Virus record (IMG/VR): IMGVR_UViG_641509434_000001
Location: 15,233 to 79,232 of that record
Source: a virus
Lineage: Duplodnaviria; Caudoviricetes
DNA: 64,000 nt
Strand: one strand, 5' to 3'
Part shown: piece by piece, positions 1 to 64,000 of the stretch
How the letters are laid out: each line of letters begins with the position of its first letter
Position numbering within the stretch: the first letter of the stretch is position 1
Notes under the pieces: model-generated
What the model was told of the DNA's origin: nothing
The model's database searches: none
The model's input: only the letters and a program-made list of their open reading frames with translations
Program-made: the position numbers and the translations under genes

Positions 1-1
1 A

Positions 2-470
2 AAAATCAAGTCAGCTAACCCATATCTGTATCAAGAAATTTGTGATAGAATCTCTAAGAGGAGTATCTATCTTACACATTATTTTGAAGATCAAATGACT
101 GTATTCTGGCAAACAGATGGTGGACTTTGCTTAATAAAAGACAACATAGATGTTACAAACATGATAGAAGAAAATCAAGATGTTGTAATAGAACAAGTTG
201 TAGGTAGAACTGTACATAAACTACCAAGAAGCTATAAACATAGATTTTTTACCACAAACTATGTTGGCTTCTAATAGAATATTTGCTTACTCTATATTTG
301 TAGGAAAATCTAAGAAAGATAGTACAATAAGTCAATATTATGCAAATAACTTCAAACTTTATTTGAAGAACATAATAAAAAATAATAGTATAAAAGGAGT
401 AGTAGATCTAGACATGTATGGTCTAATTAAGACTATAAGTGAGTTTAGCAATAATAATGATGGAAAATAG
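2..470 (+). CDS. 5'-truncated hypothetical protein, probably one gene with a frameshift at the T6 run (245-250)
   Basis: Frame 2 is open from the window start to ~274 and overlaps ORF 261..470 in another frame; the switch falls at a homopolymer. Confidence 0.45.
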
Positions 471-741
471 TAAGTCAATAAAAAATGCTAGTAAGATTTT
501 CACCTTAAGGTTTCAACTAGATTTAGATGAAATAAAAGAACTCAATGGTACATCTATTCAAGAAAACAAAGAATTCGCTTATAGAATTGATCATTCTGAT
601 GGGAAACATATTCATTCTGAGTTTTACTTTACTGAAGAATTTCTTAAATATGAAGATTTAATACTTAAGCATTTTGAAATGGAAGGCCTAGTAAATATAC
701 CAATGTATATAATGATAGACATCCTTTCTGGTTACCAGTGA
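439..741 (+). CDS. hypothetical protein
   Basis: 100-aa ORF filling the gap before the RNAP gene. Confidence 0.6.
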   Translation: MSLAIIMMENSKSIKNASKIFTLRFQLDLDEIKELNGTSIQENKEFAYRIDHSDGKHIHSEFYFTEEFLKYEDLILKHFEMEGLVNIPMYIMIDILSGYQ

Positions 742-754
742 TTGGAGGTTATAA

Positions 755-3217
755 TTGGTAGATTTAAACAAATTATCTGGGTTTGGGCAAAGAACTCTAG
801 ATAGCATATTCACAAGATCAAAACTAGAAAGTATGGTTGAAGAATATGAAAAAACAAAAATGAAAGAAACTATTGAAGATGCTGTAATTGATGAATTGCT
901 ATCTATTAGTAGCGTACCTACAGGAACAGTATCAATTCCTAACTTGAAATTGTCTTCTTCTAAAGTAGGAGATGAAGAATGGGAAGTAGAGATTAGCGGT
1001 GTTATTCAATCAACTATAGTTAAGAAAGGTATATGGTCTCCTTCGATAATGGTAAAACTAGAAGGCGTAGTCCCTAGAGAAAGACCAGTTATCAATGGTA
1101 AAATACCAGCATCTTCAGTAAAAGAAGACGAAGTAAACTCTGATTTATCAAACCCTAGATTAAGTACATTAGGTCTGTCTAGAGATGAAGTATCTAACAT
1201 AAAGAAATTTCTTGACAAAGAGGGCATTAGATATAAAGACAATTCTGACATGGGTCTGAATCAATATATTGAATTACGAGACATTCCTATGTCATCTGAC
1301 TTATCTTCATTAGGTACATATTCAGGTAGAATAACTTACCCAACAACGCAAGATTCTACAGACATGGGGATTACCCCCTTTGATCCTAGAACCCTTACAT
1401 TGTCAAACCCCACAATTGAATCTATTGCTGAGGGTAGCAAAGAAAAATTAGCTAACTCAAAAGCAGCTTCTATTATGTCTGACACGCCATTGAAAGTTTC
1501 TGAAGAATATGCAAAATCATTACCAGATGTTGTAAGTGGTAATGCTGATGCTGTACACAGTCAACTGACAAAACTTAGGTCTGATGACTTTAAGCGACTT
1601 AAGAATGCAGCAACTGAGTTAGAACCTTACATGAAAGATTCTAAATTTGCGGAAGCAGCAAGTAAAGGTAAGTCATTTGAGTATCAAGAACAACTGTCTG
1701 ATAGTGACAATAAGAAAATTGAAGCAATTAGAAAAAGATACAGTATTGATGCTGATGATTTGAAGAAGATTGCTATGTTTGACAAGAACAATCTTAAACT
1801 TTCAGATGGTCGTAATCTTAACATTCTTACTGATACAGAATCTTTTAGTGAGTCTAAATCATTATCAAATAATGCAAGACGTAAAAGTGACAATAAGATG
1901 AACTTCTCACTTCACACTATTAATGGTGAACGTATGTATGTTTATGGTGGTGACTCATTCTTGGACAATACAGACTTACGGGAAAATATTGCATTTGAAC
2001 CTAATAAGAAAAAAGCAAAACAAATTGCTTTATCTGAGAAAAAGATGAAAGAATATAACAGAAATCTTAATGAAGCATTAGGTGGAGCTCTTATTGAGGA
2101 TAAAGTCATCAATGGTGGTAAACATAAATATCGCAGTGATGAACTTGAAAACTTTGCAAAAGACTTCATGAAATCTGATATTGACTATGATAATCTTTCT
2201 CCACGTATTAAGACACTTATTAATGCTAAGAAGAAAGCAGAAAAAGGTGAGGTTGATACATCTACAGCAGTCACACTTGATGCGACCTTCTCTGGACTTG
2301 TTGTAACGTCAGGTATTCTTGGTCGTAAAGATGGACTTGATAAGGTCAACATTGTACCAGAAGGTGAAAAAGTAGGAGAAATGCATGACTTATATACTGA
2401 AGTCGGTAAAGACTTAATTAAAGATCTTACTGAGTATGGTATGGATAGTCATGCAGCACGTAAATTAGTTAAACCAGGTGTCATGCCTGCAATGTATAAC
2501 TCTTCTCAACGTGCACGTGCTACAAAACTTAGGGAAGAACTTAAAGACTATTTCCATGAGAAAACTGACATGAGTGAATCTGAGATTAAGGAAGCAATTA
2601 CTAAATTGAATCCAAACATTCAGAAGACAACTCAAGATGCGACAACTATTCTTATGGGTAAAGTCAATCCTAAAAGTATCATTGGTTTGAATAAGAAAGG
2701 CATTGTTAAATTATACAAACCAAAAGAAGGTACAGAACATGAAGGAGAAGTAGAAGAAATTAAGAACCCTACTGAAGATGACTTATTTCAAGTTTCGGCT
2801 TATAAGATTAAGCATCCAGATGGCAAAGTTTCATATTCTGCTAGAACTGAAAACAAAGTATCTAGAACTGTTGATGGTAAAATCTCAGTATCAAAAGATG
2901 CACTTTCAGTACCTTATGCTAAAGTCAATAAGATTGATAAGAATGGTAAAGCAAAATCACGTGATAATATGGGACTATTGATGAACTCAATGGCTCCAGG
3001 TATTGCACGTCACATGGACTCATATGTAGCTTCTACAGTTATCGAGAAAATGCATGACAAAGGTGTCCCAATCGTCACAGTTCATGACGCGATGATTGTT
3101 CCAGTATATGCAATGAACACTCTTAAAGATACTTACAATGACGCAGTCAACTCTCTATATAAATATACTGGTTCAGATATCAGAGTGGATGCTAGAAATA
3201 ACTTGAGTGTGGAATAA
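755..3217 (+). CDS. single-subunit (T7/T3-type) DNA-directed RNA polymerase, divergent
   Basis: C-terminal motif A VTLDATFSGL (cf. DGSCSGL), motif B ARKLVKPGVMPAMYNS (R-x3-K-x2-VM-x3-Y), APGIARHMDS, motif C IVTVHDAM; GGAGG RBS before TTG start. Confidence 0.85.
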   Translation: MVDLNKLSGFGQRTLDSIFTRSKLESMVEEYEKTKMKETIEDAVIDELLSISSVPTGTVSIPNLKLSSSKVGDEEWEVEISGVIQSTIVKKGIWSPSIMVKLEGVVPRERPVINGKIPASSVKEDEVNSDLSNPRLSTLGLSRDEVSNIKKFLDKEGIRYKDNSDMGLNQYIELRDIPMSSDLSSLGTYSGRITYPTTQDSTDMGITPFDPRTLTLSNPTIESIAEGSKEKLANSKAASIMSDTPLKVSEEYAKSLPDVVSGNADAVHSQLTKLRSDDFKRLKNAATELEPYMKDSKFAEAASKGKSFEYQEQLSDSDNKKIEAIRKRYSIDADDLKKIAMFDKNNLKLSDGRNLNILTDTESFSESKSLSNNARRKSDNKMNFSLHTINGERMYVYGGDSFLDNTDLRENIAFEPNKKKAKQIALSEKKMKEYNRNLNEALGGALIEDKVINGGKHKYRSDELENFAKDFMKSDIDYDNLSPRIKTLINAKKKAEKGEVDTSTAVTLDATFSGLVVTSGILGRKDGLDKVNIVPEGEKVGEMHDLYTEVGKDLIKDLTEYGMDSHAARKLVKPGVMPAMYNSSQRARATKLREELKDYFHEKTDMSESEIKEAITKLNPNIQKTTQDATTILMGKVNPKSIIGLNKKGIVKLYKPKEGTEHEGEVEEIKNPTEDDLFQVSAYKIKHPDGKVSYSARTENKVSRTVDGKISVSKDALSVPYAKVNKIDKNGKAKSRDNMGLLMNSMAPGIARHMDSYVASTVIEKMHDKGVPIVTVHDAMIVPVYAMNTLKDTYNDAVNSLYKYTGSDIRVDARNNLSVE

Positions 3218-3645
3218 TGGCATTTTTCAGTGGTTTTATGATGAGAGATGATAAGTTCTATGCAAAAGTTTTTCATGACACAGACTATCTCCTCATTGAT
3301 ATGAATACAGGAAAAGAGTACACATCTAAAGATGATTTCGATTTGTTAGATGAAGAGAGCACAAGAACTCTCAGAGGTGGCATATTCGCTTACATTTATA
3401 GTGATGTACTTTTTCAAGTAGGTTTAGCTTTGACTAAACAACAATATAGGTTAGCAAAAATGCTACATAGTGCTGTATGTAACTACATTGAGCAGGAATA
3501 CTTTGGATATGAAAGCCTTGTAGAATCATTGAGCATAGACTTCTCAGTTACTGTGTTTGCAGGAACATGTAGAATTGTTGATCATAGCAACCCCAAAAAG
3601 GAACTAGTAAAAGCATGGAAAAATGCTTGTGACTGGATATCTTGA
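3217..3645 (+). CDS. hypothetical protein
   Basis: 142-aa ORF coupled to the RNAP stop (TAATG). Confidence 0.7.
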   Translation: MAFFSGFMMRDDKFYAKVFHDTDYLLIDMNTGKEYTSKDDFDLLDEESTRTLRGGIFAYIYSDVLFQVGLALTKQQYRLAKMLHSAVCNYIEQEYFGYESLVESLSIDFSVTVFAGTCRIVDHSNPKKELVKAWKNACDWIS

Positions 3646-3654
3646 GTGGTTTTC

Positions 3655-3675
3655 GAGATACAAAAATTACTAATA
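3655..3675 (+). promoter_or_regulatory. putative phage RNAP promoter, variant copy (GAGATACAAAAATTACTAATA)
   Basis: Near-identical to seven other intergenic copies; directly upstream of the packaging/virion operon. Confidence 0.65.
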
Positions 3676-3712
3676 ACATTAATTAGCAAAACTACTAGAA
3701 AGGAGATTAGCT

Positions 3713-4840
3713 GTGGAAGATAATGATTACTGGTTGATAGAAAATTCCCCTTTTATAGATTTTCCTAAGATAATGAGTAAAGATTGGATAATTGGAGTAT
3801 TGATTACTGGACGCAATCAAGGAAAAACATTTGGTTGGTGGCATTATTTTTATAAAGCTGCATTTCCTACTAGAGAGGCATTTTGGAATGGTGAAATACA
3901 TGAAAAGTTTGGTTCTATAGTAGGTAATCTACTAGAAGTAACTACTACAGATATGCAAAAATCAGCAGAAGATGTGCTGATGCCATATCTTGAAACAGGT
4001 CAGCAGGTTGAATTAGTTGTTCGAAAAGCTCAATGCTATTTGAGAATAATTTCTATCAATAATAAAGGCTTTAAAGAAGTATACTATGAACAAGTCATAG
4101 GAGTATATGCTTCTTTATCTCAACCTAATACAATGCGCCGTATTGGTGAACAAGGTATTACACTTGTTCTTATTGAGGAGTGCAACCCTGAAAAGGAAAA
4201 TCATCCATTCGTAGGTAATGATACTTCTAAACTTTCATCTATCATAAAATCTATTACAAAAGGTAATGAAGATGAAAAACCAGTACGTATCCTCGCTATT
4301 GGTAACCAACAACTATTCCCATCAACAGTTCTTAAGTTTCTTAAGTTTGACGAAAATGACTTAGGTCTTAAAGATGGTCGATTATTCTTAATGGTTGACA
4401 GGCCTAAGGGGTTTAAGAAGAAATATGAAACTCTTATCTCAGATAATAGTGACTATGATAACTTTTCTAAACGTAAGTTAAATGATATTACTGAGCTAAA
4501 AGCTAAAAAAGAAACATATATTGAAAAATTTAAAGAAGTTCAACCAACAGTGTTTATTACAAACAACCAAGGAGTTTCTGTTGCTGGTTGGGTAACTCGC
4601 TTTGAAGGACGAGATGTACTATTTACAGTTTCTGATATTAAAGACTTATCAGAGTTCAGTGATAGTCTTGCTTATGAATTAAGTCCATTTACAGCAGAAC
4701 GTAAACGGTTTGCTATGCAGTTGGATATAGTAAGAAAGTACTACTATATGAACTCAGTTGTTGTAGGTAAAGACGACCGAGATACTTATTATAGTTTGAA
4801 CACTCTTGGATGTATTCCAAGCAAGAAAAGAGGAATTTAA
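3713..4840 (+). CDS. phi29-like DNA encapsidation (packaging) ATPase
   Basis: Walker A-like ITGRNQGKTFGW near the N-terminus, Walker B-like LVLIEE, LAIGN; 375 aa with no recognisable nuclease domain; upstream of connector and capsid genes. Confidence 0.75.
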   Translation: MEDNDYWLIENSPFIDFPKIMSKDWIIGVLITGRNQGKTFGWWHYFYKAAFPTREAFWNGEIHEKFGSIVGNLLEVTTTDMQKSAEDVLMPYLETGQQVELVVRKAQCYLRIISINNKGFKEVYYEQVIGVYASLSQPNTMRRIGEQGITLVLIEECNPEKENHPFVGNDTSKLSSIIKSITKGNEDEKPVRILAIGNQQLFPSTVLKFLKFDENDLGLKDGRLFLMVDRPKGFKKKYETLISDNSDYDNFSKRKLNDITELKAKKETYIEKFKEVQPTVFITNNQGVSVAGWVTRFEGRDVLFTVSDIKDLSEFSDSLAYELSPFTAERKRFAMQLDIVRKYYYMNSVVVGKDDRDTYYSLNTLGCIPSKKRGI

Positions 4841-5379
4841 TGAAATTAGATTATACAGTAAATTCTTTGAATGAAATAAAATCTAGTCGTCAAGGTGGAG
4901 TATTTAGTAGCATTCCTGACAAACCTTCAATTAAACGAAGTGAGCTAGGTGTTCCTTCAAATTTGCAAAAAGCAACTATGACTACTAAAGCAACATCATC
5001 AAACATGACGATGAAACAAAGAGTAGGGTCTAGCCATGTAGAAAATTCTATTGCTGTAATGACATCGGATAAGTCTCAAAGAAATTCAATAAGAAACTTT
5101 GGATGGAACCCATATTCTAAGGCTGACTTAGCATTACAAAAAGTAAGAAAGAATTTAAGTAACACAGATAGATTGGACTTTGTATCTAAATCTATTCACA
5201 ACACTGCTTTCCAAAACCTTACTCCTCAAGATAAACAAAACATTCAAAAGATTGCTTACAATGAGGATGCGGTTGCTAATATGCAGGCACAGAAAGCTGA
5301 TACGCCAACTGTGCAAGGTAATATCAAACAACCAAGAAATACTCAACAAAATCAACAAGGAGCAAATCAAAATGGATAA
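4840..5379 (+). CDS. putative internal virion protein, LDYTV leader + SRQGG motif
   Basis: Starts MKLDYTVNSLNEIKSSRQGG; Q/N-rich C-terminus. Confidence 0.65.
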   Translation: MKLDYTVNSLNEIKSSRQGGVFSSIPDKPSIKRSELGVPSNLQKATMTTKATSSNMTMKQRVGSSHVENSIAVMTSDKSQRNSIRNFGWNPYSKADLALQKVRKNLSNTDRLDFVSKSIHNTAFQNLTPQDKQNIQKIAYNEDAVANMQAQKADTPTVQGNIKQPRNTQQNQQGANQNG

Positions 5380-6013
5380 CAACTATCAAGTAGATATTAA
5401 TGCAAATGTAACTAATGGTTCTTCTCGTATGGGTGGTAAATTTGGTGAAACAATTGCTAGACAGCTTAATAAAAGCAATGAAAAAACTAAAGCACGACGT
5501 GATGCTTGGTCTAAGAAAAACCCACAACAAGCTAAATACATGCATGACCGTGGTAAATCAATCATTACGCCAGGTGAACGAGCAGTTAAAGCTGGTGTAG
5601 GAGTTGCTATGGGAGCAGCTGGTGCTGTAGCATCAAATGCTATTAAAACTTCTTTAAACAAGAAAGTCAATGACAAACTTGATGAAGAAGGTGTCACAAA
5701 TAAGTATGAACGAGACATGATCAACTCAACAGTTAATGGAGCAGTAACTTCTGCAACTAAAACTATTCCGCAAGGAATTAAAACTATGCGTGGTGGTTCT
5801 CGTCTTGGTGCAATTGGTCAAGGACTTATTGGTCGTGTTTATGACAAAAACTCTGAAATCTTTGTTAATGGTTTGTCACCAGAACAGTTATCAATCCTGT
5901 TGAAAATCATTCCAGAGACAGACATGGATGCTTTACATGAAGCTATTCCTGGTTCAGAAGGTCATGAACTTGCTTATATTCCAGTACAAACATTGAATAC
6001 AATGGGGTTATAA
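5372..6013 (+). CDS. putative internal virion protein, NYQVDI leader + SRMGG/SRLGA motifs
   Basis: AAGGAG RBS before ATG 5372; MDNNYQVDINANVTNGSSRMGG; Ala/Gly hydrophobic stretch. Confidence 0.7.
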   Translation: MDNNYQVDINANVTNGSSRMGGKFGETIARQLNKSNEKTKARRDAWSKKNPQQAKYMHDRGKSIITPGERAVKAGVGVAMGAAGAVASNAIKTSLNKKVNDKLDEEGVTNKYERDMINSTVNGAVTSATKTIPQGIKTMRGGSRLGAIGQGLIGRVYDKNSEIFVNGLSPEQLSILLKIIPETDMDALHEAIPGSEGHELAYIPVQTLNTMGL

Positions 6014-6014
6014 T

Positions 6015-7109
6015 ATGAGCAAATATGATTATACAGTAGATATCAATAATGAATTGGTAGAAGAAGGACGTCAAGGTAGTTCTAAAACTAGATTACTAGT
6101 AGGAGCTGCAGCAGGTGGACTTGCTGTTAATGCTCTTGCAGGTGGTGCTAGTAAGGTCGACAAACATATTGAAAGTGAATTTCATCATCCTGACAACCGT
6201 CAAGGTGGTTTTGGAGACTTCTTAGGTGGCATCAGGGGAATTGACCCAATTGCTGGCTTTAAAGGTGACTACAGTGGAGCTAAACAAGCATCTAAGTCTA
6301 GTAACTATCTTAAAGCAAATAAGAGTAGAGCCAACAACTTAAATGTTGACTTGAACCCAAGTGGTACCTTAGGTGGACCTACTACACAACAAGACTGGAA
6401 AGATGCTGACCAAATGACTAACTTAGCTCAAACTGGTCAACGTCGTAGATTGCAAACTAATACTGGTCGTACTGCTACACAAGGACAAGCTAATGTAGAT
6501 AATGCAAACATTCAATCACAAGTAGGTGCACAAAATGCACTAAATAATTACAATTCTACTAGTACATTGAATAATACAAATATACAAAATGCACAACTTG
6601 GCTTTGATTCTACAAATTATAGAAACACTGCCAATAGTAATATCGCAAGTAATAACTACGATTCTACTACTGCCCAAAATTCTGCTAAAGCTGCTGGAGC
6701 TATGAACTCTGCAGGTGTTGATATGTTTAAACAAGTCGCATCTGCTTATGATCCAAATGCTGTTGGTACAGATGGTGTTGCTGGTGGAGCATTACCAGAC
6801 ATTACTTCTGCTCTTGAGAAAGGTGCAAATGCACAAACTCAACTTGCACAATCTAATGCTAATGCTCTTGGTACACGTAACTCTGCATACAACTTGGCAG
6901 AATCAAGTAATGCTGTAGCCTATGGTGGAATGAATAGTGATATCCAAAGTGCTAATACTGGTACAGCTAAAGCATACGGAACTATGAATTCTATAAATAG
7001 TGCTCACAACACATACTTAGCTAATGCTCAAACAGGTGCTATCCAAGGTAATCTTAACAATGCCTTGCAAGGATATGACCTTGATGATTCATATAACTAT
7101 GGTAAATAA
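6015..7109 (+). CDS. putative ejection/pilot-like protein, YDYTVDI leader + RQGS/RQGG motifs
   Basis: MSKYDYTVDINN...GRQGS, then a hydrophobic A/G helix, NRQGG, and a long N/Q/A-rich region. Confidence 0.7.
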   Translation: MSKYDYTVDINNELVEEGRQGSSKTRLLVGAAAGGLAVNALAGGASKVDKHIESEFHHPDNRQGGFGDFLGGIRGIDPIAGFKGDYSGAKQASKSSNYLKANKSRANNLNVDLNPSGTLGGPTTQQDWKDADQMTNLAQTGQRRRLQTNTGRTATQGQANVDNANIQSQVGAQNALNNYNSTSTLNNTNIQNAQLGFDSTNYRNTANSNIASNNYDSTTAQNSAKAAGAMNSAGVDMFKQVASAYDPNAVGTDGVAGGALPDITSALEKGANAQTQLAQSNANALGTRNSAYNLAESSNAVAYGGMNSDIQSANTGTAKAYGTMNSINSAHNTYLANAQTGAIQGNLNNALQGYDLDDSYNYGK

Positions 7110-7148
7110 TAGTTATAACTAATAATATACTTATGAGGAGAGTTCATA

Positions 7149-7604
7149 ATGATTGAAACTTATTTTGAAAACGCAAATTCTACCATCGAGAAACTACACT
7201 CGATGTTTGATAGAATGATTAGCACAGCAGACTCTATTAGCTTAGAGTTTGTCTCAGATGAAGACTCTGTAGAGGTAGACATTGATGCTGCTTCTTCAGA
7301 CAATTCACGATTCCAAGCAGCTTGTGTGGCTGCTAAAGAAGCACTTAATGATATTCAAACTGGTATCACACAAACTAAGAACCGGTTTGATACATTATCA
7401 AGCACAGTTTCTAGACGTAAAGCACAATTAGAGTTTGTTGATAATTCAATGGCTAAAATTGCTGCTGCTGAAACCTCTAAAAATGCTGATGAACTTATTG
7501 ACGAAGTTACATCTCCTAAGAAAGACTTTGCTGCTCTTAAAGCACAATATCCAGACTTTACAGATGAACAAATCAATATTCTACTAAATGCAGGAGGTAA
7601 ATAA
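7149..7604 (+). CDS. coiled-coil protein (scaffold-like?)
   Basis: Helical, charged composition; GAGGAG RBS; head module. Confidence 0.55.
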   Translation: MIETYFENANSTIEKLHSMFDRMISTADSISLEFVSDEDSVEVDIDAASSDNSRFQAACVAAKEALNDIQTGITQTKNRFDTLSSTVSRRKAQLEFVDNSMAKIAAAETSKNADELIDEVTSPKKDFAALKAQYPDFTDEQINILLNAGGK

Positions 7605-7606
7605 TT

Positions 7607-8011
7607 ATGCCTAGTTACTTAACATCAAAAACATTTCCACAAAAATTACAACTTACACCAGATGAAATTTATGACATCATCAATGCGCCAATGAAAGAAA
7701 TGGAAAAATCTGACTTACTCAGTAATGACCAATCTATGATTGACTTAATTGTTGAAACTATGCCACCTAACTTATCAATGGAACTTTCTCGTGACATTAG
7801 TAAAATTCGTGACTTATTCCAACAACTTGTTGAAGATGATGAACGTTATGCTAAACTTGTAAAAGAAGCAGCATCTCGTGTAGGCTCAGTACGTGAAGCT
7901 ACTAGAGAAGAAGAAGATGAAGCACAGCAAAAACTTCGCGAAAGTGAAAATATGCAGAAGAAAGCTGAGGAATTACTGGAGAATGCTCGTAAAGCACGGG
8001 AGGGTAAATGA
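7607..8011 (+). CDS. coiled-coil protein, ends in AREGK
   Basis: E/K/R-rich helical C-terminus. Confidence 0.6.
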   Translation: MPSYLTSKTFPQKLQLTPDEIYDIINAPMKEMEKSDLLSNDQSMIDLIVETMPPNLSMELSRDISKIRDLFQQLVEDDERYAKLVKEAASRVGSVREATREEEDEAQQKLRESENMQKKAEELLENARKAREGK

Positions 8012-8676
8012 TGAACCCAAGATTAGACAGTAAATTTCGTGAAGAACTTCGCCACATGACTCCGAAGACTGCTTTGCTTACACACTTAATGGACTATTGG
8101 ACATCAGAAATCAAGCCCAACTTAGACGATTTTTCCACTATTGGCAAGGAAGTCAAGGTTGTAGGAAACAACACTGAAGATTACATCATCCTACATGATG
8201 ATGGTGTAGTCTTAATTGGGCAAATTGATTACTGCCACTATGGTCCCTTCAATGGATTCTCAAGTGGACCTCTTACTCCTCGTCAATTGAGTATTGGTAT
8301 TGATGTACTCAACAATCCTCGTATTATTCAGTTGATGAATCAGCAAGAAAAACGTAACAAGAAACGAGTAATTGCAACTACTCTTCCTATAGATTCTATT
8401 AATGTTGTAACACGTACGATTATTTCAGGTAACTACAGTTTTCCTATTTCAAATGTTGAAATTGATCAAGATTCTAAAACATTCATTATCAAAACATTGA
8501 AATCACGAGACAACAAACTTTACCAAGATTATCAATTAATTGAAAATATTATGCCTAAGGAGATTATTATAGATGAATCCCACAATAGACTTTCTAGTGT
8601 CGATTCAGGAGAGTTACAAAATTCCGCTAACAGCATCGGAAATGACCCTACTGAAGACACTCATTCAAAAGACTGA
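8008..8676 (+). CDS. hypothetical protein
   Basis: 222-aa ORF, GGGAGG RBS, ATGA overlap with the previous gene. Confidence 0.65.
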   Translation: MMNPRLDSKFREELRHMTPKTALLTHLMDYWTSEIKPNLDDFSTIGKEVKVVGNNTEDYIILHDDGVVLIGQIDYCHYGPFNGFSSGPLTPRQLSIGIDVLNNPRIIQLMNQQEKRNKKRVIATTLPIDSINVVTRTIISGNYSFPISNVEIDQDSKTFIIKTLKSRDNKLYQDYQLIENIMPKEIIIDESHNRLSSVDSGELQNSANSIGNDPTEDTHSKD

Positions 8677-9121
8677 TTCTCCTAAAATATTTGACGCACC
8701 AGAAGAGTTTGAATTCTTAATTGGAACAGCTGGTGTGGGATATGCTAAAATAAAACAAAGTAGTGATAAAGGACTATTTGAAGAAGCTCCTCTATCTGGA
8801 GTAACTCGTGATGGTTGGGCAAAAACCGGTGGAAAATATAGTTCACCACTTAATGTTGCAACATCATTGTCTTATTTCTACAATTACTTGAAATACAAGT
8901 ATGAACAACCTATTTTAGATGTAAGTCCCTATGGTCATCTTCCTAATCATCCTTTAAATTTGTTTATAAAGAACAACAGCCCCATTGTTAATATTCTACC
9001 TGAAGTCATTACTGACTATGTAGAGTATAATAAGTGGTCAATTCTTACAGTGGATAAAACTTACAAAGCATACATTCCTGTGGAAGATACTAGTAGGAAG
9101 GATATAATGGACATCGAATGA
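8573..9121 (+). CDS. hypothetical protein
   Basis: AAGGAG RBS upstream of ATG 8573; coupled to the connector gene. Confidence 0.65.
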   Translation: MNPTIDFLVSIQESYKIPLTASEMTLLKTLIQKTDSPKIFDAPEEFEFLIGTAGVGYAKIKQSSDKGLFEEAPLSGVTRDGWAKTGGKYSSPLNVATSLSYFYNYLKYKYEQPILDVSPYGHLPNHPLNLFIKNNSPIVNILPEVITDYVEYNKWSILTVDKTYKAYIPVEDTSRKDIMDIE

Positions 9122-10077
9122 CATTTTTAGAAACTGATGCCAGAGAAGTCATTGAAACTTTTACAAATCAGAATCTACATAGATTTTATAATATGCTTCC
9201 AACTATGATTACTTGGGAGTGTGCTAACAAAGACCCAGACTATAGATTATCTTCAATGCAAGTTGAAAAGAATTTACGACTAGGTACAGGTCTTTGTGTA
9301 CTAGGTAGAGATATTGCAAATAACTTTACTTACTTATCTGACAACTTAACTCGCCCATTTCCTGGTATTGTCCCTCTTTGTGAGTGGAAACCAGAAAATA
9401 TGACAATCGCTGGTGCAGAAAACCCAGGTGCACCTCTTATCATTGTGACAAATCAAACTCCAATGATATCTCAAAGACTAGCTATGGATATTAGACGTGG
9501 TATCATATCAGGTCTATCTTCTGACCTTGCAGCTATTAGAATTGCAAGTGAAGAAATTGGAACTTTACAGTACTTACGTTATGCTAATGCAACTCAATTG
9601 AACAGACAAGCATTTATCTCTGGTCCATCCAAAGAAGCAGTTCGTGATACTCAAGAACAAATTCAAAGTTTATCTCCATTTGTAGGAATTGTAACTACTG
9701 ATGAAACATCTACTAATGCTAGCAATTTTGTAGAAGGCTCAATTACATCTCAGTCAATCAACAGTGTTGACAGAATGCAATCCTTTACGCAACAAATGGA
9801 CTCAATTGAAAGAAACTTACTTACTCAGTTAGGTGTTCCTACAATGGAAACTTCTAATGAACGACGTGTTCAAGCAGAAGTTGAAGCACTTAAGTCTGAA
9901 CCTCAAGTATATGCAGCAACTTATCAAAAACCTCGAGAAGAATCAGCTCGTCTTATTCTAGAATCTGAAGGTTACGAAGTTAAGCCTGTATTTACAATGT
10001 CATGGCAACAACCAATGTATCCAGGTAGCTCTGCTCTTATGGGACTTGGTCAGTTACCAATGAATCCAGTTCAATAG
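9118..10077 (+). CDS. phi29-like upper collar / connector (portal) protein
   Basis: 319 aa; NMLPTMITWE near the N-terminus and LLTQLGV-x6-NERRVQAEVE resemble phi29 gp10 family motifs; lies between ATPase and capsid. Confidence 0.7.
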   Translation: MTFLETDAREVIETFTNQNLHRFYNMLPTMITWECANKDPDYRLSSMQVEKNLRLGTGLCVLGRDIANNFTYLSDNLTRPFPGIVPLCEWKPENMTIAGAENPGAPLIIVTNQTPMISQRLAMDIRRGIISGLSSDLAAIRIASEEIGTLQYLRYANATQLNRQAFISGPSKEAVRDTQEQIQSLSPFVGIVTTDETSTNASNFVEGSITSQSINSVDRMQSFTQQMDSIERNLLTQLGVPTMETSNERRVQAEVEALKSEPQVYAATYQKPREESARLILESEGYEVKPVFTMSWQQPMYPGSSALMGLGQLPMNPVQ

Positions 10078-10157
10078 AAAAAGGGTATTATGACACTAAT
10101 AATTGCTGGTAGAGACCCAACGTCATTACTAGAATATCTAGAGAAAGGAGAAATTTC

Positions 10158-10340
10158 ATGAACAAGTTTGATTTTACAGTTTATGCAAAAATCAAAGCTA
10201 AACGTGATGAAGCAGTGAAAGATTTGCGAAAAATTAACTTATCAACAGATAAGTCTGTGGATAGAACTGCTGAAATCTCTGCTATTACTAGCTTAATTTC
10301 TGCACTTAATGCTCAACTGCAGGAGATTGTATATGGCTAA
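10158..10340 (+). CDS. small protein with FDFTV leader variant
   Basis: AAAGGAG RBS; MNKFDFTVYAK. Confidence 0.6.
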   Translation: MNKFDFTVYAKIKAKRDEAVKDLRKINLSTDKSVDRTAEISAITSLISALNAQLQEIVYG

Positions 10341-10743
10341 TTTAGATTACTCTGTAGATATACAAGGAATAATGACAAAGGATGCTTTGAGTAGAGAAGG
10401 TGCCACACTATCTGGCATTGCTCAAGCAGGTAAAGCAGCTTACAAAAAGACACCCGAAATGTTAAATAAAGCCAAAGGAATGGCTTATGAAAATGTTCCA
10501 TTTGCTAAAAAAGTAGGTAACTTATCAAAATCTAAAGTAGGCTTAGGAGCAGGTATGACAGCTTTGGCTGTTGCACCTGTTGCTATTAGTGCTGCTGATT
10601 CTGCAACAAGAGTCAGCGATTATGCACCTTATGCTGGAGCATCACAGCCTATGCAAACTGACATTTCTGCATTAACAAACAATAATACAAACGATGCATA
10701 CTCTGTAAATACCTCTGGTATTACAAATGCAACTTATCACTAA
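10333..10743 (+). CDS. putative internal virion protein, LDYSVDI leader + SREGA motif
   Basis: AGGAG RBS before ATG 10333; hydrophobic VGLGAGMTALAVAPVAISAA. Confidence 0.7.
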   Translation: MANLDYSVDIQGIMTKDALSREGATLSGIAQAGKAAYKKTPEMLNKAKGMAYENVPFAKKVGNLSKSKVGLGAGMTALAVAPVAISAADSATRVSDYAPYAGASQPMQTDISALTNNNTNDAYSVNTSGITNATYH

Positions 10744-10764
10744 AATAATAGGAGAAATTCAATA

Positions 10765-11478
10765 ATGAACGAATTTGAACAAGGTGTTGAATACACTGAT
10801 GACAACTTAGTAACTATGGTCCAAGAAGACCAAGCTGCAGTGGAAGCTGCTGCTGGTGGAACTGATAAAGACTTCGTAGCAGACACAACTGAAGGAGCTA
10901 ATCCAGAAGGACTCATCGACGAAGATGGTGAAGTAATTCCTGAAGGTGGAGCTCGTGAAGGTGGAGTAGTAGGCGACTATGCTAAAGCTCAAGGTAAAGC
11001 ACAAGTAAATGGTGCTATCCACCCATTGAAATCTAAACGTGCTAAAGCCCAAACTAAAGAAGACCGTTATGCTAATGGGGAAAACGTTGTAAGTCGTAAT
11101 GTACGCCCTTACTCTACTTCAGAACTTAACAAACAAGCTGACCTTGTAAGTAAGAAACCTGGCTATGGTCGTGAAGGTGCAAGTGAAGTAATGGCTCTTG
11201 GTGCTAATGGTCGTCCAATTCTTGACGTAACACCTAAAGCTGGTATGTCAGGTAAAGCTAAAGCAGGTATTGCTGCTGGTATTGGCGCTGCTGCTGCAGG
11301 AGTTGGAGCTGCTGCTTATGCTAAACGCAAACGTGATGAACGTAAAGGCGGAGATGAAGAAATGATTGAAGAACCATTTGTAGAATCAGCACCAGTAGAC
11401 TTTAGTGACCCAGTTGAAGCTAACTATGGATCTATTCAAGCCGCTGTCGGTTACGCAATGCAAGACCACCGTTTATAA
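10765..11478 (+). CDS. acidic putative internal/scaffold protein with AREGG, GREGA and RKGG motifs
   Basis: Acidic N-terminus, Ala/Gly hydrophobic helix; directly upstream of the capsid gene. Confidence 0.7.
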   Translation: MNEFEQGVEYTDDNLVTMVQEDQAAVEAAAGGTDKDFVADTTEGANPEGLIDEDGEVIPEGGAREGGVVGDYAKAQGKAQVNGAIHPLKSKRAKAQTKEDRYANGENVVSRNVRPYSTSELNKQADLVSKKPGYGREGASEVMALGANGRPILDVTPKAGMSGKAKAGIAAGIGAAAAGVGAAAYAKRKRDERKGGDEEMIEEPFVESAPVDFSDPVEANYGSIQAAVGYAMQDHRL

Positions 11479-11503
11479 GAATTATTAATATAGAATAATG
11501 TTT

Positions 11504-11560
11504 AATATAATTATACGTAAAGCCTAGAAACTTAACCTCAGGATAACCGTCTAATTATAT
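11504..11560. promoter_or_regulatory. dyad element, inverted copy of the 16158/18474 repeat, upstream of major capsid gene
   Basis: Reverse complement reads CGGTTATCCTGAG-GTTAAGTT-TCTAGGCTTTACG-TATAATTATATT. Confidence 0.55.
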
Positions 11561-11581
11561 ATAATTTAAGGAGAAAATTAA

Positions 11582-12916
11582 ATGCCATCAATTTCATCAA
11601 TCGGAGCTGGTTCACAAGCTTCTATCGCACATTCAACTGCTAATGCAAACATCCAATCAGACTGGACTGATGCATTGTTAATGACACAACATAGCAAACT
11701 CTATGTTGACTATGGTTCAAACATGAACCCATTGTCTGACTTCGTTACTCACAACGATACTCAATTCGGTGGTTTCATCCAAATGTTCGGTCTTAACTTG
11801 GCTACTGCTCACTACGCAAACAGCCCATCTAAGATCCGTGACGTAAACCCTGCTGTCCTTGAATCTCCAAGTATCATTGCAGAAATCGTTAAGAAAGAAC
11901 GTTCTGCTAAATTCTTGCTTTCAATCGACGAATCAGAAGTTATCAAAATCAACTCTTCACCAGCTGAAGAAGCTGCCTTCATTGAAGCCAACGTTGCTAA
12001 CTTGTACAAATCTAACTCATATGACGAATACTTCCACCTTGGTGGTATCTTGCTTGAGTCTGTAACTGGTCACGTATTCAACGTACAACTTATCAAAGAT
12101 CCAGCTAAATCTGATGCTGTTGCATTCAAACAAGTAGCTAAATCACTTAATGTGGCTGCTGCTGAAATGCTCTTGCCAACTGCAAACTACAACCCTTACG
12201 GACGTATTGTTGCAACTGACTCTGTTGATAACCTCCGCTTCATCACTACACCTGGTACTCAATTTGAAGTTAATGCTTGGCTTGCTGACCGTTACCACAA
12301 AACACTTGTTGACATGGGTGTCCAAACTACATTGGTTACTGAAGACCTCTTCGCTGAACGTTGGATCTATGCTACTGCACACACTGCAACTGCACAAGAC
12401 TTCACTGTTCAAGCTGACAGTACTCGTTGGTTAGACCCATTCACATTCGCTGTTAATGATGTTATCCCTGCTGGTTCATACGCTATGCCAGGTGCTGAAG
12501 GAGCTGTCCCAGTTGTTTCAGAAGCTGATGCTAAACGTTTCGTAGGAGCATTGTTAGACGAACGTGCATTTGGTCTCCGTGACCGTATCCCTGCTGCATT
12601 GTACCCAGAACGTTCAAATCGTGGTTTGGTATCAAACATCTGGTTGCAAGTACGTCAATGGGCTTACTCAACAGGTCTTGTTAATACTCTTGCATTCTAT
12701 GCAGAGTTGGATGCAGAACCTAAACTTACAGGTGCGGGTACATGGGTAGACGGTACAGATAATCGTACTATCTTGTTCGATGCATCTGCTGTATCTGGTG
12801 TTAAAGTAGGTGACTACGTAACATTCACAGTTGATAGTAAAGAAGTTGTCGGCTCAGTAGCTAAAGTTGACGGTGCCAACTCTTACGCTACAGTAGCAAT
12901 TGGTCTTAACAAATAG
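11582..12916 (+). CDS. major capsid protein (phi29-like) with C-terminal beta-rich extension
   Basis: 444 aa; strongly biased highly-expressed codon usage (TTC, AAC, ATC); TQFGGFIQ and SNRGLVSNIWL resemble phi29-family capsids; followed by a terminator. Confidence 0.75.
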   Translation: MPSISSIGAGSQASIAHSTANANIQSDWTDALLMTQHSKLYVDYGSNMNPLSDFVTHNDTQFGGFIQMFGLNLATAHYANSPSKIRDVNPAVLESPSIIAEIVKKERSAKFLLSIDESEVIKINSSPAEEAAFIEANVANLYKSNSYDEYFHLGGILLESVTGHVFNVQLIKDPAKSDAVAFKQVAKSLNVAAAEMLLPTANYNPYGRIVATDSVDNLRFITTPGTQFEVNAWLADRYHKTLVDMGVQTTLVTEDLFAERWIYATAHTATAQDFTVQADSTRWLDPFTFAVNDVIPAGSYAMPGAEGAVPVVSEADAKRFVGALLDERAFGLRDRIPAALYPERSNRGLVSNIWLQVRQWAYSTGLVNTLAFYAELDAEPKLTGAGTWVDGTDNRTILFDASAVSGVKVGDYVTFTVDSKEVVGSVAKVDGANSYATVAIGLNK

Positions 12917-12920
12917 ACCT

Positions 12921-12990
12921 AAAAGAGCTTAGGCTCTTTTATCAGCATATGACAACTCTCCTGTCATGTGTTGGTAAAAGAGCCTATTTT
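12921..12990 (+). terminator. terminator hairpin overlapping a longer ~25-bp stem-loop
   Basis: AAAAGAGC-TTAG-GCTCTTTT; alternative stem 12930-12986 with loop ACTCTCC. Confidence 0.6.
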
Positions 12991-13020
12991 CTTAATATTA
13001 CATTTTAAGGAGAAATAAAT

Positions 13021-13233
13021 ATGACATATAGCCCATTTGAGTCATTGAACTCAGACAGAATTACAGATACAAAAGAGGCTGCTGACTATCTTATTGCAGA
13101 TGTCTTAAACCGCCCTGTAACTTATCCAGAATTTGATAGCAAAGGCAATCCAATTCCAAGTTATCTAGGTCGTGTTTCAGATAAAATTGTAAATGGTCAG
13201 GACCGTGCAGTTAAAGTGAAAGGAATGAAATAA
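13021..13233 (+). CDS. small hypothetical virion protein
   Basis: AAGGAG RBS, 70 aa. Confidence 0.65.
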   Translation: MTYSPFESLNSDRITDTKEAADYLIADVLNRPVTYPEFDSKGNPIPSYLGRVSDKIVNGQDRAVKVKGMK

Positions 13234-13682
13234 TGAATAGATTAGATTATCATGTTGACATCACCAACAAAATCGAAAAATGTGATGGTCGTGAAGGAGC
13301 CCGTCAAGGTGCTTTAGGTGATGTTAAAGATCAAATGATGATTGCTCAACAACAAGCAATGGCTAAACAAAAAGCTGAAGCTCAACAGCAAGCTCAAATT
13401 TCTACCATTCGTGCAACACAAGCTGCACAAGATATTCCTGTAATCAATCAACAAGAACAACAAATTAATGTTCTTACTCAATCATTGCAAGATGCTCAAT
13501 CACAAAATATGCAATTACAAGGTGCAGTTCAAGAAGCTACTGCAGTAGCACAAGATGCTCAAGCACAAGCTGACCAAGCTGCCAATGTTATTAATACAGC
13601 TAATGTATTGACACAAATGCAAGCAGAGAACCCAGACTCTCCAGTTATCTTGGCTGCTGCCAATGATGCTACAGGAGAGTAG
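13233..13682 (+). CDS. Q/A-rich coiled-coil protein, LDYHVDI leader + GREGARQGA
   Basis: MNRLDYHVDITNKIEKCDGREGARQGALG. Confidence 0.7.
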   Translation: MNRLDYHVDITNKIEKCDGREGARQGALGDVKDQMMIAQQQAMAKQKAEAQQQAQISTIRATQAAQDIPVINQQEQQINVLTQSLQDAQSQNMQLQGAVQEATAVAQDAQAQADQAANVINTANVLTQMQAENPDSPVILAAANDATGE

Positions 13683-13694
13683 ATAAGGAGACTT

Positions 13695-13916
13695 ATGGAT
13701 ACTCAATCTTTACTTAAAAGAGACGATAATATCTTTGCTACAACTGGTCTCATTATGAATGAGTTTCAAGACCCTGATGCTCACAGAAGTGTCTATGAGC
13801 GTCATTGTGGTAGGCTTGGTGGGGGCTATGCAGGAAGTGGTAGTGTAACAACTTACGCTACTGAAGCAAGTCCTTGTCAAGACATTATTGATTTCGTTAT
13901 GAAAGGTGGCATGTAA
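13695..13916 (+). CDS. small protein with GRLGG motif
   Basis: AAGGAG RBS, 73 aa. Confidence 0.6.
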   Translation: MDTQSLLKRDDNIFATTGLIMNEFQDPDAHRSVYERHCGRLGGGYAGSGSVTTYATEASPCQDIIDFVMKGGM

Positions 13917-13964
13917 TATGTCATCTGGAGAGAAACTATAAGAAAGAAATAAAGAAGGAAATTA

Positions 13965-14828
13965 ATGTTGATTACAGCAGCAGGTAAAATAGGTGCAGGT
14001 AAAAGTGCACTAACTGCCATGTTGGCAGATGTTTTAGATACAAAAGCTATATATGAACCAATTGATGACAACCCTCTTCTAGAGAAATTCTATGAAGATA
14101 AAGATACTTATGGGTTTGTATTTCAAATAGACATGATTAGTCGTAGATTTGAATTGATTCAACAAGCATTACTACAAAATAATTCAGTACTTGATAGATC
14201 TATCTTGGAAGATTCAATCTTCTTAGACCAACTATTTCTTGAAGGACATGTGAATAAATATGAACATAGAGCTTATCACAAATTACTCGACAGAATGATG
14301 TTAGAACTAGATGTTCTACCAAAGAAACGACCAGATCTTCTTGTTTATATTGATGTCCCCTTTGATAAGGAAATTGAGCGTATCAATAAAAGAGCAAGAG
14401 CATTTGAGAAAGTATCAGAAGGGACAGAACTCTGGGATTATTTTGCAATGCATTCTAAAATGTATGACAAATGGATAAACGAATTTAACGAGTGTCCAGT
14501 CTATACAATTGATGCAATGAAATATGACTATGTCGAAAACGAACAAGACCGTATCGAAGTTCTTGAAAACATTGTTGCTAAACTTGTAACAATTGGAGCA
14601 TTAAGCTTTAAAGAAGCCACACTTGCATACTGTAAAATAAATAATGCAGCACCTACAATTGTAGCAATAACTTTATATAACAAAATTCAGAAATTGCTTG
14701 ACGGCAAATATGAATATCACAACTTGGCTAATCTATATGACTTGAACATTCAAACCATAGATAGCTTACAAGAACTCATTAGAAAAGAAAACGAAGGTAA
14801 TAAATGTTCAGTCATATCAAACACATAA
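13965..14828 (+). CDS. deoxynucleoside kinase (dNK family)
   Basis: P-loop GKIGAGKS, YEP, LDRSILED, PDLLVYID, ERINKRARAFE. Confidence 0.9.
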   Translation: MLITAAGKIGAGKSALTAMLADVLDTKAIYEPIDDNPLLEKFYEDKDTYGFVFQIDMISRRFELIQQALLQNNSVLDRSILEDSIFLDQLFLEGHVNKYEHRAYHKLLDRMMLELDVLPKKRPDLLVYIDVPFDKEIERINKRARAFEKVSEGTELWDYFAMHSKMYDKWINEFNECPVYTIDAMKYDYVENEQDRIEVLENIVAKLVTIGALSFKEATLAYCKINNAAPTIVAITLYNKIQKLLDGKYEYHNLANLYDLNIQTIDSLQELIRKENEGNKCSVISNT

Positions 14829-15553
14829 CAAAGCATGAAGTCGCAAATAATATCAAACAATTATTCACACTAAGATATTACAAAGATGGTTTATCAGGAT
14901 GGACACCACAATCAAGAATTTTGTGGTTAATTGGTCTTGCAGTAATCTTTGTAACTGCTGCTCCACATGGGTTTGATTCTATCAATGTAATTGCTACATT
15001 GGGAGGTATGATTGGCTTTACTTGTACAATGACTATTACTAATGGTAAATCAGTCAACGGTATCTTAGGTTTTATTAGTGCGATTCTTATATCAACAGTA
15101 GCTATCCATTCAGGTAACTACGCTGATGTATCAATGCAATCAATGTATATCTTATTCTTAGACTTACCAATTATGTTATTTGGTAACCAATGGTCTCAAG
15201 CTAAGATTAAAGCATTTGATATGAACGCTGTAAAACTTATTCTTGCTGTTGCTATCATTGGTTTCAGTCTTATGTATGTATTAGATACAAGCGTATTTCT
15301 TAGTCCACGTCCAATGATTGACTCAATATCAGCTACAACAGGTTTTGTTGGATTATTCTTGATGTTGGGTAAATACAGAGCTCAATATGTAGCATGGATG
15401 CTTGGTTCTGTTATCTCCATTACATTGTGGTTAATGACTGCTTTGCAAGGCGATGCAAACTGGGTAATGTTTGCTACATATTGTGTATACATGTCATCAT
15501 CACTGATTGGAATGTTCTGGTCAGTATGGTCACATCCAGAAAAGGTAAACTAA
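14804..15553 (+). CDS. pnuC: PnuC-family nucleoside / nicotinamide-riboside transporter
   Basis: Multi-pass membrane protein with PMIDSISA and QYVAW motifs; adjacent to dNK. Confidence 0.8.
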   Translation: MFSHIKHITKHEVANNIKQLFTLRYYKDGLSGWTPQSRILWLIGLAVIFVTAAPHGFDSINVIATLGGMIGFTCTMTITNGKSVNGILGFISAILISTVAIHSGNYADVSMQSMYILFLDLPIMLFGNQWSQAKIKAFDMNAVKLILAVAIIGFSLMYVLDTSVFLSPRPMIDSISATTGFVGLFLMLGKYRAQYVAWMLGSVISITLWLMTALQGDANWVMFATYCVYMSSSLIGMFWSVWSHPEKVN

Positions 15554-16153
15554 ATGTTCGATAAAGATGCAATCAAAAAGGACATGCTTAAACTAGCAGA
15601 ACAATTTGAAGGACATCCTGTTGACTATGATGCAAAGGATGGTCCTCAATGTGCTGACTTTTCTGCATTCCTTATTAAAAATACTACTGGTAAAACTATC
15701 TGGGGTAATGCAATTGAAACAGATAACAAAGAAAATATCAACATTATCAATGAAAACCCAAATGTTGAAGCCAAACATGTTGACCCACATGAAATTGCTG
15801 AAGGTGACTTGTTAGTCGAATCTAATAGTAACCCGAAGGTCGGTCACGTTTCTCTTATTGATAAAATTCATGACGATGGTACAGTAACTGTCTATGAACA
15901 AAACTTGGATGGTGATGCTACCGGCCCAAACCCACTGGGTGTACAAAAGCATACTAGAAAGTTAGCTGACTTTGATGGCTGGGGTAGAGTAATGGGTGCA
16001 TTACGTATCGAAGCTATACCTGAAGAGAAACAATGGGTACGCAACCCTAATTCTCGTCGTAACGGGCAACTGCAACGTGCGGGTAGCCGACAAGGTGGAG
16101 CCTATTCTAGTATCACTAGTCTATATGAACAGTTAGGTATGACGTTTAAGTAA
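15554..16153 (+). CDS. stand-alone CHAP-domain cysteine hydrolase with C-terminal SRQGG motif
   Basis: DYDAKDGPQCADF (catalytic Cys), WGNA, GHVSLI (His), VYEQN. Confidence 0.85.
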   Translation: MFDKDAIKKDMLKLAEQFEGHPVDYDAKDGPQCADFSAFLIKNTTGKTIWGNAIETDNKENINIINENPNVEAKHVDPHEIAEGDLLVESNSNPKVGHVSLIDKIHDDGTVTVYEQNLDGDATGPNPLGVQKHTRKLADFDGWGRVMGALRIEAIPEEKQWVRNPNSRRNGQLQRAGSRQGGAYSSITSLYEQLGMTFK

Positions 16154-16157
16154 TCAG

Positions 16158-16210
16158 GCGGTTATTCTATGATTAAGTTCATAGATAAGCGGTATAATTA
16201 TATTAAAAGA
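16158..16210 (+). promoter_or_regulatory. 53-bp repeated dyad element followed by TATAAT (putative late promoter/operator)
   Basis: 46/53 identical to 18474-18526. Confidence 0.6.
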
Positions 16211-16241
16211 GATACTATAAAATTAAATAGAAAGGAATATA

Positions 16242-16964
16242 ATGTGTGATAAAATAGATGGCTGGAACCCAGCCGACATTGAAGCAGGTGGTAATGGAAT
16301 TGAAGGCTATCAAGCCATGAATGGTATGTATGATTTAACTCATTCAGAAGATAGTGCTCGTGAAGGAGGTATGTTTCGTAAAGCTAAACATCCTATTCCA
16401 CAAATACAAGCTGATGAAGATGAGTATATGGACGACTTTAAAGCTTATGAAGACTTTATGTCTAATAACGAAAGTGAAGACTCAGAAGGTGGTGCCCGTG
16501 AGGGTGGTTTCATTAAAGATGCCACAACTGTTGACTCTAACTCAACTGGTGTAGCTGATACAGTCAAGAAAGGTGTAGATGCTATTGGAATCGGTAAGAT
16601 TCCATTTGTAGGCGGAGCTGCTAAATTCATTGCTGGCGATGTGGTAGGTGGACTTGCTGATGATGCAGTAAATGTTGTAGGACATGGTACTGCTGCAGCT
16701 GCAGATGCTATCAAAGGAGATACATCAAAGGCTGCTGGTCAACTTAAATCTGCTGCTATGCCTGCTTTCAACTTAGGTCTTACTGCTGCTACTGCTGGTG
16801 CAGGTGGAGCATTAGCTAAAGGTGGAGCTAAAGCTGCTGGTGCAGCTATGGCTAAGACTGCTGCTAAAGAACCACTTACATTAGTACAAGCTGGTATGTC
16901 TGGCTTACAAGACATTCAAGATAGAAATATTGATCAAAATAATTTACAAGACAATTTAAACTAA
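16242..16964 (+). CDS. putative internal/ejection protein with two AREGG motifs
   Basis: Acidic N-terminal segments end at SAREGG and GAREGG; Ala/Gly-rich amphipathic C-terminal half. Confidence 0.7.
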   Translation: MCDKIDGWNPADIEAGGNGIEGYQAMNGMYDLTHSEDSAREGGMFRKAKHPIPQIQADEDEYMDDFKAYEDFMSNNESEDSEGGAREGGFIKDATTVDSNSTGVADTVKKGVDAIGIGKIPFVGGAAKFIAGDVVGGLADDAVNVVGHGTAAAADAIKGDTSKAAGQLKSAAMPAFNLGLTAATAGAGGALAKGGAKAAGAAMAKTAAKEPLTLVQAGMSGLQDIQDRNIDQNNLQDNLN

Positions 16965-16974
16965 AGGAGTCATT

Positions 16975-17478
16975 ATGGTAACAAAATATCAAGTTAAAGA
17001 TGCTTTGAGAACTAACAAACAAAAAGTAGAAGCAGAACTTAAATATAATCAAACTTTTATTGCACAACCAGGTTTAGTAATCTCAGAAGAAACACTTAAG
17101 TTTATTCAAGATGAAATTAAGGCAATGCAAGACTACTCTAAAGCATTGGGCAATCTCATTGTAGATATTAATACTTCAGACTTTAAAGAGTCAAATAAAG
17201 ATACTATTAAAGATCCAATTAAAGTAACTAGTGTTATTATCACTCCAGATACAGCTACAATTAAAATAGGTGAAACAACTAAACTTAACTCTACAGTATT
17301 GCCTGATAATGCTGACAACAAAGAAGTAACATTCAAATCTTCAAATGAAGCAGTTGCTACAGTAGATGGTACTGGTCTTGTAACTGGTGTTTCTAATGGA
17401 GAAGCTGACATCACAGTAACAACTACGGATGGTAGCTTTACTAAAACAGCTAAGATTACTGTGAATACAGCAGTATAA
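16975..17478 (+). CDS. Ig-like (Big_2) domain virion protein
   Basis: VTSVIITP...KSSNEAVATVDGTGLVTGVSNGEADITVTTTDG. Confidence 0.85.
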   Translation: MVTKYQVKDALRTNKQKVEAELKYNQTFIAQPGLVISEETLKFIQDEIKAMQDYSKALGNLIVDINTSDFKESNKDTIKDPIKVTSVIITPDTATIKIGETTKLNSTVLPDNADNKEVTFKSSNEAVATVDGTGLVTGVSNGEADITVTTTDGSFTKTAKITVNTAV

Positions 17479-17494
17479 TAACAAGGAGTAAACT

Positions 17495-18469
17495 ATGGTC
17501 AATGTAATTGGAGGTAATGGTTTCTTCCCATTTGGTGGTGCATCTAACCTAGGTACTGGTTATATGTCACAGCCTCTTGAGGGAAATCAAGGACCTCATG
17601 AACATCTGGCCCATCGTAGATACGAAACTCGTATGACTACGAGAGACTTACTACTTGGGCTTTCAGACTATCCTGATAATAGATTATATGTTCCTACTGA
17701 AGAACTCTTAGATGAAGTATTTGACCAACTTATCGAGATTACTAGAATTAAACCTCTAGTAGTCTTCAATGATAAAGAAATGGACTCACAACTTACATAT
17801 AAGATTATGGAAGACATATTTGTATTGACTGAAGATAGAGAAATATTAAAAGACACAGCTGGTGCTTGGTTTAGAATGTTTGCAGCTACTTGGCATAGAT
17901 ATGCTGAGCTGGATGAACAGCATCTAAGACAAATATTCCAAGGTATTTACCGTGATCACGATAGTACTAGTAATGCACAAAGTAGCTCTAGTGGCGGTAG
18001 TACAAGTACTTCTGAAAATACAAGCAAGAACCAATCAACTAATGATGGGCAATCAGATTCTGATAGTAAGTCAGATTCTGCTTCTGTTGGTACTACTGAC
18101 TCTGATGCGAAGAACATATTAAGTACTATGCCTCAAGACAAAGTATTTATTAAGGGCGACCCATTAGTACAGGATGTAGAGTATGCAGATAATGTAACAA
18201 TGAATACAAGCCAGGGTAGAGATAACTCTAGTCAGAAATCATCTAACTTATCAGCATCACATGACTGGTCTTGGAATGGTAGTAGTTCTGGCTCGTATGG
18301 TCGCAATGTAGGCTCTAATACTAGTCATAGTAACAACCAATCTCATTCTCAAGGTATGTCACAATCAGTTTATAACACTTATAGACAATGGCACGACAGC
18401 TCTCTTGATATGACAGGTGGTATGTATTACCAACTAGTACGTGCTGGGCTTTGGTCTATGTTCTGTTAA
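17495..18469 (+). CDS. phi29-like lower collar protein
   Basis: S/T/N-rich low-complexity middle containing STMPQ and EYAD, and a C-terminal LWSMF-like end typical of the lower collar family. Confidence 0.65.
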   Translation: MVNVIGGNGFFPFGGASNLGTGYMSQPLEGNQGPHEHLAHRRYETRMTTRDLLLGLSDYPDNRLYVPTEELLDEVFDQLIEITRIKPLVVFNDKEMDSQLTYKIMEDIFVLTEDREILKDTAGAWFRMFAATWHRYAELDEQHLRQIFQGIYRDHDSTSNAQSSSSGGSTSTSENTSKNQSTNDGQSDSDSKSDSASVGTTDSDAKNILSTMPQDKVFIKGDPLVQDVEYADNVTMNTSQGRDNSSQKSSNLSASHDWSWNGSSSGSYGRNVGSNTSHSNNQSHSQGMSQSVYNTYRQWHDSSLDMTGGMYYQLVRAGLWSMFC

Positions 18470-18473
18470 TCTT

Positions 18474-18526
18474 GCGGTTAATCTAAGATTAAGTTCCTTG
18501 ATTATCCGTATAATTATATTAAAAGA
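18474..18526 (+). promoter_or_regulatory. 53-bp repeated dyad element followed by TATAAT
   Basis: CGGTTAATCTAAG-ATTAAGTT-CCTTGATTATCCG-TATAATTATATT. Confidence 0.6.
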
Positions 18527-18540
18527 TATGGAGAAATTCA

Positions 18541-18729
18541 ATGTCAATTATAGATCCTATTGCAGGACAATCTAAGATAACAACAAGTATAAATAATAAA
18601 GACAGAGGTTTTAATGTGGAAATGGAGATAAGTGGACTTCCTACTACTAATCTTATTCCATTTAATACTAAAGAAGAAAATACACTTAATGGTGTATATA
18701 ATTTGTCTTTAGCAGATACAGATAAATAG
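18541..18729 (+). CDS. small hypothetical protein
   Basis: GGAG RBS, 62 aa. Confidence 0.6.
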   Translation: MSIIDPIAGQSKITTSINNKDRGFNVEMEISGLPTTNLIPFNTKEENTLNGVYNLSLADTDK

Positions 18730-18737
18730 GAGAGAAA

Positions 18738-19844
18738 ATGCCTCAAGTAACAACAACTTATACTGGACAAGGCGTCAATGGATCAATGCAACCAATTGCA
18801 AATACTGGAGTAAAATCTATGAACAATGGTTGGTTGCCAGCAATGCTTAACTCAGTTCATACAAACCCTATTGCAGCATCTAAGTCAAAACGTTGGCTTA
18901 AAGAATTAGCTGTCATTGAAGATAACTTCTATGGAGATATCATTCAACAGTATAAAGCTGCATTCCCACGTGCTTACAAATTTGATGATGCCAACAAACC
19001 TGAGTTCGCTTCAGTTTGGAACCCTATCATAAATGTAAACACAACTCAATATGACTGGCAACGGTTATATGGTGTAGATATTGACGAATCAGAAATCAAT
19101 AAAATTACACAAAATCAATCTGAAGTAAAAGACTTCACTAGTAATAATATTCAAGAAGCAATCAACGAAGCCAACATTGATGAACTATCTATGGTAGCTT
19201 CTGGAGTTGAGCAAACTGTTAATGGAGTAACCTCATGTGACCAAGATACAATCTTCATGGAACTTGCAAGCATTGTAGGTAAACACACAGGTTATGTAAT
19301 CAACAACAGTTTTGTATCAAGTAATGATGTCGTAATTATGATATCTTATGATGACGCTGCACGACTTAAATCATTGCCTGCTCTTCGTTACATTGACAGA
19401 AGCGTACGTGATAAAGTTATTAGTCAATTTGTTGAAGTTCCATTTATTCCTGAAACATGGGTAACCAACAAAGAAGTAACAGTAACTCAAGACATGGTAG
19501 ATAACAATGTACTACTTATGCCATTCAAGGTAGGAGATATTCTTCCTAAAGGTACTATTGTAGTAAACCATCAATTCTTTAAGACTGATGACATTAATGC
19601 TCCAGTACTTACTACTGAAGGTAAACGTCCAAATATCTTAGTATATGACAAACGTAATATCTTAGTAGGTATGCGTGCATATTCAGGAGACTGGAAAGGA
19701 ATCGAAGGAGAAGAAGTTCTCTTCCATTCACAAGCCTTACTACGTGGTCTTGTATACCAACATTCAATTGTACGTAGCATGGCTGTAGGTTTCAGCAACA
19801 TGTTCTTGGCAAATGCTTATAGATTTGATTATATTCCTAAATAA
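18738..19844 (+). CDS. second capsid-like protein (paralog of 11582..12916)
   Basis: IDESEINKIT vs IDESEVIKIN, DNFYGDIIQ vs DTQFGGFIQ, FKVGDILPKGT vs FAVNDVIPAGS. Confidence 0.7.
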   Translation: MPQVTTTYTGQGVNGSMQPIANTGVKSMNNGWLPAMLNSVHTNPIAASKSKRWLKELAVIEDNFYGDIIQQYKAAFPRAYKFDDANKPEFASVWNPIINVNTTQYDWQRLYGVDIDESEINKITQNQSEVKDFTSNNIQEAINEANIDELSMVASGVEQTVNGVTSCDQDTIFMELASIVGKHTGYVINNSFVSSNDVVIMISYDDAARLKSLPALRYIDRSVRDKVISQFVEVPFIPETWVTNKEVTVTQDMVDNNVLLMPFKVGDILPKGTIVVNHQFFKTDDINAPVLTTEGKRPNILVYDKRNILVGMRAYSGDWKGIEGEEVLFHSQALLRGLVYQHSIVRSMAVGFSNMFLANAYRFDYIPK

Positions 19845-19853
19845 TAGGAGGTA

Positions 19854-19894
19854 GACCGGAATGGTGTAGCTACGCTCGACTCGTAGCCTGGTCA
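19854..19894 (+). ncRNA. mini tRNA-like structure (acceptor-like stem + T-arm)
   Basis: GACCGG/CTGGTC stem stacked on GCTACG-CTCGACT-CGTAGC, joined by AATGGTGTA. Confidence 0.4.
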
Positions 19895-19946
19895 TAATTC
19901 TTTACAACAAAAGTAAAGAGTAAAAGAAAGGCTCAAGGAAAACATT

Positions 19947-20195
19947 ATGATTATAAAGAAAAGAATCGTAACTTCTAGTAAGTATCATTCAAACAACCCA
20001 GTAAAACAATTCTCTAGCAATCCTATTGAAGCAGACATCAATGCTAGATTTTTGAATGCTAAAAACAATCCTGGAAGTAAACAAGTTGCGTTAGACTATG
20101 CTCATAAATTAGCTAAAGCTAATGAATCAGAGCATGAAGTATATGAAACACGTCAAGGTAACTTATGGAATGACGACAACATAGATATGAGGTAA
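19947..20195 (+). CDS. small protein with TRQGN motif
   Basis: AAGGA RBS, 82 aa. Confidence 0.55.
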   Translation: MIIKKRIVTSSKYHSNNPVKQFSSNPIEADINARFLNAKNNPGSKQVALDYAHKLAKANESEHEVYETRQGNLWNDDNIDMR

Positions 20196-20199
20196 TAGA

Positions 20200-21927
20200 A
20201 TGTCAGAAGCTATTTCAGGTAAATATTCATCTACTATGGAATATGGAGATGTATCAACAGAGGTAAAAGTAACATTTAACCCTGATATCCAACCATTCCC
20301 AGTAGACCCTAAAAATGAAACACCTAGCTATGACAATTCAATTACCAACATTCCACTAGGAATACCTAACTATGGCAAATTCTTGGGATATGGAGAATGG
20401 CTTACTGGTGTAGAAGATGAAGACAAAACACTAATTGATAGACTTGTAAGTAAAGATACTTCATTTGCTAATATTCTTTCTAAGTACATGATTAGTGACA
20501 ACTATTTAGTTCAACTAAGAAAAGGACTTACTCAATATGAAGATGTACGTTACGGAGCATTGTTTGACTCAATGTTAAAGAACAATATCTTTGTAGATGA
20601 TATGAATGGTCATTTAGTAAATGGTTATAATAGACCAGGTCTAGTTAAAATGTCTATAAGTGACTTTATTCAATTCTTAGTAAATATGAGAGTTTGGAGA
20701 TATAACTTACTAGACAACCCTCTATCATTTAGAAAGTATATGGCAATTGTAGCCTCAATTTTAGGTAACATGCAGTTACCAATTGACTTTCCAGTTCTTA
20801 TTGATAGACTTACAACTGTTAAAGCAACAAATGCTATTTCAGCATCAGTTCCTTATTCAACTTCAAATAGTGATGCTATTGGTTGGGTAACTCAATCTAG
20901 TAATTCAGGTTATGGGACTGCTACTATTCAAAATAAAGTATCAAAGACTAATGTAAGAACTAGTCAACTTATAGCTAACCTTGTAAGACCAACTGGCACA
21001 CAAGACGATTTACTAGTAACTCCAGGTTCACGTAGTATCAATATTACTAAGTGTGGTGGAGTTACAACAAATGTATATCTTGGCTATCAATTAGACAGAG
21101 TAACTGGTACTAGATTAGCATCAGCAACAACTTATCCTAAAGAAGACAAACCTCTATTTGGTTCAGATGTTTGGGGCAAAGATGGCTCTGCTAACAATGA
21201 AGTAAAAGACAAACCAAAACCAGTAACAAAAGACTATTTCATTGTCTATGTTATGTCTGGTTATGTAGAACATGCAGTTATCTTCGACTGCTCAGATCCA
21301 ACTTATAAAGTTGTGGAAGACGATATTACTATGAATTTCCCACCTGACTTTATTTCTTTATTGGAACCTAAAACAAAGATATTCAGAGATGCTTACCAGT
21401 ATTATGTCAATGAAAAAGAAAATACTTGGAAAACATTTCCTATTCAAAAAATGTTTGATAGCATGGGCAAAGTAGTAGAAGCATTTACTATTCTCGACTG
21501 TAATTTAGATGAGCCAAGAGCTAACACAATTGATGAAAACTCTCCTAGAATTAATGTCAATTATGGCTATAATCAATACTTCAAAATGTACAGTTATGCT
21601 AAACAAGCAACAATGCTTAATGTAATGCCTGCTTATGGTGTAACATTTAATAAAGCTTACTACTACAATCCTCGTGATTTCTTGACTCTTCAAGATTATG
21701 ATGAAGCTTGTATTCCTATTCATGGTTCATTTATGCCATCTCATTTACGTTGGTATCAATCAGACGTACAAAGACCTTGGTATTCTAGAGGTAGAGATGT
21801 ATATAGCTATAATGGTGGTTATACAGGTGGCTATCTTGGAGGACCTGGCTGGTATGGCGGATGGTGGGACTCACTCTGGGGTGTACCTAGTTTATACCTT
21901 GGATGGTACTCAGGTTTCTTCTGGTAA
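20200..21927 (+). CDS. putative tail/neck structural protein
   Basis: 575 aa in the virion module; G/W/Y-rich C-terminus. Confidence 0.55.
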   Translation: MSEAISGKYSSTMEYGDVSTEVKVTFNPDIQPFPVDPKNETPSYDNSITNIPLGIPNYGKFLGYGEWLTGVEDEDKTLIDRLVSKDTSFANILSKYMISDNYLVQLRKGLTQYEDVRYGALFDSMLKNNIFVDDMNGHLVNGYNRPGLVKMSISDFIQFLVNMRVWRYNLLDNPLSFRKYMAIVASILGNMQLPIDFPVLIDRLTTVKATNAISASVPYSTSNSDAIGWVTQSSNSGYGTATIQNKVSKTNVRTSQLIANLVRPTGTQDDLLVTPGSRSINITKCGGVTTNVYLGYQLDRVTGTRLASATTYPKEDKPLFGSDVWGKDGSANNEVKDKPKPVTKDYFIVYVMSGYVEHAVIFDCSDPTYKVVEDDITMNFPPDFISLLEPKTKIFRDAYQYYVNEKENTWKTFPIQKMFDSMGKVVEAFTILDCNLDEPRANTIDENSPRINVNYGYNQYFKMYSYAKQATMLNVMPAYGVTFNKAYYYNPRDFLTLQDYDEACIPIHGSFMPSHLRWYQSDVQRPWYSRGRDVYSYNGGYTGGYLGGPGWYGGWWDSLWGVPSLYLGWYSGFFW

Positions 21928-21972
21928 ACTTTAACATTAAGATAATATAAATTATAATAAGAAAGGCTAATA

Positions 21973-24900
21973 ATGGCTAAAAACAACTATAAACCTTCTA
22001 GAGAAGATAAGTTTAATAGAGCAAGAAATGACTATAACTATGGAAATGGTTTTAATTCTAGAGGATTGGCTCCAGCCTACTTAGGTGCTGACAGTTTACC
22101 TCAAGCAGTATCTGATGTCCACTGGTCTGAACATGGCTTAGCTAAACGTATTGATGATCTAGAACTTGAAGTAAATGATATTAATATCAACATTAGTAAT
22201 GACCAAATTAATGAAGATCAAGTAATCAATGACATTGGTCAACTTACTATTGGTGGTGGAGAAAGTCTTACTAACTACTCTGGCTACTTAACAAAAGTAC
22301 TAACTACTCGTCCTCGTATCTTTGCTGATAGCTTTGAAGATGAAACATATATGCAAGCTAATGATAGACTTCGTGGGTTTACTACAAACTATCAATGGAT
22401 TGCTTACAATGAAGACAGCATCAATAGTAAAGGTAAACTTGACAAGCTAATTGACTATACTTTCATTACTGATACTCATGTAGAAGACAAAAGTAATTCT
22501 CGTTATGTATATAAAGGTCAAATCAGACTTCCACAACTTGGAACAATGAAACGTATCTTTGTTACACAAATTGGAAACAACATTGTTGTACGTTACTTAT
22601 TATCAAGCACAATTCCTAATGGAGATGTTGTAGGATATACAGGTACAATTGTACGTGAAGAATATGACTTCAAAGGGAATCAAGTATCTAAAGCTAATGA
22701 GTCTATTGCTCATACTCCTTTAATTTTACTTGGTGCATTTAATGCAGATTCAAACGACGATTCAGACTATATTCAATATATTTCTACAGACTACAAACTC
22801 ATTCAAAACTATGATAGTAATGACTTAATCATTGGCCCATTGCCTTCTGATGTTATTGACATGATTGACCCAGTTAATGAATTGGTATCTGACTCTAAAG
22901 TAGCATACATAATGACGTATGATAATAAAGGTCATTTAAAATTCCCACTTAAAGGTTTCACTCTTCTTGACGTTATCAAAGATGACATCTATAAAAAATC
23001 TGAAACTGACGAAGATTCTGATGAACCTATCATTGACAAAACAGGTAAAGCATCATTAGTAGAAGGCAAAGAGTATGCTAATCTTCATCGTAAGTTTGCT
23101 ACTGTTGAGTTCACATTTGATTCTGAGCTTATGAAGAAATTTGTAAGCATCACTCCTCGTGTATCAACTAAACGTCTTAAAGTAGATAAGTTTGACCAAC
23201 AAATGTGGAATGAAGGTGGGTTCTATACTGAAGTATATGATTCTGAAGTAGATGATACTACTAAAGATTATTTATACCCAGCAGCTTCTCACATCTTCTA
23301 CATGGCTGATAGCTTGGCATGGCCTGATACTGATTGGTTTGCAGACACAATGTTTGAATACCACACAGATTCACCATCTCCATTCTCGTTCTTCCGTGAA
23401 CGTGACTATATGGAATTTTCAAAGATTACTTTCAACTCTGGTATGCGTAAAATCTATCCAGAAATTCAACAAGACTTTGGAATTGGTGACGTGCCATTTA
23501 CTATTGATTTTGACTGGTCTAAAGCAACAGAAGAAGTTACTGTTCACTTAGTAAAACCTTTCAAACTTATGCGTTATTTGCGTGAAAAGGGAAATAATAC
23601 ATTAGTTGGAGGTAAAGCAGTAGCAGTAAATACTCGTCTTGGGTACACTGTAACTCAAAACTCTGATGCTGTAATTGATGCTGCTAATACTAACATCTTG
23701 GCAGTCTACAATAAATTGGACTTTGTAATGCCTGTACATAAAGAAGCACATAACTATGTATCATTACAACCTAACTACAACAGCAATGCTTACTTACATC
23801 AGTTCGTAAGATATCAAGTTGTATCTCCAATGCCAAATGAAACTACAGGAAAATCTATCTTTGACAATGCTGACTCAGTAACTCGTCTTACATATTTTGA
23901 TACTCGTGGTTCTCAAACAATTGACTTAACAAGTCTTACTGGTGCATTTATAAACAACAGTAACTTCGATGAACAGTTTGGAGATATTGTAGGTTCAGCT
24001 AATGCAGTGTCACCAGGAAGTACTAATGACTTCTTGTACAACTTGACTAACTCTCGTTTCATCTTTACTTCAAATGATAAATACAAAGATCTACCATTTA
24101 TGTACACAAGTGAAGGAGCTTATGGTAGTACTTTGAACCATACTTTCATGTTGACTAATAATCAAGATAGTAAAGGTATGACTCAAATTCTTTGTGTAAC
24201 AGAATCTAATGCAGACAATGTAGTATCAAGTTTGATGTTTAGACGTACAGTAAGAAAGTCAGGTAATGCTGTATCTGGAGTATCTGCATGGTTAGGTTCT
24301 GGTCACGTTCAATGGGTTCAAGAGTCTGGACTTACTACTCCTCCTTCTGGTAAAACAGGAAAAGACATCTTCCAAGTAATGAATACTACTGGTATCTATC
24401 ACTTGGCTGAAGAAGTAACTCCTGTCACAGCATTCCCTAATACATCTCCTTCGACAGGCAACACTAACATTGGTGATTGGGCTGGACAATATGTAGGAAC
24501 TGCTCAACCTAAGCATGCAGTATTTGCAAATGCTAAAGATGTAAGATTTGAAGTATACAATGCTAAGGATGGCTTACGCCATGTTATGCTTACAGTAACT
24601 GATGCATTAGGTAAGTCTATGACTTATCATAATGTGGCTAAAGCTACAGGTAAAACATCTGATGGTGTCAACCTTGATGCAACTGTAGACAATACTTCAG
24701 GTGGCTATACTTATGTATTAGACAAATGGTTGCCAGGAGCATATGTTGGTGATAATGACAACCCATTACCACCAGACCTTAATGTTGGAGACAAGGATAA
24801 CTGGGGCGAAATCGCGTTATCTGAATTGATACGGTCACGGAAACCAGAGGGGTATGATTCGGCGTATCCAGACCTGCCGGCTAGGCTAGATCAACAAATC

Positions 24901-26286
24901 GGTAAAACCACTGATTTTAGGTCTTTTGAACAGGACAAATCGTTTATGACTAGGGTTTATAATGAATCAGCAGAACGAGGAGTGAATGTCAAATGGTTTG
25001 GAGCTAAAGGAGACGGAATAGCTAATGATACTAATTCTATACAAAATGCTATAAATCACGTAAACTCAATTGGCGGTGGGACTGTACTTATACCAATAGG
25101 CACGTACCTACATGATGGGTTGATTTCTTATACCGGCGTTTCTATTATTGGCGAAAGTTGGAAGAACACCTTACTCAAAAATATTAGCATAGATACGGAT
25201 AGTATTTCTATTCAAGGGTCTGGGTATTTGTGGCCGGAACAATACAAGATAGCTAACCTACACCTTACATCTGACATTGTCGTAAAAGATATGCGTAAGG
25301 GTATAAACAACTATATAAACAGATTTTTCCGATATGAAAATCTTAAAATAACCAATCATGGTACTGGATTATATGAAAGAGGTTCGTGGTATTCAGAACA
25401 CATTGGTATAAACATCTCAAATTGTGATATCGGTATAATGATTCCAGCATACTCTATCCCCGGAACGCCTAACAGTTTTACAGATTGCTCTATAATTTCT
25501 TGTCGTATAGGATTGTTAGTCGAACCAGGCGTGGATACCATTGTGTGGAGAGGTGGTCATATAGGCGGATGCTCTGAAAAAGCAATTTACTTAGATAGTA
25601 CCAAAAGTTATAATATGCGAAATCTCTCATTTGATTCGGTTAATATAGAAGGTAACTTAGGTTCGGAAGATGTTACGATCGGTTACGCTTCAGGTGATAA
25701 AACTAATGGCTATATTCATAACGTCATTTTTACTAACTGTCGTTTTGCTCAATGGAATGTTATACCAAATAAAGTAGGAGTGGCGATAAATTATGGTTCT
25801 GAAATTATCACTCTGATAAATTGTTACTTTATCGGTTATACAACTTGTGTTGTTGACACCTCTACATTTGCAAATGGTCAAACGCTGATTGAAAACTGTG
25901 GTATGACTAACTCATCGAACGGGTTTAATCTTAGAGGTAACATCGGGGAATTTTCTTCTATAAACGGGCATTACCGGAAAAAGTATTTTTCATATCCAAC
26001 GGCAATAGAAAATATTTCAAGTATTCTTACAGTTCACGACAATTCAGCGATACTGTTTGCGGAAAAAAATGGTAATAATGTTAAAATCGGTTTGAGTATT
26101 ACCTCAGAAATTCCAGCATTTTCTGACCTTGTTATTTTTTCTAATAATGCTTACATGAGAGCATTGGATGTAGTTTTACCAGGTGGACAATATCCTTTAT
26201 CTTCTTATTTTGCCTCCAAAAGAATAAAAAACAGAACTAAACTTCCGTCAGAAACATACTTGCTCATTGATTATTTTGTTAATTGA
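21973..26286 (+). CDS. tail spike / pre-neck appendage with C-terminal pectate-lyase-like beta-helix (depolymerase)
   Basis: VNVKWFGAKGDGIANDTNSIQNAIN...GGGTVLIPIGTY marks a Pectate_lyase_3-type start. Confidence 0.8.
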   Translation: MAKNNYKPSREDKFNRARNDYNYGNGFNSRGLAPAYLGADSLPQAVSDVHWSEHGLAKRIDDLELEVNDININISNDQINEDQVINDIGQLTIGGGESLTNYSGYLTKVLTTRPRIFADSFEDETYMQANDRLRGFTTNYQWIAYNEDSINSKGKLDKLIDYTFITDTHVEDKSNSRYVYKGQIRLPQLGTMKRIFVTQIGNNIVVRYLLSSTIPNGDVVGYTGTIVREEYDFKGNQVSKANESIAHTPLILLGAFNADSNDDSDYIQYISTDYKLIQNYDSNDLIIGPLPSDVIDMIDPVNELVSDSKVAYIMTYDNKGHLKFPLKGFTLLDVIKDDIYKKSETDEDSDEPIIDKTGKASLVEGKEYANLHRKFATVEFTFDSELMKKFVSITPRVSTKRLKVDKFDQQMWNEGGFYTEVYDSEVDDTTKDYLYPAASHIFYMADSLAWPDTDWFADTMFEYHTDSPSPFSFFRERDYMEFSKITFNSGMRKIYPEIQQDFGIGDVPFTIDFDWSKATEEVTVHLVKPFKLMRYLREKGNNTLVGGKAVAVNTRLGYTVTQNSDAVIDAANTNILAVYNKLDFVMPVHKEAHNYVSLQPNYNSNAYLHQFVRYQVVSPMPNETTGKSIFDNADSVTRLTYFDTRGSQTIDLTSLTGAFINNSNFDEQFGDIVGSANAVSPGSTNDFLYNLTNSRFIFTSNDKYKDLPFMYTSEGAYGSTLNHTFMLTNNQDSKGMTQILCVTESNADNVVSSLMFRRTVRKSGNAVSGVSAWLGSGHVQWVQESGLTTPPSGKTGKDIFQVMNTTGIYHLAEEVTPVTAFPNTSPSTGNTNIGDWAGQYVGTAQPKHAVFANAKDVRFEVYNAKDGLRHVMLTVTDALGKSMTYHNVAKATGKTSDGVNLDATVDNTSGGYTYVLDKWLPGAYVGDNDNPLPPDLNVGDKDNWGEIALSELIRSRKPEGYDSAYPDLPARLDQQIGKTTDFRSFEQDKSFMTRVYNESAERGVNVKWFGAKGDGIANDTNSIQNAINHVNSIGGGTVLIPIGTYLHDGLISYTGVSIIGESWKNTLLKNISIDTDSISIQGSGYLWPEQYKIANLHLTSDIVVKDMRKGINNYINRFFRYENLKITNHGTGLYERGSWYSEHIGINISNCDIGIMIPAYSIPGTPNSFTDCSIISCRIGLLVEPGVDTIVWRGGHIGGCSEKAIYLDSTKSYNMRNLSFDSVNIEGNLGSEDVTIGYASGDKTNGYIHNVIFTNCRFAQWNVIPNKVGVAINYGSEIITLINCYFIGYTTCVVDTSTFANGQTLIENCGMTNSSNGFNLRGNIGEFSSINGHYRKKYFSYPTAIENISSILTVHDNSAILFAEKNGNNVKIGLSITSEIPAFSDLVIFSNNAYMRALDVVLPGGQYPLSSYFASKRIKNRTKLPSETYLLIDYFVN

Positions 26287-26361
26287 CTCATACTGTGTGG
26301 TAGATGAGCAAAATAAGACTATTTGGTTTTGGCTGAGCAAGTCAAAAATGCGTGAATAGGG

Positions 26362-26466
26362 GTATCTCCAATGGTTGGATCAACAGCTGCATTCATTAGA
26401 CTTCGTGCTAATGTTGCAATCACATCAGGTTCTGCATTTGGATGCTCATTCAGAGTTCCAATATAA
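26362..26466 (+). pseudogene. orphan C-terminal fragment of a former tail gene
   Basis: Reads ...MVGSTAAFIRLRANVAITSGSAFGCSFRVPI* in core-genome codon style, without an RBS. Confidence 0.4.
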
Positions 26467-26493
26467 CCAATAGTTTAGGAGAAGATGAAAGTA

Positions 26494-26543
26494 TATGAGA
26501 ATACGAGATAGAGTATTGTCATACTGGTTTTGGGATGTATCTT
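26494..26543 (+). repeat. 50-bp direct repeat, copy 1 (5' end of gene 30489)
   Basis: TATGAGAATACGAGATAGAGTATTGTCATACTGGTTTTGGGATGTATCTT, identical at 30488-30537. Confidence 0.9.
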
Positions 26544-26615
26544 TACAAATGCCATGGGAAAACATTCACTTTAAGAATACAAGAGATTATATCAAATTTT
26601 TAGAAAGGATATATT

Positions 26616-27517
26616 ATGACAGATCATTTTATAACGCTGTCCACAACAGAGCTAATTAGCAATGCCGGTATTGTTAAATTGAGACATGCTGACGTGAATA
26701 GTCAAAACATTGTTGCTCAAATCGTAGAGAACGGTCAGCCTAAAAATTTTGAGGGCTTACAACCGTTCTTTTGTTTAATGGCGCAAGAAGTCACAGGACA
26801 AGGGGTAACAGAAGAAAGTGTCAGATCTTTTGATGCCAAAAAAGGAACATTGACCTATACCCCAAGCGATAATGCCTTACAATTTGTTGGACGAAATGAA
26901 GCATATTTTAGCTTTAGAAGTCAAGTTGGCGATCAATGGGTGGAGCAATTTTCAACTCGAACTTTCCATTATATCGTAGAGAAATCTATTTACTCACAAC
27001 CTTTCAAAGACTCTAATTACTGGTGGACATTCAAAGAACTTTATCGAATTTTTAATCAGTATATTAAAGATGGTAAAAAGAGCTGGGAAGAGTTCGTGAA
27101 ATCAACACGTGAAATTCTTGAATCGATTGACCCAGGTGGAGCTCTCTTAGCTAAAGTAATTGATGTTAAAAAATTGTTAATGAAAAAGTTCCAGCTGGTT
27201 TCAAGTTTGTTATAGAACATGATTCTGAATATCAACCAGAAGTTAAAGTAACTTCATACAAAAATGCAATTGGCACTGAAACTGATGGGTTTGGTACAGG
27301 TCCAAGTTTTGGTGGAGAAACAATCTACAATGTGCCCATTAGGTTGAGCTATGACCCACAAAAAGTCTATGTAGAAATGCCTATATCGTACCAACTTGCT
27401 GGGGAAGTTACCATTCCAGTTGATAATACTTTATTAATTATCAACGGTCCACAAGTCTTATGCTTTAATATGACAGGGGCAAAAATTACAAAAGGATATC
27501 TATTTGAAAATCAATAG
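26616..27517 (+). CDS. BppU-family baseplate upper protein, copy 1 (frameshift at A6, 27168-27173)
   Basis: Near-identical to 28125..29024, which has A7 at the same site. Confidence 0.75.
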
Positions 27518-27532
27518 AAATAGGAGAATAAA

Positions 27533-28039
27533 ATGGCTAATATTAAAAAAATCTATCGTGGAATGCAAAACGGAGCAGAAACGATTAATGAGAATTTGGA
27601 AGCAATCAACGCTGAATTAATTAGTGGTGGAAATGTAGTTCATAAAACTGGTGACGAGTCAGTTGGCGGTAAAAAAACATTTACCGATGATATGACAGTG
27701 AAAAATATATCTGCCAGTGGTTCACTTACTTCTAAAATTGTTTCTACAAAAATGGATTCACCAGCAATCAAGCATACCTTTATAAGAACAGGGAATACGG
27801 TTACACTTACTACAGAAACCAAATCAGGTATTGCTCAAACTACCGCTTATTCTATTCCATCTGGGTATAGACCGTTCAATGATGGCACGAACCCTATTTA
27901 TGAGCAGGTATTATCCGGTGGGAAAAGTGCAATCATTCGTTCTTCCAACGCAAAATGGCAACCTCGTAAATCTGCAGGATTAGATGGGAATTTATTTGGA
28001 ACGACTAGTTGGCCGACAAACGATAGTTTCCCAGGTTAA
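27533..28039 (+). CDS. short receptor-binding / lower baseplate-like protein
   Basis: VVHKTGDESVGGKKTF tail-fibre motif and IPSGYRP head motif. Confidence 0.7.
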   Translation: MANIKKIYRGMQNGAETINENLEAINAELISGGNVVHKTGDESVGGKKTFTDDMTVKNISASGSLTSKIVSTKMDSPAIKHTFIRTGNTVTLTTETKSGIAQTTAYSIPSGYRPFNDGTNPIYEQVLSGGKSAIIRSSNAKWQPRKSAGLDGNLFGTTSWPTNDSFPG

Positions 28040-28124
28040 AAGAAATGAAACAAATTGGAGTATCAATTATTAGAAAGTAGGGGTCTATGAAATTAAACAG
28101 CTCGTATTTTAGAAAGGATCTATT

Positions 28125-29024
28125 ATGACAGATCATTTTATAACGCTGTCTACCACAGAGCTAATTAACAATGATTCTATTATTAAATTGAGACATGCTG
28201 ACGTGAATAGTCAAGCCATTGTTGCTCAAATCGTAGAGAACGGTCAGCCCAAGAACTTTGAGGGCTTACAGCCATACTTTTGTTTAATGGCAAAAGAAAC
28301 CACAGGGCAAGGGGTAACAGAAGAAAGTATCGTATCTTTTGATGCCAAAAAAGGAACATTGACCTATACCCCAAGCGATAATGCCTTGCAATTTGTTGGA
28401 CGAAATGAAGCATATTTTAGCTTTAGAAGTCAAGTTGGCGATCAATGGGTGGAGCAATTTTCAACTCGAACTTTTCACTATATTGTGGAAAAATCTATAT
28501 ATTCTCAACCATTTAAAGATTCTAACTACTGGTGGACCTTTAAAGAGCTTTATCGAATCTTTAATCAGTATATTAAAGATGGTAAAAAGAGCTGGGAAGA
28601 GTTCGTGAAATCAACACGTGAAATTCTTGAATCGATTGACCCAGGTGGAGCTCTCTTAGCTAAAGTAATTGATATTAAAAAAATTGTTAATGAAAAAGTC
28701 CCAGCTGGTTTCAAGTTTGTTTTAGAACATGATTCTGAATATCAACCAGAAGTTAAAGTAACTTCATACAAAAATGCAATTGGCACTGAAACTGATGGAT
28801 TTGGTACAGGTCCAAGTTTTGGTGGAGAAACAATCTACAATGTGCCCATTAGGTTGAGCTATGACCTACAAAAAGTCTATGTAGAAATGCCTATATCGTA
28901 CCAACTTGCTGGGGAAGTTACCATTACAGTTGATAATACTTTATTAATTATCAACGGTCCACAAGTCTTATGCTTTAATATGACAGGGGCAAAAATTACA
29001 AAAGGGTATGCTTTTGTAAAATAA
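28125..29024 (+). CDS. BppU-family baseplate upper protein, copy 2
   Basis: MTDHFITLSTTE...KLRHADVNSQ...QFSTRTFHYIVEKSI resembles the lactococcal prophage BppU N-terminus. Confidence 0.75.
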   Translation: MTDHFITLSTTELINNDSIIKLRHADVNSQAIVAQIVENGQPKNFEGLQPYFCLMAKETTGQGVTEESIVSFDAKKGTLTYTPSDNALQFVGRNEAYFSFRSQVGDQWVEQFSTRTFHYIVEKSIYSQPFKDSNYWWTFKELYRIFNQYIKDGKKSWEEFVKSTREILESIDPGGALLAKVIDIKKIVNEKVPAGFKFVLEHDSEYQPEVKVTSYKNAIGTETDGFGTGPSFGGETIYNVPIRLSYDLQKVYVEMPISYQLAGEVTITVDNTLLIINGPQVLCFNMTGAKITKGYAFVK

Positions 29025-29041
29025 TGAGAAGGAGAAATTAA

Positions 29042-30400
29042 ATGGCTGAATTAACTAAAATTTATGAAGGAATAGATAATGGAGTTCAAATAACCGATGA
29101 TAATTTTGGAAAAATTAATGCAGAGTTAACTTCGGGCGGAAATGTTGTTCATAAAACTGGTGACGAATCAATTGGAGGAAGAAAAACATTTACCACTGAT
29201 ATGACAGTGAAAAATATATCTGCCAGTGGTTCGCTTAGTTCTAAAATTGTTTCTAGAAAAATGGACACACCAGCAATCAAGCATACCTTTATAAGAACAG
29301 GGAATATGGTTACACTTACTACAGAAACCAAATCAGGTATTGCTCAAACTACCGCTTATTCTATTCCATCTGGGTATAGACCGTTCAATGATGGCACGAA
29401 CCCTATTTATGAGCAGGTATTATCCGGTGGGAAAAGTGCAATCATTCGTTCTTCCAACGCAAAATGGCAACCTCGTGAATCTGCAGGATTAGATGGGAAT
29501 TTATTTGGAACGATTAGATGGCCGACAAAAGATAGTTTCCCAGATAAATTTCCAATTAATCGGTATAAACTGTATGTTGGTCAAGATGGAGCAAAAGTAG
29601 GTAACGAATATTGGTTATTTGGTGGGTCATCACCAGACCATAACTCAACAGATTACATCCACAGGATTAATCCCACAGATTTTAGCGAGATTGGTTTAAT
29701 CAAGCACAATCTTGGACATGCAAACGGCGTTGATTATCGCAATAATGCATTACTTGTCTATAATGGTAGTGCATTTCCACCAGAGATTAATTTATATAAA
29801 AACCCAGATAATACAAAGACTGAGTTAAAAATACAGGATTCTGCAAACACTCAGATTATATTTAAAGAAAGTAACAAGCTACTTCCTGGTGATGGATCTG
29901 CATGTTTTGGCATTGATAGAACGATTGTTTATTATGCTTATTCTACTGGCGGAACACAAATGGTAATATTAAAAATTTTACTAGGTCTTGGCAACAATGA
30001 TTTATCTGATAAAACTATCGATAAGTCTGATAACCAACATTGGGGTAGTTTTGTAAGCGGCAAAAGCAGTGATGATTATAATGGCACTGCTCAAATAATT
30101 GCGTCTTATACTGGTGACATTTCAGGGAATAATCAGCCTCAAGGAATGGCGTTTGACGGCGATTTATATTTAGGCATATCTATTCAGGATCCAAAAGCTT
30201 ATCAACTACAACTGTTTGATGAGGGTATATTTAAAGTCGTAGACATTTATAATGCAGAAATGACTGATAGTGGAAATAATGTTATTCCTTTAGAACCAGA
30301 AATTACACTTATAGATCCGACAAGACGACGCTTATTTATCGGCTCAACTGGTGGAGATAATAATAGTCTATCAAACTTAGCCGAATTTACTTTAGATTAA
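29042..30400 (+). CDS. receptor-binding protein: copy of the 27533 protein extended by a ~285-aa propeller-like domain
   Basis: First ~168 aa closely match 27533..28039; extension contains HNLGHANGVDY and QPQGMAFDG. Confidence 0.7.
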   Translation: MAELTKIYEGIDNGVQITDDNFGKINAELTSGGNVVHKTGDESIGGRKTFTTDMTVKNISASGSLSSKIVSRKMDTPAIKHTFIRTGNMVTLTTETKSGIAQTTAYSIPSGYRPFNDGTNPIYEQVLSGGKSAIIRSSNAKWQPRESAGLDGNLFGTIRWPTKDSFPDKFPINRYKLYVGQDGAKVGNEYWLFGGSSPDHNSTDYIHRINPTDFSEIGLIKHNLGHANGVDYRNNALLVYNGSAFPPEINLYKNPDNTKTELKIQDSANTQIIFKESNKLLPGDGSACFGIDRTIVYYAYSTGGTQMVILKILLGLGNNDLSDKTIDKSDNQHWGSFVSGKSSDDYNGTAQIIASYTGDISGNNQPQGMAFDGDLYLGISIQDPKAYQLQLFDEGIFKVVDIYNAEMTDSGNNVIPLEPEITLIDPTRRRLFIGSTGGDNNSLSNLAEFTLD

Positions 30401-30487
30401 AGGCACTTTTAACAGCACTTTATGAATAACGCATTTAATTTAACTTAGTAGACTTTATATCTACTAAACAAATATAGGAGAAATAAC

Positions 30488-30537
30488 TATGAGAATACGA
30501 GATAGAGTATTGTCATACTGGTTTTGGGATGTATCTT
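30488..30537 (+). repeat. 50-bp direct repeat, copy 2
   Basis: Identical to 26494-26543. Confidence 0.9.
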
Positions 30538-30886
30538 CACTATCTACAGTGGCTGTTATCACTGTCATATTTACTCAGTTCAATGACCCATTAGTTCATC
30601 TGGATCCTCGGGCTTCTGTTATGACATCAGTACCATTTTATATACTTGCAGTATCAACTGGAGTGTTTACATCGTGTATATTCACTTTCACACTACCTGG
30701 AAGTCATCAAAGGCAAAACATGTAGCAGTAATGATGCTTTCGGCTCTGTGGTCACTAATAGCATTTTCGTTAGTAACTTCAGACTTGCCAATCATAACTG
30801 TTAGAATGGTTATGTGTAGTTTGATGTGGATAGATATACTCTTCCACGCATGGATAGAACCAATTAGACGTGGAGGGGTCTTATGA
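30489..30886 (+). CDS. multi-TM membrane protein of the lysis cassette (apparent frameshift ~30690)
   Basis: Two overlapping hydrophobic ORFs (30489..30725 and 30674..30886) that join into one ~4-TM protein. Confidence 0.55.
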
Positions 30887-31242
30887 CAATAGATGATAAT
30901 ACAAAAGCTGTTATCCAAATACTTATAGGTACAGCAGGTGGATGGCTTGCTTCATGGCTAACATATAGGGGCAAACGTGGTGATAACAACAAAGATCTAA
31001 TGACTACAGCCAATGAGAAGTGGTTAGATCGTATAGATGATTTAGAGGAAAAATTTGACAAAGTAGTTTCAGATAATGCTGAGATAACAAAACAATTGTC
31101 TGAGACCTTATTTGAGAATAGCAATCTTAGATCTAAGATTACAGAGCTAAACTCTGAAATCACAGGTCTTAGAGAAGACCTTGCTAGCTTAAGGACTGAG
31201 ATGAAAGACGAAAGTTCAAGAAAGGACTATAATGACAATTAA
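30883..31242 (+). CDS. single-TM coiled-coil lysis-associated protein
   Basis: N-terminal TM helix followed by coiled coil; lysis cassette. Confidence 0.6.
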   Translation: MTIDDNTKAVIQILIGTAGGWLASWLTYRGKRGDNNKDLMTTANEKWLDRIDDLEEKFDKVVSDNAEITKQLSETLFENSNLRSKITELNSEITGLREDLASLRTEMKDESSRKDYNDN

Positions 31243-31570
31243 TCAAATCATGGAATTAATTCCAAAAATTCTTGACACATTAGTATTAATAGGTGTTGCA
31301 TCTGGGGTGTCTATCCCATTGATTCAAAACCTACTAGCTAGTGTTAAGTCAAAGAAAATTAAACAAGTAGCTGACTGGGCACTTGAAACAGTTAAATGGG
31401 CAGATGTAAATTTCTCTCATTTAGAAGGTGCTGATAGACGTGCTAAAGCTATTGAAGAACTTGGTGGTATTATTAATAATACTTCCCAAAAATTCAATAT
31501 GTCTACTACAGACATCGAACGTAAAATTGATGCTGCATACAAAGACTATAAAGGTTCAAACTTAGATTAA
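31232..31570 (+). CDS. holin (LL-H-like)
   Basis: N-terminal TM helix, GADRRAKA, IERKIDAAY; directly upstream of the lysin. Confidence 0.7.
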   Translation: MTINQIMELIPKILDTLVLIGVASGVSIPLIQNLLASVKSKKIKQVADWALETVKWADVNFSHLEGADRRAKAIEELGGIINNTSQKFNMSTTDIERKIDAAYKDYKGSNLD

Positions 31571-31582
31571 GGAGAATAAATA

Positions 31583-32626
31583 ATGGTTGTATATGACAAA
31601 ACATTTCAATTAGGAGCAGGCCAAGGAGCATCAGGTCAAGCTTCAAGACAATACATTATCATTCATGATACTGCAAATGATGATAACCAAGGAAGTAACT
31701 CTGCTTATAATGAAGCAAGTTTCATGCACAATAACTGGCAAAATGCATACACACATGCTATTGCTGGTTGGGATAAAGTATATATTGTAGGGGAACCTGG
31801 ATATATTGCTTATGGTGCAGGTAGTCCAGCTAATGAACGCTCACCATTCCAAATCGAGTTGGCACACTACAGTGACCCAACAAAACAAAAACAATCTTAT
31901 GCTAACTACATTAATGCTGTACGTGAGTATGCTAAGATCTTCAATATCCCACTTGCTCTTGATGGAGCAGGTAATGGTATCAAGTCTCATAAATGGGTAT
32001 CTGATAACCTTTGGGGAGACCACCAAGATCCTTATGGCTACTTGGCTCGTATTGGTATTTCTAAAGCACAGTTGGCTGCTGACTTGGCTAATGGTGTAGG
32101 CTCAGATGCTGGTTCAACTCCAGCTCCAACACCTACTCCAACACCAACTCCAACACCAACTCCAAGCAAACCTGCTCAAAAGGTACCAACTAATGTAGTA
32201 TATGGATTGCACCAAAAAGGTGGAGGTTGGCTAGGAGAAATCACTAACTTCAACAACAGCGAATCTAATGGGTTTGCTGGGTTGCCAAGTCATCAACATG
32301 ACTTGCTCTATATGCGAGTAACTAATGGTGCATTGAAATACCGAGTACATACTATCGAAGATGGTTGGCTCGGTTGGGTAACAAATGGTAATAAGAATGA
32401 TACTGTTAATGGATGTGCTGGTATTTCTGGTCACACTATTGATGGCGTACAAGCTTATTTCTACACACCTAGCGGTGAAGTATATCAACAAGCTCATTAT
32501 CGGTCACAAACGGCTAAACGTTCAGGTTGGTTAGCTCCAGTAGTTGACGATTCAGACTTTGCAGGTATCTTTGGAGAACCTTTAGATAGATTGCAAGTAG
32601 CAATTAGTAATATAAACCCATTCTAA
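31583..32626 (+). CDS. endolysin, N-acetylmuramoyl-L-alanine amidase (Amidase_2) with PT linker and cell-wall-binding domain
   Basis: [28 protein letters not shown]; (PT)n linker; GW-containing C-terminal repeats. Confidence 0.9.
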
Positions 32627-32637
32627 ATGGTAAATTA

Positions 32638-32663
32638 AGCATGCCTTCGGGTGTGCTTTTTTT
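32638..32663 (+). terminator. rho-independent terminator
   Basis: AAGCATGCC-TTCG-GGTGTGCTT followed by a T tract. Confidence 0.85.
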
Positions 32664-32664
32664 C

Positions 32665-32690
32665 GAGATACAATAGTTACTAATACTATA
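32665..32690 (+). promoter_or_regulatory. putative phage RNAP promoter
   Basis: GAGATACAATAGTTACTAATACTATA immediately after a terminator. Confidence 0.75.
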
Positions 32691-32839
32691 AGGAATAGAA
32701 ATATTGCTTATAGAATCTAAACAGAACTTAGGAATGATTTAGCTTTAGTGTACTAAGGAAAGTTGAAAGAAAAGGTAGAAATTTACTACAGTTACAATCA
32801 TACATGTATTAGAGGCCTACCCAGTTTGAGGAGAACCCT

Positions 32840-33487
32840 TTGAAAAAGACACTACTTACTATCGCAGTTGCAGTTGCAGCTATTGCAACTCCATCATTAG
32901 CTAATGCTGATTCAGCAAATCATACTGAAGAACAAAAGCAAAATGAAGCTTTGGTTGTTATCAATGGTAATCACAGAAATGGTGAAGACCGTAAGGTATC
33001 ACTCAAAGCTAATGGTTTTGATTATGATGAAATTCAAAACATTGTAAACCAAATCATTTGGGGAACAACTGACGAATCAGTAAATAATGTTCCAGTACAA
33101 ACCGAAACAACTCAACCTGTACAAGAACAATCTGCACCTGCAGAAGAAACACAGCCAGCTGCAGAAACTACAGCTCAACCAGAAGTTACACAACCAGCTC
33201 CAGCTACTACTGCTGGACTTGACTTGAATACTACATCTGGATCTGTTGATATCACAGCATTGGCTAACTATATGGCTTCAGCACATCCAGTAATGAGTGC
33301 TGGTCAATGGGCAAATGTTATCTCACGTGAATCAGGAGGTAGTTTAACTGCAACCAATGCTTCTAGTGAAGCTTATGGTGTGTTTCAATTGTTGGGCCAC
33401 GGCGAATATCCTGGCATGACACTTGGTCAACAAATTGCTATGGCAAGTACATTGCCTGCATCTGCTTGGGCAGAAACTCTTTATTAA
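32840..33487 (+). CDS. secreted protein: signal peptide, CW_7-like repeat, linker, lytic transglycosylase-like domain
   Basis: MKKTLLTIAVAVAAIATPSLANA; VINGNHRNGEDRKVSLKANGFDYDEIQNIVN; VISRESGG...AYGVFQL. Confidence 0.8.
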   Translation: MKKTLLTIAVAVAAIATPSLANADSANHTEEQKQNEALVVINGNHRNGEDRKVSLKANGFDYDEIQNIVNQIIWGTTDESVNNVPVQTETTQPVQEQSAPAEETQPAAETTAQPEVTQPAPATTAGLDLNTTSGSVDITALANYMASAHPVMSAGQWANVISRESGGSLTATNASSEAYGVFQLLGHGEYPGMTLGQQIAMASTLPASAWAETLY

Positions 33488-33620
33488 GAGTAGTATGAGG
33501 AATGCTTAATTGCAAACCTCATATAAATGGTTACTAGTATATAGTAGCTATCTATATGAGATTTGATAAAGTCTCAAAAGAAACTATCTAAGGAGAGATA
33601 GATAGGTATAAGGAGAAAAT

Positions 33621-35684
33621 ATGACAACATCACTTACGATAGATCCTAGTTTGCTATCAGAAGTAACAGTTTATAAAAATGTACCAGTATACTCACCAAA
33701 CAAAGTGGTGTTCTTTAAGAATGCTACTGACAGGTCTGCATACTTTAACATGTTTGAAAAGATATCAGGTAATGTTATGAACTTCATGAGGTTTGACTCA
33801 GAAATGCGTTTTCAAATGCGGTATGAAGATGCCTGGGGGTACAACTACATTTCATTCAAAGATAGAAAAGATGGAATAGAAATATTTGCTTTCATTAATA
33901 ACTACGATTATGTTAGACCAGATGTAACTAGATTTTCTATTCAGATTGACGTTATTACTACATTCTGTATGGGAGAATTTCTTGCTCCATTTAATAACTT
34001 ACAAATTTCACGACAAATGATTACTAAGTCTGAGTATGCTTTAAATAGTCTTTATTACAAATCTCAGTCTTCAGATACTATCTCAGTACCATCTGGTATA
34101 GTAGGACAATCATCATATTTGTTTGATGATAAGAGATATGTAAGTACAACATCCCCAGTTGCTAGTCTATTTAGTAGTTCATACATAGTTGTATTCAGTA
34201 TGACTGCAGATATTGAAGCAGACTTTGGTAAAATAGATGCTAATACTGGTCAAGGTACTCCACGTATAAGTGCATCACCTACAGTAACTTATGACTTGAT
34301 TACATCAGCCAATGACTTACTAGTATGTGACTATGATAACTGGGTCAAGTTAATTTCAACTAACTTGAAAGACTATCCTTACATTTCTAAGAATATTCAG
34401 AAAGCTGTATTGCTTCCTAAAATGTTCTTTGTAGGTACACCAAACAATACAGTAACTGACAATGACTTTACTGAAGTTAAAGTAGGTAATAGAACAGGAA
34501 GTTGGATAGGTGGAGATAGAGCTAAAGTTTATAGATTTAAGACTAACAGAACCTCTCAAGAATTTGACTGGTTTTCTATCTCGTATGCAGATTTGTTAAA
34601 TAACTCATTTGCAACTCCTATTGAAGAAGAGTTCTTTAGATCTCCTTACTTCTATATTGATACAACTGACTGGCATGGCCAAACAGTTCAATTAATGCCT
34701 GAGTTACTTAACAACATTACAAACACTGCCTCTACTGGTAAGTTACACTATCATTGTCAAATGGTGTTAGGCCACTTGAATTCATTTGGTATCTACCCTC
34801 TTGATTACAACTCATTTGGTAGAGAAGCTGGTCGATTCAACTATACACCAGCTGGTAATGAAGCAAGTGCTTCTGACCAAGCAGTCAAATCAGGTCAAGA
34901 TAAAGGTGAATATCTTAACACAGCTATAATGTATTCTGACTTTAATGAAATTCCTGTACCATATGATAGCTTTAAACTTTCAGTTGCTGACAAAGCATAT
35001 GCTAGAGACATGAATTATGCTGGTACTAATATGGGACAAGCAGATAGAGCTGCTGGTCGTAAGATTCCAGGTATTCGTGATGCACAGAATGATAGATATG
35101 TAAATAAGCTCAGAACATATTCTAATTCTGGTATGGAAGCTGCAAATCAAAGTATGCAAAAAGGTTTGCAAGACAGTGCTAATGGAGACATTGCTGGAAT
35201 CTACAATGGAGCAAAACAAGCTTATATGGATAGACTTACTGCTAATGCAAATAATCTTACTGAAGCATCAGACTTCTGGACTAGCTTAGACAACTCACTT
35301 GATTCAGATAGATACTCAAATGGAGCAAATGGTTCAGCTGCTTCATCAACTACAGGTATGGCATTCAACATGAAGAATCGTACCTTTGGTATTGGTCTTA
35401 AATATAGAGGTCCAGTAAACCAATCTCAATATGACTATATTAAACGCTACTACAGAACAATGGGATATTTGTGTAACTACTCTGGCAAAGCACAAAGTCT
35501 ATTCTCACATAAGTACATGAACTTCATTGCATGTTCAGGTAACTTTACATTGCCAAATATGGATCCAAACCTCATGGGTATGATTAGAGCTATTCTTGAA
35601 TCAGGTGTTCAATTATGGCATTATCAACCAGGAGTTAAAGACCCATTCCAACAAGACTTACTATATAATGAAAGGATAGCATAA
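33621..35684 (+). CDS. phi29 gp9-like tail knob / major tail protein
   Basis: YNYISF...FAFINNYDYVRPDVTRFSIQIDVITTF near the N-terminus; YYRTMGY...ILESGVQLWH at the C-terminus. Confidence 0.8.
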   Translation: MTTSLTIDPSLLSEVTVYKNVPVYSPNKVVFFKNATDRSAYFNMFEKISGNVMNFMRFDSEMRFQMRYEDAWGYNYISFKDRKDGIEIFAFINNYDYVRPDVTRFSIQIDVITTFCMGEFLAPFNNLQISRQMITKSEYALNSLYYKSQSSDTISVPSGIVGQSSYLFDDKRYVSTTSPVASLFSSSYIVVFSMTADIEADFGKIDANTGQGTPRISASPTVTYDLITSANDLLVCDYDNWVKLISTNLKDYPYISKNIQKAVLLPKMFFVGTPNNTVTDNDFTEVKVGNRTGSWIGGDRAKVYRFKTNRTSQEFDWFSISYADLLNNSFATPIEEEFFRSPYFYIDTTDWHGQTVQLMPELLNNITNTASTGKLHYHCQMVLGHLNSFGIYPLDYNSFGREAGRFNYTPAGNEASASDQAVKSGQDKGEYLNTAIMYSDFNEIPVPYDSFKLSVADKAYARDMNYAGTNMGQADRAAGRKIPGIRDAQNDRYVNKLRTYSNSGMEAANQSMQKGLQDSANGDIAGIYNGAKQAYMDRLTANANNLTEASDFWTSLDNSLDSDRYSNGANGSAASSTTGMAFNMKNRTFGIGLKYRGPVNQSQYDYIKRYYRTMGYLCNYSGKAQSLFSHKYMNFIACSGNFTLPNMDPNLMGMIRAILESGVQLWHYQPGVKDPFQQDLLYNERIA

Positions 35685-37432
35685 TGTCACTAATTCCAAA
35701 CGTTGCACTTCGTTGGTATACTTATCGGTATGCAAGAGGAAGTGTTTCATTTTCTCAAGATAGAAATCAACTAGCTAATACTAATAATAGAGGACCATGT
35801 TTCCCTACAGGAGCAATTGTAAGAGCTGTGTCAAATAAAATAGCAGGCAGTTCTATAAATGCTGGTGGTGTTTTAACCTCTCCAGCTCCTAACTTCTTTA
35901 GCTTTCAAACAGATATTCTTGCAAGTCTACCTGATATGGACATCGGAGAACCTATATCTAACCCTGACTATGAGGGTAGACAAAAAGGCGATGTTATTAT
36001 ATTAAGTAGTGAAAAGAGTACTGTAGATAAAAATGCTAGATATGATGCTGGTATGATGCTTGATGGCTATAATATGATTGCAGTTACTAATGTCTATGAC
36101 CCAGTAGGTAAAGGTATTAGAATTGTAAACTTACATGACTATTATGCTTCAAGTGGAGCTCAGGGTATTGACTACTATAGAGCTAATATAGTAGAGCAAT
36201 CCTTAGTTGAAACAGGCTTTGAAAAAGATTGGACAGGAGATTATCCAAAGTATTTATCTTATGCTGCAGCTTTGTATATTGCTTGCTATCTTGAATCACA
36301 AACACCAGCTAACATCATCGATGCAGGTAAATCAGAATGGCTTGATTATATGCAAACTAGTTGCTATGATCAAAAGTATGCTAATACTTTAGTAGACGAA
36401 GACCCAAAGAGTCAACGTGATGCATTTAAAATAGCATACGAAGATGCTAAAGGCTATGGTCTATTCAATTTACCAAATGGTAAAGATATGACTATTGAAC
36501 AACAAATTAACACAGTATTAGAAAATATCAAACTTAGTAGCAACGGAATTACAAACTCTGGACTTAATAATGGGGGCGCAAAAGTTACTATTGGTCAGCG
36601 AAGAGTAGGTGATCCACAACTAAGAATGAGAATTGATTCTAAGGATGTAAAAAAACAAGAATCAGTAGTATCTGATGACCACCCTGCTCGTCAAGTTGAC
36701 ACTGAAGGTAATGCATTGCTTTATGTTGCAAATCAATATGTAGAATCAAATTCAATGCTTGTACCTCTTCATTTGCCTTCTTACTTTAAAGTAGGTGGAG
36801 GTAAACCACATAGTACTAGTAATAATACATCTCATAATGGTGGAATATCTCCATCAAGTCCTGCAGGAACTGGTAAGTTCATGAATGATGCAGTAAACTA
36901 TGACTTTAAACTTACAATAGATAAAGTGGTAGACTGGATAATTTCAAATGGCTCAGTTGGTCGATTCAAAGCTTGGTGCAATAATGATAGAACTAAATGT
37001 AAACAAGTTCTTGAAGCAGTACAAGCTGCAGGTATGTCACCTGCTTGGTTTGCTGCTTATGAGTCTCAAGAAAATGGTAATGGTCGAGCTTCAGCAGATA
37101 GTGGTGGTACTTATGACTGGCTTAATGCCCGGTATGTAGGTGGCTCTCTATCTGGTGAACCTCCACTTACTGGAGACCCAGTACAAGATGCTGCTAACAC
37201 AGCTAAGATTCTATTACCTCATGCTTCTTCAACTACACCAGCTGGTGGGTTTGGAGTAAATACTGAAGCAGCGGCAGCAGCTATGCAACAATTGCCTACT
37301 CCAAGTATAGGTAGACTTTATGTTGCAGCTACAGCAGCAGCAGCGGCAGAGCTAATTAATCAAGATATTGGATATGGTAAGCCAATGGCAGCATGTTCAG
37401 CAGTAATCGTAGCTATGGGAGGTACATTGTAA
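35684..37432 (+). CDS. putative tail-associated peptidoglycan hydrolase
   Basis: Follows the tail knob; NlpC-like N-terminus and lysozyme-like segments (GYGLFN, SPAWFAAYESQE). Confidence 0.55.
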   Translation: MSLIPNVALRWYTYRYARGSVSFSQDRNQLANTNNRGPCFPTGAIVRAVSNKIAGSSINAGGVLTSPAPNFFSFQTDILASLPDMDIGEPISNPDYEGRQKGDVIILSSEKSTVDKNARYDAGMMLDGYNMIAVTNVYDPVGKGIRIVNLHDYYASSGAQGIDYYRANIVEQSLVETGFEKDWTGDYPKYLSYAAALYIACYLESQTPANIIDAGKSEWLDYMQTSCYDQKYANTLVDEDPKSQRDAFKIAYEDAKGYGLFNLPNGKDMTIEQQINTVLENIKLSSNGITNSGLNNGGAKVTIGQRRVGDPQLRMRIDSKDVKKQESVVSDDHPARQVDTEGNALLYVANQYVESNSMLVPLHLPSYFKVGGGKPHSTSNNTSHNGGISPSSPAGTGKFMNDAVNYDFKLTIDKVVDWIISNGSVGRFKAWCNNDRTKCKQVLEAVQAAGMSPAWFAAYESQENGNGRASADSGGTYDWLNARYVGGSLSGEPPLTGDPVQDAANTAKILLPHASSTTPAGGFGVNTEAAAAAMQQLPTPSIGRLYVAATAAAAAELINQDIGYGKPMAACSAVIVAMGGTL

Positions 37433-38139
37433 TGGTTCAAGTTGTTCAGTTCTATATGGACAAATCAAATGGATATTACTATCCACAAGTATATGAAGAC
37501 GGTCAAAAATCACCAATTACTTCTACTCCAAGTCCATCAGGAGATGGTTCAAGTTCATTGTCTGGAACACAACCTCCATCAGAAGCAACTCCAGGCAACT
37601 GTGACTTAAAAGGTAAAGCACTGGAAGCAGCTAAATGGTGTATGGACGCCAAGAACTGGAATGGTATCACTGACTACAACCACCCGGGGTTGGACGTAAG
37701 TGGTAGTGACGGACTAGGTCGAGGCAAAGTAAGAGGTTCAGCTCAATGTACTGACTTAGTTTGGGCATTTGTAGCTTATCTTGAAGGCACATTAGGAGTT
37801 GAAGGTGGAGATACTCCAGCATGGAATGTTGAAGCAGGTGTTCAATCTGTATTTGGCAACTATCCTGGATATGCAAACTGGAATACAGTTAGAATAAATA
37901 GTATTGATGACTTAAGACTTGGAGATGTAATTCGTGAAGAAGCAACTCCTGGCATGGGAGGTACTCATAGTGAAGTTGTAGCTAAGATTGACAAGGCTGC
38001 AGGTAAAGTTTACTATCTTACACAAAACCCAGACTCACCTGCTATTAATGAAGTATCAACACCAGTAACTGGACCAGTAAAAGGGTCTTGGGGAACAGAT
38101 AAAATAGCATCAAGAATGCCAACTAAGTATATGAGCTAA
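37432..38139 (+). CDS. tail CHAP-domain protein
   Basis: QCTDLVWAF, LRLGDVI, GTHSEVV, YLTQN. Confidence 0.7.
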   Translation: MVQVVQFYMDKSNGYYYPQVYEDGQKSPITSTPSPSGDGSSSLSGTQPPSEATPGNCDLKGKALEAAKWCMDAKNWNGITDYNHPGLDVSGSDGLGRGKVRGSAQCTDLVWAFVAYLEGTLGVEGGDTPAWNVEAGVQSVFGNYPGYANWNTVRINSIDDLRLGDVIREEATPGMGGTHSEVVAKIDKAAGKVYYLTQNPDSPAINEVSTPVTGPVKGSWGTDKIASRMPTKYMS

Positions 38140-38148
38140 GGAGAGAAA

Positions 38149-38421
38149 ATGAAAAACGAAGTACCAGCATTTATTGCTGACTGGATTGATAAATATGATG
38201 TTTACGCATTATGCAACTTATATATGAATGGTTTTGCTTATGTAAATGATGACTTAGATAAAGGTACATATCTAGTAGTAGTTGATGAATTCTTTTATAA
38301 TATTGAAAACTGGCTATCTTTACATGCGACTATTACAGGCTACAAGAAAGTTACTGACTTAATTGCTGATCTTAAAGTTATGGGTTATGAAAAAGAACGT
38401 AAGTTAGGAGTACTCAAATGA
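38149..38421 (+). CDS. DUF1642-like small phage protein
   Basis: EVPAFIADWIDK N-terminal motif. Confidence 0.5.
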   Translation: MKNEVPAFIADWIDKYDVYALCNLYMNGFAYVNDDLDKGTYLVVVDEFFYNIENWLSLHATITGYKKVTDLIADLKVMGYEKERKLGVLK

Positions 38422-38678
38422 TACTAGAAGTAAACTACTTTAAAGCAACATCAGGTAAGTGGAAACACACAAAATCATTTACTATTCCACAACAGTACAT
38501 TAATGATATGTACATAGTTAAAGACAATGTTGAAGCAATGGCTAAGTTGAATTATGCTTTCAGAGTATGGGTAGAAGTTACAATTGCAGATGATGAATTT
38601 ATTGCTGTACCAGATGTAAATGATAGTCCTATTATTGAAGAACTATTTGGCTTTCCAATGATGGTAATGCCTGGATGA
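38418..38678 (+). CDS. hypothetical protein
   Basis: AGGAG RBS; YFKATSGKW. Confidence 0.6.
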   Translation: MILEVNYFKATSGKWKHTKSFTIPQQYINDMYIVKDNVEAMAKLNYAFRVWVEVTIADDEFIAVPDVNDSPIIEELFGFPMMVMPG

Positions 38679-39196
38679 GAATACTAGCACTAGACTATTC
38701 TTCTGCTAGTACTGGCTTTTGCTGGTATGATACAGAGGATGGCACACTAATTCTAGACAGCATAGTACCAGAAGAAGAAAGTAAAGCTGATAGAATACAA
38801 AACATAACATATAAGCTACTACGGTTACCCACTCCAGATTATATGGTGGTCGAAGAAGTAAAATCTATGATCAATGCTGATACGCTAAGAACCTTATTGC
38901 GTGGAGTTGGGTATACTATAGGACAGCTTAATGTATGTTACAGAGACGTCGAATTTGTGGGGCCAGGACAATGGCGTAAGTCTGCCTGGGGTAAATCTCC
39001 TAGAAAAAGAGACGATGCCAAACAATTAGCAATGGATATGTTGTGGGACTGGTGTATACCTTACAGTAATGATGATGAAGCAGAGGCTTTAGGTATCATG
39101 CTATACTACATTAAGCATAACTACAAAGAGCACTATGATTACTTCATGGATGCTGAAAATTACAAATTTGCAATAGAGGATGTATATGAAACATAG
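38675..39196 (+). CDS. RuvC-like Holliday junction resolvase
   Basis: MRILALDYSSASTGF, VVEE, PGQWRK, NDDEAEALGI. Confidence 0.85.
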   Translation: MRILALDYSSASTGFCWYDTEDGTLILDSIVPEEESKADRIQNITYKLLRLPTPDYMVVEEVKSMINADTLRTLLRGVGYTIGQLNVCYRDVEFVGPGQWRKSAWGKSPRKRDDAKQLAMDMLWDWCIPYSNDDEAEALGIMLYYIKHNYKEHYDYFMDAENYKFAIEDVYET

Positions 39197-39631
39197 ACTA
39201 ATTAAAGACATTGAAGTAGTCAATAAAGGCGAAGATGTCAAGGTCACAATTACTAAGACCAAAGAACACCACTTATCTAATGAAGAAGAGGTACAAACTT
39301 CATACACAGTCAACCGTGAAAAGTTGAAACAAATACTTGAAGAGCTTATTCTTTAAGTGAAATATAGGAGGAATAAAATGATTGCAGTATTTGAAGATTG
39401 GCGTTCAGACTCAGAGTATTTATACATATCAAAATATGGCTTAGATACATTAAATAGAGTTTTCATTGAACTTTCATCTCAAAAATCAATGGCTATTCCT
39501 TTTACATCGAACAACATTATCTTATGGCTAATAGATGAAGTTGATATCTTGTGTATTAGAGCTGGAGGTAGATACTTGAATCTACAAGCAAGAACTCTTT
39601 TACATGATTATAAACTTTAACTATTTAAAGT

Positions 39632-39691
39632 GAGATACAATAGTTACTAATACTATAGATTAGTTGAGATACAAAAGTTACTAATACTATA
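39632..39691 (+). promoter_or_regulatory. tandem pair of putative phage RNAP promoters (39632-39657, 39666-39691)
   Basis: Two copies of GAGATACAAWAGTTACTAATACTATA upstream of the replication operon. Confidence 0.75.
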
Positions 39692-39722
39692 GATAAATTC
39701 TATAAGTTTTAAGGAGAGAAAC

Positions 39723-40049
39723 ATGAAACCAACAATGAGTCCATTTGAACCAAAAGTATTGACATTAGATGATGTTCTAAATGAACATGATAAAGAAGTT
39801 AATAAAGAAAAAGTAGGTACAACCATTGATAAAATTATGGTTGTTATTGGTGGAAGTGCTACACTCTATTTCTATCCAAACAATATCTACCTTCACTTCC
39901 TTCGTTCTAAAGCTGACCGTATTGAAAAAGATGACTTGGAACGTAAACATTACTTTGGCGGTAAATACTACAAATTTACTAAAGTTGAAGAATATGAAAA
40001 AGATAATAATATCTGGGTTAAAATCATAATGAAAGAAGTGGCTAACTAA
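39723..40049 (+). CDS. hypothetical protein
   Basis: AAGGAG RBS; first gene after the tandem promoters. Confidence 0.65.
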   Translation: MKPTMSPFEPKVLTLDDVLNEHDKEVNKEKVGTTIDKIMVVIGGSATLYFYPNNIYLHFLRSKADRIEKDDLERKHYFGGKYYKFTKVEEYEKDNNIWVKIIMKEVAN

Positions 40050-40167
40050 TGAAAGAACAATTACAATTAGGCTACTGCAAAGATTGTAAACAAGCAACTT
40101 GTTTATATGGAGATAGTAAGTGTGTAACTTGCCATCGTGAACAAGAAAATGATTTGAGAGGGTTATA

Positions 40168-40878
40168 ATGATTAAAGAAAAAGGCGAAACAACTATTATT
40201 GAAGGTAAATCTTCAACATTTGAATTGATGTACAGTGATGATATGAAATGTCATCTTATTGAAGCATTGGATGATATTCGTGCTAAACATGATTCTATTC
40301 TATCTACTGGTATTAAACTTGTATCAAATCAAACAATCGTCATTATTCCACTTAACCCACATCTTCCAGTAAATATGGGCGTAATTCCAGCAAATCAAAA
40401 GACTGAAATTAGCTTGTTGTTCTCACATGATGCTACTATTATCAAAGGTTCTAAATTCATGATGATGTATGTAGAAGATCAAGACGAACTTACAACTGAA
40501 GATGAATTCAACTCATTTGCTACTGGTAAAGGTTTTGAAATGAAACCAGTTGTTCCTTATGATGTTGATGAAAAAGGCAATATTATTGAGGGAGAGCCTT
40601 CAAATAAAATCTTTACTATTGAGAAATCAACTCGACCAGATGTAAACTTAACAACTCACATTCGTAGACTTAACCCTATCTTCCACATTGTTCCAACGAC
40701 TCGTTCTTGGAATAGTGGCTTCCAATTTAACGTAAGCGTTGAAGAACTTGCTATTAATCATAAAGATTATATTCGCTTTAGCTCAAATGAAGCATTGGAA
40801 ACAGCAGCAGTTATTATTGGTATCTTTGTGCCAACTACAGACGAATGGTCAGAGGTTGAGAATGAAAAAGAAAAATGA
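40168..40878 (+). CDS. hypothetical protein (weak dUTPase-fold resemblance)
   Basis: 236 aa; ILSTGIKL, but canonical dUTPase motifs are absent. Confidence 0.5.
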   Translation: MIKEKGETTIIEGKSSTFELMYSDDMKCHLIEALDDIRAKHDSILSTGIKLVSNQTIVIIPLNPHLPVNMGVIPANQKTEISLLFSHDATIIKGSKFMMMYVEDQDELTTEDEFNSFATGKGFEMKPVVPYDVDEKGNIIEGEPSNKIFTIEKSTRPDVNLTTHIRRLNPIFHIVPTTRSWNSGFQFNVSVEELAINHKDYIRFSSNEALETAAVIIGIFVPTTDEWSEVENEKEK

Positions 40879-41479
40879 TCTTAAACCAGATAAAGATATT
40901 CATATTATGATGGACGTTGAAACAACTTCTAACAATCAGTTTGATACAATGTTGCTACAGATTGCTATGGTTGCTTTTGATTATGAAACAGGTGAGTATA
41001 TTGATACATTTAATGCTATTATTGATACAGACATCTATCCTAAGATGACTTTCAATACAGGTACTTTGAAATTCTGGCTTGAAAATGCAGATGTACTTTT
41101 TAATTTACTTACTAAAGATGAGGAATCTGAAGCAATGTATGTATCAGAACCAGCAATGGTACGTAATGCAGTTACATGGATCCTTGCATTAAAAGAAGAA
41201 TATCGAGGAGTATATCTCTGGGGCAATGGTGAGAACTTTGACAATACAATCTTCCATCACAAGTGCAATGAGTTTAACTTCCCTTATCCAATTGACTATA
41301 ACAAAGACTTGGATGTTCGTACTCACATGAAAACACTTGCTTCTTTACTTGGCAAACAATCTTCAGACTTCAAAGACTTTAGTCTAAATGAAAACTTACA
41401 TAATGCTATTGCTGATTGTAAATTCCAAATTGACTACTTACTAAAAGTACGTAATGAAGTAAGATTACGACTAAAATAG
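40862..41479 (+). CDS. DEDDh 3'-5' exonuclease
   Basis: IMMDVETTS, WGNGENFD, DVRT, HNAIADCKFQ. Confidence 0.85.
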   Translation: MKKKNDLKPDKDIHIMMDVETTSNNQFDTMLLQIAMVAFDYETGEYIDTFNAIIDTDIYPKMTFNTGTLKFWLENADVLFNLLTKDEESEAMYVSEPAMVRNAVTWILALKEEYRGVYLWGNGENFDNTIFHHKCNEFNFPYPIDYNKDLDVRTHMKTLASLLGKQSSDFKDFSLNENLHNAIADCKFQIDYLLKVRNEVRLRLK

Positions 41480-41491
41480 GAAGAAGGAAAC

Positions 41492-43208
41492 ATGAATCTA
41501 TTTAAAGAGCTTAGACATCTATATGGAGGAGAATCAATTGTCTATGTAGGACTGAGAACTGCAAATGGAATGGAAGACTATGCTGTTTACTGGGACACAT
41601 TAGAACAGTTTGCTCAAGACAACAAAGAAGAAGGCGATTGCTATATGACATTCGCTAGATTTGAAACTGTTGAGGGTGGTCGGAAGAAAAGTAATAGTAT
41701 TGGTTCATGGTGTATTGGAGTAGACATTGATGATGCTCCATTACCAGAACAATACAAACCACAATTAGTATGGGAATCAAGTCCAAACAAACTTCAAGGG
41801 AGTTTATATATTTGACCATGAGTTGTCAGTAGAGGATACTGATGAAATAGCTCGAGGTCTTGCTAAATATATGGGCTTTGATGAAAATACCGACGCTATT
41901 CATTTCTTTAGAATACCTGGTTCAATTAATCATAAGTATCCTACAAAACCAGCAGTTGGAGAACCTTACATCACAGATGAGAAACAAGGACTATCTCCAT
42001 ATCGTGTATCAGACTTTGCTAAAATTCGAGTTAAGAAAGAAATTAAGCAATCGTCTGAGAACAAACGAGTTGGTATGGACTTAATTCCATTGTTAGAAGT
42101 GATTGACCCAAATGACTTAGAATATCATGACTGGGTTAAAGTTGGTATGGCTCTTAAACAAGAAGGGTATCAATTTGAAACTTGGGATACTTGGTCACAG
42201 CGCGATGTAAGATATAAGTCAAGTGAGATGCAAGACAAGTGGGATAGCTTCCAAACTGGACAAGGTCTATCTGGTGCTACAATCATCATGATGGCTAAAG
42301 AAAGAGGTTGGGAACCACCTAAAGCTAAAGGTAGTAATAAAGACAAACGTATACAGTCAGAAGAACTTACAGAAAGACCAGCTCTTAAGTTGGAACACAT
42401 TTCATCTATTGATGATGTTCAACCAGAATGGCTTATTGAAGGACTTTGGGGTAAAGGTAATGTTGGCTTTATTGCAGCTGCACCTAAGTCATTTAAATCT
42501 ACATTTGCTTATGACATGGCGATTGCTGTGGCATCAGGTCTGGACTTCTATGGACATAAAGTACATACTCAAGGAAGAGTAGTAATTCTACAACTAGAAA
42601 ATACTAACTTCTATACTAAAGTAGTACTTAAAAGAATGGCAGCAAATCTTGATGACTTACCAATTGATTTAATCACAAGTCGGGTAACTTTAGATAGAAT
42701 TGATGACATTGTAAATATTTGTCCACCAGATACTGTGTTACTTATTATTGACCCATTGTACTTTGCTTGGGGTAAAGGTGACTTACAATCTGAAGACAGT
42801 CGTGTCAAACTTCAGTCTTTAACTGATGCTGTACGTGAACGTGACATTGCATTAATGCTTGTCCATCACACGAAGAAGTCATCAGAAGATGTTTCATCAT
42901 CAGACTTGTATGGTTCACAATTCTTGGTATCTTGGTATGAATCTTTGATTATGCTCAACCGAGTAAAAGATAATTCTAATGCAGTACAAGTCAATGCCTC
43001 CTTCCGGACATTTAGTCCCAAGGTGTACAGGTATGCTGTATATCCGACAGGAATAAATATCTTGTCCGATGTAAGTGGAGGCGTTGCTTCATTTGATGTA
43101 GGAGAAGTAGTCACTCCAGAGATTGCAGCTAGACATCTAGGTCTTACTTATAAAGACAATAAATTGATAACTCAACAAGGAGATATTATCCTTGAATATA
43201 GATCTTAA
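41492..43208 (+). CDS. primase-helicase (RepB-type primase + PriCT-2 + AAA_25), apparent frameshift at GGG 41798-41800
   Basis: GVDID...WESSPNKLQG joins VYIFDHEL...FRIPGSINHKY if one G is removed; YHDWVKVGMALK (PriCT-2); AAPKSFKS Walker A; LLIIDPL; LVHHTKK. Confidence 0.85.
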
Positions 43209-43224
43209 CAGATAAGGAGAGAAA

Positions 43225-43965
43225 TTGAGTTTAGAATTAAAAACACTGGCAGATTCAAATGTCAGAACTATGTCTATTATCTATGGACAACCAGGCACAG
43301 GTAAGACTTACACATTGTCTACATTAAAAGGTAATACTTTACTTATTGATGTCGATTATGGCACAGCAAGTCTACCTAAGAATATGCCAATTTCAGTAGT
43401 ACAACCTGACTCAGTTGAGGAAGTTTTAATGTTCTTGACTAGTCGAGACTTGACAGCATTTGATAATGTCGTATTGGACAACTTGTCACAATTACAAAAC
43501 ATTTTCATGGCTAAGTATTCAGCACCTGAGATTCAACATTGGGGCAAATGTTCTAAATTGCTTATGCGTGTAGTTGATGCTTTAGCACGACTTACATCTA
43601 AGGGAGTAAATGTAATTGTACTTGCTCAAGAGAAGCTTATTAATGAAGACTCACCAGCTAAAATTATGTCTACTTTGAATGTCATGGACTCAGTTCGATC
43701 TTATGTACAGGCACGGTCACAAATTGTGGGGCGTACTTACTTTACTGAGTCAACTGGATATGGCATCTCATTTGCACCAACTCAACATGCAATTACTAAG
43801 TTGTCTGTATATGGAATGGGTGTAAATGAAGTTCATTCATTAGCAGAGATCTTTGACTTGCTTGAACAAAATGGTAATACACAGCCAACTGCAATTCCAG
43901 AAATTCCAGATGCTTACATTACTCCAGAAAGTGAGGCAGCTGAACTTGCTAAAACTAACAATTAG
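43225..43965 (+). CDS. Sak4-like AAA_24 ssDNA-annealing ATPase
   Basis: IYGQPGTGKT, LLIDVDYG, VVLDNLSQL, VIVLAQE. Confidence 0.8.
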   Translation: MSLELKTLADSNVRTMSIIYGQPGTGKTYTLSTLKGNTLLIDVDYGTASLPKNMPISVVQPDSVEEVLMFLTSRDLTAFDNVVLDNLSQLQNIFMAKYSAPEIQHWGKCSKLLMRVVDALARLTSKGVNVIVLAQEKLINEDSPAKIMSTLNVMDSVRSYVQARSQIVGRTYFTESTGYGISFAPTQHAITKLSVYGMGVNEVHSLAEIFDLLEQNGNTQPTAIPEIPDAYITPESEAAELAKTNN

Positions 43966-44983
43966 TGAATTGAAAGATATTTCTGGGAAACTATCAATGT
44001 TCCCAATTAATAAAATGCCAGGACTTCCACCTATCATTGCATTTCATCCAGGTGATGAACTAAGAATTACTACAATTCTAGATGATACTGGTCGTCTTGA
44101 TATTAAGTTTCCAACTATCAAAGAGTCAGTAGACAACATGGTAGGTATTGACTATGGTATCTTTACTAATATTGCAACTGCTTTCAACTCAAATGAAACA
44201 ATTGAAATTGACCGAGACTTAAAAGTTATCTCACAAAAAGGTAAAGTACTATTGTCTCAAGAATTAAAATCAAAAGAAGCTTTAGGTTTCTATGACTTTG
44301 AAGTTAAAGCACCTGATGAAGCTATTAAAATTGAGTTCTCTGAAAAGATTAGATTAGCTATTAAAGACTCATCTCGTCATTTACGTGACCAACCTAATTT
44401 ATTATCTTGTGTCTTTATTGATGCAGATGGTAACTTCTTAAGTATATCATCAACATCATATTGGTATCGTGGAACTCTTGATTATAATACTACTTCAGCT
44501 TATACATCTTTGCTTACTAAACTTTCAATGATTGGTGATTCTTATGTCGATAATGGAGAGACAAGTACAATTGTATGTGGTATGAATTGGCATGCAGCAT
44601 GTCGTAGATATGTAGGTGAACTTCCTCATATTCCAATATCTTATACTGAGAATTTTGAACTACCAGATAGCGAAACACTTATCTTGACTTCACTTACTTT
44701 AGGCGATGTCATTAATAAAGTATCATTACTATTTGATGATCCAAATCTTATGTTATCAACAGATTCAGTAATCTCAGTAAGTGATGAAACAACTAGCTTT
44801 GAGGTTCCAATTGAAACTCAAGGTACTATATCAAAATCTCGTAAAACAGATGTTAAAGCTTATAGTACAATCTTTAAAGAGTCTGACTCAGACAGAATTA
44901 AACTAGTGTTCACGGATAGAGCATTAGTATATGTAAATGAAACAACTAAAACAGTGTACTTCTTTAGACTGATGTATGCATAA
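43946..44983 (+). CDS. DNA sliding clamp (DnaN/beta)-like protein
   Basis: ~345 aa; PNLLSCVFID (cf. RPILTGV) and CRRYVGELP (cf. SRLIEGEFP); replication module. Confidence 0.5.
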   Translation: MLKLTISELKDISGKLSMFPINKMPGLPPIIAFHPGDELRITTILDDTGRLDIKFPTIKESVDNMVGIDYGIFTNIATAFNSNETIEIDRDLKVISQKGKVLLSQELKSKEALGFYDFEVKAPDEAIKIEFSEKIRLAIKDSSRHLRDQPNLLSCVFIDADGNFLSISSTSYWYRGTLDYNTTSAYTSLLTKLSMIGDSYVDNGETSTIVCGMNWHAACRRYVGELPHIPISYTENFELPDSETLILTSLTLGDVINKVSLLFDDPNLMLSTDSVISVSDETTSFEVPIETQGTISKSRKTDVKAYSTIFKESDSDRIKLVFTDRALVYVNETTKTVYFFRLMYA

Positions 44984-45003
44984 ATAATAGGAGAAAAATA
45001 TAA

Positions 45004-45537
45004 ATGGCAATTCTTAACTTTGTAAAACCAGGAACATTCCTTTTGGGAACTATCGTAGCTGTAACTACTGAACAAATAACAATGAAAAAAGGTAAACCAG
45101 GCGAACGTATTGCAGAAAAACTTGTAACAACATTCGTTTCTGATGACGGTGGATCTTACACAGCAGAACACTTCATGTCTGACTTCGATACTATTCAAGC
45201 AACTTATGCTTCAATTGGTATCAACATTGAATCAGATACAGACTCATGGCTCAATACTCGTGCTTCTCTTAAACTTGAAGACCCACGTTTTGGACGTGTC
45301 GAAATCATTGGCCCTGCGGAAGGCTCATCAATGCCTGCAGGTGGTGGATTGTCTACAGCTAATGCAGTAGTACCTCCAACACAAACTCAAGTAGCACCAG
45401 CACAACCAGTTACTCCAGTACAACCAGCAGGTCAACAACAAGTTGCACTAGTACAATCTCAAGTAGCACCAGCTGGACCTTCTACTGAATCTCCATATCC
45501 AGAACAACAAGCAACAACTCTTCCAGGATTGGGGTAA
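45004..45537 (+). CDS. putative single-stranded DNA-binding protein
   Basis: Beta-rich N-terminal half, P/Q/A-rich disordered tail; near the Sak4-like gene. Confidence 0.45.
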   Translation: MAILNFVKPGTFLLGTIVAVTTEQITMKKGKPGERIAEKLVTTFVSDDGGSYTAEHFMSDFDTIQATYASIGINIESDTDSWLNTRASLKLEDPRFGRVEIIGPAEGSSMPAGGGLSTANAVVPPTQTQVAPAQPVTPVQPAGQQQVALVQSQVAPAGPSTESPYPEQQATTLPGLG

Positions 45538-45544
45538 TTAGTAA

Positions 45545-46675
45545 ATGAAACCATTCAGTGTATCAGAAGTAAATACTTACACTGCTAACCCATTCAAGCA
45601 CTTCATTACATACGTAATGGGTATGTGGCCAGAACAGTCCCAAGCTGCGGCTCGGGGCACATCTGTCCATGCATTACTAGAAAAAGTAAGTCAACGATTC
45701 ACTGAAGATTCATTAGAAGTATTTAATGAAATCGCTGAAGAACTTGAATTGGATAAAAAAGCAGAAGACTACGTAACAGTGTTACGTTATCTAAAATATT
45801 ATAGTCATCCAGACACGTCAATCTTTAAGAACTTGTATTCATTACCATGGGCTAACGATTGTGTAAAAGTGGAGACAGAGTTAAAAGTTATTGTACCTAT
45901 GGATGGCTTTACATTCAAAGGCTTCATTGACTTAGTAGTTCATCATGAAGATGGCTCAGTAACTTTGTATGACTATAAAACATTGTCTAACAAACCTAGT
46001 CGAATTGATTATGAAATGGACTATCAAGGGAATATGTACACGATAGCTATGCAAAAGATGGGATATAAAGTCAGAGAATTTATCTTTGATTGTATGAACC
46101 CAAAACTTAAAATTGCATGGAATGGATATCATTTTGAACGTATTAACTTATATCCAGATCAAAACAAATTAATGATTATGGAAAATAGTTTCCGTGACAC
46201 AGTTAAAGAAATTACATCATACCCTAAGTATCACTATAATGGAGGTGGCTGGTATGATTCAAATCAACTTGATGCATTTCATGCATTCTGTGCTGGTACT
46301 GAAGCATTCAAATCATTCTTGTTAGATCATGGTATTGATTACAACAAAGCAATCACAGCAGCAATGGAAAAAGGCTATGCTATTCCATATATCTTAGGTC
46401 CACAAGTAGCTGACTTAGTTCCAGTTTCACGTTTGTCAGACTTAGATAAAGAACAATATGCACATTCAGTTGAGAAGGTAGAAGTATCTTGGAGAGGCTC
46501 AGCTGAAAACATGCCATTTGACAGAATTGTAGCAACAGGAGCAGATTATGTTTATGCTAAAAGCTCTAAAGGAGTTATGGTGTTCACTAAAGATGGAGTT
46601 AAAGTACCATCATTAATTGAAACATTAGCTGAACTTTATGATAGACCTGATGCAATTTACCAATGCGCAATTTAA
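45545..46675 (+). CDS. PD-(D/E)XK nuclease (RecB/Cas4-like)
   Basis: FSVSEV, RGTSVHALLE, FKGFIDLV...LYDYKT, QGNMY. Confidence 0.85.
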   Translation: MKPFSVSEVNTYTANPFKHFITYVMGMWPEQSQAAARGTSVHALLEKVSQRFTEDSLEVFNEIAEELELDKKAEDYVTVLRYLKYYSHPDTSIFKNLYSLPWANDCVKVETELKVIVPMDGFTFKGFIDLVVHHEDGSVTLYDYKTLSNKPSRIDYEMDYQGNMYTIAMQKMGYKVREFIFDCMNPKLKIAWNGYHFERINLYPDQNKLMIMENSFRDTVKEITSYPKYHYNGGGWYDSNQLDAFHAFCAGTEAFKSFLLDHGIDYNKAITAAMEKGYAIPYILGPQVADLVPVSRLSDLDKEQYAHSVEKVEVSWRGSAENMPFDRIVATGADYVYAKSSKGVMVFTKDGVKVPSLIETLAELYDRPDAIYQCAI

Positions 46676-46678
46676 TCT

Positions 46679-46702
46679 AAAACCTCCTTCGGGAGGTTTT
46701 TT
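46679..46702 (+). terminator. rho-independent terminator
   Basis: AAAACCTCC-TTCG-GGAGGTTTTTT. Confidence 0.8.
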
Positions 46703-46715
46703 CGGGAGAGTAGAA

Positions 46716-46994
46716 ATGATAGATAAAACACAAAGTATGAAATACACATCATATAAAAAGGATAAGCTAAAATTATCCATTCTTAAACATGGACAATTAG
46801 TCCCAATCACAGTAGACAAAGCAACCAAAAATATCATTGATGGTCAACTTCGTATGCAGATTCTTGATGAATGTGGAATTGAACCAGTAATCAATTATAT
46901 TGAAACAGACAACTGGGTTGAAGCACGTAAAGAAGTAATCTCTACACAAGGTTACAGTTATATGAATATTGCATGGATGGAGAGCTATGAGTAA
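46716..46994 (+). CDS. stand-alone ParB/Srx-like N-terminal domain protein
   Basis: LSILKHGQLVPITV...IIDGQLR; GGGAGAG RBS before ATG 46716. Confidence 0.75.
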   Translation: MIDKTQSMKYTSYKKDKLKLSILKHGQLVPITVDKATKNIIDGQLRMQILDECGIEPVINYIETDNWVEARKEVISTQGYSYMNIAWMESYE

Positions 46995-47952
46995 TAAAAT
47001 TCTATTGTCAATTATTTCTGGTAAACGTCCAGACAATATGCGACTGACAGAGAAATGGTTAAAGTCTTCTGGACTTTCAGATAAGTATAGAACTATTCTA
47101 TTTTCAAATAATAGTGAAGGCTATAATATTCTTGAAGGTCAAGAGCTTATTGACATTCCTCAGGACTATCGTGATTATTTTGAAGAACAAAACAAACTTG
47201 ATATGTTTGGCATGATGGCACCAATGTCTAGATCTTATTCAGATAAGTGGGCATTAGAAAATGGTTATGATATTAATATTCAACTTGATGATAACATTGG
47301 TAATTTAGGTCTAGTTAATTGCTTTAGTAAAGAACGAGTTAACTCATCTACTAATGATCCAGAAACATTTAAGATTATCTTTGAAGAGTTTATTGCTCGA
47401 GTGGAAGAATTAATTGCAACAGGTGTTTCTAAGGTAGGTTGTGAGTTACCATTACCACCAGTTAAGAAACCACAAGTCAACTTCTCAACATATCCATATT
47501 CTATGTTTGCAAATAACTTACATTTGCCATTCCCAGAATATGTAGGATCAACTGAAGATGACATTACTGATAGTATCAGACGGACACAAATGGGACTACT
47601 TACAGCTAAGATTACATATATCACTTATGCAAAACCATCAGCAGTAGGTAGTAAAGACAATACAGGTTCACGTGCAGCATATGCAGCACTTGATGGACAA
47701 AAACATTCACGTGGTTGGGTTCAAGAAAAATACTTTCCAGAACTTTATTCTAGAGGATATTCTTCAGCACCGACAGGAGCTAGTCATAAAGACTACACAG
47801 TGTTTAAACATTATCTTAAACCTCTACCATCAGTAGAAGAAGTAAGATATATAAAAGATTCAATTGAGTTAGATGAACTAATTCAAAAGGTTAGAGAATG
47901 CAGAACTAAAATCATTAAACGAGAAAGTAAGTTCGATGACTTCGTATTATAA
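46987..47952 (+). CDS. GT2-fold (TAGT/GREB1-like) putative DNA glycosyltransferase 1
   Basis: IISGKRP N-terminus, SRSY, IQLDDNI (DxD-like), YSMFA, TEDD. Confidence 0.65.
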   Translation: MSNKILLSIISGKRPDNMRLTEKWLKSSGLSDKYRTILFSNNSEGYNILEGQELIDIPQDYRDYFEEQNKLDMFGMMAPMSRSYSDKWALENGYDINIQLDDNIGNLGLVNCFSKERVNSSTNDPETFKIIFEEFIARVEELIATGVSKVGCELPLPPVKKPQVNFSTYPYSMFANNLHLPFPEYVGSTEDDITDSIRRTQMGLLTAKITYITYAKPSAVGSKDNTGSRAAYAALDGQKHSRGWVQEKYFPELYSRGYSSAPTGASHKDYTVFKHYLKPLPSVEEVRYIKDSIELDELIQKVRECRTKIIKRESKFDDFVL

Positions 47953-47961
47953 GGAGAGATA

Positions 47962-48183
47962 ATGGGAGACTTATACAAACAACAACGGGATATATTGCTT
48001 CCTCATGTGAAACAAAACTTTCCAAACTCAGTAATTGAACAAGATGACTTCTTTTCTTCTTTGATAAGTAACTATAAAGAAAAGACAGAGTTCACTGTTG
48101 GAACACCTATTGCAACTCCTGATGAAATTACATTGGGCTTAATTGAAAATATAGAAGTTGTGGAGGCAGTGCGTACATTATGA
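47962..48183 (+). CDS. hypothetical protein
   Basis: AAGGAG RBS, 73 aa. Confidence 0.6.
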   Translation: MGDLYKQQRDILLPHVKQNFPNSVIEQDDFFSSLISNYKEKTEFTVGTPIATPDEITLGLIENIEVVEAVRTL

Positions 48184-50867
48184 TGAAGAACTACTTAGGA
48201 GAAGATACCCCTTGGAGTGAAATTCCAATGATGGGTGCAGCAGATATTGAAACTACTGGACTTGACTATTTCACAGAAAAGATTACATTAGTACAATATG
48301 GTACTGATGATGAACATCAACAATGGTACACAGAAGAACCTACAATAGAAGATATTAAAGAACTTAAAAAGAGAACTTTATTCTGGCATAATGGCAAGTT
48401 TGATACTAAATTCATTGCATACCACTTTGGTGTTATGTTGCCAATTCATGGTGACTCAATGGTTCTTTTACATGCATTAGGCTATTCAGATAGTCTTAGT
48501 CTTAAAGTTGCAGCAGCTAAATTACTTGGAGTTGAAAACTGGGATATTGAACATGATCTTAAGTTGAGTAAAGGACCAGACGAAGAAGCTTCTAAACTTA
48601 AGTTCTTTGAATATGGGCTTAAAGATGTTAAGTATACTTATGCATTGATGCGTTTACTTCTTACTGGTGTCAACAGTCAGAGTGATGATCCAGAAGATAG
48701 CAAGAACTTCAATACTATTGATGACTTGCAATATAATGTCTACAACAATGAATTGAAAGCATATTCTGCATTCAGGTATATTGAGATGACTGGAACTCCT
48801 TTAGGGGATATGTCTAAATCTCAAGATGCTATTGATGGAAAAATTGAAGATATTGAAAATAAATGGGGCTTTAGATTTGACTGGGTAAACTCATCTGATA
48901 AAGTTGGTGCATTACTTTCATTAGTAGATAAACGACTTAAACCAGGAGATAATGGCAAAATCTCAGTAACTAAAGAAGTACTTACTAAGCATATTCAAGA
49001 GGTAGGAGACTTTGCTTATGATGTAAAAGAAGTCCGTAAACTCAAGAAACTTATTCAGTTCTTTGACTCATGGAATAAACTTGGACATGATGGTCGTATC
49101 TTCCCACAATTCAATATAACAACTAAGACTGGACGTACTTCATCAAGCAATCCGAACTTACAACAAGTACCTCAAGATAGTCGAGTTCGTAATATCATTG
49201 CAGCACCAAAAGGTATGAAATTTATTGAATGTGACTATTCACAGCTAGAGTTACGATGTGCAGCTTATTGTGCTCAAGAACCAGCAATGATGGAAGCTTA
49301 CAAAAACGGAGCTGACTTACATACTAAGACATGGGAATCAATGAATGGTCGTCCATTCTCTGATGATCATGATATGGCTAAAAGAGAGCGTACAATCGCT
49401 AAGGCATGCTTTAGTGGAGATACTGAAATTCTTACCCCTTATGGATGGGTTAAGTTTGAAGATTATGATGAGTCTATGATGTGTGCTCAGTATGATGAAG
49501 TTACTGGTAAAATATCATTTACTTATCCAAACGAAACCATTCATCTTAAAGATCAAGATATCTGGGTATATGAAGATACTAATACTTCTATTCATGCTAC
49601 AGGCAATCATGATATTCTTATACAAAAGCCTAATGGAGACATAGCAAAAGAGAAGTTTAGCAATCTTCAGTTATTGCAAAAAGGTGACAAGCATAGATTC
49701 ATTAATGCAGGTTATGTAGACAGTGCTGAGGAAGTAGATACTCTTATGCAAAGACTAGTTGCATTTACTACAAGATATGGTCAAACAAGAAGAGATAAGC
49801 TTCATTTTGCAATTAAGAAACCAAGATATGTATCTTACTTGATTGAACTATTAGATGATCTAGAAGTAATTTATCATTTACAAAGAGAATATCATAGTGG
49901 TCAAGACTTTTACTATTCTTACATCGAGGTGGACGATTCTTTCCTACTAGATCATATCAGAGAATTTCTTAATGATGACAATTCGCTAAAATATGAAAGT
50001 ATTCCTAAGTTAGGTATGCCTTTCTTAGAAGCATTCAAAGATTTTGGACATCTTACTAGTAAGAATGGTATCGTAGTAAAAGATATACATAGAAGTACAT
50101 TAGATGTTGTTCAACAAGTGGGTATACGTCATGGAGTTAAAGTAAGAATAAATGGTAGCTATACAGCAGCATATAACTTAGCTAAAGGAGTGTTCTCATT
50201 TCCTGGTAAAGCATTTCCAACTGGTCCTTCTTATAAAGGAGATGTGTATTGCGTAAATGTGCCAACACATAATATAGTCATTAGACATAATGATAAAGTT
50301 TCTATTCAAGGTAATTGTAACTTCTCACTTTTGTATGGAGCTCAGTCTAAGACACTTCGAGATTATGCACGCACAAATATGGGAATAGATATGTCTCAAG
50401 AAGATGCAGATGAATTTCACCGAGCTTTCTTTGAATCATACCCAGGACTAGTATCATGGCACAATGCATGTAAACGATTCTTAGATGAACATGGTTATAT
50501 TCAAAGTCCACTTGGTCGTAGACGTTATTTACCAACTGTTTATAGTAAAGACTGGGGAGAAAAAGAATCTGCATATCGTAGATCAATTAATACTCCAGTT
50601 CAAGGGCTTGGTTCAGATATTTGTGTATCAGCAATGACTACAATTCTACAACATCCAGAATATGGTAAAACATTCTTTGTACATGGAACAATTCATGATG
50701 CCATCTTAGTTACAGCTTATGAAGACCAAGCAGAACATGTGGCATATGACATCATTAAAAAGATTATGGAACATCCACCAATCTTAGACAAACTTCCAAC
50801 TACTAATGGATTGTATCTTATTGCAGATGCAGATGTAACTGACTCTTGGGGAGGAGAAGCAGTATGA
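48180..50867 (+). CDS. family A DNA polymerase with 3'-5' exonuclease and an intein
   Basis: DIETTGL, HNGKFD, TGRTSSSNPNLQQVP, DYSQLELR, AKA[intein]CNFSLLYG, NTPVQG, IHDAI. Confidence 0.95.
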   Translation: MMKNYLGEDTPWSEIPMMGAADIETTGLDYFTEKITLVQYGTDDEHQQWYTEEPTIEDIKELKKRTLFWHNGKFDTKFIAYHFGVMLPIHGDSMVLLHALGYSDSLSLKVAAAKLLGVENWDIEHDLKLSKGPDEEASKLKFFEYGLKDVKYTYALMRLLLTGVNSQSDDPEDSKNFNTIDDLQYNVYNNELKAYSAFRYIEMTGTPLGDMSKSQDAIDGKIEDIENKWGFRFDWVNSSDKVGALLSLVDKRLKPGDNGKISVTKEVLTKHIQEVGDFAYDVKEVRKLKKLIQFFDSWNKLGHDGRIFPQFNITTKTGRTSSSNPNLQQVPQDSRVRNIIAAPKGMKFIECDYSQLELRCAAYCAQEPAMMEAYKNGADLHTKTWESMNGRPFSDDHDMAKRERTIAKACFSGDTEILTPYGWVKFEDYDESMMCAQYDEVTGKISFTYPNETIHLKDQDIWVYEDTNTSIHATGNHDILIQKPNGDIAKEKFSNLQLLQKGDKHRFINAGYVDSAEEVDTLMQRLVAFTTRYGQTRRDKLHFAIKKPRYVSYLIELLDDLEVIYHLQREYHSGQDFYYSYIEVDDSFLLDHIREFLNDDNSLKYESIPKLGMPFLEAFKDFGHLTSKNGIVVKDIHRSTLDVVQQVGIRHGVKVRINGSYTAAYNLAKGVFSFPGKAFPTGPSYKGDVYCVNVPTHNIVIRHNDKVSIQGNCNFSLLYGAQSKTLRDYARTNMGIDMSQEDADEFHRAFFESYPGLVSWHNACKRFLDEHGYIQSPLGRRRYLPTVYSKDWGEKESAYRRSINTPVQGLGSDICVSAMTTILQHPEYGKTFFVHGTIHDAILVTAYEDQAEHVAYDIIKKIMEHPPILDKLPTTNGLYLIADADVTDSWGGEAV
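49407..50315 (+). mobile_element. intein (303 aa) inserted in PolA motif B
   Basis: Starts CFSGDTEILTPYGW, has ATGNH block B, ends DVYCVNVPTHNIVIRHNDKVSIQGN followed by Cys+1. Confidence 0.92.
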
Positions 50868-51772
50868 AAATGATGATTGCAGTACCTACTACAGGTACAC
50901 GAGAACCAGAAACATATAACTTACTTAAAGAACATAATGTACCAAATGTATTTATGTTCAATCAAAACTATGGACCAGATAGTCCTATTCAAGACACAGA
51001 CAACATCACAGTATTCAACTGTGGTGGGTCTAAGTCTAAGATTACTAACTTAAGTATTGCAGCTAATGAGGCAAAATTAAGAGGCTTTACTCATATTCTA
51101 ACAGTCGATGATGACTTAAAGTATGTATGCAAACAAGTAGGAGATAAGTTCGAGAGAGTTCAAGTATCTAAAGACAATACAGCTGAGACATTTGCACTCA
51201 TTGAAGAAAACTTATCAGATGAATTTGATTGTATAGGTCTTAAGTTTCCATTCCCAAATAATCATGAGTGGGCAAGACAACCACGAAATATTGCAATTAG
51301 TACATCATGTTTTGCATTGTGGAAAGTAGATAGCTTAATTGAATGTATCGAACTCATTAGAGAAAAGAATGACTTACAAACATTAAGACTTGGCGATGAT
51401 ACAATGTTAGCAGGTGCTTTAGCTTCATTGGATATGAAGTATGGACAGTTCCAACATATCAAAGCTATGTATGATATTCAGTCTACAATTACTGGTATTG
51501 GTTCTACGATTCATGACACAGATACTAAAAAAGAAATAGACAATATCATTAAGTTATATTCCCGAGTTGAAGAAACTTATCCTCATTTATATTGGCAAGT
51601 TACTCCAGAAGGTCTACCAACTAAGCCAAGTAAGATTCCACATAAACTAACAGTTTATCAATGTGCAAGAAAAATGCCAATGAAGAGAGTTAAGTTCAAA
51701 AAAGAATATTGGACTTACTTCTTAGATCAATTATGGGACAAAAACTTAAACCACTCAGATTTTATACTCTGA
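50864..51772 (+). CDS. GT2-fold (TAGT-like) putative DNA glycosyltransferase 2
   Basis: IAVPTTG, HILTVDDDL, LGDDTML. Confidence 0.6.
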   Translation: MKMMIAVPTTGTREPETYNLLKEHNVPNVFMFNQNYGPDSPIQDTDNITVFNCGGSKSKITNLSIAANEAKLRGFTHILTVDDDLKYVCKQVGDKFERVQVSKDNTAETFALIEENLSDEFDCIGLKFPFPNNHEWARQPRNIAISTSCFALWKVDSLIECIELIREKNDLQTLRLGDDTMLAGALASLDMKYGQFQHIKAMYDIQSTITGIGSTIHDTDTKKEIDNIIKLYSRVEETYPHLYWQVTPEGLPTKPSKIPHKLTVYQCARKMPMKRVKFKKEYWTYFLDQLWDKNLNHSDFIL

Positions 51773-51840
51773 GATACAATAGTTACTAATACTATAAGAA
51801 CTAATAGATTAGTCGAGATACAATAGTTACTAATACTATA
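51771..51840 (+). promoter_or_regulatory. tandem pair of putative phage RNAP promoters (51771-51796, 51815-51840)
   Basis: Two perfect copies of GAGATACAATAGTTACTAATACTATA. Confidence 0.75.
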
Positions 51841-51874
51841 AGACAAAAGTTCTATAGTTAGAGGAGAGAAATAA

Positions 51875-52177
51875 ATGGCACAAGAAAACATTGTATTTGC
51901 AACACATTCAGAATTAATGACTAATGAAATTGTCTCAGTATTAGGACGTGAAAAAGCACCTAAATTCTACTTTGACAAACGTGACAAATCTTTCTGGCTA
52001 TCAGGTAAATTTGATATGTTGGATATCATTAAACTTAAAGGGATGTTTGTTGAATTAAGCATGCCAAATGTAACAGTAGTAAACCAATCAACAATGAACG
52101 TATATCGTAAAGAAGATAAAGACAGCAACCTTGTCAATATCTATGAAGGTGATGAAGTTCGTCCACTTAAAGGATAA
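51875..52177 (+). CDS. hypothetical protein
   Basis: GAGGAG RBS. Confidence 0.65.
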   Translation: MAQENIVFATHSELMTNEIVSVLGREKAPKFYFDKRDKSFWLSGKFDMLDIIKLKGMFVELSMPNVTVVNQSTMNVYRKEDKDSNLVNIYEGDEVRPLKG

Positions 52178-52182
52178 TAATA

Positions 52183-52539
52183 ATGATAGATATTTCAGAC
52201 TACACTTCATATACTTCTGCATTACAGATTGCAATTAATCAACCTACATTGATTAAAGGAGCAACTGATGATATGGAAGAAATTGCCCACATCATTGAGT
52301 TAAGTCAAAGTAATAATGCTGTACCTGGAATATTCTACATTATATTTTGTAAGATGTTCAATGGCAAGCAGAATACTGTTATCAGTAACATTGACTTACT
52401 TACTCTGAGGTTTAAAGCCTCAGCAGAAATCTCAATTGAAGGTCCACTGGAACTCTGGTGGTGGAATAACAATAAAGGAGATAAATATGACAAACTTATC
52501 TACCCAAGAAACCAAAGGAATAAATTTAATGAAATGTGA
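52183..52539 (+). CDS. hypothetical protein
   Basis: ORF within the operon. Confidence 0.55.
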   Translation: MIDISDYTSYTSALQIAINQPTLIKGATDDMEEIAHIIELSQSNNAVPGIFYIIFCKMFNGKQNTVISNIDLLTLRFKASAEISIEGPLELWWWNNNKGDKYDKLIYPRNQRNKFNEM

Positions 52540-52762
52540 AAATTGTAACCATAATAAAATGCTTCATGTAGATGATGTACGAGTTGAAGGTGGATCAGGT
52601 TTTGATAGCTATATGTGTCCAGTTTGTTTAACTGAATGTTATATTGAATACTTATCAAATAAAATGGCAACTAAAAAATGGTCATTTAGACAGCAATATC
52701 TAATTCGCGACGAAGATCTTGTCCGTAAAACATATCGTAATGGTCAAACAGGTAAGAATTGA
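52529..52762 (+). CDS. zinc-ribbon protein
   Basis: MKCENC...CPVC; AAGGA RBS. Confidence 0.55.
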   Translation: MKCENCNHNKMLHVDDVRVEGGSGFDSYMCPVCLTECYIEYLSNKMATKKWSFRQQYLIRDEDLVRKTYRNGQTGKN

Positions 52763-52984
52763 AAAACATACACACTATGATTGGAGGCATTAATCTATGG
52801 AAAATGATGTTTATCCTGCTTTTGATTTCCCTGATGATATATCTTCATTAGATAAAGCTAAAGTAAAAAGAACATTGGACAGACTCTGGATGCTTGCTGA
52901 AATGTCAGATGACTATTCAGTAACTTGTCAAGAACAAAAGAGAATTGAAATATATTCAAAAATGCATAACTTAGGAGAGAAGAA

Positions 52985-53497
52985 ATGATTAACTTTAAAG
53001 AACTCGTAAAAGAACGTGATGCTGCTAAACTTCGTATTGATGAAATTAACAATCGCATTGATACCATCAGATATAATGAAGCTATTGTGCCACATGATCT
53101 TAACCAAGAACTTATCTCTACAGAAGAATATCATAAACAACTTATTCTTCGTATAGGTCGTTCACTTACAGAAGAAGATATTGCTGTACCTGTTACAGTA
53201 GTCAACTTAGGTCCAGAAGACTTTTCTGTATTCCTTAAAGAGGTTAATGAGGAAGAAGTTGAGAAACTTAAACAAGAAACAACACTTGCTCCTTTCAACT
53301 CTGCTGATATTCTTCAAGCAATTGCTGGAGTAGAAGTATCAGAAGAATCATCTGAAGATGATGAAGAACAATGTGGCTGCAAAGATTGCACATCAGAAGA
53401 TGATGACAATGCAGAAGATATCTTAGACACAATCGTAAAAGCATTCCTACTCAAGGGTGCAATTAATGCTATTGAAGCAAAGAAAGAAGGAAAATAA
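52985..53497 (+). CDS. acidic hypothetical protein
   Basis: AGGAG RBS, 170 aa. Confidence 0.6.
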   Translation: MINFKELVKERDAAKLRIDEINNRIDTIRYNEAIVPHDLNQELISTEEYHKQLILRIGRSLTEEDIAVPVTVVNLGPEDFSVFLKEVNEEEVEKLKQETTLAPFNSADILQAIAGVEVSEESSEDDEEQCGCKDCTSEDDDNAEDILDTIVKAFLLKGAINAIEAKKEGK

Positions 53498-53498
53498 T

Positions 53499-53879
53499 AT
53501 GAACTACAATGAACTTACACCAGGAGAACTTAAAGACTTACTTACTAAACGTGGCATTGAATTTGCACCACGTGCTCAAAAGAAATCATTGATTAGCTTA
53601 CTTGAAGCTTATGATGAAGCTACATCAAGTCAAGATCTTGAAGAAAAGATTGAAGAAATCAATGAAGGTTCTACAGAAGCACCTGAAGAAAAAGTAGCAA
53701 CAGTTTCAACAACTACAACTACAGTGGAATCTAAAACAACATCAGTAAATAAAGATACTGTCGTTGAAGATGTAACAAATACTAAAACAGTTACCACATC
53801 TCACTCATTCACAAACAGTGAAGAACTTGATTCGTATATGGCACAAATGAATGCTCTTGAACGTGCAGATAAAGCATAA
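53499..53879 (+). CDS. HeH/SAP-like nucleic-acid-binding protein
   Basis: YNELTPGELKDLLTKRGIEFAPRAQKKSLISLL. Confidence 0.65.
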   Translation: MNYNELTPGELKDLLTKRGIEFAPRAQKKSLISLLEAYDEATSSQDLEEKIEEINEGSTEAPEEKVATVSTTTTTVESKTTSVNKDTVVEDVTNTKTVTTSHSFTNSEELDSYMAQMNALERADKA

Positions 53880-53905
53880 TTGATAATTAGATAGGAGAGA
53901 TCTAA

Positions 53906-54349
53906 ATGAGACAATGGGAAGTATACGTAGATGGTAGCTATAATGTCAAAACAGAAGTGTATGGTGGAGCATATTTAGCTTCATGTGCAGAACTTTCTGA
54001 AGGAGCATTTCAGAACTCTTTCTCAGCTAACAAACCAGACTGGGTGGGTTCACGCAATGTATCTGGTGAGTTAGGTGCAGTTATCCTGTTCTTAAAAACA
54101 AATATGGAACTAAGTTTACTGGAATCTGGAGACGAAGTTATCTTTTACTATGACTACACTGGTATTCAAAAGTGGGCAGATGATGAATGGAAAGCTAATA
54201 AAGTTCCAAGCAAAGTCTACAAACAATATATTGAAATGGTGCGTAGTAAAGGTATCTCAATTAGATTTGAAAAGGTAAAAGCACATACTGGAGTAGAACT
54301 AAATGAGACAGTAGATAATTTAGCAAAGAAAGCAGTAGGTATTGAATAA
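53906..54349 (+). CDS. ribonuclease HI
   Basis: VYVDGSY, RNVSGEL, YDYTGI, KVKAHTG...NETVDNLAK. Confidence 0.9.
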   Translation: MRQWEVYVDGSYNVKTEVYGGAYLASCAELSEGAFQNSFSANKPDWVGSRNVSGELGAVILFLKTNMELSLLESGDEVIFYYDYTGIQKWADDEWKANKVPSKVYKQYIEMVRSKGISIRFEKVKAHTGVELNETVDNLAKKAVGIE

Positions 54350-54738
54350 TGGAACCGAAGTTTGATTTTAATAAGTATGCAAAGAAAATAGGTAGAGTTA
54401 GTATCTTCTTAACTCCAACTTTACACTTGGCTAAGTCTGGTGTATTCACACTATATCTTACAGGAGAAGAAGATTCTACTTGTGTAAAGATATCTAGGTC
54501 AGGTAAATTCTTAGGCTTTAAGTTTATCAAAGAAAAGGATAGCAGTGCTTATTCTATTTTTCCTAAAGGAGAAGCATTGGGTATCAAGGCCAAACGATTA
54601 GGTGTTGAATTACATCTAGATGAAATGCTAGGAGACAAATTTAGATCAATGAATTTTGACTTAATTCATTCTGAAGAAGATCCTCATTTGTGGTATTGTG
54701 ACTTAACACAACCAACCACACTATATGATAACAAGTAG
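54349..54738 (+). CDS. hypothetical protein
   Basis: 129-aa ORF coupled to the RNase H gene. Confidence 0.6.
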   Translation: MEPKFDFNKYAKKIGRVSIFLTPTLHLAKSGVFTLYLTGEEDSTCVKISRSGKFLGFKFIKEKDSSAYSIFPKGEALGIKAKRLGVELHLDEMLGDKFRSMNFDLIHSEEDPHLWYCDLTQPTTLYDNK

Positions 54739-54871
54739 GTTGATAGTAATAATCCTTTGGTTTGAATCCATAAAAATGTCTGGTTACAGTCCATCCTGTT
54801 CTTAGCCTTCTAGGAACAAATGATCTTACTTAATTTTACTACTAGGTTCTGCAGGACTATTGGTAGTAAAG

Positions 54872-54950
54872 TTGCATGGCCATCGGAATGGCTATCTTTG
54901 AATGTACAACAAGGATAGAGAGCAGATTGGTTCGACTCCCTCCCATGTAA
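54872..54950 (+). ncRNA. atypical tRNA-like cloverleaf (pseudo-tRNA, GTA in the anticodon-like loop)
   Basis: TTGCATGG/CCATGTAA closing stem, GCCAT-CGGA-ATGGC, 9-bp stem with loop AATGTACAA, GGTTCGACTCC. Confidence 0.4.
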
Positions 54951-55027
54951 TTGCTCCCCTTTTTGTTCATTTTTAGGGGGCACTCTTTCTTTTTTATCAG
55001 GCCTGTCATTCCGGGACAGGTCTTTAA

Positions 55028-55100
55028 GGTTCTTTAGCTCAATAGGCAGAGCATGCAGCCCATAACTGCAAAGGCGTAGGTTCAATTCCTACAGGAACCA
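55028..55100 (+). tRNA. tRNA-Met or Ile2 (anticodon CAT)
   Basis: GGTTCTT/AGGAACC acceptor, GCTC/GAGC D-stem, TGCAG-CCCATAA-CTGCA, GTAGG-TTCAATT-CCTAC. Confidence 0.9.
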
Positions 55101-55112
55101 TAAGGAGATTAT

Positions 55113-55439
55113 ATGTTACTACTTCTATTATCACACTTTGTTGGTGACTATACTTTTCAAACAGAGTATATGGCTCTCAACAAAGGTAAAGACAACTATA
55201 TCTTAGCTGCTCATGTAGCAACATGGACTTATGTCATCTATATGATGGCTCACTTTCTAGGTTTACATGTGTCAGAAGAACTACTTGTATTTGTATTATT
55301 CATTCCACATTATGTAATGGACTACATTAAAGCAAGAAACAACCTATGGTGTAAGAAAGTATCACCAAAACTAGCATTAACTATTGATCAATCATTTCAT
55401 TTTCTACAAATCATAGTATTCTATATGATAGCAAGATAA
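55113..55439 (+). CDS. DUF3307-like membrane protein
   Basis: LSHFVGDYTFQT...H...HYVMDYIK...DQSFH. Confidence 0.75.
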   Translation: MLLLLLSHFVGDYTFQTEYMALNKGKDNYILAAHVATWTYVIYMMAHFLGLHVSEELLVFVLFIPHYVMDYIKARNNLWCKKVSPKLALTIDQSFHFLQIIVFYMIAR

Positions 55440-55441
55440 GT

Positions 55442-55465
55442 GAGATACAATAGTTACTAATACTA
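55442..55465 (+). promoter_or_regulatory. putative phage RNAP promoter
   Basis: GAGATACAATAGTTACTAATACTA upstream of the structured non-coding region. Confidence 0.7.
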
Positions 55466-56060
55466 ATAGATAGGGTATCATAAGTTGCGTCCCTCTATTA
55501 TTAGTAGTCTATTTATCAGATGAGATATTAAGTAGTCAACCATAAGGCTTTAGTCTATTGCCTTTTACCTCCTTTCTAATATTTTAGCACAGCATTTCCT
55601 TATGTACTTAATATCTTTTCTGATAAATAGACAGAGACAGTAGTCTCATTGAGTAGATAATTCTTATCTATTGAATGCGGTTATTGTCTCTATAACCCAG
55701 TCGGCACACAACTACACATACTTTCAGAGTAAGCCTATACTAGAGTCTTACTTTGGTAGTTGAAATGTGCAAGTATGTGTCAATGGAGGCTTGGTTATCA
55801 TATATTTACTATCTTACGAAATGACATACCCACTAGTATTGGTTAACTCTTAGTAATAAGACGAATTAAGTATATGATAGCGACGGTATATGCACGCAGT
55901 AGTGCATCACTGCCACTAATAGAATTATGTCTATCTATTAGTAGAGGTATTAATCTAACTTATGGCATGGCTGACCTGGTACCCACTTTACCTAACTAGC
56001 TAAACTCCCAAAACAAATAAAATCAATTACATTTGTCATAAGAAAGATTAATATCTTTAC
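55457..56060 (+). ncRNA. array of long stem-loops (structured non-coding transcript)
   Basis: About 600 nt with no listed ORF, made of consecutive inverted repeats (55508-55631, 55633-55691, 55697-55794, 55796-55880, 55948-56053). Confidence 0.6.
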
Positions 56061-56080
56061 TAATAGCTAGACTATTATCT

Positions 56081-56156
56081 GGATCTTTAGCTCAATTGGA
56101 ATTAGAGCAACATTCTTCTAAAGTGTAGGTTACTGGTTCGAGTCCAGTAAGGTCCA
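56081..56156 (+). tRNA. tRNA-Arg (anticodon TCT)
   Basis: GGATCTT/AAGGTCC acceptor, ACATT-CTTCTAA-AGTGT, ACTGG-TTCGAGT-CCAGT. Confidence 0.92.
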
Positions 56157-56197
56157 TTCTGCTAATGTGTAGCAGATAGAAAGTATGTAGGTATCAA

Positions 56198-56686
56198 ATG
56201 AAACAATTATCACCAAAGACAATCGGAACACTTCAAGTGGATCTCGATGAAATGAGAAATAGAGAGTTAGACATGATTAAGATTGTCTGCACTCCAACAA
56301 GAGCACAAGCTGCTAATAACTTCCTTAAGGATATGTATCATCAGTTTGAGTGGGCTTTACAAGCTTACAATGCTCATTATATTGATTATCCTATGGAAGA
56401 TAAAGCAGTAGTAAATGACTCACATTATGAAACAATTCAAAGATGGCTAGTAGGAGAATTACAGGGAGACTCTAATCAACCTATGGATGCTAATGCATTC
56501 TTCTTTATCAATCCAATCACTGACTTAGTTACTGATTTCTATAAAAATAAAACATCGCTACTGAATATTCTGGGAGTAGCTAGTGTTCGACTATCACTAG
56601 ACCCAGAAGATGTTTTAACAATGTATGATATTAACAAGTTTATTGAACAAATGAAAGTTAAACGAAACAATTGGTTGAAAGGCTAA
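56198..56686 (+). CDS. hypothetical protein
   Basis: 162-aa ORF. Confidence 0.6.
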   Translation: MKQLSPKTIGTLQVDLDEMRNRELDMIKIVCTPTRAQAANNFLKDMYHQFEWALQAYNAHYIDYPMEDKAVVNDSHYETIQRWLVGELQGDSNQPMDANAFFFINPITDLVTDFYKNKTSLLNILGVASVRLSLDPEDVLTMYDINKFIEQMKVKRNNWLKG

Positions 56687-56718
56687 TATAACAAAGTATA
56701 TCTGAATAGGAGAGATTC

Positions 56719-57918
56719 ATGCAAACATATACAAATAAAGATGGAATTACAATTACTTCATTTGCAACAGAAATGGAACAAGGTCTTAAAGAACAAGCTT
56801 TTGATATTGCTTCTAAGTTCTCAGATGCTCAAGTAGCTTTAATGCCTGATGCCCATGTAGGTACACCAGCACCAATTGGTCTTACTATCAATTTTCATGA
56901 TATCAAACCAGAAGAACGATTTAACATTGTGGAACTTGTAGGTAATGATATCGGATGTGGTGTAATGTCTTATGGTCTTAAAATTGACCACAAACTCACT
57001 ACTGAAGAACTTGAAAAGATCTATTCTTTGATTAGTCAAGAAATTGGTATCTTCACTCGTCCTTATATGGAAGTTCATGATACATTTGGTACACTTGGTT
57101 CAGGTAACCACTTCATTGAAATTGGGCAAGTAGATGATAAAGGTACATATCTTATAACAGTTCATTCAGGAAGTCGTTCTAAAGGTGCAGAAGTCTATAA
57201 GAAATATAGTAAGAAACATACAACATTACTTGATAACAGTCTACAAAATGAACTTATTGATGTAATGAAACGTGCTAATCTTGACTCAATGATTCAAGCT
57301 GCACTCACAAATGCAAACTTTAAAGTAATTAAAAATGATATGACAGATAAAATGTGGGACTACTATCTTAAAGACATGCGTGATGCTGTAAATTGGGCTA
57401 GAGGTTCACGTAATGATATGATGAACAAAGTACTTGATATCTTAGTAGACTTAAATATTAAATTTGATGTATTTCTTGAAGTTAACAATACTCATAACTA
57501 CTTTGATAGAGATTCTACTTATAATGCTGGAATACTTCGTAAAGGAGCTATCAACCAACATGAAGATAATCTCATTCTTACTCCTCTATCAATGAAAGAA
57601 GGAGTATTGGTATCATTGCCAATGCCTTCATTTAACAACAACTACTCTGCAATGCATGGAGCTGGTCGTGCTTTATCTCGTAAACTTGCTCGTGAAACAG
57701 TAACTATGTCTAAATTCAAAGAAGATATGGAAGGCATTGTTGCACATCCACGTGAAGAGATTCTGGACGAAGCACCAGATGCATATAAAACAGCAGCTAC
57801 TATTCTTAATGACTCAGAAGAAATCTGCTATCCACTATTCATTGCTAAACCAGTACTTAACTTTAAAGGTGCTGATCATGTACATGAAAACTACAAAGAA
57901 GAAAGAAATAATGGATGA
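56719..57918 (+). CDS. rtcB: RtcB-family RNA ligase
   Basis: MPDAHVG, VGNDIGCG, GTLGSGNHFIE, VHSGSR, NTHNY, LRKGA, MHGAGR, DEAPDAYK. Confidence 0.95.
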   Translation: MQTYTNKDGITITSFATEMEQGLKEQAFDIASKFSDAQVALMPDAHVGTPAPIGLTINFHDIKPEERFNIVELVGNDIGCGVMSYGLKIDHKLTTEELEKIYSLISQEIGIFTRPYMEVHDTFGTLGSGNHFIEIGQVDDKGTYLITVHSGSRSKGAEVYKKYSKKHTTLLDNSLQNELIDVMKRANLDSMIQAALTNANFKVIKNDMTDKMWDYYLKDMRDAVNWARGSRNDMMNKVLDILVDLNIKFDVFLEVNNTHNYFDRDSTYNAGILRKGAINQHEDNLILTPLSMKEGVLVSLPMPSFNNNYSAMHGAGRALSRKLARETVTMSKFKEDMEGIVAHPREEILDEAPDAYKTAATILNDSEEICYPLFIAKPVLNFKGADHVHENYKEERNNG

Positions 57919-59584
57919 ACAAAAACTTTTCAAAACATTGCAGAGCTTATTTGCAGACTTTAATATCGATTGCTGTGATGAATCAGAAGTTCATGAAATC
58001 TATGAAGAAATTGACAAAGCTGCTGGGACATCACTAGCAGACATCTATCGTAAAGACTACATGGACGAAGATGAAGAAGAGGACGGTGAAGAATAATGGT
58101 TATATTAGTATCTTGGTTAATCATTATTGTAGTAGCTGGTATTGTCTGGGGTGGCTTTGTTTACAGTCATTCTAAGATTGTACATCATAAGAATCTGAAA
58201 CTTAAAAACAAACTAGCTCATGTGGAAACAGAGTTAGCAAACTTAAAAAGCAAAATAGACTGGAGTAATAATTAATGATTGGCGTAGATGATTACATGAT
58301 TCAAGTAGAGTATAAAAATCGTATGGTTGAACGGTACTACTTTACTGGAACTAAACAAGAAGCACAAGCTAAAGCTCACGAGCTTAAAGTAGGTAAAGGT
58401 GCAATTGATTCTAGTCTATTTAAAGTTGACTACACAGTAGTACCAAAACAATTCTTTTAAGGATAAATAATGAATAAAACTAAACAAGCATTAGTACTCA
58501 CAGTGCCTACACTGATATTCATTGCAATAATGATATTGATAGGAATATATCTTGCTTGGCTAATTATATTCAACACTTTACTAGGGATAGCTATTTCGGC
58601 TATCCTTATTTTTGTGTTGCTATTCTTAGCATACAGATTTATGTAGGAGAAGAAATGACACCAAAAGTAAGAGTACTGGTAAAGCCTAGATTCAGATTCT
58701 GGGTACCATGGAAATATGTAACAAGCAACTGGAATGTTCTATCTGAGAACAGAGAAGATGCAGCTATCTTTCAAGATAACTCATTGTATAAAGTAGAGGA
58801 CTTCTATTTCTTTAGTCGATTAGACTATGAAGTAGTTCCAAGCAGAAGAGATAATAAAGATTAGGAGTATACAAATGAAACTTAAAGAAGCAGTAATATT
58901 TACATTAAATCTATTTGTGGTCTTTGGCATAGCAATTAGTGTAATAGCATTTATATCTTGGATAGGAACTTTCAGTCCAATTGCTGCAGTTGCACTTGCA
59001 ATAATAGCATTATTTGTACTGGTTACAAGTTTAATTTACGCACTATCTAGTTGGTGGGAGAACTAATGAGATATGCAGTAAAAGTATTTGATCATGGCAA
59101 GGTATTTTTCTTTAAGACCTTTGGTACAAGATCTGAAGCTGATTATTTTAAGAATACAGTTGTAAGCCAAACAAACCATGATGCAGTTGTATACAAAATA
59201 GAACTAACTTTAGTGGAGGAAGAATATGAGGAAGCTTAGAATTATTAGTCCTATTTGTTTGATATTAGGTCATGACTTTCAGTTTGACCATAATCTTTTT
59301 ACACAAACAAATGGAAAGAAAACAGTCATCTGTACAAGATGTGACAAGGTGGAATAAATGGGACTATTCAAAAGAAAACCTAAGACAGAACCTAAGCCTA
59401 TCATGGCAAGGTTTATCTATCATGAATATTATAAAGAAAATATGTCAACATGGCAGCTAACTAATACTAGAGAACTTAAACGTGCTATTTCAGACAACAA
59501 TAGTATGTGGGAAGAAACTATTAAACGAGGAAATCTATATCAACCTAGTCAGATTGTACAGGGCTTTGAAACTAAGGAGCTTTA

Positions 59585-59860
59585 ATGAAATACAAAAAGA
59601 AACCAGTAGTAATTGAAGCATTTCAACTTAATGATAGAGGACTAATTGGTGAAGACTGGTTCTGGGATGCAGTATCTAATAATAAAATTATCACACATAG
59701 TTTTGGCAAACATGAACCAAATAAAGCTTGGTGTGAAATCAAGACACTTGAAGGTACTATGACTGCAGACCCAGGCGATTTTATTATTCAGGGAGTTGAA
59801 GGCGAAATCTATCCATGTAAACCAGATATCTTCCATAAGACTTATGAGGTGGCAGAATGA
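59585..59860 (+). CDS. conserved phage protein (KKPVVIEA family)
   Basis: MKYKKKPVVIEA...IKTLEG...GDFIIQGVEGEIYPCKPDIF. Confidence 0.75.
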   Translation: MKYKKKPVVIEAFQLNDRGLIGEDWFWDAVSNNKIITHSFGKHEPNKAWCEIKTLEGTMTADPGDFIIQGVEGEIYPCKPDIFHKTYEVAE

Positions 59861-60580
59861 GTGAACAGAAATATTATGTAGGACTTACAAGCCTACTGGA
59901 TGAAAATATAACAACTAGTTACTTATGGAAAGATTTACATTTCTATCCTTGCTTTGAGAAATCAAGTTATACAATCACTTTAAAAGAACTTGAGTTATTA
60001 ACAAATGAAAAGCTGGCACGATTTGTTGGTTATGATGACCAAACTGAAATTAAACTATTGGATCAATCCACTACTAAAACTTACTCCTGTGGAGGACACG
60101 AAAATGAGCGAAAGAACTTATAAGAACTTTTTAAAAAGGTTGGAAATTGTTTATGGTTTATCAAATAAGAGAGTAAATAATCGAGATATAAACGTATTAG
60201 ATAAAGATGATCTAATTTATATACTCCGTTGCCGCTCGTATATAGCCAATTGTTATATGAAAATGGCAATCATAAATCATTATCGAGGTGCTGATGGCTT
60301 TTATATTGATGACAAGCATGAGAAATAAATGGATAACATAACATCTGATACAATATTTGCGGTTGCAATCATAGCAACAATCGTAATCTGGCACTGGATT
60401 AACAAGAAATATGGAGATGAAAATGAAAAATTTAACAGTAGCACAAATGATTGAAGAACTTGAAAAAAATGCCACAAGATGCATTGGTTGTGGTTTCAGG
60501 AGAAGATTCTTCTTGGGGAATCTGCCAAGCGGTTCATACTGACGACATTGTGGACCTAGTATTGAATGAGGAGCTTTGAT

Positions 60581-61221
60581 ATGACTGAAATAGCAAAAGA
60601 GCTTTTACGAAAAACTAAAGTAATTAGAGATAATTTTTATCCTGAGTCAATTGAATCTGAGCATGAAGATGAACAAAAAATAACCTTTGAATTTCTATCA
60701 GAAGTGATTAATTATCTTGAATATGAGTCGAAACAGAAAGACGAACGTATTCAGGATTTTAAAAATGCATTAAACGAGGCAGGTAATGAATTGAGTAGAT
60801 TGAGTCACGAAAACGGCTATCTCAAATCTCAACTCCAACAGCAAGTCCTGCCAGTCCTGCCTGAGTTTGTGGCTGAGTGGTATGAAGAGGAAAAAGATAG
60901 TTTAGAATTTGCAGTCTATAATATAAACACATTAATTGACAAAAAGTCTTTAAATGACCGCACTAAAATTGAAAAGTGGTTTGCTAGAGCTGATAATAAA
61001 CCAATTGAAACTGTCTTTAAGATGAAAGACGGCTATCAAGTCGAAAACCGCAGCTGTTCTATTTGAAGAATAAGCTGACAGGTCTTTGGCTAATGCGAGA
61101 TGAAGTAGATAAAGTGTATCCATACGACCATACTTCGGACATACGCAACAGAGATACTTTCACTCAGCAAGACATCGACAGCATGCAAACTGGGAGCTAT
61201 GAACAAGTAGAGGTAGACTAA
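60581..61221 (+). CDS. DUF1642-family protein (apparent frameshift ~61045)
   Basis: LPVLPEFVAEW...DGYQVE continues as PQLFYLKNK...SYEQVEVD in another frame after a short A run. Confidence 0.6.
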
Positions 61222-61733
61222 TGGCAACATACAAAGTACTAATGCGTTCTGAGACTTACATTTATGTATAAGCAGGTAGTCTAGAACAAGCAGAACAAGA
61301 TGCTAAAGTTGAGTTATTGTATCGACAACAAGACTTTACAAGTGACGCAAATGTGGAGAGCATAGATGAAGTTCAAGAAGATTAGGTCATTGATATGTAA
61401 GATTAAAGGACATGACTTTGAAACTTACACAGTAAGATATGGTATCTGGTCTGATGAAATAGAACAAGCAGGACACTGCATTCGTTGTGACTATGACACA
61501 CATGAAACTAATGGAGGCTAGTAATATGTTTGAACAAATTATGGTAAACAAGGATGAGTATGAAAGACTAGTGGCAGACAATAGATATATGAAAAGAGTA
61601 CTGGAAGACACTACAGATGTACCCCGTAGACTTAGAGAAACAACTGACTTTGGTGTAGGCTTTCAACCACCTATCAATGCATTAGATCAAGTAGTAGCAG
61701 AAGCACAAAAAGCACTTACATTAGTTAAGTAGT

Positions 61734-61755
61734 GAGATACAATAGTTACTAATAC
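61734..61755 (+). promoter_or_regulatory. putative phage RNAP promoter
   Basis: GAGATACAATAGTTACTAATAC upstream of the structured RNA / tRNA-Gln region. Confidence 0.7.
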
Positions 61756-61927
61756 ATAACTCGACCAGAAAATATCGTAAAACTAATCATTACAAACAGC
61801 CAAACTTTATGGCGCAAATGAAGAAGGCATGTGACTATACATCCCTGATTCAACCCGTGCAGGGTGCAAGCATAAAAAGAAATATTAGTCATTTGTACTC
61901 AGCTTTTGCAAGAGCTAGTACATTTAA

Positions 61928-62000
61928 TGGAATATAGTTTAGATTGGTAGAACGCAGGACTTTGAATCCTGTAGCATTGGTTCGAGTCCAGTTATTCCAG
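61928..62000 (+). tRNA. tRNA-Gln (anticodon TTG)
   Basis: TGGAATA/TATTCCA acceptor, CAGGA-CTTTGAA-TCCTG, ATTGG-TTCGAGT-CCAGT. Confidence 0.92.
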
Positions 62001-62101
62001 TGTTCATCATGACCTGTAATGTCATTAAACTTATACATAGTCTGGGTCGACTGGGAGGGGCGTCCTTCAAGGGCGAAATAAAAAAGAAAGGAGATATCAT
62101 T

Positions 62102-62905
62102 ATGAATATCTCTTACCAATTACCTTATCTCAACGATGCTACTACATTTAGTAATGGCATCATCTATCGTTCTGAAGCTAAGAATAGCAAGGATGAGTCA
62201 CCTTATCAAAAGGTAAAGGTTGACAACAACAAAGCTTACTATGCCTTAGCTCAACATGCTAAACTTCCTGATATGTCTACTGAAGTTGTCTTAACACAAG
62301 AACAAGCTGAAGCAGCATATCAATTAGCAAAAGAGCAAAGCTATTACACACCTGTACAAGATGACATTGTTGTAGTATTTATGTTAAAGAATGCAGTAGT
62401 AGACACAAAAGGTCAAATGCGACTATTCAAATCTAGTTCTGTTATACCTTATCTATTAGTTACTAGTGTAGACATGAATAATATTAGTCATTATGACTCA
62501 TTAGCCACAATTGAATGTGAAGGTGTTTATGGTGCGGTAGTATATGAGATGAAGACAGACACAGAACTGGCAAAATCTTTAGACCCTCTATCTAAGACTA
62601 AAGAAGAACTAAGAGAAATCTATTCTACTTCTTATGATAGAAAAGATATACCAGCAATAGTTCTGGACGGCGTGTATACTACATACATGTTAAGCATAGT
62701 ATCAGGAGAAACTGGAGAAGGCAATTTCTATGACCATTACTTCCCATTAGGTTTACTCCCTCATGTTCATTCAATCTATACTGATTGTATTGAATTTGAG
62801 ATGAACTATGACATACCTTACCGGTATGAAGCACTTATGAACTTGTATAGTGCTATTAAGGTTGGTGAAAAGCCTGGAGAGTGGAAGGTGACTATAAATG
62901 AATAA
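62102..62905 (+). CDS. hypothetical protein
   Basis: AAAGGAG RBS before ATG 62102. Confidence 0.65.
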   Translation: MNISYQLPYLNDATTFSNGIIYRSEAKNSKDESPYQKVKVDNNKAYYALAQHAKLPDMSTEVVLTQEQAEAAYQLAKEQSYYTPVQDDIVVVFMLKNAVVDTKGQMRLFKSSSVIPYLLVTSVDMNNISHYDSLATIECEGVYGAVVYEMKTDTELAKSLDPLSKTKEELREIYSTSYDRKDIPAIVLDGVYTTYMLSIVSGETGEGNFYDHYFPLGLLPHVHSIYTDCIEFEMNYDIPYRYEALMNLYSAIKVGEKPGEWKVTINE

Positions 62906-63278
62906 GCGTATGCAATCTTTCTTTGATCAACTATCAAAGGTACAAAAAGACTTAAACTTATTTAAGCCTACTAGATCCACTCATAAAGAATCAATAGACG
63001 ACATAGTATCTAGAGCTTCTGATTTGTATGAAGAAACTACTGGTACACCTTTGTCATCTAAAGCTACACCAGCTCAAGTACTAGGTTCACTTAAATCTAT
63101 AGTGACAGTAAGTGCATTGCCACATGATGATGACATCTTTTGGCATACAGTAGGCAGACCAGGTTCTGCTAACTACAATCTGAGAGAAGAGATACTTTCT
63201 ACAATCTCAGACTTACAAGAAGCACTTTCTCGTGCTACTTTAGTGAAAGGCATCAAATCTGATTTGAATAGCCACTAA
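62898..63278 (+). CDS. hypothetical protein
   Basis: 126-aa ORF overlapping the previous stop. Confidence 0.6.
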   Translation: MNKRMQSFFDQLSKVQKDLNLFKPTRSTHKESIDDIVSRASDLYEETTGTPLSSKATPAQVLGSLKSIVTVSALPHDDDIFWHTVGRPGSANYNLREEILSTISDLQEALSRATLVKGIKSDLNSH

Positions 63279-63281
63279 TTA

Positions 63282-63318
63282 GAAAGCCTCTTCCCCACTT
63301 GGGGTTGCAGGCTTTTTT
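63282..63318 (+). terminator. rho-independent terminator
   Basis: AAAGCCT...CCCC-ACTT-GGGG...AGGCTTTTTT. Confidence 0.6.
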
Positions 63319-63343
63319 CATCATACATAGAAAGGAGACTAAC

Positions 63344-63904
63344 ATGAATTACTATCCACCACTAGTGTGGCAAGAGTACATAGAAGAACTAGATGGCTTT
63401 CCTGGCTACTATTTAACTGACCATGGTAGAGTATTTAGCTACACACCTCATACAGGATATGTAGAACTTAGTCAAAGAATGCATAAAGGCTACAAGAGGT
63501 TTAATGTAGTCAAAGATGGAAAGACATCTACTTTGTATACTCATAGAGCAGTAGCAAATCAATGGCTACCAAGTAGACCAGGACTAGTAGTCAATCACAA
63601 AGATGAAGATAAGACTAACAATAGACTTGACAATCTTGAGTGGGTTACCATTACTCAGAATAGAAACTATGGTACTGGAGTAGCTAGGTCTATTGTATCT
63701 CGTAAGAAGTTCACATCAACTGAAGTACTACAGTTAGACTTAGATGGCAACTTAGTCAAAGAGTGGAAATCAGCAGCAGAGATAGCTAGAACTAACCACT
63801 ACAGATACAACACAGTCTGCGGAGTCATCCAAGACTATCCATGCGAGTTCAAAGGCTATCTTTGGAAGCGTAAGACACTAAAGAGCAGTAGCAAGCACAC
63901 ATAA
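63344..63904 (+). CDS. HNH homing endonuclease (NUMOD4 / HNH_3 type)
   Basis: YYLTDHGRVFS, THRAVA, VNHKDEDKTNNRLDNLEWVT...N, VLQLDLDGNLVKEWKS. Confidence 0.9.
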   Translation: MNYYPPLVWQEYIEELDGFPGYYLTDHGRVFSYTPHTGYVELSQRMHKGYKRFNVVKDGKTSTLYTHRAVANQWLPSRPGLVVNHKDEDKTNNRLDNLEWVTITQNRNYGTGVARSIVSRKKFTSTEVLQLDLDGNLVKEWKSAAEIARTNHYRYNTVCGVIQDYPCEFKGYLWKRKTLKSSSKHT

Positions 63905-64000
63905 GCACAGGGCAGGGCCAATTAAGATCAAATTTAGCAACCTCAAATGATCAAAGAGGGGGTAGCGACTTTTGACCTTTTTCGTCAGGGCCCCCCCCCC

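What the first reader, a model, noticed from the sequence alone, without database searches (positions are those of the whole stretch)
4840..20195. About 10 unrelated head-module proteins share an R[EQ]G[GA] motif: candidate virion maturation cleavage system
Seen in sequence: SRQGG (4840 ORF); SRMGG and SRLGA (5372); GRQGS and NRQGG (6015); AREGK at the C-terminus (7607); SREGA (10333); AREGG, GREGA and ERKGG (10765); GREGARQGA (13233); GRLGG (13695); SRQGG (15554 CHAP); SAREGG and GAREGG (16242); TRQGN (19947). I count 13 R[EQ]G triplets between 4.8 and 20.2 kb and noticed none in the replication or tail proteins. The proteins are otherwise dissimilar. The motif often separates an acidic or leader segment from a hydrophobic-starting amphipathic one (GG|FGDFLGG, GG|KFGETI, GG|VFSS, GG|MFRK, GG|FIKD, GA|TLSGIAQ). 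Established: adenovirus protease and ASFV pS273R mature core proteins at di-glycine-type sites, and C39 peptidases cut double-glycine leaders. Inference: this phage has many internal/ejection proteins matured by a sequence-specific RxG[GA] protease, a scheme I do not know from phi29-like phages.
Basis: partly seen in the sequence, partly recalled or inferred. Interest (0 to 1): 0.9.

Follow-up and report, generated by a model that had tools for sequence, protein, structure and literature searches.

The report
Shared leader and RxGG head-protein sites
In the head genes of a large lactococcal phage, about ten otherwise unrelated small proteins carry a conserved Arg-x-Gly-Gly/Ala motif, five of them just after a shared 20-residue N-terminal leader. 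This looks like a T4-style packaging-and-cleavage system, but no cutting has been shown and no protease has been identified.

Summary
R[EQ]G occurs 13 times in the ORFs at 4840-20195, against 1.24 expected, and 0 times in the rest of the window. The stricter [SAG]R[EQMLK]G[GAS] occurs 14 times in the 79-kb genome, 13 of them in head-module ORFs.

Five ORFs (4840, 5372, 6015, 10333, 13233) share an N-terminal leader, M-x-x-L-D-Y-x-V-D-I followed 7-12 residues later by R-x-G-[GAS].

Synonymous codons vary within the motif and the leaders, so this is not a DNA-level signal. Relatives keep R and G while x and the flanks change. A distant relative has SRKG five times, against 0.033 expected.

My best reading (0.5) is a T4-like targeting leader plus maturation cleavage sites in scaffold, internal and ejection proteins. 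Cleavage is inferred. Eight known protease families are absent. The only recognisable peptidase in the head module is a CHAP enzyme, which by fold looks like a cell-wall lysin.

I rate it a new variant of a known kind, interest about 0.6.

The parts
4840..4899 (+). Leader of ORF 4840-5379 (179 aa): MKLDYTVNSLNEIKSSRQGG, with the site SRQGG at 4885-4899
   Evidence: Orthologues keep it.
5372..5437 (+). Leader of ORF 5372-6013 (213 aa): MDNNYQVDINANVTNGSSRMGG, with the site at 5423-5437
   Evidence: In family alignment A6, residues M1 Y5 V7 D8 I9 N10 A11 N12 V13 R19 G21 G22 K23 are invariant. The leader is more conserved than the next 49 residues.
5798..5812 (+). Internal site GSRLGA in ORF 5372, lying between a basic middle part (+13) and an acidic C-terminal domain (-6)
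   Evidence: It becomes GSRQGA in the 61%-identical homologue P0067, whose upstream flank has changed.
6015..6080 (+). Leader of ORF 6015-7109 (364 aa): MSKYDYTVDINNELVEEGRQGS, with the site at 6066-6080
6195..6209 (+). Second site NRQGG in ORF 6015, after a Gly/Ala-rich hydrophobic segment
   Evidence: In P0065 it reads NRQGS and the downstream sequence has diverged.
7994..8008 (+). AREGK at the very C-terminus of ORF 7607-8011 (helical, scaffold-like). A doubtful site.
   Evidence: It is absent from the L003 homologue, which ends ANAKRKK.
10333..10404 (+). Leader of ORF 10333-10743 (136 aa): MANLDYSVDIQGIMTKDALSREGA, with the site at 10390-10404
   Evidence: The site is SRQGA in P0058.
10765..11478 (+). 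ORF just upstream of the major capsid gene (237 aa), with three sites: AREGG at 10951, GREGA at 11167 and ERKGG at 11338. Predicted fragment charges are -17, +7, +6 and -9. Probably a scaffold or internal protein.
   Evidence: The L003 homologue shares the C-terminal peptide (E 0.003) and carries EREG twice plus GSRKGA and GSRKGN.
13233..13313 (+). Leader of ORF 13233-13682 (149 aa, Gln-rich): MNRLDYHVDITNKIEKCDGREGARQGA, with tandem sites at 13287 and 13299
   Evidence: E/Q and Q/K exchanges occur among orthologues P0051-P0054.
13809..13823 (+). GRLGG in ORF 13695-13916 (73 aa). A possible site.
   Evidence: Not tested in relatives.
15554..16153 (+). CHAP peptidase (199 aa, named Gp053a of Lactococcus phage KSY1 in BFVD). 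Residues C33, H98, E115 and N117 are invariant. The site GSRQGG lies at 16085-16099 in a low-confidence tail, 17 residues from the C-terminus.
   Evidence: Pfam CHAP 38 bits against a cut-off of 26. Alignment A5. AF2 mean pLDDT 80.9, with residues 169-187 below 50. Best fold matches are endolysin CHAP domains. The tail motif LQRAGSRQGGA is kept in the 84% and 78% homologues.
16242..16964 (+). ORF of 240 aa with two AREGG sites (16356 and 16494). They separate two acidic N-terminal segments (-7 and -8) from a Gly/Ala-rich body.
20148..20162 (+). TRQGN near the C-terminus of ORF 19947-20195. A doubtful site.
   Evidence: Not tested in relatives.
7149..10077 (+). Conserved block of two helical scaffold-like ORFs (7149, 7607), two ORFs of unknown function (8008, 8573) and the portal (9118). 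None carries a standard site. ORF 8008 is an untested protease candidate.
   Evidence: The same gene order is found in L003. ORF 8008 is 34% identical to its L003 homologue, which keeps G-[FY]-S-S-G and one His. No family, structure or fold was assigned.
11582..12916 (+). Major capsid protein, which has no site
   Evidence: phrog_2006, E 8e-76

Best explanation
The window is the late region of a KSY1-type lactococcal podophage with phi29-like head genes. About ten small head-module proteins are made as precursors. Five begin with a common ~20-residue leader (M-x-x-L-D-Y-x-V-D-I, then 7-12 residues) that ends in R-x-G-[G/A/S]. The same tetrapeptide recurs inside these and five other proteins, at junctions between acidic segments and basic or Gly/Ala-rich segments.

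I propose that the leader works like a T4 capsid-targeting sequence, bringing the proteins into the assembling prohead. A phage-encoded protease would then cut at R-x-G-small, most likely after the fourth residue. That would remove the leaders and acidic pro-segments, break up the scaffold-like protein encoded upstream of the capsid gene, and leave basic and glycine-zipper-like fragments plus a CHAP cell-wall hydrolase inside the head as internal or ejection proteins.

What is shown: the motif, the leader, their enrichment, selection at the amino-acid level, and conservation or concerted change in relatives. What is inferred: the cleavage itself, the cut position, packaging into the head, and the identity of the protease.
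For: - Enrichment: 13 R[EQ]G against 1.24 expected, 0 of 1000 shuffles. Thirteen of the 14 strict motifs in the genome lie in head-module ORFs, and there are none on the minus strand.
- Leader: it is found only at the N-termini of five ORFs in the whole genome, on either strand. It aligns. Leave-one-out profiles recover each member above all unrelated candidates among 4051 N-termini.
- Real start codons: each leader ATG has its own Shine-Dalgarno-like sequence.
- Selection on the protein: Arg, Gly and Glu codons and the leader codons vary synonymously.
- Conservation in the 5372 family: leader plus site are identical at 21/23, 16/23 and 14/23 positions, against 13/49, 13/49 and 20/45 in the next stretch. 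R and GG are invariant while x changes M to E and L to Q.
- Conservation elsewhere: the CHAP tail motif is kept at 84% and 78% identity. E/Q/K exchanges at x occur in the orthologues of 13233 and 10333, and the 6015 orthologue P0065 changes the fifth residue (NRQGG to NRQGS) with a diverged flank.
- Concerted change: relative L003 (capsid protein 52% identical) has SRKG 5 times against 0.033 expected, 0 of 1000 shuffles. The sites lie in the homologue of ORF 10765, in the ORF after CHAP and in the ORF after the capsid gene.
- Tandem sites are spaced by exactly four residues in both lineages (REGA-RQGA and RKGS-RKGN), which fits a tetrapeptide unit.
- Sites lie at charge boundaries and, in the one protein modelled, in a low-confidence linker.
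- Precedent: 10-20-residue T4 targeting leaders removed by the prohead protease, and multi-site processing of giant-phage head proteins (PMC5694885, passages seen).
Against: - No experimental evidence of cleavage or of virion location was available. The original KSY1 paper (pmid 17467024) is not held, so its protein data are unseen.
- No protease was found. Eight Pfam protease families gave 0 hits at E<=1. Pfam and PHROG scans of 57 window ORFs (7 of them scanned in both libraries) and 7 L003 ORFs gave no peptidase except CHAP.
- By fold, the CHAP enzyme matches cell-wall lysins best (6ist E 3e-6), with C39 far behind (E 0.015).
- The leader was not found in the L003 lineage. Only 7.2 kb of that lineage's DNA could be read, so this is weak evidence.
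- Three instances (AREGK at a C-terminus, TRQGN, GRLGG) depart from the consensus and were not tested in relatives.
- The nearest isolated relative by capsid protein, Weissella phage phiYS61, has no such system.
Confidence: 0.5

Rival explanations
1. The motif is a docking or recognition element that is not cut. It would bind one common partner (portal, scaffold, capsid interior or packaged DNA) or be a site of post-translational modification. The leader would be a permanent assembly tag.
For: No protease was identified. In L003 the motif sits in strongly basic KR.G-type repeats (REGRRGKRIGKRHG) that could bind DNA directly. A concerted change of x fits any single partner.
Against: The motif sits at the junction of a conserved leader with unrelated bodies, and between oppositely charged segments. 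Tandem copies are four residues apart. A copy lies 17 residues from the end of an enzyme, in a low-confidence tail. All of these are typical of processing sites. A binding motif would not need to follow a separate conserved leader.
Confidence: 0.2
2. The sites are cut by a host (Lactococcus) protease that the phage exploits, in the way staphylococcal phage 80alpha uses the host Prp protease on leaders that mimic ribosomal protein L27. The 80alpha case is recalled, not read here.
For: No phage protease was found (same calls as above). Firmicute phages are known to borrow host processing (recalled).
Against: The variable residue changed at all sites together between two phage lineages (E/Q to K). 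That is easier to explain by co-evolution with a phage-encoded partner, although a change of host could also do it. The motif does not resemble the L27 leader (recalled). I obtained no host genome handle, so host proteins were not searched for the leader.
Confidence: 0.12
3. The motif is a by-product of composition, of a DNA-level signal (ribosome-binding-like AGGAGG, or a phage promoter), or of mis-called ORF starts.
For: One site (16242, GAA GGA GGT ATG) reads like a Shine-Dalgarno sequence followed by ATG. The 14th strict motif, at window 62045, probably lies in an untranslated upstream extension.
Against: Shuffles that keep composition never reach the observed counts. Codons for R, E/Q and G and the leader codons vary synonymously. 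The leader ATGs have their own Shine-Dalgarno sequences. Protein-level conservation holds in homologues down to 47% identity.
Confidence: 0.03

Closest known systems
T4 prohead core: capsid-targeting sequences on internal proteins, cut by the gp21 protease (Peptidase S77). The same theme occurs in the giant phages phiKZ, 201phi2-1 and SPN3US.
   Same: Several unrelated head proteins share a short N-terminal leader of 10-20 residues that ends at the protease motif. Scaffold and ejection proteins contain further internal sites. The protease or cargo enzymes can lose a C-terminal piece (PMC5694885, passages seen).
   Different: Those proteases cut after Glu, in [LI]-x-E or [ASG]-x-E motifs. Here the motif is R-x-G-[GAS]. 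No S77 homologue is present. The phage here is a phi29-related podovirus of a Gram-positive host, and the leader sequence is unrelated.
Adenovirus protease (C5), ASFV pS273R and Ulp1-like enzymes (C48), which cut core proteins at Gly-Gly-type sites
   Same: A virion-maturation protease cutting many core proteins at a short motif with Gly at P2 and a small residue at P1. This is recalled knowledge.
   Different: The adenain motif has a hydrophobic residue where this one has Arg (recalled). Neither Peptidase_C5 nor C48 is present in the genome.
Alphavirus nsP2 papain-like protease, with R-A-G-[A/G/C] sites
   Same: The nearest match to the motif itself: Arg at P4, Gly at P2, a small residue at P1, cut by a papain-fold cysteine protease.
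   Different: It processes an RNA-virus polyprotein. There is no sequence relation and no leader.
Double-glycine leader peptides cut by C39 peptidase domains of ABC exporters
   Same: An N-terminal leader of about 15-25 residues ending in Gly-Gly/Ala/Ser, common in lactic acid bacteria.
   Different: No C39 domain is present in the phage. The leader consensus differs, since the hydrophobic -4/-7/-12 pattern (recalled) is not seen. Internal sites and proteins of 136-364 aa do not fit an export leader.
Firmicute phages with leader-processed head proteins: 80alpha with host Prp (recalled) and Cp-1 orf13 (title only)
   Same: Head proteins of Gram-positive phages carrying a shared cleavable N-terminal leader. 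Cp-1 is phi29-like.
   Different: No Prp family member is present and no Cp-1 orf13 relative (best tblastn E 3.9). The capsid protein here carries no site.

Membership tests
T4-type targeting-leader / prohead-protease system | Peptidase_S77 (gp21-like) protease gene | tested here: not met
   PF03420: 0 hits at E<=1 in the 79-kb genome
T4-type targeting-leader / prohead-protease system | Short N-terminal leader shared by several head proteins and ending at the protease motif | tested here: met
   Five ORFs share it. Leave-one-out recovery succeeds for each.
T4-type targeting-leader / prohead-protease system | Cleavage C-terminal to Glu in [LI]-x-E or [ASG]-x-E | tested here: not met
   The enriched motif is R-x-G-[GAS]. 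The known motif is taken from PMC5694885.
T4-type targeting-leader / prohead-protease system | Leader removed and protein found inside the mature head | not testable with these tools
   Needs virion proteomics. The original KSY1 paper is not held.
HK97-type prohead protease (Peptidase_S78) | S78 domain in the head module | tested here: not met
   PF04586: 0 hits. Profile comparison of ORF 8008 (A7) with HK97 gp4 gave probability 0.25%.
C39 double-glycine leader system | C39 peptidase domain | tested here: not met
   PF03412: 0 hits. The CHAP model matches PCAT1 C39 only at E 0.015.
Adenain / Ulp1-like clan CE maturation proteases | Peptidase_C5 or C48 domain | tested here: not met
   PF00770 and PF02902: 0 hits
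Prp / Cp-1 orf13-type leader protease | Prp-family cysteine protease encoded by the phage | tested here: not met
   PF04327: 0 hits. tblastn of Cp-1 orf13 gave best E 3.9. A host Prp was not examined.
ClpP / S49 phage head proteases | CLP_protease or Peptidase_S49 domain | tested here: not met
   PF00574 and PF01343: 0 hits
CHAP (PF05257) for ORF 15554-16153 | Pfam score above cut-off, invariant Cys and His, papain-like fold | tested here: met
   38 bits against 26. C33, H98, E115 and N117 are invariant in 23 sequences. Foldseek best hits are CHAP endolysins, E 3e-6 to 2e-4.
CHAP as the maturation protease | Cuts R-x-G-x sites in the head proteins | not testable with these tools
There is only indirect charge co-variation.

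The most novel reading that the evidence does not exclude
The head-module CHAP enzyme (ORF 15554, a papain-fold enzyme of the cell-wall-lysin type) is itself the maturation protease. It would cut R-x-G-small sites in about ten head proteins and trim its own C-terminal tail, which would be a new job for a CHAP domain.

Supporting leads:
- It is the only recognisable peptidase in the head module, and the phage has a separate holin/amidase lysis cassette.
- In the distant lineage it sits between the scaffold-like gene and the capsid gene, flanked by motif-bearing ORFs.
- The loop just before the catalytic His has swapped charge together with the motif. It is S90/K95 (loop charge +1) in 3 of 3 KSY1-clade enzymes, whose sites have E/Q. 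It is D90/D95 (loop charge -2 or -3) in 19 of 19 other-clade enzymes that cover the loop, and the one member of that lineage whose DNA could be read (L003) has K at x.
Probability: 0.2. Interest if true: 0.85.

Novelty: new variant of a known kind. Interest (0 to 1): 0.6.

Why it matters
Proteolytic head maturation with targeting leaders is well documented for T4 and the giant myophages. I found no description of it for KSY1 in the parts of the four papers I read: passages around each KSY1 mention in PMC11476376, PMC4281155, PMC3900856 and PMC3888941, and in PMC11476376 also around protease, proteolytic, maturation, internal protein and cleavage. Two library searches on KSY1 listed 24 and 11 papers.

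If the reading is right, it adds three things:
- A new cleavage specificity (R-x-G-small) and a new, very recognisable packaging leader, in a Gram-positive podophage.
- A pointer to a protease that no current family model detects, or to a CHAP domain used as a protease.
- A possible role for the many small orphan head genes in filling and sizing this phage's unusually long capsid (223 x 45 nm, PMC11476376).

The leader would also be a ready tag for loading foreign proteins into lactococcal phage capsids. The motif gives a simple regex for finding cargo proteins in the 60-70 kb metagenomic relatives.

Tried and rejected
Relatives:
- DNA of relatives: megablast of 20 kb against phages gave no match. 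tblastn of the capsid protein found only Weissella phiYS61 at 22.5% identity.
- IMG/VR scans with the capsid protein, capsid alignment A1 and 5372-family alignment A6 found no relatives.
- Genome-contig scans with A1 and with a tail protein found nothing. This also left me without a Lactococcus genome handle.
- The metagenome scan gave only L002 (1.7 kb) and L003 (7.2 kb).
- The leader-profile search (A4, longer proteins, E<=10) returned 16 proteins, all from the KSY1 clade.
- phmmer of ORF 5372 against 1.84 billion representatives gave only 3 hits.

Protease hunt:
- Eight Pfam families searched in the genome, all negative.
- Pfam and PHROG scans of ORFs found no peptidase except CHAP.
- ESM Atlas on ORFs 8008 and 8573 gave nothing usable.
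- AF2 of ORF 8008 with a two-sequence alignment failed (pLDDT 42.5).
- PDB sequence searches of 8008, 8573 and 4840 gave nothing.
- hhalign of 8008 against HK97 gp4 gave probability 0.25%.

Other:
- The G-x-S-x-G-like G[FY]SSG with a conserved His about 60 residues upstream in ORF 8008 stays an untested lead. So does the conserved H[LI]PNHPL in ORF 8573.
- The DNA-level explanation (Shine-Dalgarno or promoter) was rejected.
- phiYS61 was scanned for the system and lacks it, apart from a single KSRKGS at one N-terminus.
- The KSY1 and Cp-1 protease papers are not held.
- Supplements of papers were not consulted.

Full report
WHAT THE WINDOW IS. All long ORFs lie on the + strand, and GC is about 35%. 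The window is bases 15233-79232 of a 79,232-base virus record, G000. That length, two T7-like RNA polymerase genes and phi29-like head genes match the description of Lactococcus phage KSY1 (Chopinvirus) in PMC11476376 (passages). BFVD names the window's CHAP protein as Gp053a of that phage at 100% identity.

PHROG and Pfam assign the following:
- a phi29-type packaging ATPase (3713)
- an upper collar/portal (9118)
- the major capsid protein (11582, E 8e-76)
- an Ig-like head decoration protein (16975)
- a lower-collar-like adaptor (17495)
- a second capsid paralogue (18738)
- tail proteins from 20.2 kb onward
- a CHAP peptidase (15554)

A separate lysis cassette lies at 31.2-33.5 kb, with holin, Amidase_2 and CW_7.

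THE OBSERVATION.
- R[EQ]G occurs 13 times in the ORFs starting at 4840-20195 (4955 aa), against 1.24 +/- 1.06 in within-protein shuffles (0 of 1000 reach 13).
- It occurs 0 times in the other window ORFs (14766 aa), where 3.07 are expected (40 of 1000 shuffles give 0).
- R[EQ]G[GA] occurs 10 times against 0.20 expected (all).
- The 15 kb of genome outside the window add one instance, EREGD.
- In six-frame translation of the whole genome, [SAG]R[EQMLK]G[GAS] occurs 14 times, all in + frames. Thirteen are in head-module ORFs. The 14th lies in a probable non-translated upstream extension of ORF 62000.

A SECOND FEATURE: A COMMON LEADER. ORFs 4840, 5372, 6015, 10333 and 13233 begin M-x-x-[LYN]-[DN]-Y-x-V-[DN]-I. 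Seven to twelve residues later comes R-x-G-[GAS] (alignment).
- A regex for this arrangement hits only these five N-termini in the whole genome, on both strands.
- In leave-one-out profile searches against 4051 candidate N-termini (every start codon in six frames of G000, L003, phiYS61 and Cp-1), the left-out leader always ranks above every unrelated sequence. Left-out E values are 2e-6 to 0.023; the best unrelated hits are 0.015 to 0.65.
- ORF 10158 starts MNKFDFTV but has no R-x-G-G and does not score.

NOT A DNA-LEVEL SIGNAL. R[EQ]GG could be encoded by a ribosome-binding-like AGGAGG, and this phage uses its own RNA polymerases, so I checked the DNA.
- Arg is CGT, AGA, CGA, AGG or CGG. Gly is GGT, GGA, GGC or GGG. 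Glu is GAA or GAG.
- Leader codons also differ synonymously (TAT/TAC, GTA/GTT, GAT/GAC, ATT/ATC/ATA).
- Each leader ATG has its own Shine-Dalgarno-like sequence at normal spacing.

Selection is therefore on the peptide.

RELATIVES. No isolate in the phage collection is close. Metagenomic proteins 50-98% identical to the capsid protein do exist.

Within the KSY1 clade:
- CHAP homologues at 84% and 78% identity keep LQRAGSRQGGA, while the residues after it change.
- Orthologues of 13233 show GREGARQGA changing to GRQGARQGA or GRQGARKGT.
- Orthologues of 10333 show SREGA changing to SRQGA.
- Orthologues of 6015 show NRQGG|FGDF changing to NRQGS|LDGS, with a diverged flank.

The exhaustive phmmer search with ORF 5372 found only three representatives in 1.84 billion proteins.
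- The 61% homologue has SREGG after the leader and GSRQGA internally. KSY1 has SRMGG and GSRLGA at those places.
- The 47-48% homologues have AREGG.
- In that family the first 23 residues are identical at 21/23, 16/23 and 14/23 positions. The next stretch is identical at 13/49, 13/49 and 20/45.

So R and the glycines are fixed, x is free among E, Q, M, L and K, and the leader is the best-kept part of the N-terminal half.

A DISTANT LINEAGE. L003 is a 7.2-kb metagenome contig with a capsid protein 52% identical. Its gene order is: homologue of 10765, CHAP, a small basic ORF, capsid, a small ORF, then homologues of 7149, 7607, 8008, 8573, portal and lower collar.
- SRKG occurs 5 times against 0.033 expected, and R[EQK]G 10 times against 1.89 (0 of 1000 shuffles each).
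- The sites are in the 10765 homologue, the ORF after CHAP and the ORF after the capsid gene.
- The variable residue has thus changed to Lys at all sites together. This is what co-evolution with one recognition partner would give.
- Tandem sites are spaced by four residues in both lineages (REGA-RQGA in KSY1, RKGS-RKGN in L003). That suggests a tetrapeptide unit, with the cut after its fourth residue. This last step is inference.

WHAT THE SUBSTRATES LOOK LIKE. If cuts fall after the fourth residue, the products would be as follows:
- Leaders of 20-27 residues would be removed.
- ORF 10765 would split into pieces with charges -17, +7, +6 and -9.
- ORF 5372 would give leader, +13 and -6.
- ORF 4840 would give leader and +10.
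- ORF 16242 would lose two acidic segments (-7 and -8).

Several bodies contain Gly/Ala-rich, weakly hydrophobic stretches. Their reading as glycine-zipper-like membrane segments of ejection proteins is my inference.

ORF 10765 lies directly upstream of the capsid gene. It shares only its last 15 residues with the L003 homologue (E 0.003), which would fit a scaffold-like protein with a conserved capsid-binding end that is broken up on maturation.

The CHAP site lies in a tail that AF2 models with pLDDT below 50 (residues 169-187), while the domain is confident (mean 80.9). In 20 other-clade homologues the CHAP ends at RIE[DE]-like residues. In L003 the next ORF can start at a TTG just after the stop. 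It carries SRKG and ends ...NLYEIASG..., resembling the KSY1 tail ...SLYEQLGMTFK.

THE MISSING PROTEASE.
- Peptidase_S78, C39, Prp, S77, C5, ClpP, S49 and C48 each give 0 hits at E<=1 in the genome.
- Cp-1 orf13 has no relative (best E 3.9).
- Pfam and PHROG scans of the head, tail and many other ORFs show no peptidase except CHAP.
- The conserved unknown ORFs 8008 and 8573, next to the portal gene, could not be assigned. A conserved G[FY]SSG plus one His in 8008 is only a lead.
- The CHAP model matches endolysin CHAP domains best (6ist E 3e-6; PlyGRCS, PlyPy) and C39 only weakly (E 0.015). BFVD neighbours are lysins.

The sober reading is that CHAP is a packaged cell-wall hydrolase and itself a substrate.

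Some points still favour CHAP as the protease. It is papain-fold. It is not needed for lysis, given the separate cassette. It is embedded among the substrates in both lineages. Of seven positions with a clade-fixed change of charge class, two lie in the loop just before the catalytic His. These are S90/K95 (loop charge +1) in 3 of 3 KSY1-clade enzymes and D90/D95 (loop charge -2 or -3) in 19 of 19 others that cover the loop. This mirrors E/Q against K at the variable site residue. A difference in the hosts' cell-wall chemistry could explain the same change, so I give this 0.2.

COMPARISON WITH KNOWN SYSTEMS. Functionally the nearest is the T4 prohead core. There, 10-20-residue targeting leaders on internal proteins are removed by gp21, and giant phages process many head and ejection proteins at one motif, with C-terminal trimming of the protease (PMC5694885, passages).

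Membership fails on three counts: the protease family is absent, the motif is different, and the leader is unrelated. Adenain, pS273R and C39 are analogies by Gly-Gly specificity only, and none of these domains is present. From memory, the alphavirus nsP2 site R-A-G-[AGC] is the closest motif.

Cp-1, a phi29-like phage, is reported to encode a maturation protease (title only). Proteolysis as such is therefore not foreign to this group, but that enzyme is not present here.

VERDICT. The motif and the leader are real and functional (about 0.9). The reading that they are a targeting leader plus cleavage sites for head maturation is the best available, at about 0.6 including the host-protease variant and 0.5 for a phage enzyme. 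It rests wholly on sequence logic. I found no mention of this in the KSY1 passages I read or in the listings of two library searches. The original 2007 paper and all supplements were not seen. I rate it a new variant of a known kind, with interest 0.6.

Noticed in passing
window 13965-15553: A deoxynucleoside kinase-like gene and a PnuC-like transporter gene sit inside the head module, between motif-bearing ORFs and the CHAP gene. In L003 the CHAP gene lies directly beside the capsid gene instead. Weissella phage phiYS61 also has a PnuC-like gene next to its terminase.
   Followed up: partly
window 10158-10340: A 60-aa ORF starts MNKFDFTV, like the leader, but has no R-x-G-G and does not score with the leader profile. 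It could be a degenerate or regulatory relative of the leader.
   Followed up: partly
L003 1126-1575 and window 16040-16153: The C-terminal tail of the KSY1 CHAP (site plus SLYEQLGMTFK) corresponds to the end of a separate small basic ORF downstream of CHAP in the distant lineage. This is either a gene fusion or split, or a frameshift product. A TTG start lies right after the CHAP stop.
   Followed up: partly
window 26616-30400: Two successive pairs of tail or baseplate genes hit the same PHROGs. ORFs 26616 (199 aa) and 27533 (168 aa) look like shortened copies of 28125 (299 aa) and 29042 (452 aa).
   Followed up: no
window 8008-9121: ORFs 8008 and 8573 overlap by about 100 nt in different frames. 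The ESM Atlas holds the second ORF only from its residue 24. Both are conserved in L003, where the second keeps H[LI]PNHPL.
   Followed up: partly
window 62000-62905: The longest ORF starts at a GTG and contains GRLGG at residue 17. An internal ATG (MNISYQ...) looks like the real start, so this motif copy is probably not translated.
   Followed up: partly
window ORFs outside 4840-20195: R[EQ]G is absent (0 observed, 3.07 expected; 40 of 1000 shuffles give 0). This is a mild depletion that could reflect avoidance of the site in other proteins, or chance.
   Followed up: partly
L005 (phiYS61) 10160-10669: One ORF downstream of the capsid gene starts MSIAGEIISVVKSRKGSS, a single SRKG 12 residues from the N-terminus. 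It is the only such case in that phage.
   Followed up: no
window 33621-37432: A 687-aa tail protein (phrog_2248, E 4e-153) and a 582-aa ORF lie after the lysis cassette, apart from the main tail genes.
   Followed up: no

What the first reader, a model, noticed from the sequence alone, without database searches (positions are those of the whole stretch)
4840..13682. Shared N-terminal [LY]DYxVDI leader on six small proteins: putative capsid-targeting signal
Seen in sequence: MKLDYTVNS (4840), MDNNYQVDI (5372), MSKYDYTVDI (6015), MNKFDFTVYA (10158), MANLDYSVDI (10333), MNRLDYHVDI (13233). All lie within the first ~10 residues. In five of six, an RxG motif follows about 8-12 residues later. Established: T4 internal proteins carry a ~10-aa N-terminal capsid-targeting sequence that the prohead protease removes. 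Inference: DYxVDI docks cargo on the procapsid, portal or scaffold and is then cut off at RxG[GA]. It could be a portable tag for loading proteins into this capsid.
Basis: partly seen in the sequence, partly recalled or inferred. Interest (0 to 1): 0.85.

Follow-up and report, generated by a model that had tools for sequence, protein, structure and literature searches.

The report
Shared cleavable leader on phage head proteins
Five otherwise unrelated proteins in the head-gene block of a lactococcal phage begin with the same roughly 20-residue peptide, which ends in a probable cutting site, so it most likely works as a load-into-the-capsid-then-clip-off tag like phage T4's, although no packaging or cutting has been measured.

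Summary
Six + strand ORFs start with [DN][YF]xV[DNY]x at residue 4-5. Five are a tight family: M-x-x-[LY]-D-Y-x-V-D-I-x-N-x-[ILV], then [SG]-R-x-G-[GAS] 13-17 residues after the D. The sixth (10158) is doubtful.

The motif is at 6 of 112 N-termini against 0.03 expected. The mature parts are not homologous, and orthologues conserve the leader better than what follows it.

R-[EQMK]-G-[GAS] occurs 14 times against 2.1 expected, 13 of them in eight head-block proteins. In one relative a module has moved between two proteins exactly at these sites.

Best reading (about 0.5): a removable capsid-targeting propeptide on internal, probably membrane-active, proteins of a phi29-related phage. The genome's features match published Lactococcus phage KSY1.

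No prohead protease family was found. A CHAP peptidase carrying its own C-terminal site is the only peptidase-fold gene seen. Virion location, cleavage and docking are untested.

The scan has noted tags of this kind before on other DNA, mostly T4-like phages. This one differs in lineage, sequence and cut motif: a new variant of a known kind.

The parts
4840..5379 (+). Leader protein A, 179 aa, N/S/Q-rich. Leader aa 1-20; site RQGG at nt 4888-4899.
   Evidence: near-identical homologue P0034 starts at the same Met
5372..6013 (+). Leader protein B, 213 aa. Leader aa 1-22; site RMGG at nt 5426-5437. Gly/Ala-rich hydrophobic stretch from aa 74. Second conserved site S-R-x-G-A at nt 5801-5812.
6015..7109 (+). 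Leader protein C, 364 aa, A/N/G-rich. Leader aa 1-22; site RQGS at nt 6069-6080. Hydrophobic Gly/Ala stretch from aa 27. Second site RQGG at nt 6198-6209.
   Evidence: orthologue P0037 (49% identity) keeps the leader and both sites
10158..10340 (+). Doubtful sixth member, 60 aa. Degenerate N-terminal motif and no R-x-G site.
10333..10743 (+). Leader protein D, 136 aa, Ala-rich. Leader aa 1-24; site REGA at nt 10393-10404. Hydrophobic stretch from aa 69.
13233..13682 (+). Leader protein E, 149 aa, Gln/Ala-rich. Leader aa 1-23. Two adjacent sites, REGA and RQGA, at nt 13290-13313.
10765..11478 (+). Protein without the leader, 237 aa, with three sites (nt 10954-10965, 11170-11181, 11341-11352). 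These separate an acidic N-terminal part, a basic module, a Gly/Ala hydrophobic part and a conserved C-terminal peptide.
15554..16153 (+). CHAP-domain peptidase, 199 aa, with a site RQGG at nt 16088-16099, 20 residues from its C-terminus. It is either a candidate processing enzyme or a packaged wall hydrolase.
   Evidence: Pfam CHAP 2.5e-09; PHROG endolysin families
16242..16964 (+). Protein without the leader, 240 aa. Acidic N-terminal part with two REGG sites (nt 16359-16370, 16497-16508), then a Gly/Ala-rich hydrophobic region.
11582..12916 (+). Major capsid protein, phi29 type. No strict site.
   Evidence: PF25622 9.4e-18; phrog_2006 8e-76
9118..10077 (+). Connector (upper collar).
   Evidence: phrog_2038 2e-07
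7149..8011 (+). Two acidic, scaffold-like proteins (7149-7604 and 7607-8011). The second has a conserved R-x-G-[ST]-V-R at nt 7877-7888.
   Evidence: weak scaffold/minor-head PHROG hits
8008..9121 (+). Two overlapping conserved ORFs of unknown function between the scaffold-like genes and the connector. They are unproven candidates for an unrecognised protease or docking partner.
   Evidence: no family or usable fold
3713..4840 (+). Terminase-like packaging ATPase; marks the start of the head block.
   Evidence: phrog_2150 1.8e-10

Best explanation
The five proteins at 4840, 5372, 6015, 10333 and 13233 are made as precursors with a common N-terminal propeptide of about 20 residues.

Its first half alternates hydrophobic and polar residues (L-D-Y-x-V-D-I), as an edge beta-strand would. 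I infer that this strand docks the precursor onto a procapsid component (scaffold, capsid inner face, connector or the protease itself) while the head assembles.

Its end, [SGA]-R-x-G-[GAS], is a maturation cleavage site. The same site cuts other head-block proteins (10765, 16242 and the CHAP peptidase) into modules, as in a polyprotein.

After cleavage the leader is lost. The mature parts stay inside the very long head as internal proteins, probably ejected with the DNA. Several of them carry Gly/Ala-rich hydrophobic stretches.

Shown here: the tag, its portability, its conservation, and the site's enrichment and modular joints. Inferred: docking, cleavage, virion location and ejection. The enzyme is unknown. 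My split is about 40% an unrecognised phage protein, 30% the CHAP peptidase and 30% a host protease.
For: - Position and chance: the motif is at 6 of 112 N-termini against 0.0325 expected. Three of the five begin the D-Y hexamer at residue 5; 4840 and 5372 begin at residue 4 with N-for-D changes (4840: DYTVNS; 5372: NYQVDI).
- Portability: with leaders removed, no pair among the nine proteins compared (these five, 10158, 10765, 16242 and CHAP) reaches E < 0.05.
- Purifying selection on the peptide: in 8 aligned sequences of protein B (57-97% identity), residues 1-13 are 91% conserved against 57% for residues 23-72, and R19 and G21 are invariant. Codons differ synonymously among the paralogous leaders.
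- Constant anatomy: 18 of 19 sequences examined (5 from the window, 13 homologues) have motif plus R-x-G-[GAS] with D-to-R spacing of 13-17. The one miss is 10158.
- Specificity: a profile of the five leaders found 6 proteins at E <= 0.001 among 1,835,955,588. All 6 matches are at the N-terminus, and all 6 proteins are relatives of these genes.
- Site enrichment: R[EQMK]G[GAS] occurs 14 times in 112 proteins against 2.07 +/- 1.48 in 500 shuffles. Thirteen of the 14 lie in eight proteins between 4840 and 16964.
- Sites behave as joints: P0035 consists of the leader, then RQGG, then the module that lies between two sites of 10765 (61% identity over 76 aa), then RKGA, then the mature part of 13233 (71% identity). 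In the window, 13233 has the two sites back to back at that place.
- The site outlives the leader: a relative with 52% capsid identity has 10 R-[EQMK]-G sites, mostly S-R-K-G, all in three ORFs next to the CHAP and capsid genes.
- Context: all of these genes lie among terminase, scaffold-like, connector and capsid genes.
- Precedent: T4 internal proteins share only a conserved targeting sequence, which is removed by the prohead protease (passages read in PMC3012670, and PMC5694885).
Against: - No protein evidence: nothing here shows that these proteins are in virions, or that any R-x-G site is cut.
- No prohead protease family (S78/U35/U9, T4 gp21 type, ClpP/S49 or Prp/C108 type) was detected in 96 of 112 ORFs scanned with Pfam, nor in the 20 and 10 head-block proteins scanned with PHROGs and NCBIfam. 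Phage phi29 itself matures without a protease (recalled).
- The capsid protein, connector and first scaffold-like protein carry no strict site.
- The leader was not found in the more distant relative L003, though only 7.2 kb was available.
- A shared propeptide could serve protease recognition alone. Three proteins with sites (10765, 16242, CHAP) lack the leader, so it is not needed for a protein to carry sites.
- The motif definitions are post hoc.
Confidence: 0.5

Rival explanations
1. The leader is a removable propeptide, but its job is recognition by, or latency towards, the processing enzyme. It would hold membrane-active proteins inactive until cut. It is not an address for the capsid; packaging is determined elsewhere in the proteins.
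For: The leader always comes with a site 13-17 residues downstream. Several mature parts carry Gly/Ala-rich hydrophobic stretches that could be harmful if free. Proteins 10765, 16242 and CHAP have sites but no leader, so whatever places them in the head block's processing pathway does not need the leader.
Against: Internal sites are presumably cut without a nearby leader, so the leader is not needed for recognition of a site. The strong conservation of a strand-like heptad, distinct from the site and separated from it by a variable spacer, fits a second binding function.
Confidence: 0.2
2. The N-terminal strand is a permanent anchor that is not cut. It attaches five different proteins to one repeated site on the capsid, an inner core or each other (this phage is described as having a decorated capsid). 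R-x-G-G would then be a flexible hinge.
For: The alternating hydrophobic pattern suits strand addition. The capsid is described as decorated in PMC3900856 (passage). Gly-rich sites could be linkers.
Against: The invariant Arg two residues before an invariant Gly, kept across paralogues and orthologues while the residue between them varies, looks like a recognition motif rather than a linker. The same motif sits at the exact joints of a moved module and is doubled where the module is absent.
Confidence: 0.12
3. The leaders are export signals of the double-glycine (bacteriocin) type. They would be removed by a host ABC-transporter peptidase, and the Gly-rich hydrophobic products would be secreted membrane-active peptides.
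For: The length (about 20 aa) fits. The leader ends in Gly-Gly in 2 of 5 window proteins. The products have Gly-rich hydrophobic segments. The host genus is known for such bacteriocins (recalled).
Against: No bacteriocin-type signal or family was matched at E <= 1 in NCBIfam or at E <= 0.1 in Pfam. The residue before the last Gly is Q, E or M, not Gly, and an invariant Arg is not part of that consensus (recalled). The proteins are 136-364 aa long, lie between terminase and capsid genes, and the same site recurs internally in other head-block proteins.
Confidence: 0.03
4. The shared N-termini are remnants of gene duplication or recombination, with no function of their own.
For: The genes are clustered, and modules do move between them.
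Against: The leader is the best-conserved part of the N-terminal half in orthologues. The rest of the proteins share nothing detectable. Codons differ synonymously.
Confidence: 0.02

Closest known systems
Phage T4 capsid targeting sequence (CTS) on internal proteins IPI-III and Alt, removed by prohead protease gp21
   Same: It is a short N-terminal peptide (10-20 residues) that is the only thing shared by otherwise diverse proteins. It ends at the cleavage motif of the head maturation system, which also processes other head proteins. The proteins are internal and ejected (passages read in PMC3012670; PMC5694885).
   Different: The sequence is unrelated. The predicted cut motif is different: Arg-x-Gly-[Gly/Ala/Ser] rather than a Glu-ending motif (recalled for T4). 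The phage has a phi29-type capsid and connector. No gp21-like protease was detected. The capsid protein has no site. Packaging and cleavage are unproven here.
Propeptides of head and ejection proteins in phiKZ-like giant phages (SPN3US gp245, phiKZ gp175 proteases)
   Same: Many head proteins are cut at one short motif. There are multiple sites per protein. Paralogues have identical N-termini and diverged bodies. The protease cuts its own C-terminus, and the CHAP protein here carries a site 20 residues from its C-terminus (passages in PMC5694885).
   Different: In those phages the propeptides are mostly longer than 100 residues, the motif ends in Glu, and the protease is T4-like. None of this is seen here.
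Protease of the phi29-related pneumococcal phage Cp-1 (MEROPS C108, Prp family), which removes 48 residues from its major head protein
   Same: It shows that a phi29-related phage of a lactic-acid-type host can use maturation proteolysis by a small cysteine peptidase (passage in PMC12445089).
   Different: There the substrate is the capsid protein. Here the capsid protein has no site, and no Prp-family domain was found in 96 ORFs scanned.
   Same: It works alike in outline. Several internal precursors, one of them membrane-active, are cut inside the capsid by a cysteine protease at a short x-Gly-Gly type motif.
   Different: It is a eukaryotic virus with an unrelated protease clan and no shared N-terminal address peptide. 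This is an analogy only.
Double-glycine leader peptides of class II bacteriocins; recalled
   Same: Leader length and a Gly at the last position.
   Different: See the third rival explanation. No family match, a different penultimate residue, and a head-gene context.

Membership tests
T4-type capsid targeting sequence system | Short peptide at the extreme N-terminus, shared by proteins otherwise unrelated | tested here: met
   The motif starts at residue 4-5 in five proteins. Mature parts share nothing at E < 0.05.
T4-type capsid targeting sequence system | The peptide ends at the cleavage motif of the head maturation protease, and that motif also occurs in other head proteins | tested here: inconclusive
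   A motif R-x-G-[GAS] follows in 5 of 5. It is enriched (14 against 2.07 expected) and confined to head-block proteins. That it is a cleavage site rests on inference from module joints, not on protein data.
T4-type capsid targeting sequence system | A prohead protease gene of the T4 gp21 / HK97 (S78, U35, U9) kind in the genome | tested here: not met
   No such Pfam family at E <= 0.001 in 96 of 112 ORFs. No protease PHROG among 20 head-block proteins. The 16 ORFs not scanned with Pfam are all 81 aa or shorter.
T4-type capsid targeting sequence system | Sequence similarity of the tag to the T4 CTS | not tested
   No T4 sequence was fetched. The profile search returned only relatives of this phage.
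T4-type capsid targeting sequence system | Tagged proteins are in the virion, and the tag is sufficient to package a foreign protein | not testable with these tools
   This needs virion mass spectrometry and reporter fusions. The 2007 description of the matching phage, which may list virion proteins, is not held.
Double-glycine (bacteriocin-type) leader | Match to curated leader or bacteriocin models; Gly-Gly at the last two leader positions | tested here: not met
   No such family at E <= 1 in NCBIfam or E <= 0.1 in Pfam. The last residues are R-[QEM]-G in all five.
Prp / Cp-1-type (C108) processing | A Prp-family peptidase gene in the phage | tested here: not met
   No Prp-family Pfam match in 96 ORFs. 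A host-encoded Prp was not examined.
phi29-like head module | phi29-type major capsid protein and upper collar connector | tested here: met
   PF25622 Phi29_MCP 9.4e-18. phrog_2038 upper collar connector 2e-07, and phrog_3225 (connector category, named 'adaptor Ad4') 1.1e-06.

The most novel reading that the evidence does not exclude
The small CHAP-domain peptidase at 15554-16153 may be the head maturation protease. It belongs to a family otherwise known as cell-wall endopeptidases. It would cut Gly-[Gly/Ala/Ser] bonds after Arg-x in at least eight head proteins and in its own C-terminal tail. The DYxVDI strand would be the address that brings cargo to it, or to the scaffold, inside the procapsid. 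This would be a new class of capsid protease together with a portable packaging tag for a phi29-related phage of a food-grade host.
Probability: 0.15. Interest if true: 0.8.

Novelty: new variant of a known kind. Interest (0 to 1): 0.55.

Why it matters
Targeting tags for phage capsids are established experimentally in few systems (T4; for phage P1 I saw only a search listing), and all of those are large myoviruses. Here the same logic appears in a phi29-related podovirus with an extremely elongated head, with a different tag, a different cut motif and no recognisable prohead protease.

If the reading holds, it gives three things:
- It would explain why this phage carries a block of low-complexity, Gly/Ala-rich proteins among its head genes.
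- It would provide a handle to find a new kind of maturation protease.
- It would provide a short tag for loading proteins into a phage of Lactococcus lactis, a tractable food-grade host.

The genome's features match a phage held in a public collection, so one virion mass-spectrometry run could test the claim directly.

Tried and rejected
- Relatives with context. Scans for capsid relatives in viral contigs and genome contigs found none. The one metagenome scan gave only two short loci. Scans with the CHAP protein and its alignment found none. Cultured-phage records hold no match to the DNA, to 8008 or to 6015. For the capsid protein there was only Weissella phage phiYS61, at 22.5% identity. 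The gene neighbourhoods of the 50-56% capsid relatives could therefore not be examined.
- Protease hunt. Pfam, PHROGs and NCBIfam gave nothing beyond CHAP. PDB sequence searches with 8008 and 8573 gave only chance-level hits, E >= 0.09. ESM Atlas gave no usable lead. The AlphaFold2 model of 8008 had mean pLDDT 42.0. The model of the CHAP protein with its tail had mean pLDDT 50.9, with the tail below 35. Both are too poor for fold searches or for judging whether the tail sits in the active site, so no fold search was run.
Docking therefore remains untested.
- DNA-level explanation. I considered a shared nucleotide element and rejected it, because the leaders differ at synonymous positions.
- Host Prp-type processing and type IV prepilin-like processing were considered from memory. 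I set them aside because the motif and the position of the hydrophobic segments do not fit. Neither was tested.
- Earlier notes of this scan on this genome: none.
- Literature. Two searches for the matching phage's name, one with 'lactococcal phage' (16 papers) and one with propeptide, proteolytic, prohead or capsid targeting (one unrelated paper), found no description of this tag. The original 2007 paper is not held and supplements were closed. Either could contain virion protein data that bear on the claim.

Full report
**What the DNA is.** The window is bases 15233-79232 of a 79,232-bp virus record rated complete.
- The record has 35.11% G+C, and the window has three tRNA genes.
- Nearly all genes are on one strand.
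- It encodes a phi29-type major capsid protein (PF25622, 9.4e-18; phrog_2006, 8e-76).
- It has a second capsid-like gene, a phi29-type upper collar, a connector-category protein (phrog_3225, 'adaptor Ad4') and a terminase-like ATPase.
- It has an RNA polymerase of the single-subunit type at 755-3217 and another in the first 15 kb.

These figures coincide with the published description of Lactococcus phage KSY1: 79,232 bp, 35.1% G+C, three tRNAs, two capsid genes, two RNA polymerase genes and a 223 x 45 nm head (passages and section 2.7 of PMC11476376). The identity is inferred from these features, not from a sequence comparison, because the collections leave out the window's own record.

**The observation.** The six N-termini are as quoted.
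- The pattern [DN][YF]xV[DNY][IVLSA] occurs six times in all six frames of the window, always on the + strand and always at residue 4 or 5 after an ATG.
- The whole genome adds two matches, both in stop-ridden minus frames.
- Six of 112 predicted proteins have it within the first 14 residues, against a mean of 0.0325 in 2000 shuffles.
- Because the pattern was drawn from these sequences, I also compared all N-termini without a motif. After three pairs of full-length paralogues and one pair involving 10158, the top pairs are among 4840, 5372, 6015, 10333 and 13233.
- ORF 10158 (60 aa) lacks the downstream site and resembles an unrelated N-terminus more than it resembles the leaders. I treat it as doubtful.
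- Aligned, the five read M-x-x-[LY]-D-Y-x-V-D-I-x-N-x-[ILV], then a short variable spacer, then [SG]-R-x-G-[GAS].
- Most of the starts have ribosome-binding-like sequences, and independent gene calls in other datasets begin at the same Met.

**Is the tag functional?** Four results say so.
- With leaders removed, the five proteins, and the three other site-bearing proteins, share nothing at E < 0.05. The tag is therefore portable, not a remnant of whole-gene duplication.
- In seven homologues of protein B (57-97% identity), residues 1-13 are 91% conserved against 57% for residues 23-72, and R19 and G21 are invariant. Orthologues of proteins C and E keep the tag too.
- The paralogous leaders differ at synonymous codon positions, so selection acts on the peptide.
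- A profile of the five leaders searched against 1.84 billion representative proteins gave six hits at E <= 0.001. Every match is at the N-terminus, and every hit is a relative of one of these genes.

The tag is thus specific and confined to a small clade. In 18 of 19 sequences the D-to-R spacing is 13-17.

**The second motif.** R[EQMK]G[GAS] occurs 14 times in the 112 proteins, against 2.07 +/- 1.48 in shuffles. Thirteen of the 14 fall in eight proteins between 4840 and 16964:
- the five leader proteins, three of which have a second site (for 5372 it is S-R-L-G-A, which falls outside the strict pattern and is seen in the broader list and);
- 10765, with three sites;
- 16242, with two sites;
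- a CHAP-domain peptidase, with one site 20 residues from its C-terminus.

Arg and Gly are invariant in orthologues, while the residue between them changes.

The most telling result is P0035, a relative's protein. It consists of the leader, then RQGG, then the segment that in the window lies between two sites of 10765 (61% identity), then RKGA, then the mature part of 13233 (71% identity). In the window's 13233 the two sites stand back to back at exactly that point. Modules bounded by these sites can therefore sit in different polypeptides. That is expected if the sites are cut and the modules act on their own.

A more distant relative, L003 (52% capsid identity), has ten R-[EQMK]-G sites, mostly S-R-K-G. 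All ten are in three ORFs flanking its CHAP and capsid genes. No DYxVDI leader appears in the 7.2 kb available.

**What the cargo looks like.** Proteins B, C and D, and also 10765 and 16242, contain Gly/Ala-rich hydrophobic stretches. Proteins A, C and E are low-complexity (N/S/Q, A/N/G and Q/A). 10765 and 16242 begin with long acidic segments that end in the same EGGAREGG. This fits internal or ejected, possibly membrane-active proteins, but that is inference. None matches a PHROG, Pfam or NCBIfam family.

**The enzyme.**
- No prohead protease family was found in 96 of 112 ORFs scanned with Pfam. The rest are 81 aa or shorter. None was found in the PHROG or NCBIfam scans of head-block proteins.
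- The only peptidase-fold protein is the CHAP protein. Its Cys, His and Glu-x-Asn positions are conserved.
- It is 59% identical to its L003 counterpart, more than the capsid protein is. In L003 it lies directly among head genes.
- Its nearest cultured-phage relatives are the CHAP domains of streptococcal prophage lysins, at 29-34% identity.
- A separate amidase endolysin and a holin exist elsewhere in the window.
- A site near its own C-terminus parallels the C-terminal self-cleavage reported for giant-phage prohead proteases (PMC5694885). It fits equally well with the CHAP protein being a packaged wall hydrolase.
- Two conserved unknown ORFs next to the connector (8008 and 8573) gave no family, no PDB relative and no usable model.
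- The CHAP model was also too poor to judge where its tail lies.

**Reading.** The anatomy matches the logic of the T4 capsid targeting sequence: a short N-terminal peptide, the only thing shared by diverse internal proteins, removed at the head protease's motif. I hold that reading at about 0.5.

The main rival (0.2) is a propeptide that serves only recognition or latency. A permanent anchor strand (0.12), an export leader (0.03) and a functionless remnant (0.02) fit the data less well, for the reasons given under each rival.

Membership in the T4-type system fails on the protease feature and is untested on the protein-level features. I therefore describe this as working like a CTS, not as a member of that family.

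**Novelty.** Two literature searches found no description of this tag. The original paper on the matching phage is not held, and supplements were closed. Virion protein data there could confirm or refute parts of this report. The scan's own notes list similar shared leaders in other phages, mostly T4-like or jumbo. This case differs in lineage (phi29-related), in tag sequence, in cut motif and in lacking a recognisable protease. I rate it a new variant of a known kind, with interest 0.55.

Noticed in passing
window 13290-13313; protein P0035: Protein 13233 has two sites back to back (REGA, RQGA). In a relative, a 70-residue basic module lies between the equivalent sites; in the window that module belongs to protein 10765. 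This is module exchange at the site motif.
   Followed up: yes
window 8008-8676 and 8573-9121; L003 4136-4843 and 4743-5183: Two conserved ORFs of unknown function overlap by about 100 nt, with the second in the +1 frame, in both the window and the distant relative. Another database starts the second ORF at its residue 24. The overlap could be a real nested start or a programmed frameshift.
   Followed up: partly
L003 1180-1575: In the relative, the CHAP gene stops where the window's CHAP continues into its tail. An overlapping +1 frame carries three R-K-G sites. This may be a frameshifted or mis-assembled fusion, or a separate small gene.
   Followed up: partly
window 11431-11475; L003 724-768: The last 15 residues of protein 10765 are 67% identical to the end of the acidic/basic protein upstream of CHAP in L003, while the rest is not alignable. 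It is a candidate C-terminal docking peptide.
   Followed up: partly
window 7877-7888: The second scaffold-like protein has R-V-G-S-V-R, conserved as R-I-G-T-V-R in L003. It may be a looser version of the site, lying in a scaffold.
   Followed up: partly
window 13965-15553: A deoxynucleoside kinase gene and a nicotinamide mononucleotide transporter gene sit inside the head-gene block, between the capsid gene and the CHAP gene.
   Followed up: no
window 26495-30725: Two tandem cassettes have near-identical N-termini on three gene pairs, and BppU/BppL baseplate domains are present twice. This is a duplicated receptor-binding module.
   Followed up: no
window 18738-19844: A second, diverged capsid-like gene (phrog_2006, 7.9e-07) lies downstream of the lower-collar-like gene.
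   Followed up: no
window 755-3217: An 820-aa single-subunit RNA polymerase-like gene lies directly upstream of the packaging and head genes. It has no leader and no site. Whether it is packaged, like the N4 virion polymerase, is open.
   Followed up: no
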